From positions 124,001 to 188,000 of the forward strand of contig NW_021831286.1 of NCBI RefSeq assembly GCF_006345805.1: DNA of 64,000 nucleotides, given 5' to 3'. The notes under the pieces were generated by a model. That model saw only the letters and a program-made list of their open reading frames with translations. It was not told the DNA's origin and made no database searches. The stretch comes from Octopus sinensis. Lineage: Eukaryota. The position numbers and the translations under genes were made by a program. Every line of letters starts with the position of its first letter. Position 1 is the stretch's first letter. Positions 1-64,000 of this stretch are shown piece after piece.

Positions 1-2729
1 CCTCCTCTTGCTATTATTTTGTCCTTCCTCAGAGTATTCGTTTTCTGTCACCTCATCATGTCTCCTCTTCATCGAGTTAGCTCCCCTTTGGTGAGTGTTC
101 CACACTGCATAATCTTTGTTGAGAATCAATGCTTTAGTCATTACGTCTTCGAAACCATGTTTATATTCTACGAACATTCCTTCCAACGTCTTCTTTAATG
201 CAGGCGTTTGGATGTATGTCAAAACACTGTCTTTAATGCCAATCAAATCCATGTATATTTTAAAATACTTGGAGGTGATCGCATCCCAGGTAATGACAAT
301 CGGAAGTATTTTGACTTTGGCTTTGTAAATGACTTCTAATTCACTTCCCAGGATATCATATTTATGAAGTTTTTCAACTTCAACTGCTTTTAAATTATCC
401 ACACACGTCACTCCAATCTCTATTAGCCTTATGTGGTTTAATTTTTTGTCGTATAGGAAAATGTCCGGCTTGTTATATTGAATTTTTGATTCGGTAGGGA
501 TAGTAGTGTCAACTCGTAATTCAGCACGATCGTTGGTAATTACGCTTTGGATAGAGTGAGTCTTTAACCTTTTTGATTTTTTGAATCCAAATTTTCTGCA
601 TAAGTGCATGTGTATGCATTTAACAATTTCGTTATGTTGCCTTGTATAATCGGAATTAAGCATTCTATTGCATCGAGTTGCCAAATGGTCGACTGTCTTA
701 TTAGAAGATTTGCAATGTGGGCATTTCGAACCAAGCTCGCGGAAGAAAATATTCCTGTCCTGCAGAAGGAAGAACGTGGCTTTAGATTTAGGGGAAATAT
801 TTCCTTTTACAATCCATTTTGAGGATGTCTGTATATCGAAAGTCTCATTATCAAGTGATTCAAATAATTTTGAATGGAGAGTTTTCTTTTTAATAGCTGA
901 TAAGAGACACTCAATCTGCAGACTCTTTAGTGTCTGTTCAATGTGCTAAGTTGATTCATATTTTATTTGCGAGAATTGTGTAATTGTGGCCATATGTGAC
1001 TTTCTTTGTTGTTCAGCCCACAGAATTCCTGCACTCCTCAGAGAAGTAAATTTTCGCCTTTCCAGACTTGTTTTGAAATCAAGCAACATTTTCTCAGCTT
1101 TGAAAGTGATAGATATCAATCCTCTTCCAAACATATTCCTCGGTAAGTAAAGTCTTTCTTTGCAAGCTGGTTTCATATGCACATTCAAATTCATAAGTAT
1201 TTTTCTGACTAATTTATCAATTTCTTCAAATTCACAGGGTTCTAAGTCAATGAGTCCAATATAGTAATTGCACAGTGATAGAGCATGTTCATTGATTGCT
1301 TTAAATAAATTGACTGAGTTTAATTTAGTTTCCGATAACTTTTCAATACGGTTTTGCATTTCTTCTTTAATATTTTTGAGTACGTCTTCTTTGAGTACTT
1401 CACTACATCTGTTTTCTAAAACTCCCAAATATCTGTAGCTGTCCAGACCATCCATCAATTTACCATCATTTCTTAATAGGTAACTATTTGTTGCTGATTT
1501 ATCGAAATTCCTCTCCAGTCCAGATGATTCAAAGTAATAGTTCACATCTTCCATCATCCACGCCAATGTCTCCTCTTCTTTGGACAATAGCTTCAAGTCG
1601 TCAATGAATAGGAAGTGATTTGTAGAAAAGGTTAAGGAATTAATGCCACCAGAATTTATCGATATATTTGGATATTTTGAAGATAAAAGTCTACTTAACG
1701 GATCCAAAACAAGTACAAATAATTGGGGCGACAGAGAGTCGCCTTGGAGTATACCACGTTCTATATTAACAGTTCCCAGCTGTTTTTTTCCCAATCTCAA
1801 AGAGACTTTCCAGTTTGGAATAATTGACATAATAAAACTAGTTATCCAATTAGGCAGTCCAGAGTTTTCGAGGATTTCAACAAGAAAGTCATGACTAACT
1901 GAGTCAAATGCTTTCTTGACGTCGATCCATGCACAAAATAATTTATTATCGTGCGCTCTATTGACGCATCTGTTTAAAAGTGCAAGTTCTTTTGCTCCTT
2001 GACAATGTCGTTTAGTTCCAAGCTGGTACTCAATTATCAAGTTGTAAGTGTCGGCATATATTGCAATTTTTTCATTCACACACTTTGTAACCAGTTTGTA
2101 CAAACATGGCATACATGTGATCGGTCTGAGGTCCTTGGGGTCAATAGAGGTTGCTTTCTTTGGGATCAGGTAAATGATTCCAGTATAAAACCAACTTTGC
2201 GGGTGACTAGTTCCGTTAATAATATTTCTGATTTCTTGAAATAGGAATTTGTAAAGAGAATCCAATTTTTTGATAAAAAATTGTATACACAATCACATCC
2301 CGGAGCTCTCTAGTTAGGAAGAGATTCAATTAAGTTTAAAATGAACTCGTCATTGATGTCTGAGTCATTGTGCTCAGCACCAGTAAATCTCTTATTCACT
2401 CCAAAACTTAACTAATTTTTGTCCTTTTTCTTCCAGACGTCCATCCAAAATTTGAGACAATCAGATGTGTCGAAACAATCAATCTGAGCATTATCAGAGT
2501 TAGAATGTAGGTTTCTGTAGAACGACCTTCGATTCAACTCAAACTTCCGATTATCAATTCGGTATTGTCTTCTTGAATCTGCAATAAACACCTTTTTGTT
2601 TAGGATTCGAATCTGGTCTGTGATTGTTGTCGAGATTCTTTCAAATTCTCCTCTTTTGGTTTTTTTGCAATTGTAAGAACATAAAATGTCAATGACTTTC
2701 TTCTTTTCTTCGTCTTTGATAGTAGACAT
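1..2729 (-). mobile_element. R4/Dong-like RLE non-LTR retrotransposon (RT + CCHC + restriction-like endonuclease), disrupted, runs off window start
   Basis: RT motifs LRPITCMPCLYKL, DVKKAFDSV, GILQGDSLSPQLF, LFIDDLK (946-2292). The same frame continues past TAG at 946-948 into CPHC..DHLATRC..QHNEIV and KPDIF..EIG..VEVEKLHKY, open to base 1. Further lesions: TAG near 2412, TAG at conserved Trp near 2310, 1-nt deletion in a T run near 2278. Confidence 0.9.
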
Positions 2730-2749
2730 AAAGTATTTTGATATTAATA

Positions 2750-3075
2750 TTTATTTATTATTTATTTATTTATTAACTCCAAGATCACCGAGAAAGATAG
2801 GTCAAAACTAATTAGGTGATCCCTGCCTCCAACAGCCCTACTATCCTTACATGATCTTCTGATGATCCAACCGTAACCCGGAAACGCCTTCTCTTCCTTC
2901 TGCAGAGGAACTCAATTGGAGTGCATTTCTTTATAACCGACCGAAATTCCTCTGCATGGGCCACCTTTTCCTTGAGTGGGTTTCCCAGTTCCTTGCAGAA
3001 ACGTAGGAAACCCTGTCCATTCTTCTGCGTCGCCTACTCAGAAGCAAGGCTGCCAACTGAGGTGTCAGTGTGGAG
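2750..3075 (-). mobile_element. Probable 3' end of a LINE with (AAAT)n tail
   Basis: GC-richer island. Minus-strand frame ends ..VGLLEAGIT*, followed by a short UTR and aataaataaataataaat at about 2750-2775. Confidence 0.35.
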
Positions 3076-4653
3076 CATATGATATTAATATATTTTTTTC
3101 AGTCAAAGACTCAATTTTATTTTGTATTAGTCAAAAGTGAAATTTCTCTATTTATAAAAATAAAAACTCTACTAAATTCATTAATTCGATTTATGTTCAA
3201 AATAAATAAATTTATTAACAAAACATCTCGCCACAATGTCTTTGTTGTTGAGCGCTATTAAATATGCAAAGACAAAGGAGTTTCGGACATGGATCTCAAG
3301 GTTAGCATATTATTAATAATTCCATAGCACGGTAAATTAGTTAATACTTATTTTAGCACTTTTGGGGACCAGGTAACAACACCAAATAAATTTAAGTTGC
3401 CAACTGGGGTCTGCCTCTAGCTGCTATTTCTGACTGTGCTACTCGATCACCAGAATATATCTCGTTCAAGATGACGTCTGCTTTGTGTCTCTACTCCCTT
3501 TTGTTTATGAGATTCGCCATTGTCGTCCAGCCACGAAACATGTTTCTCTTTTCTTGTCATTTCACTAACGAAGTCGCCCAAATTGTTCAGTTGATTAGGT
3601 GTATTAACTACGGGTAAAACGCTCTTTTACTTTTATAGTTATTCCACCAAGTCAGTCGATAATTGATTCCTAACATTCCATTTAATTCTGTGGTTTTTTT
3701 ACAAATAAAGAAATGTCATATTTCATTAGGAGATGTAGCCACTTTGTAAGAAAAAAAATTTTTTTTAGAATATCCAGCTCGGAGAAAATCGGACTCCGAT
3801 ATGTGAAAGAAACGAAAGCTTAGTCTGAGAAAGTATTAGGGATGTACCCAGGTCGTATCCCACACAAGCGACTTTCTACGCTTAGATGAGTATATGGTCA
3901 TCTCAGCAGGGCGTTTCCAATCACCGAATGTGGTTTACAGGCCTATTCATGCCTGCAAGCTGGCTTTGATTACTTTCTAAATCCAAAGCCACAACAAAAG
4001 ATAGTGAGGATTGTCGGAAATAATCCGATTATTAATTAATGGTAATTCTGTTTTAGATCAAAACTAATTTAATTTTATTCTCGGTTAATGTAAGTATTAT
4101 GACAAAAATGCTTAGAATACATTACACCTAAACTCTGATTTTAGCCCTAGGAAAAGTGGAGATATCCACACTAAACTAATTGAATGTTTAGATATTGAGT
4201 AAACAAAGTATTATTTAGAGAAATACACTATGTGATAAACTTCTCGTAAATCAGTTGGTTATCGCCGCTTGTCTTATCGTTTTCTGAACCTCACTCCGCG
4301 TTGTGAATATTTTAGTGATTATATAAAAATAATTCGCGAAAATGTTATTTGATAATGCGTTCCGTCGAAACTCTATTAGCGAAACTCAATTTATATAGTT
4401 TAAAATTCTCCATTCTAAACAAATACAAAAATGCCGTCTAAAAATATCACAAAACTCGAATGTCGATAATTTGATTGAAAGTGTAAAATTGGACAAAAAT
4501 TATTTTCAAGCATTTGGAAAATATTGAGAAATTAGCTGAATCATTCGTTAATAGCATTTTTTAGTAATCTAAAAATATCTAATTTGTTAGAATACAAATT
4601 TATTGAAATTCTCGTTAGGAGTATTTTAGCCGAAGTTACCAGAGTATCTAAAG

Positions 4654-5794
4654 CAGCGGTTCTCAAATGCGGCCCCCAGGATTTTTTTTGCGGCCCCTCC
4701 AGAGTAAATAACTTTTTTAATTTTTTAATAATGTTTAAATTTAATTATTCATTCTCAAGGTTAAACATATCCATAATTGGTGATTTCATTAGCCAATTTG
4801 AAGCACGTTTTGGGGTACATTTATATAGATTTAATTTTTAGAATTCTAAAGAATTCCTTCCTTTAATGAAAATATTCGCAACTCCATTCAGCGTGGAAAT
4901 TAAGGATGCGCCTGCAAAGTTTCAATTAGAACTCATTAATTTACAACATGATATAGAACTGGCGGCATTGTTCAAAAATGCGTCCATTATTAATTTTTAC
5001 GAATTAATTCCTCAAGACAAATTCAAAAATATAACACACAATGCATATATGAATCTACATATTTACAGCGATACAAATAAAAAACGGAACAGCCAATTTC
5101 TCAATTTCTTTCTATATAATGCTTAATTTCTTTTAATAAAAAATCGAATTTCAAGATAATCTTAACTTTTGCCTTTTATAAAAATCCAAACGTCAAAGAT
5201 TTTAATATGTATTTAAACCAAATTTTTTTCAAACAAAATAAAAAAGAGAACAATGGTAGTTCAAAATTTAGTATGACCCTCCTGAGCATTAATTGCGTCT
5301 AAAATTCTGTTCCGCATTGTTCCAACAAGGGATGTCGCATATTCTATTGAAAGATCATTCCAAATATTTTTTAATTCCTCAAATAAGTCACTCTTTTTTT
5401 TAAATTCAGTCCCTTTTATTTTATGTTTCATGAAGACCCACACGTGCTCGATTGGATTCAAATCGGGACTTTGAGGAAACCATTGTAATAACTCAATTCG
5501 GTGTTCATTAAAAAAATCTTTAGCCACCTTGCATGTGTGCTTTGGATCATTATCTTCTGATAAATTGGAGACCGGATTCCGGTTTTCTCCAAAAAAGCAA
5601 CAAATAGTCCGCCAAGATGCTTACATATAATTCCCATTCATAATTCCCTTCCGTTTTTTATTTGTATCGCTGTATGTGAATCAATATTTAGTAAAATGGA
5701 AAATATTAAAATATATAAAATATTTTTGTGCGGCCCGCGAAGCTAATCTTAATTATCGATTTGGCCCTTGAGCTAAAAAGGGTGAGAACCCCTG
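4654..5794 (+). mobile_element. Internally deleted hAT (Charlie/SPIN-like) transposon
   Basis: TIRs CAGCGGTTCTCA / TGAGAACCCCTG. Perfect 8-bp TSD ATCTAAAG (4646-4653, 5795-5802). C-terminal transposase FATPF..FQLELINLQ..STYLCESIFSKM is restored when the nested Tc1 is removed. Confidence 0.9.
5066..5672 (-). mobile_element. Internally deleted Tc1-like transposon nested in the hAT
   Basis: 24-bp TIR CAGCGATACAAATAAAAAACGGAA at both ends, TA duplicated. ORF 5261-5527 has DNDPKHT..QSPDLNPIEHVW. Confidence 0.9.
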
Positions 5795-6289
5795 ATCTAA
5801 AGCAACACTCTCTCTCAGATAATTTATGGATACTACAGTTGTTAAACTTACAGGATTCTAGGACAACATTATAAAATTCTAAGCCCTTATTTGAAACATT
5901 TCTATCAATTTAACGTGATGGAATATTCATAAATATAATTTTAATCGCGGCGAGGGTTATAGCTACATGAATAATGTTAAAGTATGGAACTTCAGTATGG
6001 TTCGAAGAAGCAAGATCAATTATTATTGAAAAAAATGTTGGGTTCACTTTCTTCATTTAATTCTTTCAAAAAGACACCAATTTAATCTAAACATTTGTTT
6101 TTAAGATCGCTAAGGTTTAAAACTAAGGATTAGTTCAAGGATCATCGTGTCTATTTAAAGAAAATTAAAACAGTTCCACCCAAAGACTGGATCCTATTCT
6201 CTGCTCAAAAAGTTCGTCGGACGATAGTTAGGACACGAAAGTCAGAAGTCAGAGGATCAGATTCTATATCCACTATGGAGCTGAGACAT

Positions 6290-7560
6290 CTGGGTCTCCT
6301 GGTGCTGGAGATGCTAGCCCTGCTCTTCAACTTGTCAATAAACACGGATTGTATCCCTGAAATTTGGAAGAGATCTCACATAATACCGATTCGGAAGGCA
6401 GGCAAACCAGCATAGGAGCCATCTTCTTACAGACCGATTTCTATCCTCTGCTCAATTTTAAGAGTTTTGGAAAAGATGGTCCTTGATTGTATTTGAGATG
6501 ACATCCCAATGTCTTTCTTTCAACATGGGTTTAGAGAAAATTATTTAACTTCAACCCACTTGACGACGCTTTCTCTATTTATTTCTGAAGGATTCAACGG
6601 CCAGAAACCTTACTTAAAGACTATTCTTGTTCCCCTTAATATTACAAAAGCTTTTGATTTAGTTTCAAGAAGATACCTAACAAAGAAAATTTGTGATTTT
6701 AACATTCACTCCAATCTAAAGAAATGGCTTGCTAGCTTCCTAAGCGGAAAACGCGGACAGGTCATCCGCAACAACGTGAAATCAAAAACACCGCTCCTAC
6801 TGAATGGGGTCCCTCAAAGCTCCCCTCTATCTCCCACACTATTCAATTTATATGTACACGACATGTTAGAGCGAACTAACGACAACTGTCTTCTTCTTTC
6901 TTATGCTGACGATATTGTCATTGGTGCTAAAGATAGACTTTATGAAAACGCATCCCAACGGTACAAAAGATACTTAATTCATTAACTGTCTGCAACTACG
7001 ACTGGAAGTATTGCCTACAAAGTCTTTTGTAACCTTATTCACCACTTGTAAACAACAATATTCAAGAAGACCTTTAATCATGATTAACAACGAGACAATA
7101 CCTTTTACGGCCACGTCAACGATCCTTGGTGTGACCTTCGATCGAAGACTCAAATTCGCAAATTATGTCGAAAACCGGGTCACTAAGGATCCTGAAAATG
7201 ATTTCAAAATCCTTTGGTAGAAACGCTAAGACTCTATAAACTTTATATCATCAATTCATACAATCGACTCTAATCTACGCAAGCGAATCGTCGTCGATGG
7301 CCATCTCCCGCTCCTCTCTAATGAAATTATCTACAATTCATGAAACCGTCAAAAAATTAATTGGCCGGAACCTCTTATCTAACACCCTGGAGACAATTTT
7401 CATCAAAAGGCAACAAAAATGATGAAGACAGCCTCTACTCCTGCGATTCCCTTATACGTATTCTTGTTTAATTACCTCAAAAATCGTCAGCGTTTGGAGC
7501 TATCGACATGTCTTTTTTGTGAAGCCATCTAGGACTCTCTTCCACGTCTGACAAAACCTC
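6290..7560 (+). mobile_element. Degenerate APE-type LINE, RT region
   Basis: SYRPISILCS, NITKAFDLV, GVPQSSPLSPTLFNLY, LSYADDI; stops and frameshifts present. Confidence 0.85.
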
Positions 7561-9199
7561 CTTTGCATGGTCACTTAGTTAGCCAGGACTTTTCTCTTTT
7601 TTCCTTATAACCCGGTGATTCTGGGGTAACAATAAATAAGATTCAAAACTGCAACTTAATTGCGACTTTATAAAAGTTCCAGTTTCATTAGTGTTATGTA
7701 AGTATCGACCTGTGTTTTATCTAAATTGTATTGTTAAAAAGTATTCGCAAAATTTTTTATTGTGACTATAGGAATTCTCATTTGTTAATATTTCACATCG
7801 TAGAAACCGCCTGTATTTAAGTTGATAGTTCAAATAATCAAGTGACTTTTTCAAAATATAAAAAGCCACAAAACTGAATTTAATCCAAAAAAACTAATCA
7901 ATAACGGCGTTTGTAACAACTATTATATAAAATGATCTGCGAAGACCAATTAACTGAATTTGTTATTTTTATTTATGGGTTCCAATCATTTGTTAAAGTC
8001 TTTTAACTTTAATATGGTATTTAAATAATTTTTGGCAATTAAACCAATTAATTTGTTCAATTTGATATAAATGATATAAAAATATAGCAAATTCGTTGAT
8101 TGCTTTATAAAAGTTTTCTTTAAACAAATACATTTTTAATTCGTGTAGATTTTCTTAAGATCTTGTTTAATTGCCATCATTTTTGCAAATCTAATAGACT
8201 TATAAGTATTTTATGTGTCCGTTCTTCTAAGCTCAGCATATAATATGGGACGACAATTCACTTTGTATAGCTTTATCTCAGAAAAATGTATGTAAGACCT
8301 ACAGGTCTTATCGTGAATGTAGCGATTGACAAAAAGTAACCTTTTGTTGCAGATTATCGAATAAATTTGTCAACAATCCATTTTTTACAACAGAAAATAT
8401 TCAAATAGGTTTCAGCTTGGTTTCCACAGTTGCATGATCCATTTCCAATTTGATAAAGTATACCCAATCTGGATGTATTATGTAGTTTTACTTTATTAAG
8501 TAAGTAATGCTATGAAATGTAGACAATATCTGACTTCAGATTGAATACGAAAATGATTTAGGGACAAAAATTACAAGTTTGATTTCGTCCTGGAAATAAA
8601 ATAAGCAAATCAAGACCAAAAGTACAAGAATTGTGAACCTTAAGTAAAAATAAACAGCACTATGCAGTTTACAGTTCATCTAAGGACATCTTTTCTGCGC
8701 TGGACAAATATTATAGAATTTAATGTTAATTAGGTATTTTTTTAATATTATATATTAATTAATTTACAACATTGATATTTCTTTTATCTTAATTTTAATA
8801 GTATTTACAATTTGCATCGTGCTCATCTTGTGTTCTTGTTGGACCAGATGCAGATTTGTAAGATGCAAGAGTCTGAGGTTTCTGAACAAATTATAGAATG
8901 TTTTAGGATTTTAATGATTTACAATTTTTGAACAACTTTAAATTTAAAGCGTCGTCAATGAGTATTAACAGTGCATCTGATTTCCAGGAACTATTTGTAT
9001 TTGATTTGTTATCACCTTCAGAACTATAGCTGGCGATTCAAATCTGATTCACTCATCACTGAGTATCAGGAAACAATCATGTCTGTCCTAAACAGATACC
9101 CAATCCTACTCAAACCAATCATCCTCAGATTATTTAACGACTTTTCCTACAGTGATTTCTACCATGTAATTCTTTAGTATTTCCCCCCAATCAAGTGGA

Positions 9200-10500
9200 G
9201 GACGAACACGTGACCAAAGTGGAATCCTCATTTGCCTATGTTCACAATTTGTTTGCCAGAATCGTCAACTCTTATTCCAGGTAGTCCAAATGTGTTATAT
9301 TGACAGTCAAGTACAAACAGTGTTGCTGAATTGTGCTGAGAATTCATTTCCTTATTTTGGACGACATGAACTGACCGTGTCTTATTATGTTGACAATCTG
9401 CTAAATATACTTCCTTTGGTGTCCTCAATTGCACACCGACGGTCTCTGCTTGTGTTGATTATGTCCCGTTCTCTTGTGATTGACACACACATCAGCCGTG
9501 ATTGGCTCACTAAAGAGTCCTCGTTGAGTGATGAGAGCAGTGAGGACTATTTTCTGCTTAGAAAGATATCACTTGTCGTTTCAAGAATCGTCCGATTTGT
9601 ATCCAAGACTTGTTTTAGTTGGGCTTTGTTTATAATATACAGGCGTTGTATCCTTTAATGACTGGCTGTATGTTTTCGAACATATTTTTCTGTCCATGGC
9701 TCATTCCAATCAACTTCATTTTGTGATTTTATATGTAGTGGGTCACAACCAGGTTATTTTCTTGATTAATACGACAGAAGGGGTATGATTTGATGTGGCA
9801 GTATTTGTGGCGGAGAGTGGTCGATTGTAAACGGCCTGTAATTGTGCGTATTAACTCGTTGTCTTATTTGTCTTCTCTGCTCTCCCGTGGAAGGGATGTT
9901 CCTCACAGGTAATTCTGTCGTTATATTCCCAGAGTGGCTAGAAAGTGCATGGAGGCACTTATTTTATGGCTTGTGCAGTTTGTTAACTTACATAGACAAT
10001 ACTCCTGTCATGATTCTTTGACAGTTTTTTGCTGTGTTTTTCAAACCCTGGCACAATTCGTCGTCGGTTTTTGCGATTGTTTGCCTTCTTTGTTTGAGGG
10101 CAGTCCACATGTGTGTCAGAATTATTTCGGAAGTATTCTTTCATCATCTTTAAATCCACTTTCATACATCAATCAGGGAATTTGCGAGTTGTTTGTTATT
10201 ATTTTGTGGAGAAATGGGTTATCTAATAATGCCTTTTCTATTTTCCGGAGAAACAAACGTCTGTCAGTGCGTTGTTCATCCGGTGTGGTTGATGGGGTTT
10301 GGGATCCTTTTGGGCTGCCTATTCTGATGAGGGGAGTTGATTATCCTATTCGTCCACCGATCATGATTAGTCATATCCGACGAAAGTTAGATTATGAAAT
10401 GTCCGACATGCTTGGCCACAAGTCTGGTAATTTCAACCCATTGGATTCACGTGATATTTTGTTAGAGACCATCTCTCAAGATCTTTCTGAAATGTGACAT
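9200..10500 (-). mobile_element. Probable Penelope-like (GIY-YIG) retroelement relic
   Basis: Across frameshifts the minus strand reads IVPGFEKHSKKLSKNHDRSIVY, RITCEEHP/TGEQRRQIRQRVNTH (cf. YIGETGR.L..R..EH) and VDWNEP. A/C-rich sense strand, heavily decayed. Confidence 0.45.
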
Positions 10501-10809
10501 TTTTTATTATTATGTCTGTTGATATAATTTTTCATTTAATCTTTGTTAATTTATTTATAATCCAGATTCGGAGGTGTCATATATTTGTACTTGGACAGTA
10601 TGCTTTTCTTTAAATGAAATAATAGAAAACCACGTTTTTTATACACGTGGATTCAGTGGCTTTCTCTGCAAAACCTGTGTTTTTTTAGTAATTCTCATTT
10701 TCGCGACAGATTATATTTATCATAGTGGGCGTTCGAAATAATTTAATCACTAAGTAGTCAAAACTGCTACAAAAATGGCGTATAGAAAGATTTTAAAAAT
10801 GTTTAACGA

Positions 10810-11524
10810 TCAATTCATTCCTCTCCTCTGACTAAAAATAGACTTTGGTCGATGCTTCCTATCCACGGTCGAATCAGCGCCCTCATTTGAATTCCTCTCA
10901 AAAATAAGGTCTTCCCTCGCATTTTTAAACTGATTATTGTTGATATCCCCCGGAGAGTTTATCAAACCGTCCAATTTCACTTCGTACGAAGGAACATGAG
11001 AGTGAGCGAACTCGATTAAATTACATTTGTGTTCGCTGTCGTTTTCATATTCAATTATTTCAACAAAGTCCTTGTCGTCAAATTCTTGTAACATTCCCAA
11101 GTTCGAATTAAGTAGATCTAATTGTTGTTGCAATTCATCTCGACGACTTTCCATGTCTAACAATGATTTAATAAATAATATTTAAGTTAAAAATACACAA
11201 CATTTAGGCGACGTTGTATCACTTCTTTAGCATGGTTAGTCGAACATTTAACAAAGTATTCATCCCCCAATAACACCAGGGCTTCATTGGTGTGCATGAG
11301 ACTTCCTTCCATGAAAGCTACTTTCCCGAAGGGTATTCTCATTTCCATGCGAAGTTCTTTGTGAATATTTGATAGAAAGTCAATTGTATTTCTCGTTGAA
11401 ATTATCATTTGATTGCTGTGCTAATAATAATCATTCTGTACTTGTTTTCTATTTCATTTTGCGTTGTTTGCAGTTGCTTTTTTCTGTAATTTTCAAAAAT
11501 CATTTTGTCCTCACGTGAGTTCAT
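10810..11524 (-). CDS. URI1: Unconventional prefoldin RPB5 interactor (spliced, short introns)
   Basis: Prefoldin-alpha hairpin MRIPFGKVAFMEGSLMHTNEALVLLGDEYFVKCS and C-terminal RPKSIFSQRR. A 26-nt intron joins ATG 11524 in frame; the exact boundaries of intron 2 are uncertain. Confidence 0.8.
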
Positions 11525-12578
11525 CTACAAAAATAATATTTTTTAATTTAAATATATATTATCTACCCCTTTATTTTTTAAAAATTTAAAGATCTGTGAT
11601 GTAGAATAATTATAATCCTAATAAATCGTAATTATCCCTGCCGCAAGATGAGATTTTTAATAAGTTATTAATTAACCATCCAGAGGACCTCCTTCTGGAC
11701 AGCACTCTTGCAAAACCGAAGCCTTCTTTCTGTTGCTATTGTCTGGAGATGTTGAACAAAATCCTGGACCAAAGAAATTATTGAATGTTATAAGCTTAAA
11801 CATAAATGGCGTCAGTGGAAATATGTACATGGAAAGAAAGAATATCGATATTTGCCTGCTACAAGAAACCAAGTTATCAGTAATGGCCAGCAATCCACAA
11901 TTCCATGGTTATAACGTTGTAAGACAGGAGGTCGAAGTGGGGGCTTAATGACCCTTGTCAGGAAGGGAATTGTATTCACAAAAACTCATGAAATCTTTAC
12001 AAAACTGGCCCAAGATGCTAACTCTGAAGTCACGGGGCTTACTATTCGTACCTCCAATGGAATTATTACTTTTGGAAACTTATATATTCCCCCACCGGGG
12101 TCATGCGCCAAAGGATTTATTGTCGATCTGTCTAGTTTTGATAATGTGGACAACTTACTGCTTTCCGGCGATTTTATGCAAAGCACCCTCTGTGGTTTCA
12201 GACACTACCGCCTGATGCAAAAGGAAACCTCATTATTTCCCAATTCAACAGATTATCCATTATGAACGATTCAAAGAAAAATACAAGGATGCCATATAAC
12301 GGAAAAGAATTGACCACATCCCCAGACTTAACCTTTTGTTCCCCGAAATTAGCACCAATTATTTTTTGGACCTACAGAGTGATCACAATCCAATCATTAT
12401 ACGGATAAACTGTTCTCCAATGACCCGAGGGAAACATGATTCCTACTACGATTACAATAATGCAAAATGGTCGGCTTATAAGAAATAAGTCGATACGAAA
12501 CTTTCTACATTCTATCCAGGACCTCGATAGGGCAGCTTAATACTTCAATAAAGTGATACTCGAGGGAAGGAAATTATA

Positions 12579-15500
12579 CAGTGAATACTCCCAAATTCGC
12601 CATTTTTGGTTCCGTCATTTTTTGCGGCGAATTTGAGAAATGGCGAATTTCAGAATATAATCAATAATTTTTGAATGCGAGTAAAACTGTTTAATAATTT
12701 GAAAATAGCCAAAATTGACGTAATTGAAAAAATTAATTTTATTTTAACAAAGAATTATGCTTTTTTATCAAAGTAATATTCCTGTCCCGTTTGTTTTCTC
12801 TTTATATTTTGATTTTTTTCCTCAAATCTTCGAATTGAAGTAATTAGACGCACATCTTCGTTTTCGATAATTTCGATTAGTGACTTCTCAATTTCTCTTA
12901 ATTTTACACCAATCTCATTTCTAGTGAAATTAACTATTGTTTGTTCATTCAAAGGAAAATTTTTATCTGCAGATTGTTTTTCAGGATCTTCATTATCGAG
13001 ATTACTTTCTTCGCTAATTGCAAATTTTTTTATAAGCGAATTAAATTGCATTTTCTTCTAAATAATTTATAGAAATGAATTCTTCAATTTGAATAGAATC
13101 ATAAATATCTGTTTTAATTATCAATTCATCAATTAAATTTTTATCTGTAGATAAAAATCATAAGTTTTACAAACCGAAAATAATTATTACAATCTAAAGC
13201 TACTGATGATCGAGAAGACGTTGCCCCTCAGGATCGCAATGGATATTCTTTGGAACAACCATTGCTTCTCCCGAGGCTCTCTCCGTCTTCTCGAGATCAG
13301 ATTCCCGATTTTCCCGACGAGTTCGAACGATTTTTAGCTCATGACCCCGGAGGTTTCTACGGATATTGGGGAGAAGATGAAGTTGTCCAACAGGTTGGAA
13401 TATTTCTGAACTTTATGTGCCTCAGCCTTCTCAGCGGCTGAGCCTGGACTGATCGCGGAGTCAACTATATTGGTCTTTGAGAAGGTGTCTGTGCACGTGG
13501 AGTCCCACGCGAGGCATTTCCCATTACTCCACGGGAAAATGGTGACTCCATCTGGGCGTTTACCGTCTCCACGGTCAAGCCCAACGGGTTCCAGTTCTGT
13601 CGGGAATCCAGCTGCTTGTAACGCAGCCGAAATAGTCTCGTTGATAGCGAAGTGTCTGGGAGCACGGCCAGCACTCCTTCTGCATGACAGGGGATGTAGT
13701 CCTTTGGTATCGACTTTACTACCACATCGGCATTGGCCCCCCGAACAGACATTAAGTCCCAAGCGTATTGCTACGCCAATTCTCACACAGTCATTATCGA
13801 GAAGGGTTCCAGATTGGGAGCAAGGGAAGGCATTAAGCCACGGCCCACTTTCAGGTCTGGCAGCGGCACCGAAACAAGCGAGGCGATGCTGATCCAATGT
13901 AGGTCTGATTGCTTCCATTTTAGCTTTGCTGAAGATATCATCCCATTCCCATTGGCGTGAAATGTTAGATGGAATGGCCAATCCAGATCCCTTCCAGAAT
14001 TTGCAAGCTCCAGAGAAAACCCGGTCCTCTTCCAATCCGCGAGAGTTACGTAGGATTTGGGTGATGAGGACTTGGGAGCTCGCACGTGAGGAGAGGAATG
14101 CAGGAAGAGCCATGTCCAGAGGTGAACGGAGTCCAACTCCGCCAAGGCGTAGAGGTAATTTGCAACAAGTCCAACCAGCGTCATCAAAGGATATGTTTAG
14201 GATCTTTTCAGCGGCCAACTTCAGAGAAGTATCGAGCGATTGAAGCGTGTCAGATTGTATTGAGCAGTTTGAAGTTCGCAGCAAGTATAGAAGCCTTGGC
14301 AACATGAGGTTTACTCTGGGCATGAAAAATCCGTAGTGAGAATCAAGCCACATGAGCTTATTTGTGAAATCAGTGACCCATTTGGCTTTCTCAGATAGCG
14401 ACTTCTTAAGTTGGATTTGGCCCATGGGCGCGCCGAGGAATAGAACATCATCAATGGGTGTGGTTGTCAGCCCAGGAAGGCGAAGTTGCAGCTTGTTTAG
14501 TGCGGAACCGAATTTTTCGTGCGAGCAAGAGATATTTATAAGCTCGCACTTGCTGACGTTTACTTTCAGTCCAATTTCACGAAGGGTGGGAATTATGTTG
14601 AAAATATCCTCAATCACAGTATCAGAGGGGCCCCCGATGGTTGCATCATCGAGGTACCACAGGTTGAAAATAGAATCGACTTTCCGTACGGCAGAGTCAA
14701 TGCCGAGGGCGAACAGCAGTGGACCGATAGGGTCGCCCTGCTGAACTCCTGTGCACGATTTAATAATTTTATCTCCAAAAAGAAGAGAGCTGTCTGACCC
14801 ATATGCCAGGTGAACCAAGCCGATAATATCAGGAGCCCTTTCTAAGCAAGTTTCGAGAATCACATCTCTCCTCAGGCTGTTGAATGCATTCTTAATGTCC
14901 AGTTTTATAGCTAGAACGCCGGGACCATTTGAGTTCCCTTTTTGCGAGAAGAATTCTCTGGTTGCATGCACTGCGGCTTCGCAACCATTTGGGATTCCCA
15001 CACCCAGCTGAAGTGGCGAAAGTTTGCAGCTGAGTCTCTGTGATGCCCTTCGTGAAGCGACTTTAGCAGCAAGTCTTCTAAAAACGTTGCCAATAGCAAT
15101 TGGACGTATCCCACCGTCTTTTTTGCCGAAAGCAAGAAGATGGGCAGAAAAGAGGAGCTCCCTAGCGATCACGGGAATGTCCCCTTCGATTATGCGCTGG
15201 ACCAGAGCCGTAAGCGAGCCGGCCAGAGACCGGCCAGCCTCGTGCGCTGAGGCCGAAACCAAATCCTTCAGGTGGCTTGGACGCAGGCCATCGATTCCGC
15301 CACTGCTGCCCCCATTGAAAGAGGAAACGCATGCGAGTATCTCCTCCGTAAGTGTTTTCGTATCCAGTGTGGAATTTGTAAAATGGAACGGCCGCACATT
15401 CGTCGGGGCCGACGGGTGCTTGCATTTGAGTAGATCTAAGATCTCAGGTGTCGTCGGCAAAATTTTGCCGTCGTTGGAAATAACACGGAGTGCTCCCCGC

Positions 15501-16616
15501 AGGTCCCCCACCATGAATTTACGAGAAACTTCTCCTCTGACCCACTCCTTATCATCTCCAAAGCGTGGCCGATTAAATTCGTCGTGCCGCTCAGGCTGAT
15601 CAATTAGTTCCTCAATAGGGCGTTCAAGGAGGGATTTTAGATGCGTTTTAATTTCAGAAGCCAAAGACTTGCGGTTTTCTGAAGAGTGCACCGAAGTTCC
15701 AAGTCCAAGAGGTGCAAAACAGAAAAGGCGGATCCATGATTCTGTGTCACGTGACTGGAGTGCCCTTTCAACAAGACTGTTGAGGCACGAGGCAGCGGAA
15801 ACTCTGGCTGACTTGGGGATCTTTAAAGGGATCCTTCTGGATTTTCGAATAGAAGAGAGCAGCAGAATAATTGAATCTCCGTCTGTGATTGAAAATACAT
15901 CAGAGCGTTTTGCTCGGGGTTCAGAAAAGGTGAACATGCGTAAACAAGGTAAGCAAAGCCAATTACGAAGGCCAAGGTATACAATGAGAAGTACAATTAT
16001 CGATCAAAATCAAAATTGACTTTTTTCCTTCGTCAAAAAGTTGTCAAAATTAATCACCCATTTACTAAAAATTTGGCCCGTCATCCAAGCCCTTTTTGAA
16101 CTGTAATATGAAACAGAGAATTGATAGTCGTAATTTTTGAAACATTTAGCATCTTTGAGTTTCCAATTAAAACAGGCTTTAGTTTGTGATTCCCAGACAT
16201 ATTTGCACACAACATTACAGATACCCGATCCTTAAAATCTTTATATCGTCCAAACTGAGTCTTGCAAATACTTTTAGCTGGAATTAGTTTGTAGAAAATC
16301 CCTGTTTCATCAAAGTTATAAATTTCATCGAGAGTATAGGACTTGGATAAATTTTGAAATTCATTTAAAAATCCTTCGATGTTAACTTTTTTATCAGTTT
16401 TCATCTGCCCATGCAATTTTCTCAGACGGAATTCATGTCTTTTTTAAACTTGAACAAAAACTTTTTAAAAATGTATTATTTATCCATATTTTTTTATTTT
16501 TTATCTAAAAATTTTAAAAATTGTGGCGAATTTCCATTGAAACTAGAATTTTTTTTAAAAAAGGCGAATCTAAGAATTGGCGAATTTAAGAATGGCCAAT
16601 TTTGGGGTATTCACTG
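12579..16616 (-). mobile_element. pogo/Tigger DNA transposon interrupted by a CRE retrotransposon
   Basis: TIRs CAGTGAATAC(T/C)CC.AAATT.GCCA with TA TSD (12577-78, 16617-18). DDE_1 pieces YNFDETG, RVSVMLCANMSG, AWMT, LIDNCTSH (15975-16416) and a C-terminal KQT..YF piece (12755-13051). Confidence 0.9.
13185..15975 (-). mobile_element. CRE-clade RLE non-LTR retrotransposon, 5'-truncated, nearly intact 867-aa ORF
   Basis: RT motifs GIRPIAIGNVFRRL, LDIKNAFNS, GVQQGDPIGPLLF, WYLDDAT; C-x-C..H..SC; RLE GKRPDG..WDSTC..KVQKY..ETSG. One TAA at 13334 precedes the terminal QRISIAILRGN (true stop near 13190). Confidence 0.92.
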
Positions 16617-18070
16617 TATGTGCAAAAACGTTTCCAAAAAATATCAAAAAGAAAACAAAACCCAGAAATTATCAAACTGATAAAGGAAAAAAAAACTTCC
16701 TCAAACGCAAAAAAATTTTTAACCAAAAAAAACAACCAAGAGAATAAGGACACTAAATATGGCGATCCTGAGCAAGGTAGACAGTCAAAAAGCAAGAAGC
16801 TTGGGAGGATATCATCAGCTATGAAAAGGAATAGTCCACTGTCTAGGATGTGGAAGATGCTATTTAAATTTGGGGACTATGATGCACAGACAGGTGTGGA
16901 ACCTGGTGACTCACTGAATTTAAACAAATTTATGAAGCACTGTGTCTCAATCAGCTACAAACCTTATCAGAAACACAATAGGCCACCAAATTCTGTGCAA
17001 AAATTAAAAAAGGGAATCTATCAACCCCTTTTCTACTTGATCAAGTCACATTGGTAATCCAACACACAAAGAATACAATTTCCTGTGGTCCAGGCGGAAT
17101 ACCAATGATTCTGCTCAAGAAACTGGGCCCTGTAGCTATCACGGCAATAATGGCCATCTACAACCAGTCAGTGAATGAAAACCGTGTTCCAAATATATGG
17201 AAGCAATCCAAAATTCATCCAATCTTAAAACCTGGGAAGGAGGGGAACGAACCAGGATCATACAGGCCAATATCTCTATTATGTGCCCCCTTAAGAATTC
17301 TTGAAAAGTTGATTCTTGGCCGTATTCGACACTCTATCCCGGAAGCAGCTTTTAAACATGGCTTCAAGAAAGGACTGTCAACTACATCTCATTTACTGTT
17401 TCTGAAACAATTTATTACAAAAGGGTTAGAAAGGAAACCTAAACAGGAAAAAACAATTGTATGCTCAATTGATATTCACAAATAGTTAATTATGGTTATG
17501 ACGGTGTTTTTGGTCCTAATAAATAAAATAAATAAATTAATTAAAAATTTCAATCAAATCATTGGGTTCCTTGTCTCTTAAAGGAATAGTTTCGTGCCAC
17601 TCCACTTATTTCCCATTTCTAGTCAGTCATTTATCGTAACTGTTTTCATTAAATGGGATTTCCCGAAGCCTCCTAGTTTTACAAGTCGCTTGTAAGCTAA
17701 GTTTTACTTTACATCAGATACTTTCATATTGTGTTTTTGTTGAGTTAATGTTATTTTGAGAGCATTTATCAGCACAACTGAATGGATAAAGTTCTCGTTG
17801 TTTCTATAATAGGTATTTTATTCATATAATTTTTGAGGCATTTCGAGACAACTTTCTTTTAATTACTAACTAGCAGAATAACTTTACTTAAAAGTCCTAA
17901 AAAATCGAAAGTAAACTTCTAAATAGCTGTGATATTTTCCATTTCTTCCAAAAGTCTACTGGTTTAAGTAAATTTCTTTTTGTAGGTTGGAGGCGTAATC
18001 TGAGTCTTGTAAGTAGCTGTCGTATTTGTCGTCAATATTTTTAAAGTTCTAGGGCTCTAAATTTCGTGTA

Positions 18071-18741
18071 CATTTAAACCCCTTATAATGCCACGTCATT
18101 TTTTGGTTCTTCTTTGAATTTCTCTTTATAATGCCAAACCTCGCCACTCAGTTATTGCCACGCCAAATTATGTGCCTTATCCGATATAGCGCCATTCAAA
18201 TTTTTAAATTATTATTTTCAAGTCATATGAATTACCCTAATTTATTATTGTTTTTAACCGGTTATAGTTTACGTGATACTTAAATTGCAGAATGGTAAAT
18301 AGTGAAAGCTGTAGAAGACTATCTTTTAATTTTAAGCATAAAAACGAAATAATTGAATATTATAACAATAATAAACATAAAACCCATAAGGAAATTGGTG
18401 ATCACTTCTCAAAAATATAGAGACTACCTATCAAAAGAAGGACTGTTTGTGAAATACTACGACACAGAGAAAAATTTCGAGAAAAGGAATTGTTGATACA
18501 AATCTATTGAATGAAATGGCTAATGCGCTCTTACTCAAGAGATGTCGTAAAAAAGCTTACAATATATTAAACATATTAAAAGGGAATATCGGGATTGTCT
18601 AAAAAATAGTTATAGACAGTCAATGATTATGGAGTTTAAAATAAATATTAAATATTAGCGGAGTCGCGTTATAATGCTACTCCGTTTATTGCCATGAAAT
18701 ATTTGATTTTTTTTTCGTGGCAATATAAAGAGGTTTAAGTG
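18071..18741 (+). mobile_element. Deleted pogo-like element (HTH remnant)
   Basis: TIRs CA(T/C)TTAAACC.CT..ATA.TGCCACG with TA at both ends. Internal remnant LSFNFKHKNEIIEYY..IKRRTVCEILR (psq/CENP-B HTH). Confidence 0.8.
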
Positions 18742-18749
18742 TACATCCT

Positions 18750-20150
18750 TAATAACCCTTAAAAATATACTCGCCAACCATACCAATCAAACCACAAGAC
18801 TACCTCCCCGGATATCTCCTTCTGCTCCCCAAACTTAGAATAAATATCAATGGAACAAAATTAATCAAATATCATCAGATCACATACTAATCCTAGTACA
18901 AACATTTGTCAAAATCAACACATTCCAAACAATAACACATTCATAAATTACAAAAGTGCCTTTATAAAAACGACACAAAAATTTTTCTTAAAAATTACGG
19001 AGAACAAACGCTAATCAAATATACATAAATCTAACAAACTTATTATTGATATTATTTCAAAAACAGCAAAAAGACAAATGCCCATGCGGAACATTAGGAA
19101 ATACAACCCGAACTACACCAAGGAAATAGCAAATAAAATGAAAACTTGCGACAACCTCAAACACAACATGTTCTGGTTACAAACCTCAGATATCGTCACT
19201 TAATTAAGGGGACCAATATATTTAACAAACTCGAGAAAAAACAAAAAGAAAAACTGGCGTCAGTTTCCTAATACTCTCAACTACAAAACAAAAACATTTT
19301 TCAAAACAATAAACACCATTGTTAACTCCAGCAATGGAGAAACACACACGTCTATAAAATCCTAAAATGGTCTACCAACTGACAATGAACAGGCCAACTT
19401 GTTGACGAAACACTTAAGAAACATCAGCCACCGTAAACATGACTGTCACTCACACAAACTAAAAGTACAGAAATACCTCCTTGATCCCAATTCAAATTCA
19501 TTTACTCAAGAAAAGAAAAAAAATACGTAACTGCCAATCTTAAACAATCCCATCCAACTGGACCCGACAACATTAGCAGTTTTCACCTGAAAGGCCGGTT
19601 GATAATGGATTAAAATATCTCACATCGATGCTAAATGAATCCTTTAACATTAATACTATCCAACAAATATGAAAAATTGGGAAAATGATCACGAAATTAA
19701 AACCACATAAACCAGCTACAGACCCATCATCGTACAGACCAATTAAACTTCTATGCAACACCTCAAAAATAATGAAACGTCTAATCCTAAACAGAATATC
19801 CCATAAACTGATAATTAGCAAAATGCAACATGACTTCAGACCATAGCATTCAAAGACACCTTACTTACAAACATGACACAGATAATATCAAACGGATTAA
19901 TAAAAAAATCTTCCTCTTTGGAAAATCATAATTATCCTGGATCTAAGCAAAGCTTTTGACTTCATTCTTCGACTCCCAAAAATAAACAAAATCATTAACA
20001 CAAATATTAATGCTATCTAACTACTCAGTGGAGACAAGTTATATGCAACTCAACAAAAAACGCTCCAATACTTGCATCCACCCAATGGAGTACCCCTGGA
20101 ATCTGTTCTTTCCACCACACTTTTCAATACTTAAAATGATTCCGTCGAAA
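18750..20150 (+). mobile_element. Degenerate LINE (late APE to RT)
   Basis: TTSPDISFCSP as in the LINE at about 12315, plus SSYRPIKLLC and ILDLSKAFD; many stops. Confidence 0.8.
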
Positions 20151-20370
20151 GCATTAAAAACTCCTGATAAAACTAGAGGTAATTTTAATAAACCAATTAT
20201 ATTTTGAAGGTGTTAAAAAATATAAAGAAGGAATTACAATTGTTTTATGTTGTAATTCAGATGGGAGCGAAAACTCCGTCCACTTGTGATAAGAAAATGT
20301 AATAATCCGGGTTGTTTCAAAGGTTTCAATTATCAAAAGTTTGAATTTCTTTTCCTTTTTCATTCTTTGA
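20150..20370 (+). mobile_element. pogo/Tigger DDE fragment
   Basis: Reads ITIVLCCNSDGSEK..RPLVIRKCNNPGCFKG across a frameshift. Confidence 0.6.
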
Positions 20371-20429
20371 TAATTTTTTTCATTGTTAATTTCAACATCT
20401 AAAACAAACATTTTTCTATATACCTTATT

Positions 20430-20660
20430 ATTATTAACCCCCAAGCTTGCATAGTTTCCCGGCACAAACAGTCATAGCTAACTAATCGAATGAAGAATCC
20501 AAGGAAGAAGGAACTGTCCGTGCTGATCAACATTAGCCTCCAAATCTTCAATACAGCTTTCCGGATCCAAAGAGAGGTGGAAAATATCTGGTTTGTTCAG
20601 TTCCCATTTGTCAACCTCCTACCGTCGCTCACCGCACGTCGTTTGTTTCCGGAAGGGTTT
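20430..20660 (-). repeat. Dispersed repeat, LINE-like 3' end; second copy at about 28500-28760
   Basis: Both copies share aacccccaag..acagtcata..ctaatcgaa..ctccaaatcttca..caaagagaggtgg..taccgtcgct, next to an A-rich tail on the minus strand. Confidence 0.55.
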
Positions 20661-20799
20661 TACATACTGAAGATTTTTTCATTGGTAAGTATCTATATAC
20701 CTTAATTTGATTTAATTTCAGTCATCTTCACAGTTCAAGTTCGATATTTATTTTTCCTTATCTTTATCAATATCTAAACATTATAAAATTTAAAGTTAC

Positions 20800-21400
20800 T
20801 TTTATTCCGCATAAATGTATTATACGGTGAATTAAGATAAACGGTGACTTTTTTGTTGCTGAATGAATACTTTTGTAGTTATAGACAACTGAATCAAGAC
20901 TCGTAGACCATTCGTGATCTTCTTTTATAAACAGTTTTTTAACCAGCGCGTAAACGTTTGGTTACATCTTTCAATTTGACCATGTGATTGAGGGTGTCTG
21001 GGGCGACTAAACTTCTGTAAAATGTTGAATTCTCGGCATAATGAAGTAACATTTCATTTTTGAATTTTTTACTGTTGTCTGATTGTAATATTTGAGGAGG
21101 CCTAAAATTATAAAATAAATTTTTTAAAATAGAAGAAATTAGAAATGCTTTCGAATTAGTACCTCGAGCAAAGCAAAATTTGGAATAAATATCGATTACG
21201 TTAAAATTATATTTGAGACCATGACTTTCTTCAGACCAGCGACTCAAATCTACCCTATCCATCTGCTAACGCTCTCTTGGAGCTTTTGCTTCAATGTTTA
21301 TTAAAGGAATATGTGCTTTTAACGGCTGACTTTGAGCACAGGCAGCAAATTCATCACAAACTTCGGATAATTGATCTGTTAATACTAAAAAAATAATTGT
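20800..21400 (-). mobile_element. Ginger/Tdd-like (retroviral-type DDE integrase) relic
   Basis: CxxC, then IEAKAPRER, VDLS..LKY..NVIDIYSKF..PPQILQSDN.K.FKN, and in the next frame RHPQSHGQIERCNQT. Confidence 0.8.
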
Positions 21401-21731
21401 CAGAGTATTCTTTCATTTTGTTTACTCCATAATGCGTTTTCAAATGTAAATTCAGACATTCAGACTTCATAGTTTCCAAATCATCTTGCGCAATTACAAT
21501 TTTTTTGTTCATCATTGGTTATTAGCCTAGAGTCTTTTAGTAAAAAAACATTTTGTCTTATTTGGAAATCTTGACTTCTTCATTCTGATTAAACCTTCAT
21601 AAATCGTATTGCTTTCCAATAAGAAACAATGTTTTTGTAATAAATTTTCAAGCAGCATTTTTGACAAAAACGGAAACATCTCAATATAATGGTCTAAATA
21701 TAGGTCAATAGGTCAAAAGTTTAACAAGATA

Positions 21732-23282
21732 CAGTACGACCCCGCCCCAATAAAACCCCGGCCTTGGGGCACCCTCTGTTTTGGGGCGATTTTTTTAATA
21801 AAAATTATTTTGAATGATTTCTCAGTTTTTGTATATTTTTGACCAATAAGAAGCTTAAATTTGAAATACGAAACCCCGCTTATTGGGGCACTTTTTCAAT
21901 CGATAATATTAAAATTTATTATTTCATTTTTATTCTTTATTTAATTAATTTTTAAATATTTTTAAGCATGCCAGCGAAGCTTAGTCGGAACTTGAAGCAA
22001 AAAATTGCATCGAACCTTAACTTCGATAATTTTAAAGCATCGAATGGATGGTTGGATCGTTTTAAAAAAAGTCACGAATTACTGTTTAAAGTAATTTCCG
22101 GAGAAAAGAACTTGTACGACCAAGATAAGATCGAAGATTTTTTTAATGATTACGACAATTTATTTGATAAATTCGAGAAAAAAGATATTTTCAACTGTGA
22201 CGAAACATCCCTTTTTGTCAAAAAGAATTCATGTAAATCATTTGTATCTTCGAATGATGACTGTTTCGGTAAAACAAAAAGTAATGAACGAGTTTCGGTT
22301 CTTTTATGCTGCAACCTTGTAGGTGAGAAATTAAAGCCCCTTGTTATCGGTAAATTCAAATCTTCAAGATGCTTAAAAAATATAAAAACTGAAGATTATG
22401 GAGTATGTTGTATTAAATTATTTTTAGGTTTTGTACACTGCATCAAAAAATGCTTAGATGACGATTGATATTTTCGATAAATGGTTACAGAAGATAAACT
22501 TCGAAATGGCTCAAAAAAACAGAAAAATTTTGATTCTTATGGATAATGCACCGTGCCACAAAATACAAGAATATTCAAACTTATCATTTCATAAATTTCC
22601 TAAAAATACAACAGCACTTCTTCAACCTTTAGATATGGGGATCATAAATTCGTTTAAAGCCTATTATAGCAACGTTCTTTATGAAATGATATGTACTGAT
22701 GATCTTAAAAAATACTATTCGACTTTATTGAAAATTAATATGAGGCAAATAATCGCATATGTGGGAGAAGCATGGAATCAAGTAAACAACAATTGTCAAT
22801 TGTTGGATGAAAATAAACGAACAGAGAACATGTTTTCCTGAAATTAATTTAAAAAAAAGAATCTGAATTAATTGATAAGCATGTTTTAGCTTTAATGGAT
22901 CTTGAAATAAACGGAATTGGGGATAATGATACTTTGTATAATGGAAATGATGAAATTGAAGGGTCCGACTTAAAAGATTCAATGAGAATAATTAATGATC
23001 TTGAAACTTCCTTATTCAACACTTGCCCTGAAGGACTCAAAGAATACTATGAATTCAAGATAAAAATGTCGAAGATTCTAAGAAATAAATATAATACTGG
23101 ATTCAAAATAACTGATTATTTTTCATAGAATAAATTAATTCCTCTTTTTTAATACGAAAAAACATATTTTATTATTAAAAAATACAGATATTTGCTTTTA
23201 AAATGTAAAAATTATATATACCTCTATCTTAGGGGCACCCTCTATATTTGGGGCACTTTTCTATTGGGGCGGGGTCTTACTG
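21732..23282 (+). mobile_element. Full-span pogo/Tigger transposon with frameshifted transposase
   Basis: TIRs CAGTA(C/A)GACCCCGCCCCAATA, TA TSDs. ORFs 21968-22468, 22458-22841 and 22895-23128 contain FKASNGWLDRFK, NCDET, MDNAPCH, LQPLDMG. Confidence 0.92.
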
Positions 23283-23989
23283 TAGAATGTGTAACGCGGA
23301 TGGCGCATGACATTTATGAATAATTTTGAAGAATTTGTCACAAGCCTATAATTCTACAAAATCAACATCATTTTAACATTCGGCATTTTAATGAGTCAAA
23401 TGTAATAACAGTGTTAAATAAATTGTCTGAATTGACTCCCCATTGATTATCCGATTAATGTTGATACACTAGAACCCGTCATATTTTCCGATCGTTTAAT
23501 GAAGTAATTACATATCACATCTACAAGCCTTCCAATCAGAGACATCATTTTTAATTATCGGTAAAATCTGGCAGTTTACCGGATTTTTAGTAACAATTTC
23601 AAATAAAAACTTTTCCCTAGAACCTATCATCAAGGTCAATGATTGCTTGCTAATAGCTTAGGATGAAATCTTTCTATTTAATAAAAAGCACTCATTAGAC
23701 ATACGCAAGTTCTTCTTTGAATTATAAATTATGATTTTTTCGATCCTAACATAAAGTTTCCACTTTCAGAAGCTCTCCCTTTTTGACTTGCTGTATTCAT
23801 AAAGACAGGGAACGTCCACCAAGCTCTCTTTTTAGACTGAAATAAAACTTGTACAATACAACAATTTGCAGGCCCAAAAGCCAGCCCTAAAAAAGAATTG
23901 AGACTGAGTGCTCTCTCTGAATGAAATGTTCTGCTACCTCAATAGCTTAAAATAATAAATATCATCAATAAGACAAATTAATGATCACA

Positions 23990-24736
23990 TTATATCCAGG
24001 GAAATGATCGAGACTGTCTGGGAATCCCCTTATCGCCCTCAGCATCCTCCAAAGGACATTTCTTCTTATGTCGCATAAACTGGAGTCTATTCTCCAAAAG
24101 TTTCTGCTCTTCTTTACATTCCTTCAATTTCTCGGTGGCAACCGCACACAACTCCTTCAACTGACACCAACGCTTATCCAATTCAACATTCCGACCAGTC
24201 AAAGGGCAGGAATCAACCTCCAATGTCCTCACCTTCAAATCCCTCAATTCTTTTCTGAGTTGTTCTATCGTGACCTCACTTTGCTTGCACTCCGAGGAGA
24301 GGAGTTGAGCTTTGTCCTCTATGTACAAATATATAAATATTTCTCACCTTCTTGTCTCAAACGAGATTGTGCTTCCAACAATTGTTGAGAAATCAACTTT
24401 ATTTGACGTTCTTTCTCGTTTGCCTGCACTTCGAATTGTTCCAACTGCACATATTTCTTGAAAAGTTACAAAAATTAGTACAATTCGGCGGGAAATGAAA
24501 GATTGGAGTAAATCACGGAGACAAATGTCGTCCTCGGACTCGACTGTCTCATTCACCTCCAAAGAAACTACAAAATAAATACAAAAACAACGAAAGGGAT
24601 GTCCGCAGAGTTCTCCTATGGCCCAAAGCGAGGGTTTTGTCGAATCAGTCCCATCGTATAGGGTGGGAAGGACATCTCCGAGCAAAGTCTGATCTTCCAT
24701 ACTCAAAAAAGAGAGACTCTCGTTAATTTGACTCAT
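23990..24736 (-). CDS. Unidentified coiled-coil protein, 3 micro-introns
   Basis: GT-AG introns 24568-24591 (24 nt), 24457-24481 (25 nt) and 24319-24347 (29 nt) join one open frame MSQINES..QLRKELRDLKV..FPWI*. Family not recognised. Confidence 0.65.
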
Positions 24737-25347
24737 AATTGACTTGGATACAGAAAAAGGAAGTAATGTTAGCAACAAGACGAGTAACTCAGGAATATTA
24801 TACAATATAATACAGAATTTAAGCCAAAACAGTCGTCGTGGGTCAGTAAGTCGAGCACACAATCCAATTCCAAAGGGGAATCCTCAAAAGCTAAAAAAAT
24901 GAATAAAGAGAGCAAACTATACTCCAAATATTTCTTCACGTATTCTTGTCTCTCGATAAGTGTCGTATTTGAGGTGGTGTTGTCACAACTGGTGAAAATA
25001 AGAATATTACATAATGTTGACTAGTCGGATAAAGACTGTATAATCACTCAGTCTGCAATGGGTGACTATGTCGACGTCAGTCAGGATAGATGCCTGTGTT
25101 TATTATCATATTGGGAATACCCAGCGGTAAAATGATTGCATTTTCTCGATGAGATTCATTAATAAATATTTTGAATGGTAGTACACACTAAACACCGCCA
25201 AACTATATATTTATAAGTGTAGTGTTTAATTAACATTAAAAAAACAAAAAGTGCGTTTGTTAAGAAAGGGTTTTTTTCGGCGACTGCAAATAATTATTGC
25301 AAAAGTTAATTAAGTCAGCTGATTTGTAGTAAATTCTGATGCCGCTT

Positions 25348-26000
25348 CTAAATCACAGAAATATCATAATCCAAAAAGTCAATTTCACAAATAATTTCAG
25401 AAGCCTGGCTGACAGTTATCCCAATGGCGTCAGTCGGGACATTACTGGATAATGGATGAGATCGCAATCTCTTTCCACTTGTGATTAAAGATCTGCAGTA
25501 AGCATCAATCTTGTTGCGGCTAGACGATTGACACCGTAGGGCTGTCTTGATGAAATTCATACAGTTGCTATCTTGACTACACCCGCTGTCTTCGTGCTGG
25601 GGGTTGGGCATACATTTTAACACATAATCGGATCTCGGCAGTTGCTAAACCCGGCTAGGTGACAAGACACGCGGAGGGTTATGTTCTTATTAAGAAATTA
25701 TAACAAGACATTGCACTATGTTAAAATGAACATTTGCTCCAACAGTAAGAATAGAGACAGTCAGTATGACCAGCCCACGAAAAATATTTCTACCAACGAT
25801 TAACACAACAAAGAATATTTTTTGGTATGAATAATGTCTTGTGGGTTGTAGAGTCCGGGGACTGTCTATTCCATTTAGTACTATCCACAAGACATCGTTA
25901 ATCCACGCCAAAACTTAAAAATGAGAAATACGGGAAAGTCGGGAGAGTGTTCCCTGTAGCCGAGGCATGAAGAATACAGAAACCTTCTACTCAAATCTGC
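25348..26000 (-). CDS. Possible unidentified gene (hydrophobic and Cys-containing segments)
   Basis: Two short same-strand ORFs in GC-elevated sequence; no consistent splice model found. Confidence 0.2.
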
Positions 26001-26175
26001 TAGGCACTGGCACTTAGTAAAACGAGTCTCGCTGGTCAGGGGTTATGCCAGGCTATCCACAAATAATAAGTTATAAATCGTAAATATTCTTTGATTTAAA
26101 AATGCAACATTTGAACAATCATAAACATGCATCCTTGGTGAAAATTTATTCAATAAAAAAATCTGAAAATCACAA

Positions 26176-28403
26176 TTAATTTTTCATCTCCACAAAAGGA
26201 CGCAGCATGTCATATTTGTTTACCAGAGAAGTACAAGCCACTATGGCCTCAAACCCTACGACTATAGTCAGTATATACCTCTTTTTCTCGCCAAAAATCG
26301 AATGGCTGCAACCTCTGACATAGCACAGCCGCCCAAAACAAACACCATCACACGTCTAGGCTTCTCGAATGTTCCAGAACGTGCTGGAAATAAATTTTAA
26401 TAAAACTCACAAAATGACTTGTATGGCAAATTACAGTCACCCGCCAATCCACTCAATTTAGAAGGATTTCGTTCATTTATTGACAAAATAAACTTAATTT
26501 ATAAACTGAAATATTTTACTTCCTCGACCAATCGATAAATGGCGGGAACATAACATCCATTAAACAAATAAGAAACATCACTCATTTCTCTCCAAAGATT
26601 TTCCTGAACATTTTTCTGTGAAGGAAGCTACTAAATAATTACGTCAACACCACCAAATTAAGTTTCTTCACTACATGATGAAATTGTGATTTGGGTTTGG
26701 TTAAATTGTTTGCAAGTCTAAAAAGAGAGTTCTTTCCTCCACTTTTGACAGAAATAAATCCCCCTCGTGATAGATTATCGAAAGTAGTCAAATGATGATA
26801 GCCGCATGTCTATTATAATAAAATATATATACTTACATGACATAGTGCTCTGACAATCGGCTCGAGTTCGGAGGCCCAAATCATCCCAGTGGACTGAGAA
26901 AGAATAACCAACAATGATAATGCAGAGTATATGTCTATCTAAAATACAATATATGAATATATAGAATAATAAACATATCTAATACTAAATGAGAACATTT
27001 CGATAGATTAGATCCTCCACATAGTCTAGTACAGCAGCCCTGTCAGCATCCTGTATTGTGGCTATTCTATTAGTATCAAACTATAACTGTGTTCGAGAGA
27101 AAAAAGAATGTCAGGCTCGATTGTGGATTGCTGAATATATTCACAAGCACTCAAATCTGAGAATTAGACTGTTTAATACGTTGAATAAGCAATCGTTGAT
27201 CTTCACGAAAAGTACCGAGATCAGAAGCCACAAATCTTCTGAGCTCTTCCAGAGAAGTGCTAGCCAGTTTACCCTTCCTATAAGACAGAATAATGACAAC
27301 CTCCATGCTGGAGGCCATCGACTTGACCTTGGACGACAAATCCAAAGTCACCTTCGAGAAATGCACATCACAAAACTCCTCAAATATCTACAAAACATAA
27401 ACCCCGGAGATAAAATAATTCCAAAAAACAAACTTTATCAGGATTACAGAAAGAAATTCTCCCAGGAATGAGATTTTTAATGTTTTTTGGGAGATCGATC
27501 ACTCCTAAGAGTAAATACACACCACAACCTTCATTCAGTCCAAAAACCTCTCCAAGAATGCCCCCATAAGTTATGTTGGAGGAGAAGGGAGTGACCAAAT
27601 CAAAAGTTCTGTCCAACAACAATAAATGTGACACTTGGGAGGTATTTAATTGTCCTTCAAAGCCTGTCTCCAACATACTCCCTACGTTCTATCCAAAATC
27701 AAATCACTCAGCCAAACCGTCGCAATCTGCCCAAAAGCATGTATTTCTGCAATATTCCCGAAAATTCCTTCGAATGTCTGTATAGCTTGAACCACGTGAG
27801 TAAGCCACAAATAAGAATTATCCTACACTGTGTAAAAGCACTCAAACCACAAAGACAGATTTGTAGAAATTGGGGAGTCCTAAACTGAGCACATCCCCGG
27901 CGATGGGGAGAAGGGAGATCATGACTGAGTGGAGAGTGACTTGTTCGAAGAGACCACTCCGACATAACAATTCCTGACATTCAAAATGCTGGAATAATAT
28001 TTTAATCTAACAATATTTGGGACGAATATAATATTGTATTCCCGCTTGATTGACTGGTTCCGATCACTTTTAATCTGGTTGATGACTTTTTGGAGGACTT
28101 GTATGTCTGACTGGAGTATATAAACGAATCAGAAATAAATTAATTGGCAATACCTAGAAGTAGAATTATTTACTATTGATCCAAGTTTGCATATTTTTAT
28201 GACTTGATATTCCTACGAATTGAGGTTAAGAAATACTTTAATTGTGCTAGCCGATATGAGAGTGTCTATTCTTCTCATCAGCGAACCGTCGATGAACAAT
28301 AATTTGGTGCCATTTATCTCAAGGATTTATATTGAATTATTACATTCATCAAGGTCCTAATTATTTCCTTTTTATATAAATGCAATAGAGGACGGAAATC
28401 CAT
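26176..28403 (-). CDS. VPS33: Sec1/Munc18-family vacuolar sorting protein VPS33, multi-exon
   Basis: Spliced reading: MDFRPLL..INGTKLLFIDGSL..EYNIIFVPN..LLPIAGDVLSL..LLLLDRTFDLVTP..TYGGIL..DVSYLFNGCYVP..VFVLGGCAMSEVAAIRFL..MKN*. Introns mostly 23-29 nt, one 58 nt. Confidence 0.92.
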
Positions 28404-29403
28404 CGATGCCCACGTCAAGAGAATATTAAGTTTACTTGTTTGAAAATATTCTGAATTTTAGCTTAAGAAAAATTACATTTTTATTTTGGACTAATAGACT
28501 TATTTTTTTTATTTTTATTTATTTTTTTCATAACCCCCAAGTTGTACATCATAGGTGGCAGCTCAGCCACAAACAACAGTCATAACTAGCTAATCGAAAG
28601 CAGAACAGAGGGAAAGAGTCGTTTGTGCCGATTAACATAGACCTCCAAATCTTCATTAGTTTTCCGTATTCAAAGAGAGGTGGGGAGATGCCCAGTTCCT
28701 ATTTCTGGAAGCCTCTTACCGTCGCTGACCGAACTTCATTTGTTTATCAGAAAGGTTTTACAATATGGAAACGGTCGTATCACAGTGTTCATAACATATT
28801 TTTCAGCCAATGGGGTTTTTCAGCTAATTTTTATGGGGTATCGAATGTACCGTTGAGTTCGGTACGTCGAAAAAGGTTAATTAAAAAACGGGCTTATCTG
28901 GTTTTTCACATAATGATCTCCTCAAAACCCAACAAATACCTTCAATCATCTAATTATAATATAGTTATGAAATGCGACTCTTAAAAAATATCATTGTCCG
29001 AAAAAGCTTGATATTTGCTGATTTTCGCAGCTCCGTTTTATTCTCTGTTTGATAAAGATGAAAATCCAGATTCCATAGGAGAATGTTGGAAAAGAACCAG
29101 GACTTCCAGTGCTTTTGCAAGGGTCGGAAACTTAATTGGATTAACAATCCAGGTATCAGAATCTTTAATAATGCCGATTGAAAAATGTCAATTAAATGTA
29201 AGTTTTAAGCATTCAAAACGATTTTTGATTTTTTTCTAATATTTTTATCAAAACTCGAGTTGGATTTAATGGCGATTTACATTTTTTAATTCCGTTTTTG
29301 TTTTGAAAGTTTCTTACAAAAATTCAAATATAATTATATTTTTGCCCATTTTAGTTTAAAATGTTATTTTTTATTATATAACTATAATTGCTATACAAAC
29401 AAA

Positions 29404-30274
29404 ATGGTTATTCAAGGTAGAGAAAAAAGATATTGTTTCTTCAAGCTCGAACAGATTAAAAATTCAGGCTTTGTGAATAACAAATTAATATCAAATTTGT
29501 TAGCCAAATGGTTCGTTATTATATAAAACCATAGGGGCCTGTCTTTAGGGACAGAATCTTATACGTTTGACCACAGTTTTCATATAAAAGATCAACTTGA
29601 TTTTTTTTCGGTTTAATTAATTTTAACGATTAAAGGAATTTATCGAAAACGTGCCAAATATCGACATTAAAAACAGTTGTGATAAAACTAAAAACTCATT
29701 TTATAGACGAGCTTTGCATTCAAATATTAAACTGCAGCAAAACCTCTACTGAATTCTTGATCCAATCACAGAAAACAAATCAATTGTAAGGAAAAACGGA
29801 CAGATCATTCAATGCATGGAATACTATCAGAATGATTATCCAATCATCGACAAATTGAGAGAAGTTTGGATTTATTTCTATAATATAGTGTATCATAGAT
29901 TCCGATTCTCCAAACTACAAAATTTACTCTGAAGAGGATCGCAACGAATTAATTTTCTGCATTTTTAAACATCTTGTCTTAGGCGGGAACCTTTGCCAAT
30001 ATGATGAATATATCAATGAGTATATTAACTTAACTAAAATTATTTATAAAGAGCTGGTGAGGTTTTATTTTATAATTAATGATTTCAGTGTACGACGGTC
30101 TTGCGAAGAGTCTAAAAATATTGAAATCACTTCCTTAGTGTATCGGCTGTCGGTTTTTTGTTTAATAATTTAATTTATAAGAATGAGACTGATAGTAACT
30201 GCAAAGATTTCTTCTATGCAATTGTTGACCCTTCAAAAAAAATTTTAAAGACGTTCTATACTAAAAAAATTTAA
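29404..30274 (+). CDS. CFAP300: Cilia- and flagella-associated protein 300 (dynein arm assembly), 6 micro-introns, one apparent frameshift
   Basis: Hallmark EEDRNELIFCIFKHLVLGGNLCQYDE..TKIIYKELVSVR..AIVDP. Introns 29511-34, 29611-35, 29676-706, 29864-88, 30062-88, 30153-81. Confidence 0.92.
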
Positions 30275-30315
30275 ACTTTTTTTGATTATTTGTTGTCTCT
30301 ATTTTGCAAAATACT

Positions 30316-30760
30316 TCAAAATTCTTTAACTCCACTTTTTTCTTTAGTTCTGGCTCTTGACCTCAAGAACATATTTAGCAGCGTCTGGGGAATTAAATTA
30401 CTGAGATCTGAATTCAAAGGGGTCCTGAAATATCCAAATAGTGCAAAAGGATTGCTCTCTTTAGGACTGAGGCGCCCAAAATATTGTGACTTTGTCAAGA
30501 AATCGTTATTGTCAACCTTTTGGAAACAGACAAAAAATTAAAAAATTCACAAAATTGAATTCTCTGTTTTTTTGCTGTTTTATGTCATATTTTACTACTT
30601 ATGGAATGTGTATGGGGGTTGTACGAGTCAACAAATAATATCACAGTCCAAAGATGCGAGAAGCCAGGGCTGCGAGGTTTTAAAAAATTAATAAATTTTA
30701 ATAAAAATTACATTTCTGAAGTTCTTTTGTCGTTCTTTTCAGTAAATATCCGAAATTATT
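30316..30760 (-). CDS. Possible unidentified spliced gene fragment convergent with CFAP300
   Basis: Intron-like GT-AG segments separate short frames (LKRTTKELQK, HLWTVILF, final exon ..SGVKEF*). Phases do not fully reconcile. Confidence 0.25.
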
Positions 30761-30839
30761 AATTTTTGCTTACAAAATTAAAATAATTTTTTTTCAAGAC
30801 AAAAGTAGTTAAATGGAAGCGTTTTTTATTTGATGGGAG

Positions 30840-31010
30840 GACAGATCCCCAAACTGTTTCACCTGAACCGCGGGAAAACCCAGTTTACTTTCCGAAGATC
30901 TTGAGTGCACATGGAGACTTTGACATCAACCTTGCGGCGGAAGTTTTCTGTCTTCGCACCAAGAGTACCCGACGTCTCTACCGAAATCGGCAACACAAAA
31001 AACTTATAAG
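30840..31010 (-). mobile_element. CRE-clade 3' fragment
   Basis: VLPISVETSGTLGAKTE..VNWVFPRF matches the RLE tail of the other CRE copies. Confidence 0.65.
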
Positions 31011-31098
31011 ACGACTTCCTGAAAATAAAGCCATTTTTGATACATGAAAGTTAATTATCTTACTGGAAGAGATAGAAGGACAAAGTTTAAAGGTTAAA

Positions 31099-32830
31099 TT
31101 AATCAGAAATTAATCGGCCAGCAAGCCGGATGGAACAGCTGTTTCCACGCACAACGGCCAACAGGATCCTCTGGATTAGGAATGTAAATTCCCTAGGATC
31201 CTTGGAGCGTAATGAACAGAGGTGGCCAAGTTTCTTCAGATGATCAACTGTCTTTGTGCCAAAGACGCACGAAGTCTCAACAACAATTGGCCAAAACCAA
31301 AAGCCGTCCAACAAGCCCCGGTATTTTTCGGATTTTGTATATTCAGCCCTATTAGCACGGGACCCGGGCAGAGAGGCGGATTCGTTGATGGCCGACTTAG
31401 AGAAGGAATCAACACACGTGGCATCCCAAACTAGTGGTTTACCAGCGTCGAAAGCGAACAACGTCGAGCCATCAGGCCTTTTTCCATCACCACGGTCAAG
31501 ACCAATTGGCTCAAGGACAGAAAAATACCCTGCCTTTTCGAAGCATGGAGAATGATCTTGTTAAGAGCCGAATGACGAGGTATGCGACCTGCGCTTTTCT
31601 TGCAGGAAAGGGCATGGAGCCCGTATGTGTCCATCGTTGATCCACACCGGCAGGGGTGGGGATTACAAATCGGTAGTCCGAGACGAAGGCATATTCCAAA
31701 ACGGAGGGCATCAGAGTCGAGGCAGGTATCCAAATGGGTCGTGGGAAGGCAGTTAAGCCAGGAGCCAGAATACGGTTGGCGACTGGCACGGAAGCAAGCT
31801 AGTCTGTGCTGGTCCAAGAGACGCTCCAACGAGACAACGTAATATTCACAAATAATTTTGTCCCATTCACGTTGGAGAGATCGTTCTGACGGTAAGACGA
31901 AATGCTTTTCCTTCCAAAGCAAGAGTGCAGAATTGATATCAGAGTCCAAAGTTGATTCGGGTGATTTTTCAAGAATCTTATGGACAAGAAGATACAATCC
32001 TGAAGAAGATGAAAGGAAAGCGGGAAGAGAAAGGTCGAGCGCGGAGCGAAGCCCCAGACCGCCAGAGGATACAGGAAGTTTGGCCTGACACGAACCAACG
32101 TCATCAAACTTGACATTAAAAATCTTCTCAACGGAAGAACGCACCAGAGTGTCGAAAGAATCCAAGGCAATAGGAATAGAAAAACAGCGGGAACTCCTTA
32201 GGACATAATTGATTTTCGGGATCAGAAGATAATTTTTGAGAATGAAATAAGCAGGGTGGGGATCAATATCTGCAAGTTTATCACAAAGGGAAGAAAGGGC
32301 ATTCCTCTTGGAATTAAGAATACGAATGGCGGATTGGTCGTAGATCGGAGCACCCAAGATTTCGAGATCAGCAGTGGAAGTATGTCTCAGATCGGGCAAA
32401 AGGCCTCGAAACTGAGAAAAAATGTTTTGAAAACTAACACGATCGATGTTAACATTTACGATTTCAGATTTGAGAGAATTAATTTCGAGACCAATGGATG
32501 ACAAAGCTGGGATTAGAGATTCCAAGTCCTTTATCAAAATATCGGGCGGACCACCAATAGTACAATCATCCAAATACCAAATATTCAGAGGCGACAAATT
32601 CTTACGGGCAATAAAATCCACGGAAAGGGCAAATAATAACGGGCCCAAAAGATCGCCTTGCTGTACACCACAAGAAGAGGAAATAAAGGAATCACCTGCA
32701 GCCAAAAGGCTCGGGTATCCATATGAAAGAAAAACAAATGGCAGCAATGAAGGAATTCTGTCTTTACAAACCTCAAGTAGATGCTCTCTGTTGAGAGAAT
32801 TGAACGCATTTTGATACATTGTTTTCAAAA
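31099..32830 (-). mobile_element. CRE-clade retrotransposon, 5'-truncated within RT, one frameshift
   Basis: NAFNSL, GVQQGDLLGPLLF, WYLDDCTIGG, CRCG..HALSC, GKRPDG..WDATCVD..KSEKY..VETS..QRILLAVVRGN. Confidence 0.9.
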
Positions 32831-32949
32831 AATTAAGAAAATTAAAATTCTCACAGCTTCTTGACCCAGATTATAATGTAGTGTTTTTTTTATTTTTTCA
32901 TCAATAGTGATTATCTCTCTTCCAGTGTTTGTTATTTTATATTTTTCGT

Positions 32950-33705
32950 TAAAACTTAGCCATATAGGGGATATTTTCTATTAACTACTTTTTCGTCACC
33001 GTCGTAACGTATTAAGACTTCATTACCATGTTCAATTTCTTCGTACTTCCATCTTTACGGTTTTTCATTTTTTCGCCTGATTTAACAATATTTGCGAAGG
33101 CAATTCTTCGTTTTTCCTGCCCCTTCAATTTTTTTCGAAGCAAAGTAGAATAAATTTCCTGGTCTTCATTTGGCCGTCAAATTTTAATAGTGTTTCCAAT
33201 TCTGTTTTTTGTTATTTTTTAGAAAAATCCACATTGAAAAAAATTTTGAATGGTCTTTGCTTTGTTGCCTCGTGGATAGCATAGTTGTAATCACGAACAA
33301 TGCCTTTTATCAAATGAATATAACATCCAAAATTGCCTCTCGATGCACTAAAGGATGAAATCCATCGTTTTATTTACTGATTAAATCTATTTAAATTAAA
33401 CGACAAAAAATACCGTTCGACTTATCCATGTATCCAAAGTGCTTTAAATTGTGTTGAGCCTAATTTAAATCTGCAGTATCAAAATTCAATGTATTTTAGC
33501 TTTAATTCATCTTCCTCAATACAAAATAATCGTAACTATCGACCATTTTTAGTAATTTAGGCTGCGGATTGTTTGAAATTAAAACTTACGGACATCATTT
33601 GATTTTTGCCCTTTCCCTCGAGTCAATAAATTCATCGAGTAGTCCGGATTCAGTGAAAATCTTAATTTTTTCAATTGTTTCACGTGTTAATTCCAACAGA
33701 ACCAT
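32950..33705 (-). mobile_element. Second Ginger-like integrase relic, internally deleted
   Basis: HG*VER[27-nt GT-AG]FNQ*IKRW..DYNYAIHEATKQRPFKIFF parallels the HGQIERCNQT segment of the 20.9-kb copy. Confidence 0.55.
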
Positions 33706-33949
33706 ATTTTATAATTAATAATTAAAATAAAACAATATAATAAGTTTCATTTGTTATTATTAATAATTTCTTCCAATGAAAAGTTTTCTGAAAAAATATT
33801 TTTTTGGTATTTTAAGTATCGACCTCACTCTCGGCTGTGACAAATAATAGGACGAATCATCAACAATTTTTTTTGACTCTTAGCTATAAATATTGAAGTT
33901 GGTGGCTCTGAATCCACTTGGATCTCTCATATTATCAATGCTACTGAGA

Positions 33950-34870
33950 AGAGACTCGAAAAAATAAAAATAAATGGTAGAAGGCATATCCAGAGAAAGT
34001 ACTGAGGATAAAATATGAATCTAACTATCTAGAATTCAGGCATTAATAGAAGTATTAATACAAATTAAAAAACAAATATTTATCCAGAAGATCAGGAAAG
34101 AATTTTGAAAGGCAGTAAATGCTTTGAAATAAGTCGTAAATTGTTGTACCAGACTTAGGTGACGAATTTGTTCTCAACATCAAATGCATTTATGACTAAA
34201 AAGTAAATGACGGTGTCTACACCTTTTTATTAAAAAACGAACTCGTTTGATGGCTTTATGGAAAGAGATTATCCAAATCATCTGATTAGATTGAAATTAA
34301 AATGATTTTATACTCGAATCACATATTTGATTGCAAATAAACAAGTTTGACGTCAACTCAAAACTCTTTGATTGTATGGATTATTTGTCAAATTTCCGAT
34401 AATAACTTTAAACGATAAAACAGTTACAAGTTCAGAAAAAACATGATCTCATAAGTCAATGTATTAATACAAAGTAGGAAAATTTTGTAGAATGGATTGA
34501 TGTCAAACAGTCATTCAATTCTGTCGACTATAACTCACTATTCCATTTGCTGAATTATCCAGGGATTCCTTTGTAGATAAACTAATTTATAAAAAAATAT
34601 TCTCAAGAGATTGAATGTAAGTCGCCAAATTGATCATCCAAAAACTGGCTATTTAGAACTTGCTGTGAAATTCTATAAAGTAATTAATTATCTCCTTAAT
34701 GATTTTTATTAGCATGGATCCCCTAAGTAGAATTACCAAAAATCATTAATGAATCAAAAAGACCCTAATATGGTGACTTACTCGATCACTTATTTTTTGT
34801 TGATGATCTTGAATTTCCAGTTCTTGAGAAGTCTTGAAATAATGTTGTTTTCCATAGGAAGTCGTGATTC
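33950..34870 (+). mobile_element. Decayed R4-like RT relic related to the element at 1-2729
   Basis: WIDVKQSFNSVD, MDPLSR and HLFFVDDL in order, with many indels. Confidence 0.7.
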
Positions 34871-34976
34871 CGAAATTAATTAAAACAAATAATTTGAAAA
34901 ATCTCAAAAATTATTTAAAAATTATAAAAAAATTCAATTATTTTTTAATTAAATTATTTGAAAACTTTCATATAAT

Positions 34977-37003
34977 ATGGTTTCTGCGGTGTTCTCTTTT
35001 GTTAGACGGCCTTCTTTCTTATTGAAATGGTAATATTATGAAATAAATAATTTTAGCAATTGCCATATCTCAGACAGCCTTGCAGAAACCGACCAATTCA
35101 TATCAATTCCAATTCGTCAGAATAGGGATTCATACGCTGTTCTCAAGGCACTCTCCTCTGCCACTGAGAAAAGAACAATTGGATGTAACCACGATCTTAA
35201 ATTCCATCCTTTACGTTGTTTTGGCCCTGTTAATTTTTCCTTTCAATAATTTTAGAGGCGGCAATTAAAACTATTGGAAGCAGGGAAAAGGGTGGCCAGA
35301 TGGTACATTGACAAACATCCATACCACTTTCATTACAACCTACATAAAAATAAAGTAGTTTAGTCACTAATCAAGGCTTTCACTCCCAAAAATTTATATG
35401 ATTCTAAAAAATCGGACTTGGAAAATCTTTCGGATTCCATCGAACGAAAAAACTCTGAACGAGCTCAATATTACTATGGAGAAATAAGGAAAAATAATTT
35501 GACGATAGAAAATGAACTTTTTTCGAAATTAATGGCACTTTTGTCATTCCAAGACGATTTTAACTATGAAGAAGTAGAAAATGCTTCTGAACTGACTTAT
35601 TTCTATCTTATTCTTTCTTCGGCAAAAGTTAAGTTATTTTTGTGAAAATAGAATAACAAATTTGACAAGGTGTTGGAATATTTCTCCAAATTAGACTTAT
35701 CGAATGCAAAAGGTTGTTTTCAGTATTTATAAGAAACTTATATTTGTGAAATTTTATTTAATATTTTTATTTAGTTCCCACGGCTATCTATAACTGTTAT
35801 CTGACTGCTTTATTGAAGGATAGTTCTTCTATAAATGGAATGCTGAGCACTGCTAATGTTTGTGTCATTTATTATTGGTAGGATGTTATCAATATTATGT
35901 GGAATAATCGAGTTTGTTGTAATATAGGGACATTTAATGCAATTTTGTATAGTTTGCAGTCAATTCCATTCAAAGAAGATGAAAAATTGAAATGTGCTTT
36001 GGATTTAGCAAATCAGTTCCGAGAATTGTCGATTGGTGGCTTGTAATTAACACTATAAGTATAGATTGTTCCAGTGCTTCCACAATTACATATATTTTGA
36101 CTATTGCCGATCAAATATACGATTTATCTGCCTATAAAACAACTTGCGACAATTTAATAAAGTTTATAAACTCATTTGTGACTGTGCGTCAGTATTTGAT
36201 GACTGATCTGATGACTGGTATGTTTTTGTTAGTTATTTTGGTTTTAGATAAGTTTATAGACCTTATTTTCAGAACTGTATTTAAATTCAGTTCATTTTTA
36301 GGCTTTCAAATTGCGAGATTTGAAACTTTTAAGAACAGTATTTGATATATTCATGTTCGGGACTAACTCATATATCCCTTTCAATAAATTCGACAGGGAT
36401 TCTCAATCTTTCCCGTACTCGTTGTTGTATAAAAAGTAGATTAAAATACGCAAATGTACTCATCAATATTGCCCCGTTGGATAAGGTCGTGGATGCCTTA
36501 GCTCTTCTAAATGATAAAGTGGAGTTTTTTAGTTATTTTTAGGGAGAATTGGATCAAAGAATTGAATTTAATTTGCTAATGAGAAGAATACTTAACGAGC
36601 ACGGCCAACATTTACTTCCTCGGATTTTCAACAGTTTTTGATTTCTTGTTGATTTGTAGTTGTTGGAGGTCATGATAGACTATTAAGGACACGGACAATC
36701 GACTGCATGCAGCAAGTCGTCAACCCATCATACGAACTTAAATACAAATTTGCTGAATGTGCTGAAAAGTGCGTTTTAAGTTTGGCTGTTGGTTCTTCGA
36801 TGATAGCTCTGTTTTTATGTTTTGTTTTATTTTCAGAGACCAGCTAAAAGTGATGGAGTGCTGCATTAAATTGTTGGCTGACGGTGGAAGAACGCAATAT
36901 TTAAGGTTGGCATATCTCAATAGTTTATTTAAGTAAATTGACCAAAGTTTATATTGAAAACGGAGGAGATGCTCACATTTTGAAACGTGCAGGAGTACAA
37001 TGA
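34977..37003 (+). CDS. PTCD3: Pentatricopeptide repeat protein / mitoribosomal mS39, multi-exon; 3' end approximate
   Basis: IPIRQNRDSYAVLKALSSATE (cf. IPKK..WDKVAVLQALASTV), GKRVARWYIDKHPYHF, PPR-like NIGTFNAILYSL. Introns 21-29 nt in the modelled 5' part. Confidence 0.85.
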
Positions 37004-37724
37004 TGATTGTTATTATTAGTTTTCAAATAATATTTGATTTATTAAAAAATTACGAAGATGTTTTTGTTTACCTTGAATACACAATAGATATTGAAAAATT
37101 TACATAAATATACAAAAAAATTGTTATTAAATGAAAATCAGGATTCCCCAGTGGCCCCAGAGTGGATAGCAAACGAGTTACTTCGCATGATTGATATCGA
37201 TACTCTCTGGTACAGCCAGTTGATTTCAAATATTTATTAAAAAAGAAAGTTAATTTCGATTCTGTAAATTTTATTTTATCAAGCAAACAAATTTAGACTG
37301 TTATGGTTGAGCAATATATTCGAATTAATAAATGTGTTTAGTTTTATTTCAAATGTACAATTCATGATTAAGGGTTTCCAGCTTTTCATGTTCAAAGTCC
37401 TACTCGAAAGAAAAGGGGAAAAAGAACTCCAAATAATCTGTTTTTTACTAAATCCACGTACTTAGTTCCTTTCTTCAAGAACAATTTTTATTCTTAATAA
37501 GGCACAATAAGATTTCCACAAGTGGGAAACTGGTCTTGCAACATTAACCTAACTTTTTCAAAGGTTTATGTATAAAACCAATTGAAGACTATTTTGATTA
37601 TAATTTAAAATTCAATGAATGTCTCAACTCTGAAAGTATTTGGGCTTTATATATTTTTAAATTACAGCCAGGTGGATTTTCTCTAACGTTTTAGCTTTAT
37701 CTATAAGGACACTTCTTGTATACA

Positions 37725-39010
37725 CAGTACGACCGCGGTTTGGGGAAGATCCCAAAGGGTGATCCATCCTCTGTTTTTGGGGGACTCTCGCTTTTAGGGA
37801 CAGTTTTTAAAAACAGTCAATTTTTCATTACAGTATGTATTTTGGATGACCCCTGTTGGGGCACATATTTAATTTATTTAATTACAAAATTTTATTTATT
37901 ATTAAATTTGATTGGTACTTTTGGTCGAAGTGGTCGCGTTTTTTTAGGCCTTTTAAAAAAATCTAATAATTTTTGAGGTGGAATATATTATATTTTATTA
38001 ATCGCTCTATCAATAATTTAAAATATTATTAAATTTTTTAACTAATGTTATTTTCTATTTTTAATATTATGGCGAGCATGTACCTAATATTGATATAAAA
38101 CTGGCACTATAGGTCACATGGAAAATTCTGTTGTGGACTTATGCAACATCAAATTCCGACAGCTCCCAATAAGTAAGGAGGATGCAGGACATTTTCTGCA
38201 AAATGTGGATATCCTTTCAAAATCACGTATATGTCCGAAGGGACATCAGATGGAATTAGTCTTGGGACGAAGCTCAATTGGAACTCAAAGAGAGCTGTAA
38301 GACTCATCTGGGATCTTATTTCGCAGTTTTTTTAGTTAATTATTTTTTTCAGAATTTATGTGGCGAAAACAAATACAAACTATAAGAATCTTTTTGCACA
38401 GATTGTAAAGACATAAATTCCTTCTACAGTCCTGGAATTTGGATGCCGCGTACTAAAAATGACTAAATTGGTTAAAAAATTTTTAAATAATTTTAATAAC
38501 CATTTAAATTATTGATAGAGGGTTATAAATTAAATAATCTATTTTTCACTAAAAAAATTAATTATTTTAATTATCTTCTAAAAAAACTGCGACCACTTCG
38601 ACAAAAGTACCATTGATTTATTATTTTAACATGGGATTAACTGAATGCGATCGAAACAAAGATTATTAATCTTTTACATAAAATAAATCGTCTACACTAG
38701 ATAGATTAGCGTTTGAAACTTTTCTACTTTTAAAGAGATGAATTTCTTCAAATTTCTGGAACCATATTGAAACTCATTGCAAAAAAAAAATTCTAAAAAA
38801 TAAGTTACGAATTATTTAAGGCATCAAATGGATGACTCGAACGGTTCAAGAAAAGGCATGAGTTGCTATTCAAAACTATAAGCGGAGAAAAGAATTCGTC
38901 TGACCTTTCTTCATTATTCAATTTTTTCTTTGATTCTGACAACTTTTTGGAAACTGTAGTGATCTATGGGGCAATTTTCCTTTTTCTGAAGGGAAAGAGG
39001 GTGTCTTGTT
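37725..39010 (+). mobile_element. pogo relic (family of 21732-23282) interrupted by a Merlin-like element
   Basis: 5' cagtacgacc and ttggggcac subterminal motif. FKASNG*LERFKKRHELLFKTISGEKN at 38815-38900. Confidence 0.7.
37914..38611 (+). mobile_element. Merlin (IS1016/ISXO2-like) non-autonomous element
   Basis: About 25-bp TIR GGTACTTTT(G)GTCGAAGTGGTCGC; imperfect flanks atttgatt/attgattt. N-terminal remnant EDAGHFLQNVDILSKSRICPKGHQM. Confidence 0.65.
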
Positions 39011-39819
39011 TCATTCTGACTCGATCAGTAAAGCAAACTCGGTTCTTTCTCCTTGGTATTTTTTTGGTTTTTTCTTTTTCGTCTTTAATTAGTTAATGAC
39101 GAGTTTTTAATTTAGAAAATAAACTGTTCTGTTCTAATACGGTGCTATTCATTTTCCGGGTAGCTATTCTTCCTGTGCTGATCTATGGGCTGGAAGGGCG
39201 GATCATGTTCTTTTCTAAGGCAATAATTATTAAACTATTGGAAAAAACGAGAAGATTAGCACTTAAAGTGAACTTTGGTGTAAATCTGAGAGAGTAAATA
39301 TCGAAACTTTAAATACATTTTAGCAGGGGTCCTGTATACTGAATATTAAACGGTTTTTGGACAGTTGACCACCGACAGTGAAGTGAATGTTCCGATTATA
39401 TGTTTTGGCATAAATCTGCATAGTATCCAACTCGCTGATGTTTTATTAGTTATTTGAATTATCATCTCGGTAAAACAGTGTTGTCTGTATAGTGGGACTG
39501 GGAGGGGATGACGATTTTGTTTGGGTTATTCATTACAAATTGATGAAAAAAAAATAAACTTTCAATGTGGAACTGTATGTTCGACCAAAAAAGACTCAAA
39601 ACGGGTATTCAGAAAAAGAGACCTAAACGACAGTGTTCTTTGGAATTGATCCAACTTTGGAGTTGTTTCGTTCATCAACGGTAATCATAAAATATTGTTC
39701 TCTGCTGTTTTTTTTAAAATTCGATTTTTAAAATTTGAATAAATAGCTGTTAAAATATTTAATAGCGAAAAAAGAAAATCATGGCATGAAAACGATATAT
39801 AATTTATAGAAAGAGGTCG

Positions 39820-39990
39820 AACGACGTACTCCTTTCTGACGCTTACGAGTTCATGCCACTTGCTTTTGAGGCCTGACGTGGTCGGTAAGGAGGCCGAGAA
39901 GTAGTTGCGAATGCTCTGTGAGAAAATCGCCTTGAAGACGAATGACCGGATGGAGACTGACCCCCCGAGTTCACGACAGCCTGAATCGAT
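39820..39990 (+). mobile_element. Small CRE-like RLE tail fragment
   Basis: YEFMPLAFE / VVGKEAEK*LRMLCEKIALKTND resembles the P.A.ET.G..G.EA tail. Confidence 0.4.
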
Positions 39991-40189
39991 CAACACTCTT
40001 TTTTGACTTTCTAATACTTCTTAACTTTGTTTTAAAAAATCAAAAATCTGATTTATCAGAAGAATTTTAACTTTTTTTTAATAAACTCAATTATTTAACA
40101 AAGAAAATTTATTTTAACCCAAAAAATTTTATGAATGTTTTAGTAATTAAATTAACTTAATGTTAAGTATTCGATCTCATCACATAGGT

Positions 40190-43025
40190 TCAATTTCTCC
40201 TTTTATTGTAAAAAATCTCTGCAATAAAAATCAATAGCCCGACAGAAATTCCGACTGCCACAATGATGATAAGCTCTAAAATGTATTTCTTATTGAATGC
40301 CTGTCATATTCTCTATTCCTACAGTTTCGAAATTGAAGGCATTTTCGCATGCATTTTCTCTAGAAATATATACTTGTTCTAGATATTGAATTGTTCCGTC
40401 TCTAATTATTTTAGTTTTAATAAACCATAGACATAATTTTGAATTTGATTGCTTAGTTGATTCGCCACAGGCAAGTTTTTCCTAACTCCAAAAGCTGCTT
40501 CTACTTCTCCAAATCCAGATCCTACAACAGAATATCCACATTTTCCTCTTGTCCAGTATTTTAGCTGTGATTCGTCGTGAATCAAAGCGCCGAGTTTTCT
40601 TAAACATTATAATGCTAGGGAAAACCCTGATTCCATGTCTTTGAGGACTGTCGTCATGTTATTGTACTTTGTTTTGGTCATATATGTAAACACGTGTATC
40701 AATGTTTTGTGGTATTTAAAGTAGTATGGAGCGAATCCAAATGAAAGGGTTGTAAATTCGAAATTCGGATGTGTATTTTTCTTAATCTTTTCTAATCAGT
40801 AACAGCTTTTTTACGATCAAATCTTCAACAGAAGATATAGTGGTCTGAGAGATGGCCTTTATGTAGAACGAGGCTAAATTAGCAGTGTATGAAGCTACGA
40901 TCAAAAATGAAAAAATAGCCCATGTAATTCCTAAAAATTTCCCTGAGAAACTTTTTGGGACATCTATAAATAGAGAACAGAATCAATACTTTTTGCAATC
41001 GGAATGTTTAACAAAACTCCAAGAGAAAACCAGATTGCACTGGAGATTTTAAGGTCGTTGTTGGTTTGATTTGGGGTTGTTTTTCCTTTTTTCATTCTAT
41101 TAGAATCTGGAATATAATATTGCGAGAAAGGAGAGATGCGATCAAATAAATAAAATGCAGTTGCTACAATAATAGGGCATACAAACAGAACTCCCCACAT
41201 AGTTAAACTAAATGATTGGAAGAACGAGCTAAATATTGTGTTTGAATTCTGAGTTTGTAAACTTCAAAGACTCACATCATACAATAAAATTCTATTTCTG
41301 CCCAACATGTACGGGAATGAAAAGTCAATATATTTCATTCTAAGCCTTGTTATGTGCATGGAAACGGCTGCAATGTCCGCTTTCCCGGTCGCAAGTTCTT
41401 TTACGAGGCCATACAGATAATTCTCGTTTCCAATCTAAAATGTCCATTTAATAGAAAAATACATAGTGAGGTCCAAATTGCTTGTCTCCGACAACGTAAA
41501 GTACAAATTCGAAATTTAAGTCAACGGCCAATTTATTCAAAAGTGCAACACAAAATCCCCTGCAACAATAGTTTGTCGTCAAATCTAATTTATTTCTAAA
41601 TATAATTTCACTTGTTTTTGGATCTTTCCAATCACATGGTAAAGCAGGCTTTTCACATACTTTGCTTTCAGGAATGAAGGTTTCAATAAAAGGGACTTGA
41701 TTTAATATTGTAACCTATTATTATAATAAGAGGAAAAAGCTTTTAGTTTATAAAATTCTTTAATAGAATTGAAAGGAAAAATGTGCACGTGAGGCCAAAT
41801 TATAGCAGGAAAAAACAAATCACTAGTTGAAGTCTAGTTTATAAACAATGAGCTAATTACATTATTTTTGTTAAAAATGCTTCCTACTTCTACAAGTCCT
41901 TCAGGTTGGGTATTAACTACTTTAAAATTATAATTTCGTTGATTCCCAAACGAGTCAAAATTGAGTAATTCGGAATGAAAACCAATTAAGGTTCTAAATA
42001 AGATTACTTGAGATTTACTCAAATTTGAATATTGTGTTGACTGTGTTTGCAGATTGGTCGCAAGAGACTTTTTCTCTGTTAAATCCGTTCGATTCAAATG
42101 ACGTCGTGATCATACGCAGGATTTCTTTAAACTCCATCTCTAAAATATTTTCATTTTTATAGCGAATTCCCAACATTCCTAAATAATAAAACATGAAAGA
42201 ATACCGACTGGTATCCCTTCAGCGTTAAGAGAATCTTCACAAAGAACCCAAATATACTGAGTATCTAGCAATTTAAGTTCGTTAGCAGAATTAAATATCT
42301 TTGCTGTGTCATTATGACTGAAATTTAAAAAAATGTCCAACTTTGAACATAGAAATATTATTCTCGAAAAACAATCTTCGATCGGTCTCAAAAAACTGGT
42401 GTAATTCTCCAGATTTGGAGGAAGTTTTATGAGTTTTTCAATAATTATCTAATTAAGGCTTTAATTCAAACATTTTTTTCAGTAGTTTCAATATTACGGA
42501 GTTGTTCCACAATGTGATGAGACTCGGGGTCGTCCGAATGCACAAAAATTATATATTTCCATTCAAAAAAAATACAAAAATCACGAAAAGCATTCGCCTG
42601 ATAAAAATAGGGAGAATCTGTTTGAATAAGTGGCAGATGCAATTTCTTATAATAAATACAAAAAATACATTTTTATTAAAATAGGTTTTTCGCGAATTCA
42701 TGGCGATGACGGGAATAGACAGAAATCCAGACAGTGTTTCCAACGAAGACTCGAGTACTTTACTTTTTTCATATTTATCAGTAATAATAAAATCAATTTT
42801 TAACATTTGTGCATTGTTGCAAAAATAGTCAATGGTCTCTAATGTCGAAGATTTGAGAAATATTTCTTTGATAATAATTTGAGTAATGTTTTTAAGTGCA
42901 CTAAAATTATAGTTTATAGCAATATTTTGAAGTTTTAGTATTTTTTGACTGTCTAAAACTACACCAATATTCAGAACAATTCCATTGGTGAAAAAAAATT
43001 GGAACAAAAAAAGATTCAGAAACAT
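40190..43025 (-). CDS. GRIN1: Ionotropic glutamate receptor, NMDA GluN1-like subunit, multi-exon
   Basis: ATD LNIGVVL..SGFLSIPVIAMNSR; S1 CCRGFCVALL..LATGKADIAAV..RMKYIDFSFPY; M1 YLFDRISPF; M2 SAIWFSLGVLLN; M3 IVASYTANLA; S2 LIHDES; M4 VGISVGLLIFIAEIFY. Confidence 0.9.
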
Positions 43026-44081
43026 ATTCAAATATTTTTTTAATAAATCATAATTATCGGCCTGTATTATAAAAGACTAATTATTTTGCGATAAAGATAC
43101 CGTTGGGAAATAACTAGTAATTAATTAGCATCCCAATAGCCAGAGGTTTGCTAAAAATATGTCTTGGATATCTTATAAATCTGGTTATTATTTTGAATCA
43201 AGGACCCTAAATAAAAAGAAGGTCCATCCCATGTCATTACACATAAAGAATTTGATTTTTATCAGTAAACGAAAGGGCTCAAAGAAAAAAAACTTTAATA
43301 TAAATTAAAGGCTGTTTAAATTTTTTCAAGCTAGAAACAAACATGTGCTGTTTCTGTATAAGCTGTTGAATTTTATGAGCTTAAAGTAGTGGTAAAATAA
43401 CTCGATCCAAATTAGTGAAACATCAATTCAATCTTTGACCTGCAACCAAGCATTGATTATATCTATCCATCTTTGACCTAAGGAGATTGCGCTCTGTCTT
43501 TATGTTAAGTAAAAGATCCCATCGAGTTCAATTAATGTCTGGAAACTCAAAAGTATGGGTGGAATCCCAATATACATTTTGATTTTTATCCAATTCAATA
43601 TTGTTGTCCATGGTAAGGTCACTGGGAAGAGTATTGTCGTAGATGTGGATAACATATGCCTATTTCTTTTGCAGATAGTACAAATAGATAAGGAGGAGAA
43701 GTATGGCCTCCTTTTATACAAGCTAGGGCTGATACATCAAAGCCGATTTCATTTCTTGTCTGATGACACGGTGCAGACTGGTCACAAAATATGACACGGG
43801 TTGCTTAAGGTTGTTAGATGTAAATAAGTTTCTACAGGCTTATATGTCGTCAACTTTTCTTAAGAGGACTCTGGAGAGTTTCGCACTTGACGTTTGATTC
43901 TTTTCCTGACTTTTAGTCACCGGAAAGCGCTGGGCTGGGCCTGCTTAGAGATTTTCAGAGAAGAGAAGAGGAAGAAGAAGACAACAATGTGGAGTGTTAC
44001 CCCTTATCCAATCAGAAGGCTCAGTACTTAGATAAATTAAATTTGAAAATATTTTTATTAAAATGTATATTTTTTAAAACT

Positions 44082-45201
44082 TTAATGGCGTTGCTTTAGC
44101 ACGATTGAGGAGCATGAAATTTGTATTTCAACATCTCCCTTTTTCTGCGAATTGTTTATGGATGTAGGAACTTCATTTCCATTGTTCGCAATTAAGCATA
44201 CTATATCTTTACCGTCATTAGGACAATAGTTTAATCCTTTGCTAATCCAGTCCAAAACACATGATTTGTGGAACTAGAACATCGTTAAGTGTAAAAATAC
44301 CCGATGATAGCACGACGATAATATTAAATTATCATCTTTTTTTAAAAAAAGCAGACAAATGTAACAAAGATGAGATCTCACAGCTGATTTGAGATTTTCT
44401 TTTCTGTTGCAGTTTTTTATAACTCTGAATATTGTTTTTAGTTCTCTGTAAAAAATAAAAATTGCTAGACTTTGAGGTTAGTGAATGATCTTGAATCTTA
44501 GGAATTTCTGAACGTTTTATGTCTGCAGAGAATTGAAAAAGATAATTTTTGATATTTTTTACACTTCCAAAACTGCATCGACACATCGGACAAGGAACTG
44601 TTTTTTGATTACTCTGATGGGCTGCCCAGATTTGGAGACATTTCATGTGTAAACTTTTTCCACATCCAGATCTTTAAATAATGCCATTTTAACGGTACTT
44701 GCAGTAAGTTGTAGGTTTATGACTTGGAAAAAAATCCTCTTGACAGACAGGACAGATATCAGCTTTTTCTATAATTTTTTGTTCAACGTGGACTTGCTCG
44801 GATTCTTTTGGTTCGCAAATTGTGATGGGAGTAGTTAAAGACGTACTTAAAATTCTTTCCAAGACCATCGAAGTCATACCAGTTTGCCAACATACTAGAT
44901 TTATTTTAAGACCGATTACATGGATCATATGTAGAAAGTTTAAATTTTCTAACAAGTATCCAATAGATGTGAATACACAAGTCTTTTTCTGTATAATTTG
45001 AACACGAACAAATATGTTTTTGTCCTAACAAAACCTTGAAGAAAGTAAAAACAAACAGACTTTATATGAAATTTCATCATTAACCGATTCTTTAACTCCG
45101 AATCCCAAAGGGCCATAGTGGCGAATAATTAAAAAGTTTTTGTTCTGAACCAAAAAAAGCTGCCTTTGTTGCGAATCACTTGGTTTATTTTTCCAAGACA
45201 T
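44082..45201 (-). CDS. ZSWIM2: SWIM-RING-RING E3 ligase, ZSWIM2-like
   Basis: SWIM HICSCSN..LCIHIYWIL; RING1 ICPVCQED..CG..LHMKC..CPMC; RING2 CYIC..SCYHRFHKSC..WI..CPNDG. Micro-introns of 25-27 nt where measured. Confidence 0.85.
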
Positions 45202-45906
45202 AATTAAAACATAACTTATAATAATCCATGGAAATTATAAAATTACAGGGATCCTTAAAAAACAAATATTTTTAAACTACATAATAAATTAAATACAGTA
45301 AAATTTATTAATTGAGGACTCAGGGGATATTAGTAAAATAAAAATGCTTGCTACCGTCTTCTTCAAAAATCTGGAACACATAAATGAAAGTGACAAAACC
45401 AATAGGTCTAGATTTTAGAGTCAAAATAAATAATATTTGGACATTCCTTCAGGCTAAATTGCGAAACATTATGCAATCTCGCTATGGGTGAATGGAAGGC
45501 CTGCGTTATGTAGGAGGCAGAGATGCATAATATAGTAAGCTTCCAAAAAGACTATCGAATGATCACGGAAAAGCTTGAATCCGAGATGACCTACAAGATA
45601 TTCGAATGCAAGCCAGGAACAACAGGTCCTGGAAATTGAGGACAAGATGATTGTCGATTCATAACTCAAGCGGAACTCAACTCGGTTTAGGCAACGCGCC
45701 TGAGCTTTTAACTAAACAACTAACTAGAAAATTTATTCAATATTGCAAATTATCAACAACTAATTTAAGTTCATAAAATGGTCTCGGTCTATTTTTGTAG
45801 AAATTCACAAACAAATAAATTAATTAGTCAATCGATTCTCATCATTAGCTAAATACACGAATCAAAGCAAAAAAAACTGTACTTAATCAAAGATTAATTA
45901 AATCGA

Positions 45907-47575
45907 TTAGGTAGAATATTTTATGCTCAAAAAAGTTACGGCGATCTGACACGTAAGCGTAAAAAAATATGCAATAAAACATATTCTGTCTACTACCAAA
46001 GCCAGTTGTTTCCATTCGCATTTTTCATGATACAAGTTATTTTGTTTTGTTGCATTTTTAATAATTTCTTTTATGAGTGTAGAAATTTCTTGTATCTCGC
46101 TACATATTTCTTGATTTATATCATTAGCTAAATCGTTGGACTTTGAAGCAAAGTAATCATTAATTTTTTTAATTTTTTCACGTTTCTAAAATAATTAAAA
46201 ATAAAATTTTTACACGTTCCAGTGCTTCTTTGAATCTTGATTTATACTTTATAGATTCATTAGGATATTTTTTAGTTTCTTTAACCAAACTATATTGAAT
46301 TTTCTGAAAATCCAGGTTCATAAAGAGAAGCTTTTTTCCAATGAAATCAATTAATATCTATTGTTTTTAAACACGGCAGACTATTTTTAAGTAACGAGGA
46401 ATTTTTGTCTCTCTTTCACTCATATAAATATTTGAAATGATTGCGGCCAGAAAAGAAGAAAAGGCAATTGTGAACATGCTGATAGCGAAATATTCAACTT
46501 TCATGTCAAATTTACACAACTACCGATGATTGGAGTAGTCGATGTTTTGGGGATAGACTCTTCGAGAATGAGCAATAGTGCAGAAAATGCCACAAAAATA
46601 TTTATACCTATTCACGATAAGAACAAAGGGGTACCAAATATAACTTTTGCAGATGACCAGGGAGGCAACCAAAAGGTAATCATTGTTAACATGGAAAGAA
46701 GAATACATGGAAAGAGTAATTTATAGTTATAGAACTCTGACCTTCGCTGTAGTATCATTGAATATGTTAAATCAACAAATGTAGAGTTGCCACAACACGT
46801 ATAACTAATATATTAAAGCGACTGGAACCTCATGAAATGTCTATAACCAATGTTGGAAAGTATTTTCCATTGATTGTTATCTATATAACTATCCAAGTGA
46901 ATTTTATTTTCTTGATTTTTGAAATGCAAAATAATATATTTTGAATCGTACGTCCATGAGCCAAATTTCATTGAACAGTTTTGAATGTCAAATGGGAAAT
47001 ATGTCATATGCATCAAGCAATAGCTCCGATAAGTGGACGACGGATACCACTTGACTGTTCCATTATAGCTAACTGTAGCTAACGCCGGTCTTCTTTCATC
47101 CAGACGGTCGTCAGCGCTTTAATATGTAAAATAAACAAGAACATGTTGTAAAGCCGCAAATCAAGAATCCAAATATTTTCCGAGGGAATCCTCAGTGTTG
47201 TGATATTGTTGAATAATTGTGGATCCCATGTAAGAGCATAATCTGTCCATGTCTTTATATAATAAGTTCACTTATCTCACCATTTCAGTAATCATGACTG
47301 TTGTGAGGATTTGCGCATGTTCGTCGAGATCCAGAATTTGTGTTAGAAATAGATTTAGAAAAACGTGCATGACTTCTTTGGAATGCTTGACCGGCCTCCC
47401 AAGAATCCCAATTTCTTTGTAATTTCCCATTAATTTTGCTATTAACATATTTTCAGCATTTGAATTAGTCGAACTAAAGCCTGAATAATTTCACATTAAA
47501 CAAGTACTTAAAATAACTAGAAATAAATTCTTCCAATCCATACATAAAAATTGATTCGCAAATATAATTTCATTT
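45907..47575 (-). CDS. Nicotinic acetylcholine receptor alpha-type subunit, anion-selective-clade-like; first exon uncertain
   Basis: Cys-loop CLMHMTYFPFDIQNC, loop B FGSWTYD, loop C YTCC, M1 LFPCILLS..FWLPP, M2 SSAKVIFGINIFVAF, M4 EWKQLALVVDRICF. Introns 24-28 nt give an uninterrupted frame. Confidence 0.93.
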
Positions 47576-48019
47576 ATAAATAATTGGATAATTGCCTGTT
47601 AATTAACACGAGTTAAGTTCGCTCTTATCTTGTTACTGTCTGAAAGAAAACACGATTGCGCAAAAAAATTAGCTACAGTCACAAACACGACTTCTTCTTT
47701 TTAGTTGGACTTCTAATTATGCATGTCATAAAATTGTGATAAACCCTTTTAAAATACATACTACGACTGAATCAGACATTTCGGCATACAGTATTGAGGG
47801 CTATTCAATATGGCATAATAAAATGTTTTTCAACTTATGCTTTGTCATTTGTTCTAAATAACTCGTGAAGCCTCTTAAAATATAGTTAAAAATCCCACAT
47901 AAACTAAAAATATCGCATTTAAAATTGAGAATGAGTGAGACAGGCTGGCATAATAATATTTGTTAGTTTTTGTTAAAATAACAAATATTACATTATTTTT
48001 GTAGTATTTTATCACATCC

Positions 48020-48590
48020 GCTTGGGTCTTAATGTCTACTCGGGGACCAATTCCGATGTGGTAGTAAAGTCGATACCAAAGGATTACAACCCCCTATCAT
48101 GCAGAAGGAGTGCTGGCCGTGCACCTAGACACTTCGCCATCAACGAGATCATTTCGGCTGCGTTACAAACTGCTGGTTTCCCTACCGATCTGGAACCTGT
48201 TGAGTTTGGCCGCGGAGAAGGGAAACGCCCTGATTGAGTCGCCGCTTTTCCGTGGATTAATGGGAAATGCATCGCATGGGACTCTACGTGCACGGACATT
48301 TTCTCGAAGATAAATTTAGTCGACTCGGCAATCAGTCTATGATCAGCCGCTAAAAAGGCTGAAGAACTTAAAATCTCGAAATACTTTAACCTGACGGACA
48401 ACGTGATTTTTTCCCCAATCTCCGTTGAGCCATGACCAACAAATCTCTGGAACTCGTTTGGAGAATCTGGCAACTGATCTCCAGAAGACGTCGAGAGCCT
48501 CGGGAGAAGCAATAACTGTTCTAAGGAATCTCCATTGCGATCCTGAGGGCCAACGTCTTTTCGATCATTAGTAGTTTTAAACATAATTAG
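48020..48590 (+). mobile_element. CRE-clade 3' fragment, same family as 13185-15975
   Basis: Clear nucleotide similarity to 13200-13750 (shared gatgtggtagtaaagtcgataccaaagga); several stops. Confidence 0.9.
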
Positions 48591-49981
48591 TTAAATAATA
48601 ATTATTTGTAGAATCACTCTTCTACTAATAACGTAAAAAAATAATTGCGAGTTAATATAAAATTAATCTAAGCTAAAACATCAATTTAGGAGACATTATT
48701 CCATTCTGTTATGTATATAATATTTAAACTAATTAATTTTCTTTTTGAATAATTTTTGTTACTCAGCAGCCCACCCAAATTTACACACGTACTTTTTTTC
48801 TCACCATTCTTTGCTATTTCCCCATCTTTATTTGTCTCCATCTTCAATTTTCAGTCTTTTCATTGATTTGTATTCTCGGGTAAATTTGTTTGCTGAGTGA
48901 GATATATTTTGAAATCAAAGTTTTATTCTAAGAGCATGCTCTCCAATTTATTCTTCAAACTAACAGTCTGGATAATGCTTAGAAGCTTTTTCATCCTGAG
49001 AAGGTTCATATATTTTTCAAAAAATACAAAACAATCTATCCCAGTTAAATACAATCGGCAAATTTTCGCCTAGCCTAGTGAATAAATTGTGATTAGATTA
49101 CCATATTCATTTAACTTTCTCATCTCCACAGATTTTAGATTATGACGCCCACTTTAATTATTCGAATTAGATTCTTTTTTCTCTGAATTAGATTTTCCGT
49201 AGTAAAGATAATAATTTCCGTATATTAAATTATTTAGTGTTTTAATCAAAGATAATAATTAATCTCCACTAATGAATAATTGGTTTGTATTCAAATTTAA
49301 AAAATCTAGAAAATTTAGTGTTATTCTGTATATTTGTGATTTCATACCAGAACATCATTTCGATAAATAGATTATTTAATTAAGTGAATATTTTGACTCT
49401 ACAGCCACACAAAAGTATAATTTTATAGTTTGAAACTACAAATGTTTTAACAAATGTAAACGATTCAGACATTAGCTGATTGATGTCGTGTCAATAATTC
49501 GTGTCTTATTACGATTAGATACCATAAACTAGCATTATCATTTTTGTCAGTTAATCCGAGAACAAAAGCATTAACGAAAAGTATATGTTCTGGTTAATGT
49601 CTTAATTACTCTAAAAGTACATTTAGTCGAGAGCGATTTATTGTAAGCCGAAATTCTAAGCGGCATGCCTTTTTATTACTTATTTTCATAAAAGTATTTA
49701 GCAATTAATTTCTTGTACTTAGTTTAATTAGCGCATAAAAATATTGACGCATTCTTTTTTGGCGGTAGTTCTTTAGGTTCTTCTCAGTAGGATTTTTATA
49801 TGGACAATAAAGCGCGACTTTAACTTGTGAAATTTACTAAAATATGTTAAATTTTAATCCACGTAATCATTTCAATTAAAAATAATTAATTTTTTACATA
49901 AGAGTATCAACGGCATGTAATTTGCATATAAAATAAAAGTGCGTTCTTTTTATTATTCTCGTTTAATCGAACTTTGAAGTA

Positions 49982-51318
49982 ATGAAAATCCGCTCTGAAT
50001 TACTTTTAATATGTTATATATTCTTTCTGGTTATGATGCTTACAACTTATATTTAAGACTAGAGAAAGTCAATTTCACTATATTTTTGAAATAACTGGAT
50101 TCAAATCAAAACTTGTGGAAACCGAGAAGGGCATAAATACTCCATATACAATCTCTGTGAATTTGCGATTTCAAGACGGGAAAGACGCTGGAAGATTTTC
50201 ATCTTCTCTTCATTTGTCAGACCCGGGAGATGTTATGTCAAAAGAATTTACAGTAAGTGACACGGTATTTAAAATTTTTTTAAATAAATTAGAAATACAT
50301 CCAGCAAAATATAAGATTGTATAAAGAATCTCGGAAAGACGACAGTATTCAGTAATTTAAAATCATTTCCTAGTTTTTGAAACATCATTCTCCCATTTAT
50401 TAATTTTTGGTGAGTCTTGGAAAGTTTTTGACAACAAATATTTTATGTACAAGTTTCGCATTTTGTGCCAGCAAAAATACCTGGGAAGACATTGTAATAA
50501 ATTAAAAAATGAAGAAAAAAATCCATCATGTCCCACCGGATGGAAAGGACCCACATGCAATGAAGGTTGGTTGAGTAATTATAATTTATTTGAAGTACAT
50601 ATTAATTAGTGCACTTTTGTATATTATTTTTTTAAGATTTGAAAGTTAAATCTGAGAGTTTGCTTATTTTAGACTTAATTAATTTCCAACTCATTAGCGA
50701 TTATTTTAAAAAATAATGAGATCCACTTGTACTGCATTAGTAGTAGACAATGTCGATTTCTATAATTTTAAAAATACTATTAAAATTAATATATATTTCA
50801 AATAGCTGTCTGCAACCGAGGATGTATCCACGGAAAATGTATTGTCCCGGAAAGATGTGACTGTTATTTACATTTTGAAGGAGACAAATGTGATATATTT
50901 ATTCATCAAAACTGTATTGTATTTTGAAATTAAATTTTACATAGCAAATGATTATTGTGAAAAATATAAACCTTGTAAAAATGGAATATGTGCTAACAAC
51001 GAAATCTATAATTTCACATGCAAATGTTTTTCTGGATATTCTGGGAAAAAATGTCATTTAAAAATTGATTGTGGGGGCGAATCTTGCCCCAATTATATAC
51101 AAATTAATTTTCCTTCAATTGTGATTATAATAACTGCTCTTATTATCCTGGTCGTCTTAGTTGTGATTGTTATAATTATGAAATGTGGAGTTTTCAATTA
51201 TTTAAAAGAGCGTCCTCCGCCAAAGTACTTTCAAGTAACTAGAAACGTCGAAATATCTGAGCCAAAAACATGTATATATAATGTCATATATTTAGATATA
51301 TGTACAAATGGAATTTGA
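49982..51318 (+). CDS. Delta-like single-pass EGF protein (Notch-ligand-like)
   Basis: Signal-like N-terminus, DSL-like CQQKYLGRHC..CPTGWKGPTC, EGF CNRGCIHGKCIVPERCDC, EGF YCEKYKPCKNG..FTCKCFSGYSGKKC (cf. DLL EGF3), transmembrane helix, short tail. 5' exons not fully resolved. Confidence 0.75.
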
Positions 51319-51779
51319 ATTTTTATTTCACTCTTGGTTTTCATTAAATAAATTCTTTTTATAATCTTGAAATATTTATAAGAAAGATTTTACATTTTTA
51401 CAAACAATAATCCAGCAAAAAAATCCATTGAAATAGTTATAAAAATCTCACAGAAAATCACAGAAAATTTTTATCAGCACATGAATAAAAGTTTTATTTG
51501 AATCTTTGTTTTATTTGCTTGAAGCACTAAAGGACAAACAGATTTGCCGGCTGATGTGAGTCGATTTATCATAACTCACCTACATGGAGATTTTTTAAGA
51601 AAAACGCAAAAAACTATCCTAACAAGAGCCCGGACATGACATATGCCTATAAGGTGACATCGAAACAAACATTGGCTAATTCAATTTTTTCGAACTAAAT
51701 ACAGGTCCGTATTGTCAACTAAATACTAATTGTCGTTTAATTACGGAAACATTTTAGTACTTTTAGAATCCGCACATTG

Positions 51780-52620
51780 TTTACGCTTTGCGGCCACATA
51801 TAGTTTGAGGACCCGGCGGTGTCTATTGTTACTCTCAAGTAGCGTAGGTTCTTTGTAGGTTCCCATAATTTTTGAAAGTCGGTTTTTTGTCATTAATCAT
51901 CGAAATCTAATAAATCAGATTTCTAGTTCCTCCAAGTACGGTTCTAGTCTGCTTCGAGAAAACCTCGTTCTGTGTCGGAATCCCAATATTGAGAAATCCC
52001 TAACCAAGATATCGTCCGCGTAAATAATTAGTCTGCTCGTAGGAAAATGCGGTTTCGGGACGTCGGCCAGAAATATATTGAAGAGCAAGGAGCTGAGAAC
52101 TGATCCCCGAGGAACCTTTCTTTCTCAGATTTACGGGGTTCGATAGGAAATTTTCACAAAGAAATTCTCTAGCCATCTGACGGTTTTCAGCTTAGCATTC
52201 AATTCTGCCACTTTCTCTAACAGCCCAAAGTGCCAGACACTCCCAAAGACCTCGCAAACATCCAAGCAAACCACCGTTAAACAAGTTTGGCCCGAGACAG
52301 TTCTTTCTCAAAAAGCGAAAAACAGTGACCGGTTGATCGGCCAGGTCTAAATCCCCACTGTTGTTTCGCAAGTATATTATTTTGCTTAACTTAAGCCGAT
52401 AAACGATTGAAAATGATTGTTTCCATTATCTTTGAGGTTGTGCAGATAAGCCTAATTGTTTTATAGCTTCCTGACCGCGTATTCGGTTTCCGGGTTTTGA
52501 GATCATTCGGACGATTTCCCGTTTCCAGTCAGTTGGGACATGACCATTGTCCTAACTGGCATTGAATAGTTTTCCCAAGATACGAAGCACAAATTTGGGT
52601 GTATTCTTGAACTTTTACAT
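51780..52620 (-). mobile_element. Degenerate Jockey/I-like LINE RT
   Basis: QWGFRPGRST, CLDV..FGSVWH, PRGSVLSSLLFNIFLAD, YADDI. Confidence 0.8.
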
Positions 52621-53752
52621 AAAGATGATGTTAAATACAGGTACATTTGTTAAGTGATGACCTTTTAGTCTACTGCACATACTTAATTTCGACTACAAAA
52701 TTGAAGAATATGTACCCATGGGCCATAAAATTTATAAAATTTCTGTTCAACCTGTGAATCAACACAAACAAAAATATGAAAATCATATAAAATTCATTTT
52801 AAAACCAATTTTTATCGAACTATACACCTCACATGCCTACCTACCGAAAAAGGACTTCTGACCCTGGGACATCTTCGTCTCAGTCCGATCATTGTGGGCA
52901 GGTTCGAACCTTTCAGAAAAGATCTACTTCGCTTGCATGAATCGGGGATCACTGGGGATCATAATTAACTGGCTTACCCTGGTCTTTTGATCAATAAAAA
53001 TAAAATTAAACTATAAACCTCACAGAGACCGACAATTTTAGCAGTTTGTAGCTATTAATTCTTTATTTAAAAGTTTCTTTTAAAAGATTTGAAAGTTGAT
53101 TTCTAAAAATTATTCTCTTTACATTGAAGTTAGATTAACTTAAGTCAATTTGAATCAAATATAGATATCATGTTTTTGTCATCGGGTTTTTTCCACATCA
53201 AAAATAGAAGGTTTTTCGCAAATTTTGATTTACTTCAGAAGATATCACGAATTTAGTCGCAATCGCCATTAATATACGAGTTGCTACTAAACTTAACAGC
53301 AGCGAAAAAAATATATAAGGTTACGAACGTGTTATTTTAAATACCAGAATTGTTGAATTAGTATTTAGAGTTATTTAACTGTCTAGAAATTTTTGGCTAG
53401 AAATATAAATATTTTCAAATACAATAACTCATCTTGCTGATGATTTTTGAGTTTTTTTCCAAAGGTCATTCCAATTATAATGATAATGATTGCAACCAAA
53501 TTAATAATTGGGATAATATACAATATGTTGAGAACTGTTTTTTAACTATATTGATTTTTTGCAATAATATTTACCCTTTTGAATTGATATTTTGGCCAAC
53601 GTAGAATCATTTATTTTGTTTGTTTGTATAGTGTGGCCCGTTGTCAAAGTCTGTTTTTACATTTTTATTAATTACTTTGTGTCGTTTTTTTTAGTTTCTA
53701 CCGCAGTTGTGACTTTTCGCAGTTAGAATTGGTTAGGGTTGTGGTTTGTTTC

Positions 53753-53830
53753 GTTGTAGACTTTGTACTAGGTTTTGTGTTTTTTTAGTTGTAGACTTTG
53801 TACTAGGTTTTGTGGTGTTTTTTTAGTTGT
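53753..53830. repeat. Two-copy tandem repeat of about 37 bp
   Basis: gttgtagactttgtactaggttttgtg occurs twice. The minus strand reads Thr/Lys/Ser-rich (KPSTKSTTKK). Confidence 0.7.
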
Positions 53831-54736
53831 ATGTCTTGTAAAGTGGATCGCTAAAAATATTATTCATATTTTCAAATAATACCGGAGTTGTTTGAACTGG
53901 CAATCCATGGAATTTTATTATGGAGAGTTTCATTAAATTTTAAATTATGGCAATATAGAGACTGTTCTTTGGATAGTATTCGACTGCTAAAATAAGAAAA
54001 ACAGAATCAACAGTTCGCTATTATTAATAAAATTCTTCAAATCTTGACTATCCGACAGCCCTATAAAAAGCAATAATTGATAGATGATTTTTCCAAAATA
54101 TATCTACGACTATTTCACATTAAATCACTTAACATTTTTTTTTGTTTCTTGAATATTTAAATTAGTTATATTTACTGTTGGATTTGGAGAATTACTAAAT
54201 ATGTTAATTACAATATATACACTATTCTGATTGTTAAATGCTCAACTGATGAATTTGCTTCGACCTCATTAATCTTCAGTGAAGGTAGAAGGGCCTTAAT
54301 ATATAATCTAATTATTTTACATTTTCAATAATATCGATTTGATTTTCCTAAATATATTAACTTCAATACTTTCATACCGGGACATTTCCAAAGTCAATAT
54401 TCAGAACAAGATCACCTCATATATAATTTAAGTAAAAAATACCAGAAATTAAACCAAAGAAACCTATAATGAACAACATACTTCGTAGCATTAAAAGTTA
54501 ACGAAGAATTATAATTTATACCGAAAATATAGGTCAAACCCAAAATACCTAAAGAATTGTTTTTCATTTTTGCAGTTTGAGATATATGGTCACCATTTTG
54601 TGAGATATAATACACTTCTTTAAAATTTTAAGATTTTAAAGCAAAGTTATTCGTCACTACTTATGTGACCAGACAAAACGAATTGCTGAATCTTTATAGA
54701 AGGTAAACGAAATAATCAGCCATCCGCATTATATTA

Positions 54737-55336
54737 TGTCGCGAGCGCAGCGAGCGACCGAGCGCAGCGAGCGACCACTCAATTTCTAGATCCGATCAAT
54801 CAACAAATCTATAAATTGACAAATACCCAGGCTGGTATTGGGTTTAAATATATTCGATAACAAAATTTAAAATCGATGCCAAAGCAGAATGAGCTTTAAA
54901 ACCGATTTCATAATAAAAATAATATTTTAAAATTTATAATGGATATTTTAGAATAATGAGAAAAAATCTAAATGCTTCATAATTATTAAAATGTCAAAAC
55001 AAGAATTTCTGAAGGAGCAAGCCTGTCTGCACAGTTCATTTTTGATTAGAAGACCTAATTTTAGAGATTAAAACGAAAAAATAGCAATGAGATCTGTTAA
55101 ATTATTTACCCCCTCACAACCTAAACCAAATTAGCGTTCAGTATTCATTGATTTTACTTTTCTATTAAGTCTACTTATAAATTATTTTATGGGATTCAAT
55201 GGAAAACTTAAGTTATTTCAATTTTAATTTTAAATCATGTTAAATTTAAATAATTTAATAAATATATTTGTTGATGACAGGCTTGTTAGCTGTCAAAGTC
55301 GCGTCTAGCGCTCGGTCGCGCGCTGCGCTCGCGACA
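54737..55336. mobile_element. 600-bp MITE with TG..CA ends, GC-rich 29-bp TIRs and 5-bp TSD (Ginger/Tdd-like)
   Basis: TIR TGTCGCGAGCGCAGCG(A/C)GCGACCGAGCGC (28/29 match). TATTA duplicated at 54732-36 and 55337-41. AT-rich noncoding interior. Confidence 0.75.
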
Positions 55337-55550
55337 TATTATCGCTGTTAATAACTTATTTATAAAAAGAAATATCTTCCGTTGTTGAATATGTCACATA
55401 AGCCACTCGATACCTATGGCCAGTCTGTTGCATTAACCTTGAACCAAGATTACTGATTAAGTTTTTGTAATTGATATTTTTTTATTTGTTAATATAATGA
55501 ATATAAAATAATTTTATCTAATAAATAATCAGAATATCTTCTTCGTGTTG

Positions 55551-55998
55551 ATGGCCGATCGTGTAACTCAGCTGCAGGAATGCATAAACATGGTTGTTAT
55601 TTATAATCACTGTAACAAGCTGGGTGAACTATTTACGAATAGTGTAGGGATAATACAACAAACATCCAGTCCAGTTCCTTTAGACGGTTCTATCTCTCCA
55701 AAAGCATCCGAATCTGAAGATTACCCTGAACTTTATAGTAAACAGATCACACGACTTACCCACGACATAAATAATTTAATTGAATCGCTTCCACAAGAAA
55801 TAGAAATTCTTCCGCAGGTTTACCACATTAAAATGATTGTAGAATGAGAAAATCATTCAACTTGAGAAAACTAATAAAGATTTGGCTGACAAACTTCTGA
55901 TCGAATGTTCAAAGGCCGAGAACTTGCTGAACCATGTCCTTGACATTACCACGTTTATTGAAAACATTCAACTCGATAATGTCCCATATAAACTATAA
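55551..55998 (+). CDS. MED21: Mediator subunit 21, two micro-introns
   Basis: MADRVTQLQECIN..ELFTNSVGIIQ..INNLIESLP. Introns 55593-55619 (27 nt) and 55818-55842 (25 nt). Confidence 0.93.
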
Positions 55999-56178
55999 TT
56001 TTTTAAATAAAAATACATCAATTAAGTCTTTGATTTCACTTTTGCACTTTTTCCTTTCTTATGCACTCTTTTTGTTATTATTTTATTTTAAAGGCTTAAA
56101 TCGTTCTGGATTGAGTCCCGTGGGATACAAAAAGACAATTTCGGTTAATAAAATGTATTCGAATAAGATTGTCTAATG

Positions 56179-58270
56179 CAGGGGTGGCCAACCTTTTTCA
56201 CCGGCGAGCTACTTTTCATTTTGCGATTTTTTGGAGATCGACTTATATATTTTAATATCAAAAATTTTATTTTACAATTAAAAATTAATGCGATTTTTGG
56301 CATTGTAATTCACTTGCGATTATTTCAAATTCTGGCTCGTATAAGCTTATTGCTATTCTCATGCAATCCCCAAGATGGTCATCCGTTAAACGTGTCCTGT
56401 ATTGAGATTTTATCATTTTCATACTTGAAAATGATGTTTCGGATAAATATGTGCTTCCAAAGCATGAAAGAATTCGTTGATACGAATCAATCAAAATTGG
56501 ATATTTTTCCTGAGACATAAATTTCCACATGTTGGCATTTAAATGTAATTTTAAAGTGATGTCATTTTTTAGATTTATAATTTCTATTTGACTTTTTCTT
56601 CGATCAACGTCAAAAATCTTGCTAAATTCTTCTGAAATATTTTCGATGTCTACATCCATGAACGGAGAAACAAAGAAACTGCATAATATAGTAATTTTCT
56701 TGAAATCGCTAAATCTGTTATTAAACTCGTTCATTATTTTTTCTAGTACCATAGCAAATTCATTGACATAATGATTTTTATTCACAAGTTGTTTTGTGAA
56801 TTCATCTTCAATGTTAGGAAAATGGGTAAAATTTTCTTTTCTGATTTGAGATATCCATAATTCCAACTTTATTATGAAAGCATTTATTGAACTGATCATA
56901 TCGATAATATATCTATTCTTTCCCTGTAATTCTAAATTGAGTTCATTCAGTTTGCTGGTAATATCGGTTAAAAATGCCAAGTTTATTAGCCAATCAGGAT
57001 TTTCAAGAAAATGCCAATTCTTGTTGTTTTCTTTAGAAAATTCTTTAATGTATGATAATAATTCTCTGAAACGACTGAGAATTAATCCCTTGCTTAACCA
57101 TCTTATGTCACAATGTAAAGGTAGATCGCCATAGATTGCATCGACTTGTTCTAGAAAAAGTCGAAATAATCTTCTTTGTAGGGGCTTGGCTCGGATGGAA
57201 TTAATAATTTTAACTGTTGTCTCCATAACATAGTTGAAATTTAACATTTTCCCACATAATGCATGTTGGTGAATGATGCAATGATATGATAAAAATTTCG
57301 GAAAATGTTCATCTTTCCGACAAAATGCAATAAATCCATTTTGATTCCCAATCATTGCAGGAGCTCCATCTGTTGTTATGGATACAAGTTTCTTCATTAA
57401 CGGTAATAATTCGAATGATAACAAAAACGTTTGAAAGAATTATAAATATTTTCACCAGTTGTTCTTTCTTTCATAGGTATAATAGCAAATAACTCTTCCT
57501 TGACAGTTAGATCATGGAAGATTAAACGGGAAAATACACATAGTTGGGCGATATCAATAGCATCGTTTGATTCGTCAAACTGTAAAGAAAAACACGAACA
57601 TGCGTAAAGATCCTTTTTTAACTGCGAAAGAAGATTTTCAGAAATGCTTTCAGCCCTTCTGACAATTGACTGTTTTGAGAGCTGAAGCTCTTTGATGCAA
57701 TTTGAAATTTCCTGTTTATTTTTCATACCATCAAATAGTGAATCGGCAGCTTCCAAAAAACAAGATTTTAAAATTTCCCCATCAGTGAAAGGTTTTTTGT
57801 GTTTTACGAGGAGACGAGTCACTCGCAATGATGCAATTGTTGCAGATCTGGACGAATTAATAAACTTTTTCAAAATTGTATGTTGTGAAAAAAAAGATTT
57901 TTTTAATTGTTCAACTTTCTCTTCCCGTAATAAGGAATTTAAAGGAAAGTGTTTGTTGAACTCGGGATGTAAAGAATTAAAATGCCGACAAAGATTTCCC
58001 CTTTTTGGTAATGAAATGATTTTATTGCATAGCATACATGTGCATTTTTCCATGTGCATCGTAAAAATATAGTCTTTTTCCCATTTGGCATTAAATTTAT
58101 ATGATTTGGACTTTTTGTTACACCTCATAACAAGACACGTGAAAAATACTTACTTTAATATTGATAAATATTTTTTTATAATAATTTAAATACAAAAAAA
58201 ATAATTAACAATTTATATATCGAGCGATCGACCACGAAACATGCCGCGATCGACCGGTTGACCACCCCTG
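56179..58270 (-). mobile_element. Near-intact hAT transposon (SPIN/GTF2IRD2/EPM2AIP1-like), single frameshift
   Basis: TIR CAGGGGTGG(C/T)CAACC, perfect TSD GTCTAATG. ORFs 57397-58128 and 56285-57424 carry BED-like CMLC..LCRH, SLQFDES, ITTDGAP, YHCIIHQ, IRWLS, GSTYLSE. Confidence 0.95.
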
Positions 58271-58473
58271 GTCTAATGTGAATTCTACTCTGTTAGTTTA
58301 AGTACAATTTCGAGTTATAGATGCGACAAAATTTTATTTGTCCGTCACGTTTTGTTATAATTAAAATCTAAAACTCTAAGATATTGCTTGTTTGTTTACT
58401 TAGACGTCCATTTGATTAAAAAGATTTTTAATAGTAATTTACTAAACTTTTGATTTATTAATCAATGATGATA

Positions 58474-61400
58474 CAGTTAAACCCCTGCCTGCTCCAATAG
58501 AAATCAGCCCTGAATACAGGGGAGGCCCCAGATATCGAGGGTATGTTAATTTATACCCTTTTTTAACTTTTTATTTAATTTTTTAAAATAAAATAGCACT
58601 TAAAAGTCGAAAATTTATTTTATTTATCAATTAAAAAAAGTAATCGCTAATCTTCCCTCCAATATTACATTTTTTTAATTTCTTGGAGACGTTCATTTTA
58701 AAAACATAATATTCATTAAGTGCTTCGGGACATACATTGAATAATGAATTTTCTAAAATATTTATTATATTCATCGTGTCTTTGATGTTATGATTCACAA
58801 TTTCAGCATCCCACCCATCATATAATTGAGGGTCATTTTCAGTTCATCAAATTCTATTTGTATTACATCTGAAATATGAGTCTCCAAAAGTTAAGATTGA
58901 ATTTTTTGATTAATTTCGAAATCATTAATTCTTAATTCATTTATTTTATTAGTTATTGTGTCTTTTGTTACTCAATTCCATGTTTCTCTTATAAATATGA
59001 CAATTTTAGCATATTTATCTTCAATAATGTCTCATAATAAGTCTCATAAATATCGCCAATACAAATTGCTTCATAGAATACATTTGAATAAGATAATTTA
59101 AAAGAATTAATGATCCACCATATCAAGGGGTTGAAAAATGGTAGTTGTATTCTTCTGAAGTTTGAGGAAAGTAAGATTTGAATAATTTGGAAATCTATGA
59201 CACGTAGCATTATCAAAAATAATTAAAATTTTTCGATTTTGTGAAAATATTTCATCATTAATTTTCTGTAACCAATTGTTGAAAATATTAATAGTCATCC
59301 ATGCATTTTTTGACGCATCTTATATAATATATATGTATAATTTAAAATCATTACTTCATAATCCTCAGTCTTATATTCTTAAGGTATCTGGGAGATTTAT
59401 ACTTTTCAATAATCAAAGGTTTTGACTTCTCACCTTTAATAAAACAGCATAAAAGAATTGTTATTTTTTCTTTACGGATTTTTCTACCAAAGCAATTTTC
59501 ATATTTAGTGACAAATGATTTATTTGGATTCTTTTTAATGAAAAAGCAGGTTTCGTCACAATTAAAATGTCTTCCATGTTTAACTTATTCATAAAGTCAT
59601 CATACTCTTCGTAAAATTTTTTAATTAAATTTTTGTCGAAGGAATTCTTTTCACCAGAAATTCCTCTAAAAAATAGTTCATGAGGTTTTTTAAAGCGGGC
59701 TAGCCATCCATTAGAGCTTTTAAAGCTGCTAAAATTTATACGAGTCACGATATTTCTGGCAATTTTTTTAATTAAACATCCGGGAACTGTAATCCCATCT
59801 TGCCTCAGATTCCTGAAAAGATCAAAAACCAGACGATCAAGTTTTGATGATAGATCTGATTCATAATTTTTGTATAGAACTGCGTCAGTAATAGTATTTG
59901 AATAAAATTCTTGTTTAGTTTCCATTTTTATTATAGATACTGTTCCCTTCCCAACTTTAAACATCTTTAATATTTCCCTTTCGAATATGGAGTTTTCCAA
60001 CGCCTCAAAATTTTTCCTTAAAGCACAAGAAAGTACAGTAAAACCTCTCGAATCCGCCGATTTTGGGACCGACCAAAAAATCGGCGGATTCGAGAAATCG
60101 GCGGATTCGAGAGGCAATTTAATAATATTTTATAGTTGAAATATGAACTTACAATATAGATTAAGTATTTCTTTTATATACAAATGACTGAATACATAAA
60201 TTATTTATATTCAAAAAATCAGAAATTTTATTTTTTTAATTGATTTTCTTAACATTCCCCAATTCGCATAATATTTTCATGATCATCTATATCTGCATTT
60301 ACCTGAGAAGCATAAGTTTTAATAATCTCTAGAGCTCTGAAGGCTTCTGAGAGATCAACTTTTTTTCATTTGATTCCTCTTCAATAATTGTTTCCTAAGT
60401 ATAATTATAAATAAAATCACTAACTGATTGAACTTTTTTTGACTGTAATGTACCAGCTTGTTCAGATTTGTTTAAAAATTCGACAATAATTTGATGAGAT
60501 GGACATTGATCTATTACAAGTAGAATTTTTCTTTTTTTCTTTGCAAGTTCACAATCAAAATCACTGAGCCACTTGTTAAAAATTTCACGGTTCATCCATG
60601 CCTTATTGGAATGGGTGTAGGTAACATATTTTCCAATGTTGAAATTTTTAAAACACCTTGGACTTTTGAATCTTCCTATCATCACAGGCCTTCTTTTATC
60701 GGAACCAGAAAATTTGCGCATAAGAGTAACGAAAATCGATCCTTCGACAACTTTATTCCAGGCCGTGATTTGGTGCACACACTTTTGGAAGGAATCGCCT
60801 TGTAAAAAACACCAGTTTCATCTGCATTATAAACATTGTCCAATCCATATTGTTCAATTTTTAAACTCATTGTTTCATTAAAATCAGTAATAGATTTTTC
60901 ATCATGATTTACTGATCCACTGTCTCCGTGAAATTTCTTAACTTGATACCATTTCGTAATTTAAACTTTTCTAGCCACCCACGACTTGCTTTAAATTCTG
61001 GAAAATTTTTTCCAAATTTAAGAGCTTTTGCAATTAACATCGAATCTGATAGAATTGCTCCGCTAGATTCCACTAAGTTAATCCATGTTATCATCGCTAC
61101 ATCAATTTCATTAAATTTGAGTTTTGGAATTCTCGTTATGTTTAATTTTTGATGTCAGTCCTATTCAAAAGGTCCGATTTTGATTTAAGGTCGTTTATAG
61201 TTCTCGGAGAATTTTCTTTTTTAACCGTGAAGAAAAAATCCTGGAAATTTGAGGTGCAGAAACGAATGGGTTGTCAGAAATATAACGTAGTATAGAAATT
61301 TTTTCGTTGATAGAAAGTCTAACACAGCGACGCATCACAAAATACAATTTAACGTGTAATGAGAATTTTAAAATGTTAATTAATTTAACTTACAATTAGA

Positions 61401-61630
61401 TAAAAAAATTATTTTTCATAATACTTGAGGAGCGGATTCGAGAAACAAGCGGATTCAAGAATCATTCATAGGAAATTTCAAATTTTTGATTAAAACAAGC
61501 GGATTCGAGAAGCGGCGGATTCGAGAAGCAGCGGATTCGAGAGGTTTCACTGTATTTTTGGCATAGCCACTAAACAACACGCTATAATTTAAAATAAAAT
61601 AATGCATACAAATTTTATTTAAATTACCGC
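58474..61630 (-). mobile_element. pogo element (family of 21732-23282) split at codon 4 by another pogo
   Basis: 3' TIR-like cagttaaacccctg..ccaatag. FKSSNGWLARFKKPHELFF..ISGEKN, FDNATCH, FQPLDM. Excising the insert restores MPKILSCALRK. Confidence 0.8.
60036..61552 (-). mobile_element. pogo/Tigger element with GCGGATTCGAGA subterminal repeats
   Basis: TIR CAGT(A/G)AAACCTCTCGAATCCGC, TA TSDs. FKASRGWLEKFK, YNADETG, AWMNREIF, VIDQCPSH over frameshifts. Confidence 0.9.
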
Positions 61631-61639
61631 CTTCGCCGA

Positions 61640-62620
61640 CAAAGTCCGCTAAGCTTGGATGCCGAAACGTGCAATCTCTTCCGAGTGGGCTACAGGTGGC
61701 ACCGCCAAGCAAAACCTGGGGGAAAGGCGTCTTCCATACGTAGAAATCCCATTGCACTCCCCCCCAGGACAGCGTTAGTCCTGCGGTGCAGTTATGTGTG
61801 CGTCTACTAAAACTATGTAAAGACGAAGTGCAGTGTAGCAGATATGCTACTCTGCAACATGGCTGAGACCAAGAAGATCCTTGGCGAGGAGCCGACATGA
61901 TGCTCAACATCATATCGGTGAACGCGCGCTCCTTGTTCGGTAATGAGACGCAGTTCGAAGAATGTTGGCCATCACGAGTGCGGACATTCGGGTAGTCAAC
62001 GAAACGAATGTAAATGCGGGTCCGTACGTAGTTAATGGCTACAACTACTGTCACATACCTTGGAAAACGGGGTCAATATGTGGCACGGGAACTAGCCTCT
62101 TTCACAAGCCGTACTTCGCTTTGCAAAGTTCAGGTTTATGTTCTTGTAGCCTATGTGAATTTCTTTAAGTGAGGATTCGCATTGGTAACTTTACATTTTA
62201 TTTAGGGGCGATGTATTTGAAGAACTTGTTCCTGACACGTACGGGAGTTCCTTGGAAAGCATCCGAAGGCGATGGTTGTTGGGGATCTGAATGCCAAGCA
62301 CATAGAGCTTGATGTCAGGGTAACCAACGCGCATGGGTTGGCTCTGAAGACGATCTTCAAGTGAGCCAAACCACATCGACTTGCGAGGAGGACAAGACTT
62401 GCTAGGGCTTGCCCTGGTCAGTCCTGAAATGCTAAATTGGGTTAGTAAAACAATTTTATTGCCCGATATCGGAAGCGACCATCTGCCTTTATTGTACGAA
62501 CTCCGCGAGCCAGTTACTTAAAGGGTTCCGGGATACTTTGAATTCCGGTCGGGTTCTTAGGGCAACCTGGAAAAATTCATGGCTAGCAGGTTGCCCTCAA
62601 GCTAGGATTCAACAAATGAA
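61640..62620 (+). mobile_element. LINE 5' part: ORF1-like Cys/His remnant plus APE endonuclease
   Basis: LNIISVNARSL, VNET, IGNFT, GDLNAK, DIGSDHLP. Confidence 0.75.
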
Positions 62621-62829
62621 TAAGATTCCAGTTCGAAGCCTATTCTTTTGGTTGGATACAATTTTGAGTTATAGATCGCAGAAAAACTTAATTTCTGTGA
62701 AAAATATCTTCCCAGTAGTGTTTCCAGGCTATTTTTTTCATCTCCATTTTTCCTCTATATGAGTGGTTTTCTTTCAATTTGTCGATATTAACGTTCAATG
62801 ACCATTTGCTGAAAATTTGTTTGGTTTCA

Positions 62830-63200
62830 TGTATGATTAAGTTTGTTTTTTAATTCTCTCAAAACAGATTTCATTGAGGGCTTTTAGTACTAGTAATAAA
62901 TTTTCGAGATTGTGTCATTCCAAGTTTTACAAGGAGAGAAGTATTTAATAGAAGTAGCCGAATTATTTCTACACTGTCTTCATCAACAATATTCATAAGC
63001 AAGTTGAGTACTTTATTCCGATCAATGCAATCGAACGCTTTCCTGAGGTAAATTTTGAGGATATAGATCACAACTTTATATTTCTGACATTCCACAACAA
63101 ACTAACAATGTCTCCATACTGCATCGACAATGAATCATCTGGGTACAAAACCACTTTTCCTCAAAGACAGATATTCCTTGACTTATTTGGATATTCTGTA
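62830..63200 (-). mobile_element. RT fragment (RTE-like LINE)
   Basis: ECQKYK..IYLRKAFDCIDR. Confidence 0.6.
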
Positions 63201-64000
63201 AGTGCAATGGTCAAAAATATTTTTTCGTAGTATTCAGCAAAACCCTCATCTTCGGGTTTCTTAGGTCACTTTTTTGTTTTTTTATCTTTTGGATAGGTGA
63301 TTAATTATCTTTTGTTCAGTGAAAGCAAACAATGATGCCAAAAACAGCTGTTAAAAATTTTAGTTATTATCAACGAAAGTAAGTCAGGTAAATATTTTAG
63401 AAGTTCGGCTGGGACTTCTTCATATCCAGGTGCACGGTTGTTGTTAGGTTAGGGATTGGAAAATACTTTTGAAGAAGAGCTAATTTTTTACATTTTTAAA
63501 AATTTTTACAAATTAAAAAGTCATCTTTTATCATTTTCCAATTCAAGAATTCAATGATAATTAGTTGACCCAATATTCAATTTTTTTCATTAAAAAAATC
63601 CGGAAGAGAACTCCAAGTTTCGAAAATCAAATTTTCGGGTTTCTTTAATATAACATCACTAACACTCTTAATTCGTCGAATAATTTTTTCTTTCCAAGTT
63701 TTTGAAGTTCTTCTAAAGGCGAATAAACATTGATGTCCATAATTCCTTACATGTCAAGTCTGATAAGTGCATTTCGAGCTCTGCTGCGTTAATTTAAGTA
63801 GCGATAAATTTTAAGTGCTCACTTTAGCACATAGAGCAGTGTTTCTGTACGCGATATTCAGGATCAAAAATCACAGTAACTCTAAATATTATGATTTTTT
63901 ATTTTTTTAATTTTTATTACATTTTTTGTTTCATGTGGTCTCCAGTCAAATTCCACAGCCTAAAGTGGTCCCCGGTCTAAAAAGGTTAAGAAACAATAAT

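What the first reader, a model, noticed from the sequence alone, without database searches (positions are those of the whole stretch)
23990..55998. Host genes built with 21-32 nt spliceosomal micro-introns
Conserved protein alignments fix the boundaries: CFAP300 introns are 24, 25, 31, 25, 27 and 29 nt; nAChR introns 24-28 nt; MED21 introns 27 and 25 nt. PTCD3 has two 21-nt introns (35355-35375, 35713-35733), each containing an in-frame stop, so they must be removed. This is near the lower limit known for animals and matches what is described for dicyemid mesozoans (inferred source). It implies a spliceosome adapted to very short substrates.
Basis: partly seen in the sequence, partly recalled or inferred. 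Interest (0 to 1): 0.7.

Follow-up and report, generated by a model that had tools for sequence, protein, structure and literature searches.

The report
Dicyemid-type micro-introns in animal genes
The animal genes in this window really are interrupted by tiny 21-34-base spliceosomal introns, a genuine but already published hallmark of dicyemid mesozoans, the ciliated parasites of octopus kidneys.

Summary
I rebuilt six genes between 25.3 and 56.0 kb by homology: VPS33, CFAP300, mS39/PTCD3, a GluN1-type glutamate receptor, an alpha-type nicotinic receptor and MED21. They contain 38 supported introns of 21-34 nt (median 25.5, mean 25.6 +/- 2.6). Thirty-six are GT-AG and two are GC-AG. Removing them gives intact ORFs that match Pfam, PDB and homologues end to end.

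Three corrections:
- The PTCD3 intron at 35355-35375 could equally be 18 nt, and homology does not fix its boundaries.
- The second PTCD3 "21-nt intron" (35713-35733) is more likely the start of one 62-nt intron (35713-35774).

21-nt introns are still supported, in GluN1 and in the nAChR.

The source is most likely a dicyemid. The nAChR sits in a Spiralia-only clade. A cilia-specific gene is present, whereas myxozoans, the only other animals with such introns, lack cilia. Intron statistics match published Dicyema values.

Micro-introns in dicyemids were described in 2007, 2010, 2019 and 2026, so this is already known. No transcript data could be reached, so splicing itself remains inferred.

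The parts
25351..28128 (-). VPS33-like (Sec1/Munc18 family) gene. The model is only partly resolved.
   Evidence: A rough spliced model hits human VPS33A (4bx9_A) at E 1.6e-16.
27505..27528 (-). VPS33 intron, 24 nt, GT-AG. Length is a multiple of 3 and there is no in-frame stop.
   Evidence: Spliced alignment to VPS33A.
27274..27300 (-). VPS33 intron, 27 nt, GT-AG. Length is a multiple of 3 and there is no in-frame stop.
27157..27179 (-). VPS33 intron, 23 nt, GT-AG.
26810..26836 (-). VPS33 intron, 27 nt, GT-AG, with an in-frame stop.
29404..30274 (+). CFAP300 gene, 236 aa, 6 introns. It also needs a frameshift at about 29757.
   Evidence: PF14926, E 1.9e-53, profile positions 7-245 of 246 in one stretch. 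The model is built.
29511..29534 (+). CFAP300 intron 1, 24 nt, GT-AG, with an in-frame TAA.
   Evidence: Retaining it costs 9 bits in Pfam.
29611..29635 (+). CFAP300 intron 2, 25 nt, GT-AG.
29676..29706 (+). CFAP300 intron 3, 31 nt, GT-AG. A 28-nt alternative donor lies at 29679.
   Evidence: The alternative 96-nt intron (29676-29771) lowers the Pfam score by 18 bits.
29751..29760 (+). Frameshift site in CFAP300 (GAATTC|TT|GATCC). The reading frame has to change here, and no intron can explain it.
29864..29888 (+). CFAP300 intron 4, 25 nt, GT-AG.
30062..30088 (+). CFAP300 intron 5, 27 nt, GT-AG. Length is a multiple of 3 and there is no in-frame stop.
   Evidence: Retaining it lowers the Pfam score from 181.8 to 167.5 bits.
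30153..30181 (+). CFAP300 intron 6, 29 nt, GT-AG.
34977..36041 (+). 5' part of the mS39/PTCD3-like PPR gene. The gene continues downstream, and that part is unresolved.
   Evidence: PF22330 Rib_mS39_PPR, E 2.6e-8, 34.3 bits against a cut-off of 27. There is no direct PDB hit to mS39.
35030..35056 (+). PTCD3 intron, 27 nt, GT-AG, with an in-frame stop.
35229..35255 (+). PTCD3 intron, 27 nt, GT-AG, with in-frame stops.
35355..35375 (+). PTCD3 intron, 21 nt, GT-AG, with an in-frame TAG. An 18-nt alternative (35358-35375) fits equally well.
35628..35651 (+). PTCD3 intron, 24 nt, GT-AG, with in-frame stops.
   Evidence: The gapless PPR alignment runs across this junction.
35713..35774 (+). PTCD3 intron, best read as a single 62-nt GT-AG intron. 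The alternative is 21 nt + a 12-nt exon + 29 nt.
   Evidence: The 62-nt model gives a gapless 35-residue PPR register and PPR hits in the PDB at E 1.6e-4. The micro-exon model loses all of those hits.
40190..43025 (-). GluN1-type NMDA receptor subunit gene, 825 aa, 14 introns.
   Evidence: Matches GluN1 chain 9unk_A at E 2.3e-84 as a single stretch, residues 96-823 against 85-817. Pfam finds ANF_receptor, Lig_chan-Glu_bd and Lig_chan.
42646..42668 (-). GluN1 intron, 23 nt, GT-AG.
42449..42471 (-). GluN1 intron, 23 nt, GT-AG.
42318..42341 (-). GluN1 intron, 24 nt, GT-AG. Length is a multiple of 3 and there is no in-frame stop.
42179..42204 (-). GluN1 intron, 26 nt, GT-AG.
41994..42018 (-). GluN1 intron, 25 nt, GT-AG.
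41823..41846 (-). GluN1 intron, 24 nt, GT-AG.
41715..41740 (-). GluN1 intron, 26 nt, GC-AG (non-canonical donor).
   Evidence: No GT is available at this junction, and the alignment across it to GluN1 is gapless.
41435..41462 (-). GluN1 intron, 28 nt, GT-AG.
41262..41282 (-). GluN1 intron, 21 nt, GT-AG, with an in-frame TGA. This is the 21-nt intron with the most homology support.
40964..40989 (-). GluN1 intron, 26 nt, GT-AG.
40781..40814 (-). GluN1 intron, 34 nt, GT-AG.
40599..40625 (-). GluN1 intron, 27 nt, GT-AG.
40400..40425 (-). GluN1 intron, 26 nt, GT-AG.
40276..40300 (-). GluN1 intron, 25 nt, GC-AG (non-canonical donor).
45907..47541 (-). Alpha-type nicotinic acetylcholine receptor subunit gene, 476-477 aa, 8 introns.
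   Evidence: Best homologue 348 bits at 94-100% coverage. Pfam Neur_chan_LBD positions 3-215 of 216 and Neur_chan_memb 2-227 of 233. PDB alpha-6 chain at E 9e-65.
47481..47501 (-). nAChR intron, 21 nt, GT-AG, in the signal-peptide region, with an in-frame stop.
   Evidence: (chosen with 1 of 12 references).
47253..47280 (-). nAChR intron, 28 nt, GT-AG.
   Evidence: 11 of 12 references.
47117..47142 (-). nAChR intron, 26 nt, GT-AG.
   Evidence: 12 of 12 references.
46805..46828 (-). nAChR intron, 24 nt, GT-AG.
   Evidence: 12 of 12 references.
46608..46634 (-). nAChR intron, 27 nt, GT-AG.
   Evidence: 12 of 12 references.
46498..46520 (-). nAChR intron, 23 nt, GT-AG. A 26-nt alternative is 46498-46523.
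   Evidence: 12 of 12 spiralian references give 23 nt. Human alpha-6 gives 26 nt.
46358..46381 (-). nAChR intron, 24 nt, GT-AG.
   Evidence: 11 of 12 references.
46186..46213 (-). nAChR intron, 28 nt, GT-AG, in the poorly conserved cytoplasmic loop.
   Evidence: It is needed for an intact ORF. It was chosen with 1 of 12 references.
55551..55998 (+). MED21 gene, 131 aa, 2 introns.
   Evidence: PF11221, E 5.9e-15, residues 1-117 against profile 1-140 of 144.
55593..55619 (+). MED21 intron 1, 27 nt, GT-AG. Length is a multiple of 3 and there is no in-frame stop.
   Evidence: Retaining it lowers the Pfam score from 56.3 to 41.8 bits.
55818..55842 (+). MED21 intron 2, 25 nt, GT-AG.

Best explanation
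These are ordinary nuclear protein-coding genes of a dicyemid mesozoan, or a very close relative. Their U2-type spliceosomal introns have been shortened to a narrow size class of about 21-34 nt, with a mode of 24-27 nt.

Shown here: each intron starts with GT (two start with GC) and ends with AG. The introns are AT-rich (about 24% G+C, against about 32-33% in the exons of the two receptor genes). Beyond GT plus T or A at position +3, and T or A before the AG, they carry almost no splice-site consensus. There is a weak A-rich patch 7-11 nt upstream of the AG.

Inferred: the A-rich patch is the branch site. The whole intron is recognised as one unit (intron definition) by a canonical but sterically tolerant spliceosome, in which the 5' splice site and the branch point are only about 12-18 nt apart. 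Removal restores intact, conserved reading frames. If retained, 33 of the 38 introns would stop or shift the reading frame.
For: - Thirty-eight homology-supported introns: length 21-34 nt, median 25.5, mean 25.6, sd 2.6; 36 GT-AG and 2 GC-AG.
- Spliced products are intact and full length. GluN1 is 825 aa and matches at E 2.3e-84 in a single stretch, against 153 bits in fragments for the unspliced ORF pieces. The nAChR is 476 aa, scores 348 bits, and covers 94-100% of its homologues. CFAP300 and MED21 match their Pfam profiles end to end.
- GT-AG ranks first of 256 dinucleotide pairs in summed spliced-alignment score, z = 4.8 above frequency-matched pairs. Forbidding introns drops the scores from 722, 366 and 171 to 437, 151 and 85.
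- Retaining introns that have no stop and a length divisible by 3 costs about 14 bits each in Pfam.
- If retained, 33 of 38 introns give a stop or a frameshift.
- Composition: A rises to 0.37-0.53 at positions -7 to -11, and the 5' half is T-rich.
- Source: the nAChR is sister to a Spiralia-only clade in 100 of 100 bootstraps, and all its top hits are lophotrochozoan. CFAP300 is present. The window is rich in transposons. Published Dicyema figures agree: 26.2 +/- 1.9 nt (PMC2222250); median 27 nt, 8 nAChR-like genes and 2 iGluR genes (PMC6543705); 49% repeats and 36.7% G+C (PMC6736024); a reduced GTa/AG splice signal and A residues upstream of the AG (PMC13644364).
Against: - No transcript evidence was reachable. 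The organism's sequences are not in the searchable protein or contig collections, so splicing is inferred from homology and reading frame only.
- CFAP300 carries a frameshift. That copy could be a pseudogene or an assembly error.
- For lone in-frame stops, a GT..AG bracket of 18-33 nt with a length divisible by 3 occurs by chance at 24% of positions. Single cases such as PTCD3 35355-35375 are therefore weak on their own.
- Position +3 of the 5' splice site is T (58%) more often than A (37%). The published D. japonicum logo is described as GTa.
- The species was never matched directly to a Dicyema sequence.
Confidence: 0.88

Rival explanations
1. The window comes from a myxobolid myxozoan (parasitic cnidarian), the only other animal group known to have introns under 30 nt.
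For: Myxobolids have median introns of 22-27 nt, AT-rich genomes (29% G+C) and the same reduced splice signals (PMC13644364).
Against: - The nAChR groups with Spiralia. The best cnidarian hit scores 175 bits, against 348 bits for molluscs.
- CFAP300 is a cilia and dynein-arm assembly gene, and it is present with a full-length Pfam match. Myxozoa have lost the cilium (PMC9250359).
- Myxozoan genomes are described as relatively transposon-poor, whereas this window is transposon-rich.
Confidence: 0.03
2. The window comes from an unsampled spiralian or other animal lineage that shortened its introns independently. That would be a third origin of micro-introns in animals.
For: - No direct sequence match to any dicyemid was obtained.
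- Position +3 of the 5' splice site is mostly T, not A as published for D. japonicum.
- Window G+C (about 33%) is somewhat below the published 36.7%.
Against: - Every measured feature matches published dicyemid data: intron mean and spread, the nAChR-like and ANF-type iGluR gene content, cilia genes, and LINE-rich repeats (PMC2222250, PMC6543705, PMC6736024).
- Orthonectids, the nearest candidates, have a median of 57 nt and lack iGluRs (PMC6543705).
Confidence: 0.07
3. The intervals are not introns. The genes are decayed pseudogenes, or the assembly carries errors, and the GT..AG brackets around stops and frameshifts are chance.
For: - CFAP300 does carry an unexplained frameshift.
- A lone stop can be bracketed by a GT..AG interval with a length divisible by 3 at 24% of random positions.
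Against: - All 38 interruptions have GT/GC-AG ends and lie within 21-34 nt.
- GT-AG beats all 255 other dinucleotide pairs.
- After removal, three genes read from ATG to stop with no other defect.
- The intervals are markedly more AT-rich than the exons.
Confidence: 0.01
4. The source is a protist with tiny introns (a ciliate or a nucleomorph), not an animal.
For: Paramecium (20-35 nt) and other ciliates have introns of similar size (PMC2222250, PMC13644364).
Against: - The gene set is typical of animals: a Cys-loop nAChR with the vicinal Cys pair, and GluN1 with an ANF domain.
- The standard genetic code is used, with no in-frame TAA, TAG or TGA in about 1,900 spliced codons.
- The nearest relatives are spiralian animals.
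Confidence: 0.005

Closest known systems
Micro-introns of dicyemid mesozoans (Dicyema acuticephalum, D. japonicum, Dicyema sp.; Aruga 2007 PMC2222250, Ogino 2010, Lu 2019 PMC6736024, Zverkov 2019 PMC6543705)
   Same: - Narrow length class: 26.2 +/- 1.9 nt and a median of 27 nt published, 25.6 +/- 2.6 nt here.
- High intron density, at 2-14 introns per gene.
- Reduced splice-site consensus.
- A spiralian gene set that includes nAChR-like receptors and an iGluR with an ANF domain.
- A repeat-rich, AT-rich genome.
   Different: - Position +3 of the donor is T more often than A in this small sample.
- Two of the 14 GluN1 introns use GC-AG.
- Identity with a particular Dicyema species was not tested.
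Ultra-short introns of myxobolid Myxozoa (Henneguya salminicola, Thelohanellus kitauei, Myxobolus; Hadjez 2026 PMC13644364)
   Same: Introns under 30 nt in an animal parasite, a GT(a)...AG-only consensus, and weak A residues upstream of the AG.
   Different: These are cnidarians, not spiralians. They have no cilia and so would not be expected to keep CFAP300. Their medians reach 22 nt, and they carry fewer transposons.
Tiny introns of ciliates (Paramecium 20-35 nt; Stentor 15-16 nt)
   Same: A similar size class, and by inference the same reliance on intron definition with a very short distance from the 5' splice site to the branch point.
   Different: Ciliates are protists, and many use reassigned stop codons. 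This window uses the standard code. Introns with no stop and a length divisible by 3 make up 5 of the 38 here. My rough expectation for no selection against them is about 14% (an estimate from base composition, not a tool result).

Membership tests
U2-type (GT-AG) spliceosomal introns | GT (rarely GC) at the 5' end and AG at the 3' end | tested here: met
   36 GT-AG and 2 GC-AG among 38 introns. GT-AG ranks first of 256 dinucleotide pairs.
U2-type (GT-AG) spliceosomal introns | The intron interrupts a coding sequence, and its removal restores a continuous conserved reading frame | tested here: met
   Intact ORFs of 825, 476 and 131 aa. Single-stretch matches to GluN1, to nAChR homologues and to Pfam Med21 and CFAP300.
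U2-type (GT-AG) spliceosomal introns | A branch-point adenosine and a pyrimidine tract upstream of the 3' splice site | tested here: inconclusive
   A is enriched at -7 to -11 (0.37-0.53) and T is about 0.47-0.61 at -3 to -6. No defined motif emerges from 38 introns.
U2-type (GT-AG) spliceosomal introns | The intron is absent from mature mRNA | not testable with these tools
Dicyemid genome | Intron length distribution centred at about 26-27 nt with a small spread | tested here: met
   Mean 25.6, sd 2.6, median 25.5, against 26.2 +/- 1.9 (PMC2222250) and a median of 27 (PMC6543705).
Dicyemid genome | Spiralian phylogenetic affinity of the proteins | tested here: met
   The top named nAChR hits are all molluscs or a brachiopod, followed by rotifers. 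The sister group is Spiralia-only in 100 of 100 NJ bootstraps. This rests on one gene family and a distance method.
Dicyemid genome | Motile-cilia gene set retained | tested here: met
   CFAP300 gives a full-length Pfam match at E 1.9e-53, although this copy has one frameshift.
Dicyemid genome | nAChR-like Cys-loop receptors and an iGluR with an ANF_receptor domain, despite the absence of neurons | tested here: met
   compared with the inventory of 8 nAChR-like and 2 iGluR genes in Dicyema sp. (PMC6543705).
Dicyemid genome | Nucleotide identity to a sequenced Dicyema assembly | not testable with these tools
   No eukaryotic genome collection is available. A window ORF is not on record.
Myxobolid myxozoan genome | Cnidarian affinity of the proteins and absence of cilia genes | tested here: not met
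   Cnidarian nAChRs score 171-175 bits, against 348 bits for molluscs. CFAP300 is present. Myxozoa lack cilia (PMC9250359).
mS39/PTCD3 (identity of the gene that holds the claimed 21-nt introns) | Match to the mS39 PPR profile or to solved mS39 chains | tested here: inconclusive
   PF22330 at 34.3 bits against a cut-off of 27, covering only profile positions 43-138 of 194. No PDB mS39 chain matches at E <= 1. Only designer PPR proteins match, at E 1.6e-4.

The most novel reading that the evidence does not exclude
The source is not a described dicyemid. It is an independent, unsampled lineage with micro-introns, whose splice-site usage has drifted further than reported: GTT-dominant donors and about 5% GC-AG. 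That would imply 5' splice-site recognition almost independent of U1 base-pairing.
Probability: 0.07. Interest if true: 0.55.

Novelty: already known. Interest (0 to 1): 0.25.

Why it matters
Introns of 21-34 nt are close to the physical minimum for a spliceosome. They matter for two reasons: for understanding the minimal requirements of splicing, and in practice for gene finders and read mappers, whose default minimum intron sizes miss them.

The phenomenon is already documented for dicyemids, first by cDNA-genome comparison in 2007 and then by genome and RNA-seq work in 2019 and 2026. This window therefore adds a clean worked example, not a new principle. Its use here is as an annotation key. 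With it, six genes in the window can be read, and the source can be assigned with good confidence.

Tried and rejected
- Ab initio chaining of ORFs through any GT..AG of 15-100 nt or 18-45 nt. It produced long spurious chains, on the reversed control sequence too, so I dropped it in favour of homology-guided spliced alignment (script).
- Protein database search with the spliced CFAP300: no hit, because of the tool's word-seeding limit.
- Exact look-up of the 867-aa window ORF: not on record.
- PDB search with the rough PTCD3 model: nothing at E <= 1.
- Pfam scoring of PTCD3 splice variants: could not separate the 21-nt, 18-nt and retained versions, or the 62-nt model from the 21+29 model.
- VPS33 spliced alignment to human VPS33A, with and without GC donors. 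Homology is too weak in places, giving spurious long introns and frameshifts. Only four junctions were kept.
- Codon-usage log-odds for a small gene finder: only 0.16 bits per codon, so not pursued.
- Dinucleotide scan on single loci. GT-AG ranked first for the nAChR, but AT-rich pairs scored higher for GluN1. Only the summed, frequency-matched comparison is decisive.
- A GT/GC-AG solution for the CFAP300 frameshift was looked for by hand on the sequence: none exists.
- Rfam and tRNA scans: nothing found.
- Peptide search in the supplement of Zverkov 2019: nothing found.
- Contig context of relatives of the reverse-transcriptase ORF: marine metagenome contigs, uninformative.

Full report
**What the window is.** The 64-kb window is AT-rich DNA (about 30-36% G+C, with one island at 48.6%). 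It has no rRNA, tRNA or Rfam family. It is full of short ORF fragments in changing frames, plus long transposon ORFs:
- LINE-type reverse transcriptases at 949-2292(-), 13334-15937(-) and 31431-32828(-);
- pogo/Tc5-type DDE transposases at 21956-22838(+) and 59464-60817(-);
- a hAT element at 56285-58149(-).

**Method.** Ab initio chaining of ORFs through arbitrary GT..AG intervals drifted, even on a reversed control sequence. I therefore wrote a protein-to-genome spliced aligner. It allows introns of 15-120 nt in any phase, and it also allows frameshifts. I drove it with reference proteins that the tools returned: PDB chains, and the database homologues. Genes without usable references were modelled by hand on the three-frame display and tested against Pfam.

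**CFAP300 (29404-30274, +).** The spliced 236-aa product matches Pfam CFAP300 over profile positions 7-245 of 246 in one stretch (E 1.9e-53, 181.8 bits).
- Retaining the 27-nt intron, which has no stop and a length divisible by 3, lowers the score to 167.5 bits. Retaining intron 1 lowers it to 172.5 bits.
No GT- or GC-AG interval can do that.
- A 96-nt intron (29676-29771) would give an intact ORF. It scores only 163.5 bits and splits the match in two. The frameshifted exon is therefore real, and the shift is an assembly error, a polymorphism or a lesion.

**MED21 (55551-55998, +).** The introns are 27 nt (55593-55619) and 25 nt (55818-55842), as claimed. The 131-aa product matches PF11221 from position 1 (56.3 bits). 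Retaining the stop-free 27-nt intron drops the score to 41.8 bits.

**nAChR (45907-47541, -).** Eight introns give an intact ORF of 476-477 aa with a signal peptide, the Cys-loop and the vicinal Cys pair of alpha subunits.
- The product matches 500-510-aa lophotrochozoan receptors at 348 bits, 36-37% identity and 94-100% coverage. It covers Pfam Neur_chan_LBD positions 3-215 of 216 and Neur_chan_memb 2-227 of 233.
- With 12 different reference proteins the aligner chose the same junctions. Four were chosen 12 of 12 times: 47117-47142 (26 nt), 46805-28 (24), 46608-34 (27) and 46498-520 (23). Two were chosen 11 of 12 times: 47253-80 (28) and 46358-81 (24).
- Human alpha-6 prefers 26 nt over 23 nt at 46498.
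- The 28-nt intron in the cytoplasmic loop and the 21-nt intron in the signal peptide rest mainly on ORF integrity.

**GluN1-type receptor (40190-43025, -).** It is the richest case: 14 introns of 23, 23, 24, 26, 25, 24, 26, 28, 21, 26, 34, 27, 26 and 25 nt give an intact 825-aa ORF.
- The product aligns to GluN1 chains as one stretch, residues 96-823 against 85-817 (E 2.3e-84, 287 bits). The unspliced ORF pieces gave 153 bits in fragments.
- Two junctions have no GT available and use GC-AG: 41715-41740 and 40276-40300. The alignment across both is gapless.
- The gene contains a 21-nt intron supported by homology, 41262-41282, which holds an in-frame TGA.

**mS39/PTCD3 (from 34977, +).** The identification is supported only modestly. 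PF22330 scores 34.3 bits against a cut-off of 27, over half the profile. No solved mS39 chain matches at E <= 1.
- The first claimed 21-nt intron (35355-35375) is GT..AG and holds an in-frame TAG. A donor 3 nt downstream gives an equally valid 18-nt intron. Pfam scores are 34.3 bits (21 nt), 35.7 (18 nt) and 36.8 (retained), so homology does not fix this boundary.
- A random codon in this window is bracketed by a GT..AG interval of 18-33 nt with a length divisible by 3 in 24% of trials, and by exactly 21 nt in 4.3%. On its own this case is weak. It is credible only in the context of the other introns.
- The second claimed 21-nt intron (35713-35733) has an in-frame TAA. Treating it as a separate intron requires a 12-nt exon and then a 29-nt intron (35746-35774).
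- One 62-nt intron (35713-35774) gives the same frame. With it, the protein aligns gaplessly to the canonical 35-residue PPR repeat of designer PPR proteins (11 PDB chains, best E 1.6e-4). With the micro-exon model every PPR hit disappears. I therefore read it as one 62-nt intron.

**VPS33 (25351-28128, -).** A rough model hits human VPS33A at E 1.6e-16. Homology is too weak for a full model, and I kept four junctions of 24, 27, 23 and 27 nt.

**Is it more than chance?**
- Across three test loci with 14 junctions, requiring GT...AG gave the highest summed alignment score of all 256 donor/acceptor dinucleotide pairs (1259).
- GT x AG is 5-8 times rarer in this sequence than the AT-rich pairs that came closest.
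- Against the 163 pairs of comparable frequency, the mean is 920, the sd 70 and the maximum 1104, so z = 4.8.
- With no dinucleotide constraint at all, the gaps are still 24-33 nt. With introns forbidden, the scores fall to 437, 151 and 85.

**Properties of the 38 supported introns.**
- Length 21-34 nt, median 25.5, mean 25.6, sd 2.6. Modes are 27 nt (8 introns) and 24 nt (7).
- Phases 0/1/2 number 18/10/10. Eighteen have a length divisible by 3. Thirteen of those contain in-frame stops and five do not. In all, 33 of 38 would stop or shift translation if retained.
- Pooled intron G+C is about 24%. Exon G+C is about 32-33% in the two receptor genes, with 18-27% in the introns of individual genes.
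- At the 5' end only GT plus T (58%) or A (37%) at +3 stands out. At the 3' end only T or A before the AG stands out.
- A rises to 0.37-0.53 at -7 to -11, which is +15 to +20 from the 5' end. The 5' half is T-rich.
[quoted passage not shown] The exception is that T exceeds A at +3 in my small sample.

**Mechanism.** Shown: the boundaries, the size class, the restoration of the reading frame and the compositional contrast. Inferred: canonical U2-type splicing by intron definition, with the A-rich patch as branch site only about 12-18 nt from the 5' splice site. Recognition would depend on the terminal dinucleotides, on length and on AT-richness, not on extended consensus pairing. Hadjez et al. 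report conserved U2 snRNA and U2AF in myxozoans and argue for a conventional spliceosome (PMC13644364). Nothing in this window bears directly on the spliceosome itself.

**Source organism.** Among animals, introns under 30 nt are known only from dicyemids and myxobolid myxozoans (PMC13644364). Several lines favour a dicyemid:
- All 14 best named hits of the nAChR are bivalves or a brachiopod, followed by rotifers. The best cnidarian hit scores half as much.
- In an NJ tree of 32 sequences, the window protein is sister to a Spiralia-only clade in 100 of 100 bootstraps.
- CFAP300 is a cilia gene. Myxozoa have lost the cilium (PMC9250359), while dicyemids are covered with cilia (PMC6736024).
- Dicyema sp. 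encodes eight nAChR-like receptors and two iGluRs, one of them with an ANF_receptor domain (PMC6543705). The same kinds of gene occur here.
- The D. japonicum genome is 36.7% G+C and 49% repeats, with many LINE copies (PMC6736024).
- The nearest named relatives of the GC-rich reverse-transcriptase ORF are in Octopus sinensis (51% identity). This fits a link with cephalopods but does not prove one.

I could not test direct identity with a Dicyema assembly.

**Novelty and verdict.** Very short, uniform introns in Dicyema were shown by cDNA-genome comparison in 2007 (26.2 +/- 1.9 nt; PMC2222250). They were surveyed in 40 genes in 2010 (Ogino et al., cited in PMC6543705), confirmed genome-wide with RNA-seq in 2019 (PMC6736024, PMC6543705) and compared across animals in 2026 (PMC13644364). 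The corrections that add something are:
- the probable 62-nt PTCD3 intron;
- the 18/21-nt ambiguity in PTCD3;
- the CFAP300 frameshift;
- the two GC-AG micro-introns;
- the better-supported 21-nt intron in GluN1.

Noticed in passing
window 29751-29760: CFAP300 needs a -1/+2 frameshift (GAATTC|TT|GATCC) between two exon segments that both match the Pfam profile. No GT/GC-AG intron can explain it. It is an assembly error, a heterozygous indel or a recent lesion.
   Followed up: yes
window 41715-41740 and 40276-40300 (- strand): Two of the 14 introns of the GluN1-like gene use GC-AG instead of GT-AG (26 and 25 nt). Both junctions align gaplessly to GluN1. Two of 38 is above the roughly 1% usual in eukaryotes (a figure from general knowledge), but the sample is small.
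   Followed up: partly
window 13334-15937 (-), partial copy about 47977-48590: An intact 867-aa reverse-transcriptase ORF lies in a 48.6% G+C island within a genome of about 32% G+C. Its best named relatives are Octopus sinensis proteins (51% identity, 69% coverage). The best unnamed relatives come from marine metagenomes (48% identity). Octopus is the host of Dicyema, so transposon exchange between host and parasite is conceivable, but at this divergence it would not be recent.
   Followed up: partly
38 introns listed under parts: Donor position +3 is T in 58% and A in 37% of introns, whereas the published logo for D. japonicum is described as GTa. This may be sampling noise or a difference between species.
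   Followed up: no
window 35734-35745: A possible 12-nt micro-exon (AAACTTATATTT) lies between a 21-nt and a 29-nt GT-AG interval in the PTCD3-like gene. The PPR repeat register argues against it and for one 62-nt intron.
   Followed up: yes
window 40190-47541 (- strand): Intact genes for an NMDA-type GluN1 subunit and an alpha-type nicotinic receptor lie within 8 kb of each other, separated by a RING-finger gene (44085-45234). The likely source organism has no recognisable neurons.
   Followed up: partly
window 949-2292, 21956-22838, 31431-32828, 56285-58149, 59464-60817: The transposon load is heavy: LINE reverse transcriptases, pogo/Tc5 DDE transposases and a hAT element. Several have long open frames, which fits the roughly 49% repeat content reported for D. 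japonicum.
   Followed up: partly
window 50037-51315 (+): ORFs with weak DSL (E 0.007) and EGF (E 0.001) matches are followed by a hydrophobic stretch that looks like a transmembrane segment (judged by eye). This may be a Delta/Serrate-like Notch ligand gene. I did not model it.
   Followed up: no
window 23732-25020 (-): A gene at the left edge of the finding has no Pfam match in my rough model. Its identity and introns are unresolved.
   Followed up: no

What the first reader, a model, noticed from the sequence alone, without database searches (positions are those of the whole stretch)
45907..47575. nAChR alpha subunit with the signature of the spiralian acetylcholine-gated chloride channels
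The M1-M2 linker and M2 read WLPPWSSAKVIFGINIFVAF (SSAK at 46645-46656). Ala sits at -1' instead of the Glu of cation channels (GEK). GxNIFVAF and ADDRLDERR resemble the anion-selective clade (Lymnaea LnAChR-B, schistosome SmACC), but Ser replaces the usual -2' Pro. Loop C vicinal cysteines (YTCC) are retained, so it should bind ligand. If the source is a dicyemid, this is an intact inhibitory-type receptor in an animal described as lacking neurons, and a marker of spiralian affinity.
Basis: partly seen in the sequence, partly recalled or inferred. Interest (0 to 1): 0.7.

Follow-up and report, generated by a model that had tools for sequence, protein, structure and literature searches.

The report
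Dicyemid acetylcholine receptor, chloride-channel lineage
An intact gene in what is almost certainly a dicyemid (a tiny, nerveless parasite of octopuses) encodes an acetylcholine-receptor subunit from the spiralian lineage whose tested members are chloride channels, so acetylcholine may act as an inhibitory signal here, but this copy has an unusual pore filter and nobody has measured what it conducts.

Summary
SSAK lies at 46645-46656 on the minus strand, inside an intact 474-aa Cys-loop receptor gene (9 exons, 47541..45907). Its eight GT-AG introns are 24-28 nt long, the dicyemid hallmark. The protein joins the spiralian "Pro-Ala-Lys" clade (Lymnaea type K, Biomphalaria type B, trematode ACCs, Intoshia) in 200/200 NJ bootstraps, and again in 200/200 with all pore columns removed. 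It shares clade markers outside the pore, and four intron positions and phases with the Intoshia gene. It is a divergent, long-branch member: Ala(-1') and Lys(0') are kept, but near-invariant Pro(-2') is Ser, Glu(-4') is Trp, the loop D Trp is Ile and the loop A Pro is Leu. The principal ACh-binding face, including the vicinal Cys pair, is intact. Best reading: an alpha-type subunit of an ACh-gated, probably anion-preferring channel that likely needs a partner subunit. Anion selectivity and ligand are inferred, not shown. Dicyemid nAChR-like genes were already counted in 2019, but as excitatory. Spiralian placement of dicyemids is already accepted. Moderate interest.

The parts
45907..47541 (-). 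Complete gene for a 474-aa Cys-loop (nAChR-family) subunit. It has 9 exons: 47541-47508, 47480-47281, 47252-47143, 47116-46829, 46804-46635, 46607-46524, 46497-46382, 46357-46214 and 46185-45907 (stop included).
   Evidence: Spliced model; Pfam LBD and TM domains; co-linear with the homologues' tblastn matches. Four introns share position and phase with the Intoshia homologue.
47481..47507 (-). Intron 1 (27 nt, GT-AG). The other introns are 47253-47280 (28), 47117-47142 (26), 46805-46828 (24), 46608-46634 (27), 46498-46523 (26), 46358-46381 (24) and 46186-46213 (28).
   Evidence: This size class matches the published Dicyema median of 27 bp (PMC6543705).
47389..47421 (-). YKEIGILGRPV: a clade-specific 3-residue insertion with G36 and G39. 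Cationic subunits have a gap or Val at these positions.
   Evidence: Alignment and diagnostic-column analysis.
47290..47292 (-). Ile75 at the loop D position of the complementary-face Trp (alpha7 W55).
   Evidence: Trp in 91/93 clade members and 42/50 cationic subunits. The muscle-type alpha1 in the set has Arg here.
47145..47171 (-). Loop A, WILDLRLYN. Trp, Asp and Tyr (Y93 equivalent) are kept. The near-universal Pro is Leu108 (47165-47163).
   Evidence: Pro in 92/93 PAK and 49/50 GEK sequences.
47089..47115 (-). ADDRLDERR, which matches the clade marker AD.RL.E.R (clade consensus ADERLEEKR; cationic consensus ADGRFEGS).
   Evidence: R119, E122 and R124 are diagnostic columns.
46975..47019 (-). 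Cys-loop, C148-x13-C162, containing FPFD.
46954..46956 (-). Loop B Trp169 (W149 equivalent) within KFGSWTYD.
46777..46803 (-). Loop C, YTCCGNSTF. Tyr212 (Y190 equivalent) and the vicinal Cys214-Cys215 are kept. Phe220 stands at the Y198 position, and there is a one-residue insertion.
   Evidence: 23/93 clade members also have Phe at this position.
46645..46662 (-). M1-M2 linker and selectivity filter, P-W-S-S-A-K (-5' to 0'): Trp260 (-4'), Ser262 (-2'), Ala263 (-1') and Lys264 (0').
   Evidence: The clade reads P-E-S-P-A-K (E 91/93, P 92/93, A 93/93, K 92/93). Cationic subunits read x-D-x-G-E-K.
46558..46647 (-). M2 pore helix, KVIFG|INIFVAFSALLLILEE, interrupted by intron 5. It carries the clade-type G.NIFVAF, with deviations Phe3', Ser12' and Ala13'.
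45934..46005 (-). M4 helix, preceded by the EWKxxAxVVDR motif.

Best explanation
This is an intact, single-copy (within this window) gene of a dicyemid mesozoan. It encodes an alpha-type subunit of the spiralian nAChR sub-lineage whose characterised members are acetylcholine-gated chloride channels.

Shown here:
- a complete 9-exon gene with dicyemid-size introns;
- the Cys-loop, four TM segments and the principal-face ACh-binding residues (Y93, W149, Y190, the Cys-Cys pair, and an aromatic residue at 198);
- clade membership that does not depend on the pore;
- a selectivity filter lacking the -1' Glu of cation channels, keeping the 0' Lys, and also lacking the -4' acidic residue.

Inferred mechanism:
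- ACh (or choline/nicotinic agonists) binds at the loop A/B/C face of this subunit and opens a pentameric pore.
- The cytoplasmic mouth carries net positive charge (+1 per subunit from -5' to 0', against 0 in typical clade members and -1 in cationic nAChRs), so the pore should favour anions.
- Ser in place of the -2' Pro probably lowers, but does not reverse, anion selectivity, and may change conductance or desensitisation.
- The complementary-face loop D Trp is missing, as in muscle alpha1, so the subunit most likely works in a heteromer with another of the roughly 8 dicyemid Cys-loop subunits.
- In an animal without neurons or muscle, the receptor would mediate paracrine, non-neuronal cholinergic signalling, plausibly control of ciliated cells.

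My confidence in clade membership is about 0.95. My confidence in an ACh-gated, anion-preferring channel is about 0.6.
For: - Gene model. Four of 8 introns coincide in position and phase with introns of the Intoshia clade member.
- Similarity: the top ~55 full-length hits are all PAK-type spiralian proteins (270-348 bits). The best GEK-type invertebrate hit scores 251 bits and the best solved cationic structures 232 bits.
- NJ bootstraps for the split (window + PAK | GEK): 200/200 with all columns, 200/200 without the pore, 156-164/200 on the ECD only, 192/200 on M1+M3+M4.
- ECD-only HMMs: 249.9 versus 214.8 bits.
- Diagnostic clade columns: 11/16 are in the PAK state (7/9 outside the pore) and 0/16 in the GEK majority state. 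The protein retains 66/72 positions that are >=95% conserved in the clade, within the range of other divergent members.
- Named relatives: Lymnaea type K, Biomphalaria type B, Cryptocotyle ACC-1 and the ShAR2beta cluster.
- Function of relatives: SmACC-1 forms a homomeric cholinergic anion channel, and the Lymnaea subunits are anion-selective (PMC4055736).
- Selectivity determinants: in GlyR, A-1'E alone converts the channel to cation selectivity, while deleting P-2' leaves it anion-selective but weaker (PCl/PNa 3.8 versus 27.9), and the 19' ring has little effect on monovalent selectivity (PMC2233820).
- Anion-selective GABA-A beta subunits naturally read S-A-A-R, with Ala at -2'. One clade member reads SAAK.
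- Source: introns of 24-28 nt match the Dicyema median of 27 bp.
Against: - No functional, expression or orthologue data could be obtained. The source genome is not in the searchable collections, so neither purifying selection nor transcription could be tested.
- The literature treats the Pro-Ala pair as the defining motif of these channels, and Pro is absent here.
- In alpha7 nAChR work (my own knowledge, not checked here), neutralising -1' Glu alone did not make the channel anion-selective.
- Six positions that are >=95% conserved in the clade are changed (W75I, P108L, E260W, P262S, F276S, G296V). The branch is long: mean distance to clade members is 1.14, against 0.75 among them. Both could mean altered or relaxed function.
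- There is an extra Glu at 19'.
- The trees are NJ only. No ML or site-heterogeneous model was available.
Confidence: 0.6

Rival explanations
1. It is a clade member by descent, but the filter has drifted (Pro-2' to Ser, Glu-4' to Trp, Phe12' to Ser, Ala13'). The channel would be poorly selective or even cation-permeable, so ACh would not be inhibitory here.
For: Pro-2' is 92/93 conserved in the clade, and PMC4055736 treats it as part of the defining motif. Removing it in GlyR cut PCl/PNa about 7-fold. There is an additional Glu at 19'.
Against: The main cation determinant, Glu-1', is absent, Lys0' is kept and the -4' acid is lost, so the inner mouth is more positive than in proven anion channels. 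GlyR without P-2' is still anion-selective. GABA-A beta subunits and clade member P0176 have Ala at -2'.
Confidence: 0.17
2. It is a decaying or functionally released gene: a relic of the lost nervous system under relaxed constraint, not making a working ACh-gated channel, or gated by a different ligand.
For: Near-universal residues are lost: loop A Pro (141 of 143 sequences), loop D Trp and the PLIG Gly. The branch is long. The surroundings are rich in transposons, with an RT fragment about 450 bp upstream of the ATG. No expression evidence is available.
Against: All 9 exons are open and all 8 splice sites are canonical. The protein keeps 66/72 clade-invariant positions, as many as or more than several flatworm members. 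The Cys-loop, W149, Y93, Y190 and the Cys-Cys pair are all intact. Dicyemid proteins are generally fast-evolving (PMC6543705).
Confidence: 0.15
3. It is not a dicyemid gene at all, but contamination from the cephalopod host or another spiralian, or an orthonectid gene.
For: The source record could not be identified.
Against: The best cephalopod and mollusc hits are only 36-37% identical. All eight introns are 24-28 nt, whereas the Intoshia homologue has introns of 37-1583 nt and the published orthonectid median is 57 bp. Neighbouring genes in the window (iGluR, RING) are also tiled by closely abutting short ORF fragments, in the same 31% GC background.
Confidence: 0.03

Closest known systems
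Lymnaea stagnalis anion-selective nAChR subunits (LnAChR type B, and the PAK-type subunit K = ABA60389.1; Biomphalaria 'type B' orthologue)
   Same: Same clade in trees with and without the pore. Shared FWLPP..AK, G.NIFVAF, AD.RL.E.R, the G..GRPV insertion, an alpha-type loop C with vicinal Cys, and the same M1-M2 linker length as cationic nAChRs.
   Different: Only 33-34% identical. It has Ser instead of Pro at -2', Trp instead of Glu at -4', Ile instead of the loop D Trp, Leu instead of the loop A Pro, and a much shorter intracellular loop. It comes from an animal without neurons. The primary paper (van Nierop 2005) was not held in the library, so the functional claim for these subunits rests on its citation in PMC4055736.
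Schistosoma mansoni SmACC-1 / SmACC-2 and other trematode ACCs (e.g. Cryptocotyle lingua ACC-1, the ShAR2beta cluster)
   Same: Same PAK clade and the same M2 sequence family. SmACC-1 is an alpha-like subunit shown to form a homomeric, nicotine/ACh-activated halide-permeable channel (PMC4055736).
   Different: The flatworm relatives recovered here (P0064, P0070) lack the vicinal Cys pair and carry large loop insertions. The window protein keeps the Cys pair but lacks the Pro of the Pro-Ala motif.
Intoshia linei 'acetylcholine receptor subunit beta' OAF65326.1 (orthonectid PAK-type subunit)
   Same: Fourth-best hit and second-nearest neighbour. Four introns share position and phase. It also comes from a highly reduced 'mesozoan' parasite.
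   Different: 35% identity. Intoshia keeps the canonical D-S-P-A-K and the loop D Trp, and its introns are 37-1583 nt against 24-28 nt here. No specific sister relationship was resolved.
Cationic alpha-type nAChRs (vertebrate alpha4, alpha6, alpha1 and alpha7; insect alpha6/alpha7-like; molluscan alpha10-like GEK subunits)
   Same: Same fold and domain order, the same principal-face aromatic residues and Cys-Cys pair, and a gap-free M1-M2 alignment.
   Different: They have Gly-Glu-Lys at -2' to 0', an acidic -4', and a T/S-rich M2 (G.T.LLSLTVF). They always fall across the tree split from the window protein.
GABA-A receptor beta subunits (anion-selective pLGICs with a S-A-A-R filter)
   Same: They show that an anion-selective pentameric channel can have a small non-Pro residue at -2', with Ala at -1' and a basic 0'.
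   Different: A different subfamily, a different ligand and no close relationship. This is a functional analogy only.

Membership tests
Cys-loop pentameric ligand-gated ion channels, nAChR branch | N-terminal ligand-binding domain followed by a 4-TM channel domain | tested here: met
   PF02931 at 2e-55 (residues 23-232) and PF02932 at 9.4e-28 (241-461). The best solved relatives are all nAChR subunits.
Cys-loop pentameric ligand-gated ion channels, nAChR branch | Cys-loop: two Cys separated by 13 residues, with FPFD | tested here: met
   C148-LMHMTYFPFDIQN-C162.
alpha-type nAChR subunit | Vicinal Cys-Cys in loop C, with principal-face aromatics (Y93, W149, Y190, Y198 equivalents) | tested here: met
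   Y113, W169, Y212, C214-C215 and F220 (Phe at this position is shared with 23/93 clade members).
homomer-competent nAChR subunit (alpha7 / SmACC-1 / LnAChR-B type) | Complementary-face loop D Trp (W55 equivalent) | tested here: not met
   Ile75 where 91/93 clade members and 42/50 cationic subunits have Trp. This suggests a principal-face-only, heteromeric role.
Spiralian PAK-type (anion-selective) nAChR clade, phylogenetic membership | Groups with clade members to the exclusion of cationic nAChRs | tested here: met
   NJ bootstraps: 200/200 with all columns, 200/200 without the pore, 156-164/200 on the ECD, 192/200 on M1+M3+M4. ECD-only HMMs favour the clade by +35 bits.
Spiralian PAK-type (anion-selective) nAChR clade, phylogenetic membership | Clade-specific characters outside the pore (G..GRPV 3-residue insertion, AD.RL.E.R, FWLPP, M3/M4 states) | tested here: met
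   7/9 non-pore diagnostic columns are in the clade state, and none is in the cationic majority state. See also the alignment.
Spiralian PAK-type (anion-selective) nAChR clade, phylogenetic membership | Shared gene structure with a clade member | tested here: met
   Introns 2, 3, 5 and 6 match Intoshia introns in position and phase.
Acetylcholine-gated chloride channel (ACC), functional class as defined in PMC4055736 | Ala replacing the -1' Glu of cation channels | tested here: met
   Ala263. This position is A in 93/93 clade members and E in 50/50 cationic subunits.
Acetylcholine-gated chloride channel (ACC), functional class as defined in PMC4055736 | Pro at -2' (the Pro of the 'Pro-Ala motif') | tested here: not met
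   Ser262; the clade has Pro in 92/93 and Ala in 1/93. I therefore file it as a filter variant of the clade, not as a canonical ACC.
Acetylcholine-gated chloride channel (ACC), functional class as defined in PMC4055736 | Measured anion selectivity (Cl-dependent reversal potential or halide flux) | not testable with these tools
   Needs electrophysiology or a halide-flux assay. Only charge bookkeeping was possible: net +1 per subunit from -5' to 0'.
Acetylcholine-gated chloride channel (ACC), functional class as defined in PMC4055736 | Activation by ACh or nicotinic agonists | not testable with these tools
   The principal face is intact, but the loop D Trp and loop A Pro are changed. Needs expression.
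Dicyemida (source organism) | Metazoan gene with spliceosomal introns of about 24-30 nt | tested here: met
   8/8 introns are 24-28 nt. Published figures are a Dicyema median of 27 bp and an orthonectid median of 57 bp (PMC6543705). The Intoshia homologue's introns are 37-1583 nt.
Dicyemida (source organism) | Sequence match to a dicyemid assembly | tested here: inconclusive
   No exact product is on record for two window ORFs, and no self hit or near-identical hit appeared in the protein searches.

The most novel reading that the evidence does not exclude
A nerveless, muscle-less animal keeps a working acetylcholine-gated anion channel built on a non-canonical selectivity filter (Trp-4', Ser-2', Ala-1', Lys0'). 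It would use the channel for non-neuronal, inhibitory cholinergic signalling, for example to arrest or steer ciliated cells in swimming infusoriform larvae. That would overturn the published sketch in which dicyemid nAChRs depolarise cells, and it would show that the Pro of the 'Pro-Ala' motif is dispensable for anion selectivity in the nicotinic branch. The GluN1-like iGluR gene 3 kb away would belong to the same retained 'pre- or post-nervous' signalling toolkit.
Probability: 0.3. Interest if true: 0.65.

Novelty: new variant of a known kind. Interest (0 to 1): 0.45.

Why it matters
Dicyemids are described as having no nervous system, yet they retain neurotransmitter receptors. The one published model of their cell-cell signalling (Zverkov et al. 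2019, PMC6543705) counts 8 "nAChR-like" genes and draws them as excitatory and Ca2+-raising. That paper never mentions chloride. If at least one of these genes belongs to the lineage whose tested members are ACh-gated chloride channels, the sign of cholinergic signalling in these animals becomes an open question that can be tested.

The protein is also a natural experiment on the selectivity filter. It keeps Ala(-1')/Lys(0') but replaces the near-invariant Pro(-2') and Glu(-4'), so its ion selectivity would show what the Pro contributes in the nicotinic branch.

As a phylogenetic marker it is confirmatory only. In my sampling the clade is restricted to Spiralia (molluscs, annelids, brachiopods, nemerteans, flatworms, orthonectids, and a rotifer fragment), but spiralian placement of dicyemids is already accepted.

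Tried and rejected
I ran it with exon 4 alone (95 aa, ECD). It discriminated only weakly: PAK-type proteins led the full-span hits, with GEK-type hits interleaved.
- An ECD-only word-indexed search gave only 46 candidates, mostly fragments. It was useful only for a rotifer fragment.
- Exact-product look-ups for an RT ORF and an nAChR exon ORF found nothing, so the source record and its orthologues could not be retrieved. No dN/dS or expression test was possible.
- Rfam found nothing in the window.
I replaced it with stop-to-stop ORF fragments.
- van Nierop et al. 2005 is not held in the library.
- The pore segment has no close solved relative (best 20.9 bits), so no structure of this clade exists to model on.
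- Rejected: the upstream ATG at 47573, which hits an in-frame TAG after 18 codons.
- Rejected: an alternative 23-nt intron 6 that would restore PIIG but add a residue. The 26-nt version matches the Intoshia intron in codon and phase.
- Rejected: host or mollusc contamination and an orthonectid origin, on identity and intron sizes.
- Rejected: pore-driven convergence as the reason for the grouping, because the grouping holds with all pore columns removed.
- Not attempted: structure prediction.
Full report
**1. What is in the sequence**

Region 45.9-47.6 kb carries a minus-strand gene broken by very short introns. Joining the reading frames through GT-AG introns gives a single solution with 9 exons: 47541-47508, 47480-47281, 47252-47143, 47116-46829, 46804-46635, 46607-46524, 46497-46382, 46357-46214 and 46185-45907. 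The 8 introns are 27, 28, 26, 24, 27, 26, 24 and 28 nt long, and the protein is 474 aa.

Pfam finds the neurotransmitter-gated channel ligand-binding domain (2e-55) and the transmembrane domain (9.4e-28). The closest solved structures are all nicotinic receptor subunits: alpha4, alpha6, alpha1 and alpha7 at 216-232 bits.

S-S-A-K is encoded at 46656-46645, ADDRLDERR at 47115-47089 and YTCC at 46803-46792. The only correction is the start codon. The ATG at 47573 runs into a stop after 18 codons. The ATG at 47541 gives a short hydrophobic signal peptide and splices in frame. tblastn finds no second Cys-loop gene in the window.

**2. Source organism**

The window could not be matched to any public record, and no self hit appeared in the protein searches. 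The indirect evidence is strong.
- This is a metazoan receptor gene in 31% GC DNA, and all eight introns are 24-28 nt.
- Zverkov et al. 2019 report a median intron of 27 bp in Dicyema sp., with two thirds under 30 bp. The orthonectid Intoshia has a median of 57 bp, with most introns over 30 bp (PMC6543705).
- The Intoshia homologue of this gene has introns of 37-1583 nt.
- The best cephalopod or mollusc proteins are only about 36% identical, which excludes host contamination.

I take the source to be a dicyemid, with high but not absolute confidence.

**3. Which kind of nicotinic receptor**

A full-length search of the 5.8-billion-protein collection returned, as its top ~55 hits (270-348 bits), only spiralian proteins. 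They come from molluscs, annelids, a brachiopod, a nemertean, flatworms and the orthonectid Intoshia. The best invertebrate cationic-type hit scored 251 bits.

When I extracted the pore region, these hits turned out to share a near-invariant FWLPPESPAKMxLGMNIFVAFF. Cationic hits read ..DSGEK...G[IV]T[VI]LLSLTVF. The window protein reads FWLPPWSSAKVIFGINIFVAFS.

Named members include Lymnaea nAChR type K, the Biomphalaria 'type B' orthologue, Cryptocotyle 'acetylcholine-gated chloride channel-1' and the schistosome ShAR2beta cluster. MacDonald et al. 2014 define this group as nicotinic chloride channels. They show that SmACC-1 forms a homomeric channel that is activated by nicotine and ACh, is permeable to halide, and gives no Ca2+ signal (PMC4055736).

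The word-indexed search could favour proteins that share pore words, and pore similarity could be convergent, so I tested the grouping without the pore.
- First set: 41 PAK-type and 17 GEK-type non-redundant sequences. The split (window + PAK | GEK) had NJ bootstrap 200/200 with all conserved columns, 200/200 with M1-end to M2 removed, 193/200 on ECD+M1 and 156/200 on the ECD alone.
- Second set: the cationic sample was enlarged by a profile search to 28 non-redundant GEK sequences, against 48 PAK. The figures were 200/200, 200/200, 164/200 (ECD) and 192/200 (M1+M3+M4).
- Identity to PAK members exceeds identity to GEK members in every region.
- ECD-only profile HMMs score 249.9 bits (PAK) against 214.8 bits (GEK).
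- Of 16 columns that discriminate the two groups, the window protein has the PAK state at 11 (7 of the 9 outside the pore) and the GEK majority state at none. These columns include the 3-residue insertion Y..xG..GRPV and R119/E122/R124 of AD.RL.E.R.
- Introns 2, 3, 5 and 6 coincide in codon and phase with introns of the Intoshia clade member. This supports both the gene model and common descent, and it settles an ambiguity at intron 6 in favour of the 26-nt version.

Whether the protein is sister to the rest of the clade or nested within it is unresolved, because it sits on a long branch. Its mean distance to clade members is 1.14, against 0.75 among them. The exhaustive search with exon 4 alone was only weakly informative.

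**4. How it departs from its clade**

The protein keeps 66 of the 72 positions that are >=95% conserved in the clade. That is similar to or better than the most divergent flatworm members, so it does not look like a free-running pseudogene. The six losses are concentrated at functional sites:

| Position | Change | Conservation |
|---|---|---|
| -2' | Pro to Ser262 | Pro 92/93 in clade |
| -4' | Glu to Trp260 | Glu 91/93 in clade |
| 12' | Phe to Ser276 | Phe 91/93 in clade |
| Loop D complementary-face Trp | Ile75 | Trp 91/93 in clade |
| Loop A Pro | Leu108 | Pro in 141 of 143 sequences, both groups |
| Gly of PLIG | Val296 | Gly 90/93 in clade |

Positions that are kept:
- Ala(-1') and Lys(0'), and G4'-x-N6'-I-F-V-A-F;
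- the Cys-loop;
- loop A Trp, Asp and Tyr;
- loop B Trp and Tyr;
- loop C Tyr and the vicinal Cys pair;
- an aromatic residue (Phe, as in 23/93 clade members) at the Y198 position.

**5. Mechanism: shown and inferred**

Shown:
- The gene is intact, of alpha type and of the ACC lineage.
- The intermediate-ring Glu that makes nicotinic channels cation-selective is absent.
- The M1-M2 linker has the same length as in cationic subunits.
- The charge from -5' to 0' is +1 per subunit, against 0 in typical clade members and -1 in cationic subunits.

Inferred:
- The channel prefers anions. In GlyR the -1' residue is the principal determinant: A-1'E alone inverts selectivity. Deleting Pro-2' weakens anion selectivity (PCl/PNa from 27.9 to 3.8) but does not invert it, and the outer 19' ring hardly affects monovalent selectivity (PMC2233820).
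- The -2' Pro is not strictly required. Anion-selective GABA-A beta subunits read S-A-A-R. One clade member reads SAAK, and a rotifer fragment reads SPSK. The -2' and -1' pair therefore tolerates small residues.
- The subunit probably supplies only principal faces in a heteromer, because the loop D Trp is missing. The muscle-type alpha1 in my set has Arg at this position, and it is established knowledge that alpha1 contributes only principal faces.

Not shown: the agonist, the ion selectivity, the partner subunits, expression, and the cell type.

A role in non-neuronal cholinergic control of ciliated cells is speculation. It is prompted by the animal's anatomy and by reports of transmitter immunoreactivity in infusoriform larvae (PMC6854800).

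**6. Comparison with what is known, and novelty**

Zverkov et al. [quoted passage not shown] Their scheme has these receptors raising Ca2+ directly or by depolarisation, and the paper does not contain the word chloride. The large survey of lophotrochozoan nAChR expansions does not treat dicyemids or the anionic clade.

Assigning a dicyemid subunit to the chloride-channel lineage therefore appears to be new. It is an increment to known facts, and the spiralian-affinity point only confirms accepted phylogenomics.

The Pro of the motif that the literature uses to define ACCs is not met. I therefore file the protein as a filter variant of the clade: a member by descent, with function unproven.

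**7. Surroundings**

About 3 kb downstream on the same strand lies an ionotropic glutamate receptor gene. It has Lig_chan and Glu-binding domains and the SYTANLASF motif, and its closest solved relatives are GluN1 NMDA subunits. A RING-H2 gene sits between the two receptor genes. EGF-domain and MED21-like genes lie on the other side.

The window is rich in mobile elements. It holds several reverse-transcriptase ORFs, one of which is 867 aa in a 48.6% GC island. An RT tail fragment lies about 450 bp upstream of the receptor's ATG. There are also a hAT transposase and a Tc5/pogo-like ORF.

**8. Verdict**

- Interest is moderate.

Noticed in passing
window 40600-43100, minus strand: An ionotropic glutamate receptor gene lies about 3 kb downstream of the nAChR-like gene on the same strand. 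It is tiled by short abutting ORF fragments. Pfam gives Lig_chan at 2.4e-13 and Lig_chan-Glu_bd at 2.7e-8, and the SYTANLASF M3 motif is at 40785-40982. The closest solved relatives are GluN1 NMDA subunits (131 bits, against 110 for GluA3). This is a second transmitter-gated channel gene in a nerveless animal.
   Followed up: partly
window 44085-45024, minus strand: RING-H2 zinc-finger gene fragments (zf-ANAPC11 / zf-RING_2, weak hits) sit between the iGluR and nAChR-like genes.
   Followed up: partly
window 50361-51315 (+) and 55512-55844 (+): An EGF-domain protein with a C-terminal hydrophobic segment, and a MED21-like Mediator subunit (Med21 at 2e-8). Both scores fall just below Pfam's cut-offs, because only single exon fragments were scanned.
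   Followed up: partly
window 13334-15937, minus strand: An uninterrupted 867-aa reverse-transcriptase ORF (RVT_1 at 4e-17) sits in a 48.6% GC island, against a background of about 31% GC. More AT-rich or truncated relatives lie at 31431-32828 and 47977-48234. The GC contrast suggests a young or recently acquired element. Its origin was not examined.
   Followed up: partly
window 47977-48590: A fragment of the C-terminal part of the same retroelement family (PLSCRRSAGRAPRHFAINE...) lies about 450 bp upstream of the receptor's start codon. It may therefore lie within or next to the promoter region.
   Followed up: no
window 946-2292 (-), 51918-52425 (-), 56285-58128 (-), 59461-60117 (-): Further mobile-element ORFs: another RT (RVT_1 at 2e-28), RT fragments, a hAT-family transposase (Dimer_Tnp_hAT) and a Tc5/pogo-type HTH ORF. 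The window is repeat-rich for what is reported to be a compact genome.
   Followed up: partly
P0331 (Didymodactylos carnosus, bdelloid rotifer): This ECD-M1 fragment has the clade markers ADTRLEEKR and FWLPPESPSK, that is Ser at -1'. The PAK-type clade therefore seems to reach Gnathifera, with natural variation at -1'.
   Followed up: partly
P0176 (unnamed Logan transcript-like contig): A full-length clade member reads PPESAAKMQLGINIFVAF, with Ala at -2'. It is the only other non-Pro at -2' among the 93 sampled clade members.
   Followed up: no
L001 (Intoshia linei LWCA01001345.1) 1501-5670: The orthonectid clade member has 6 introns of 37-1583 nt. Four are shared in position and phase with the window gene. 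Each lineage also has private introns: Intoshia after codon 178, and the window gene before loop C and twice in the cytoplasmic loop.
   Followed up: yes
P0003 (Dimorphilus gyrociliatus DgyrCDS7085): The annotated protein contains the M2 segment twice in tandem (…GMNIFVAFFF…GMNIFVAFFL…). This is probably a pair of mutually exclusive alternative M2 exons merged by the annotation.
   Followed up: no
P0064 / P0070 (schistosome ShAR2beta cluster, Cryptocotyle ACC-1): These flatworm clade members lack the vicinal Cys pair and carry about 20-residue insertions in loops F and C. Within the clade, the dicyemid protein is more 'alpha-like' than several flatworm ACCs.
   Followed up: no
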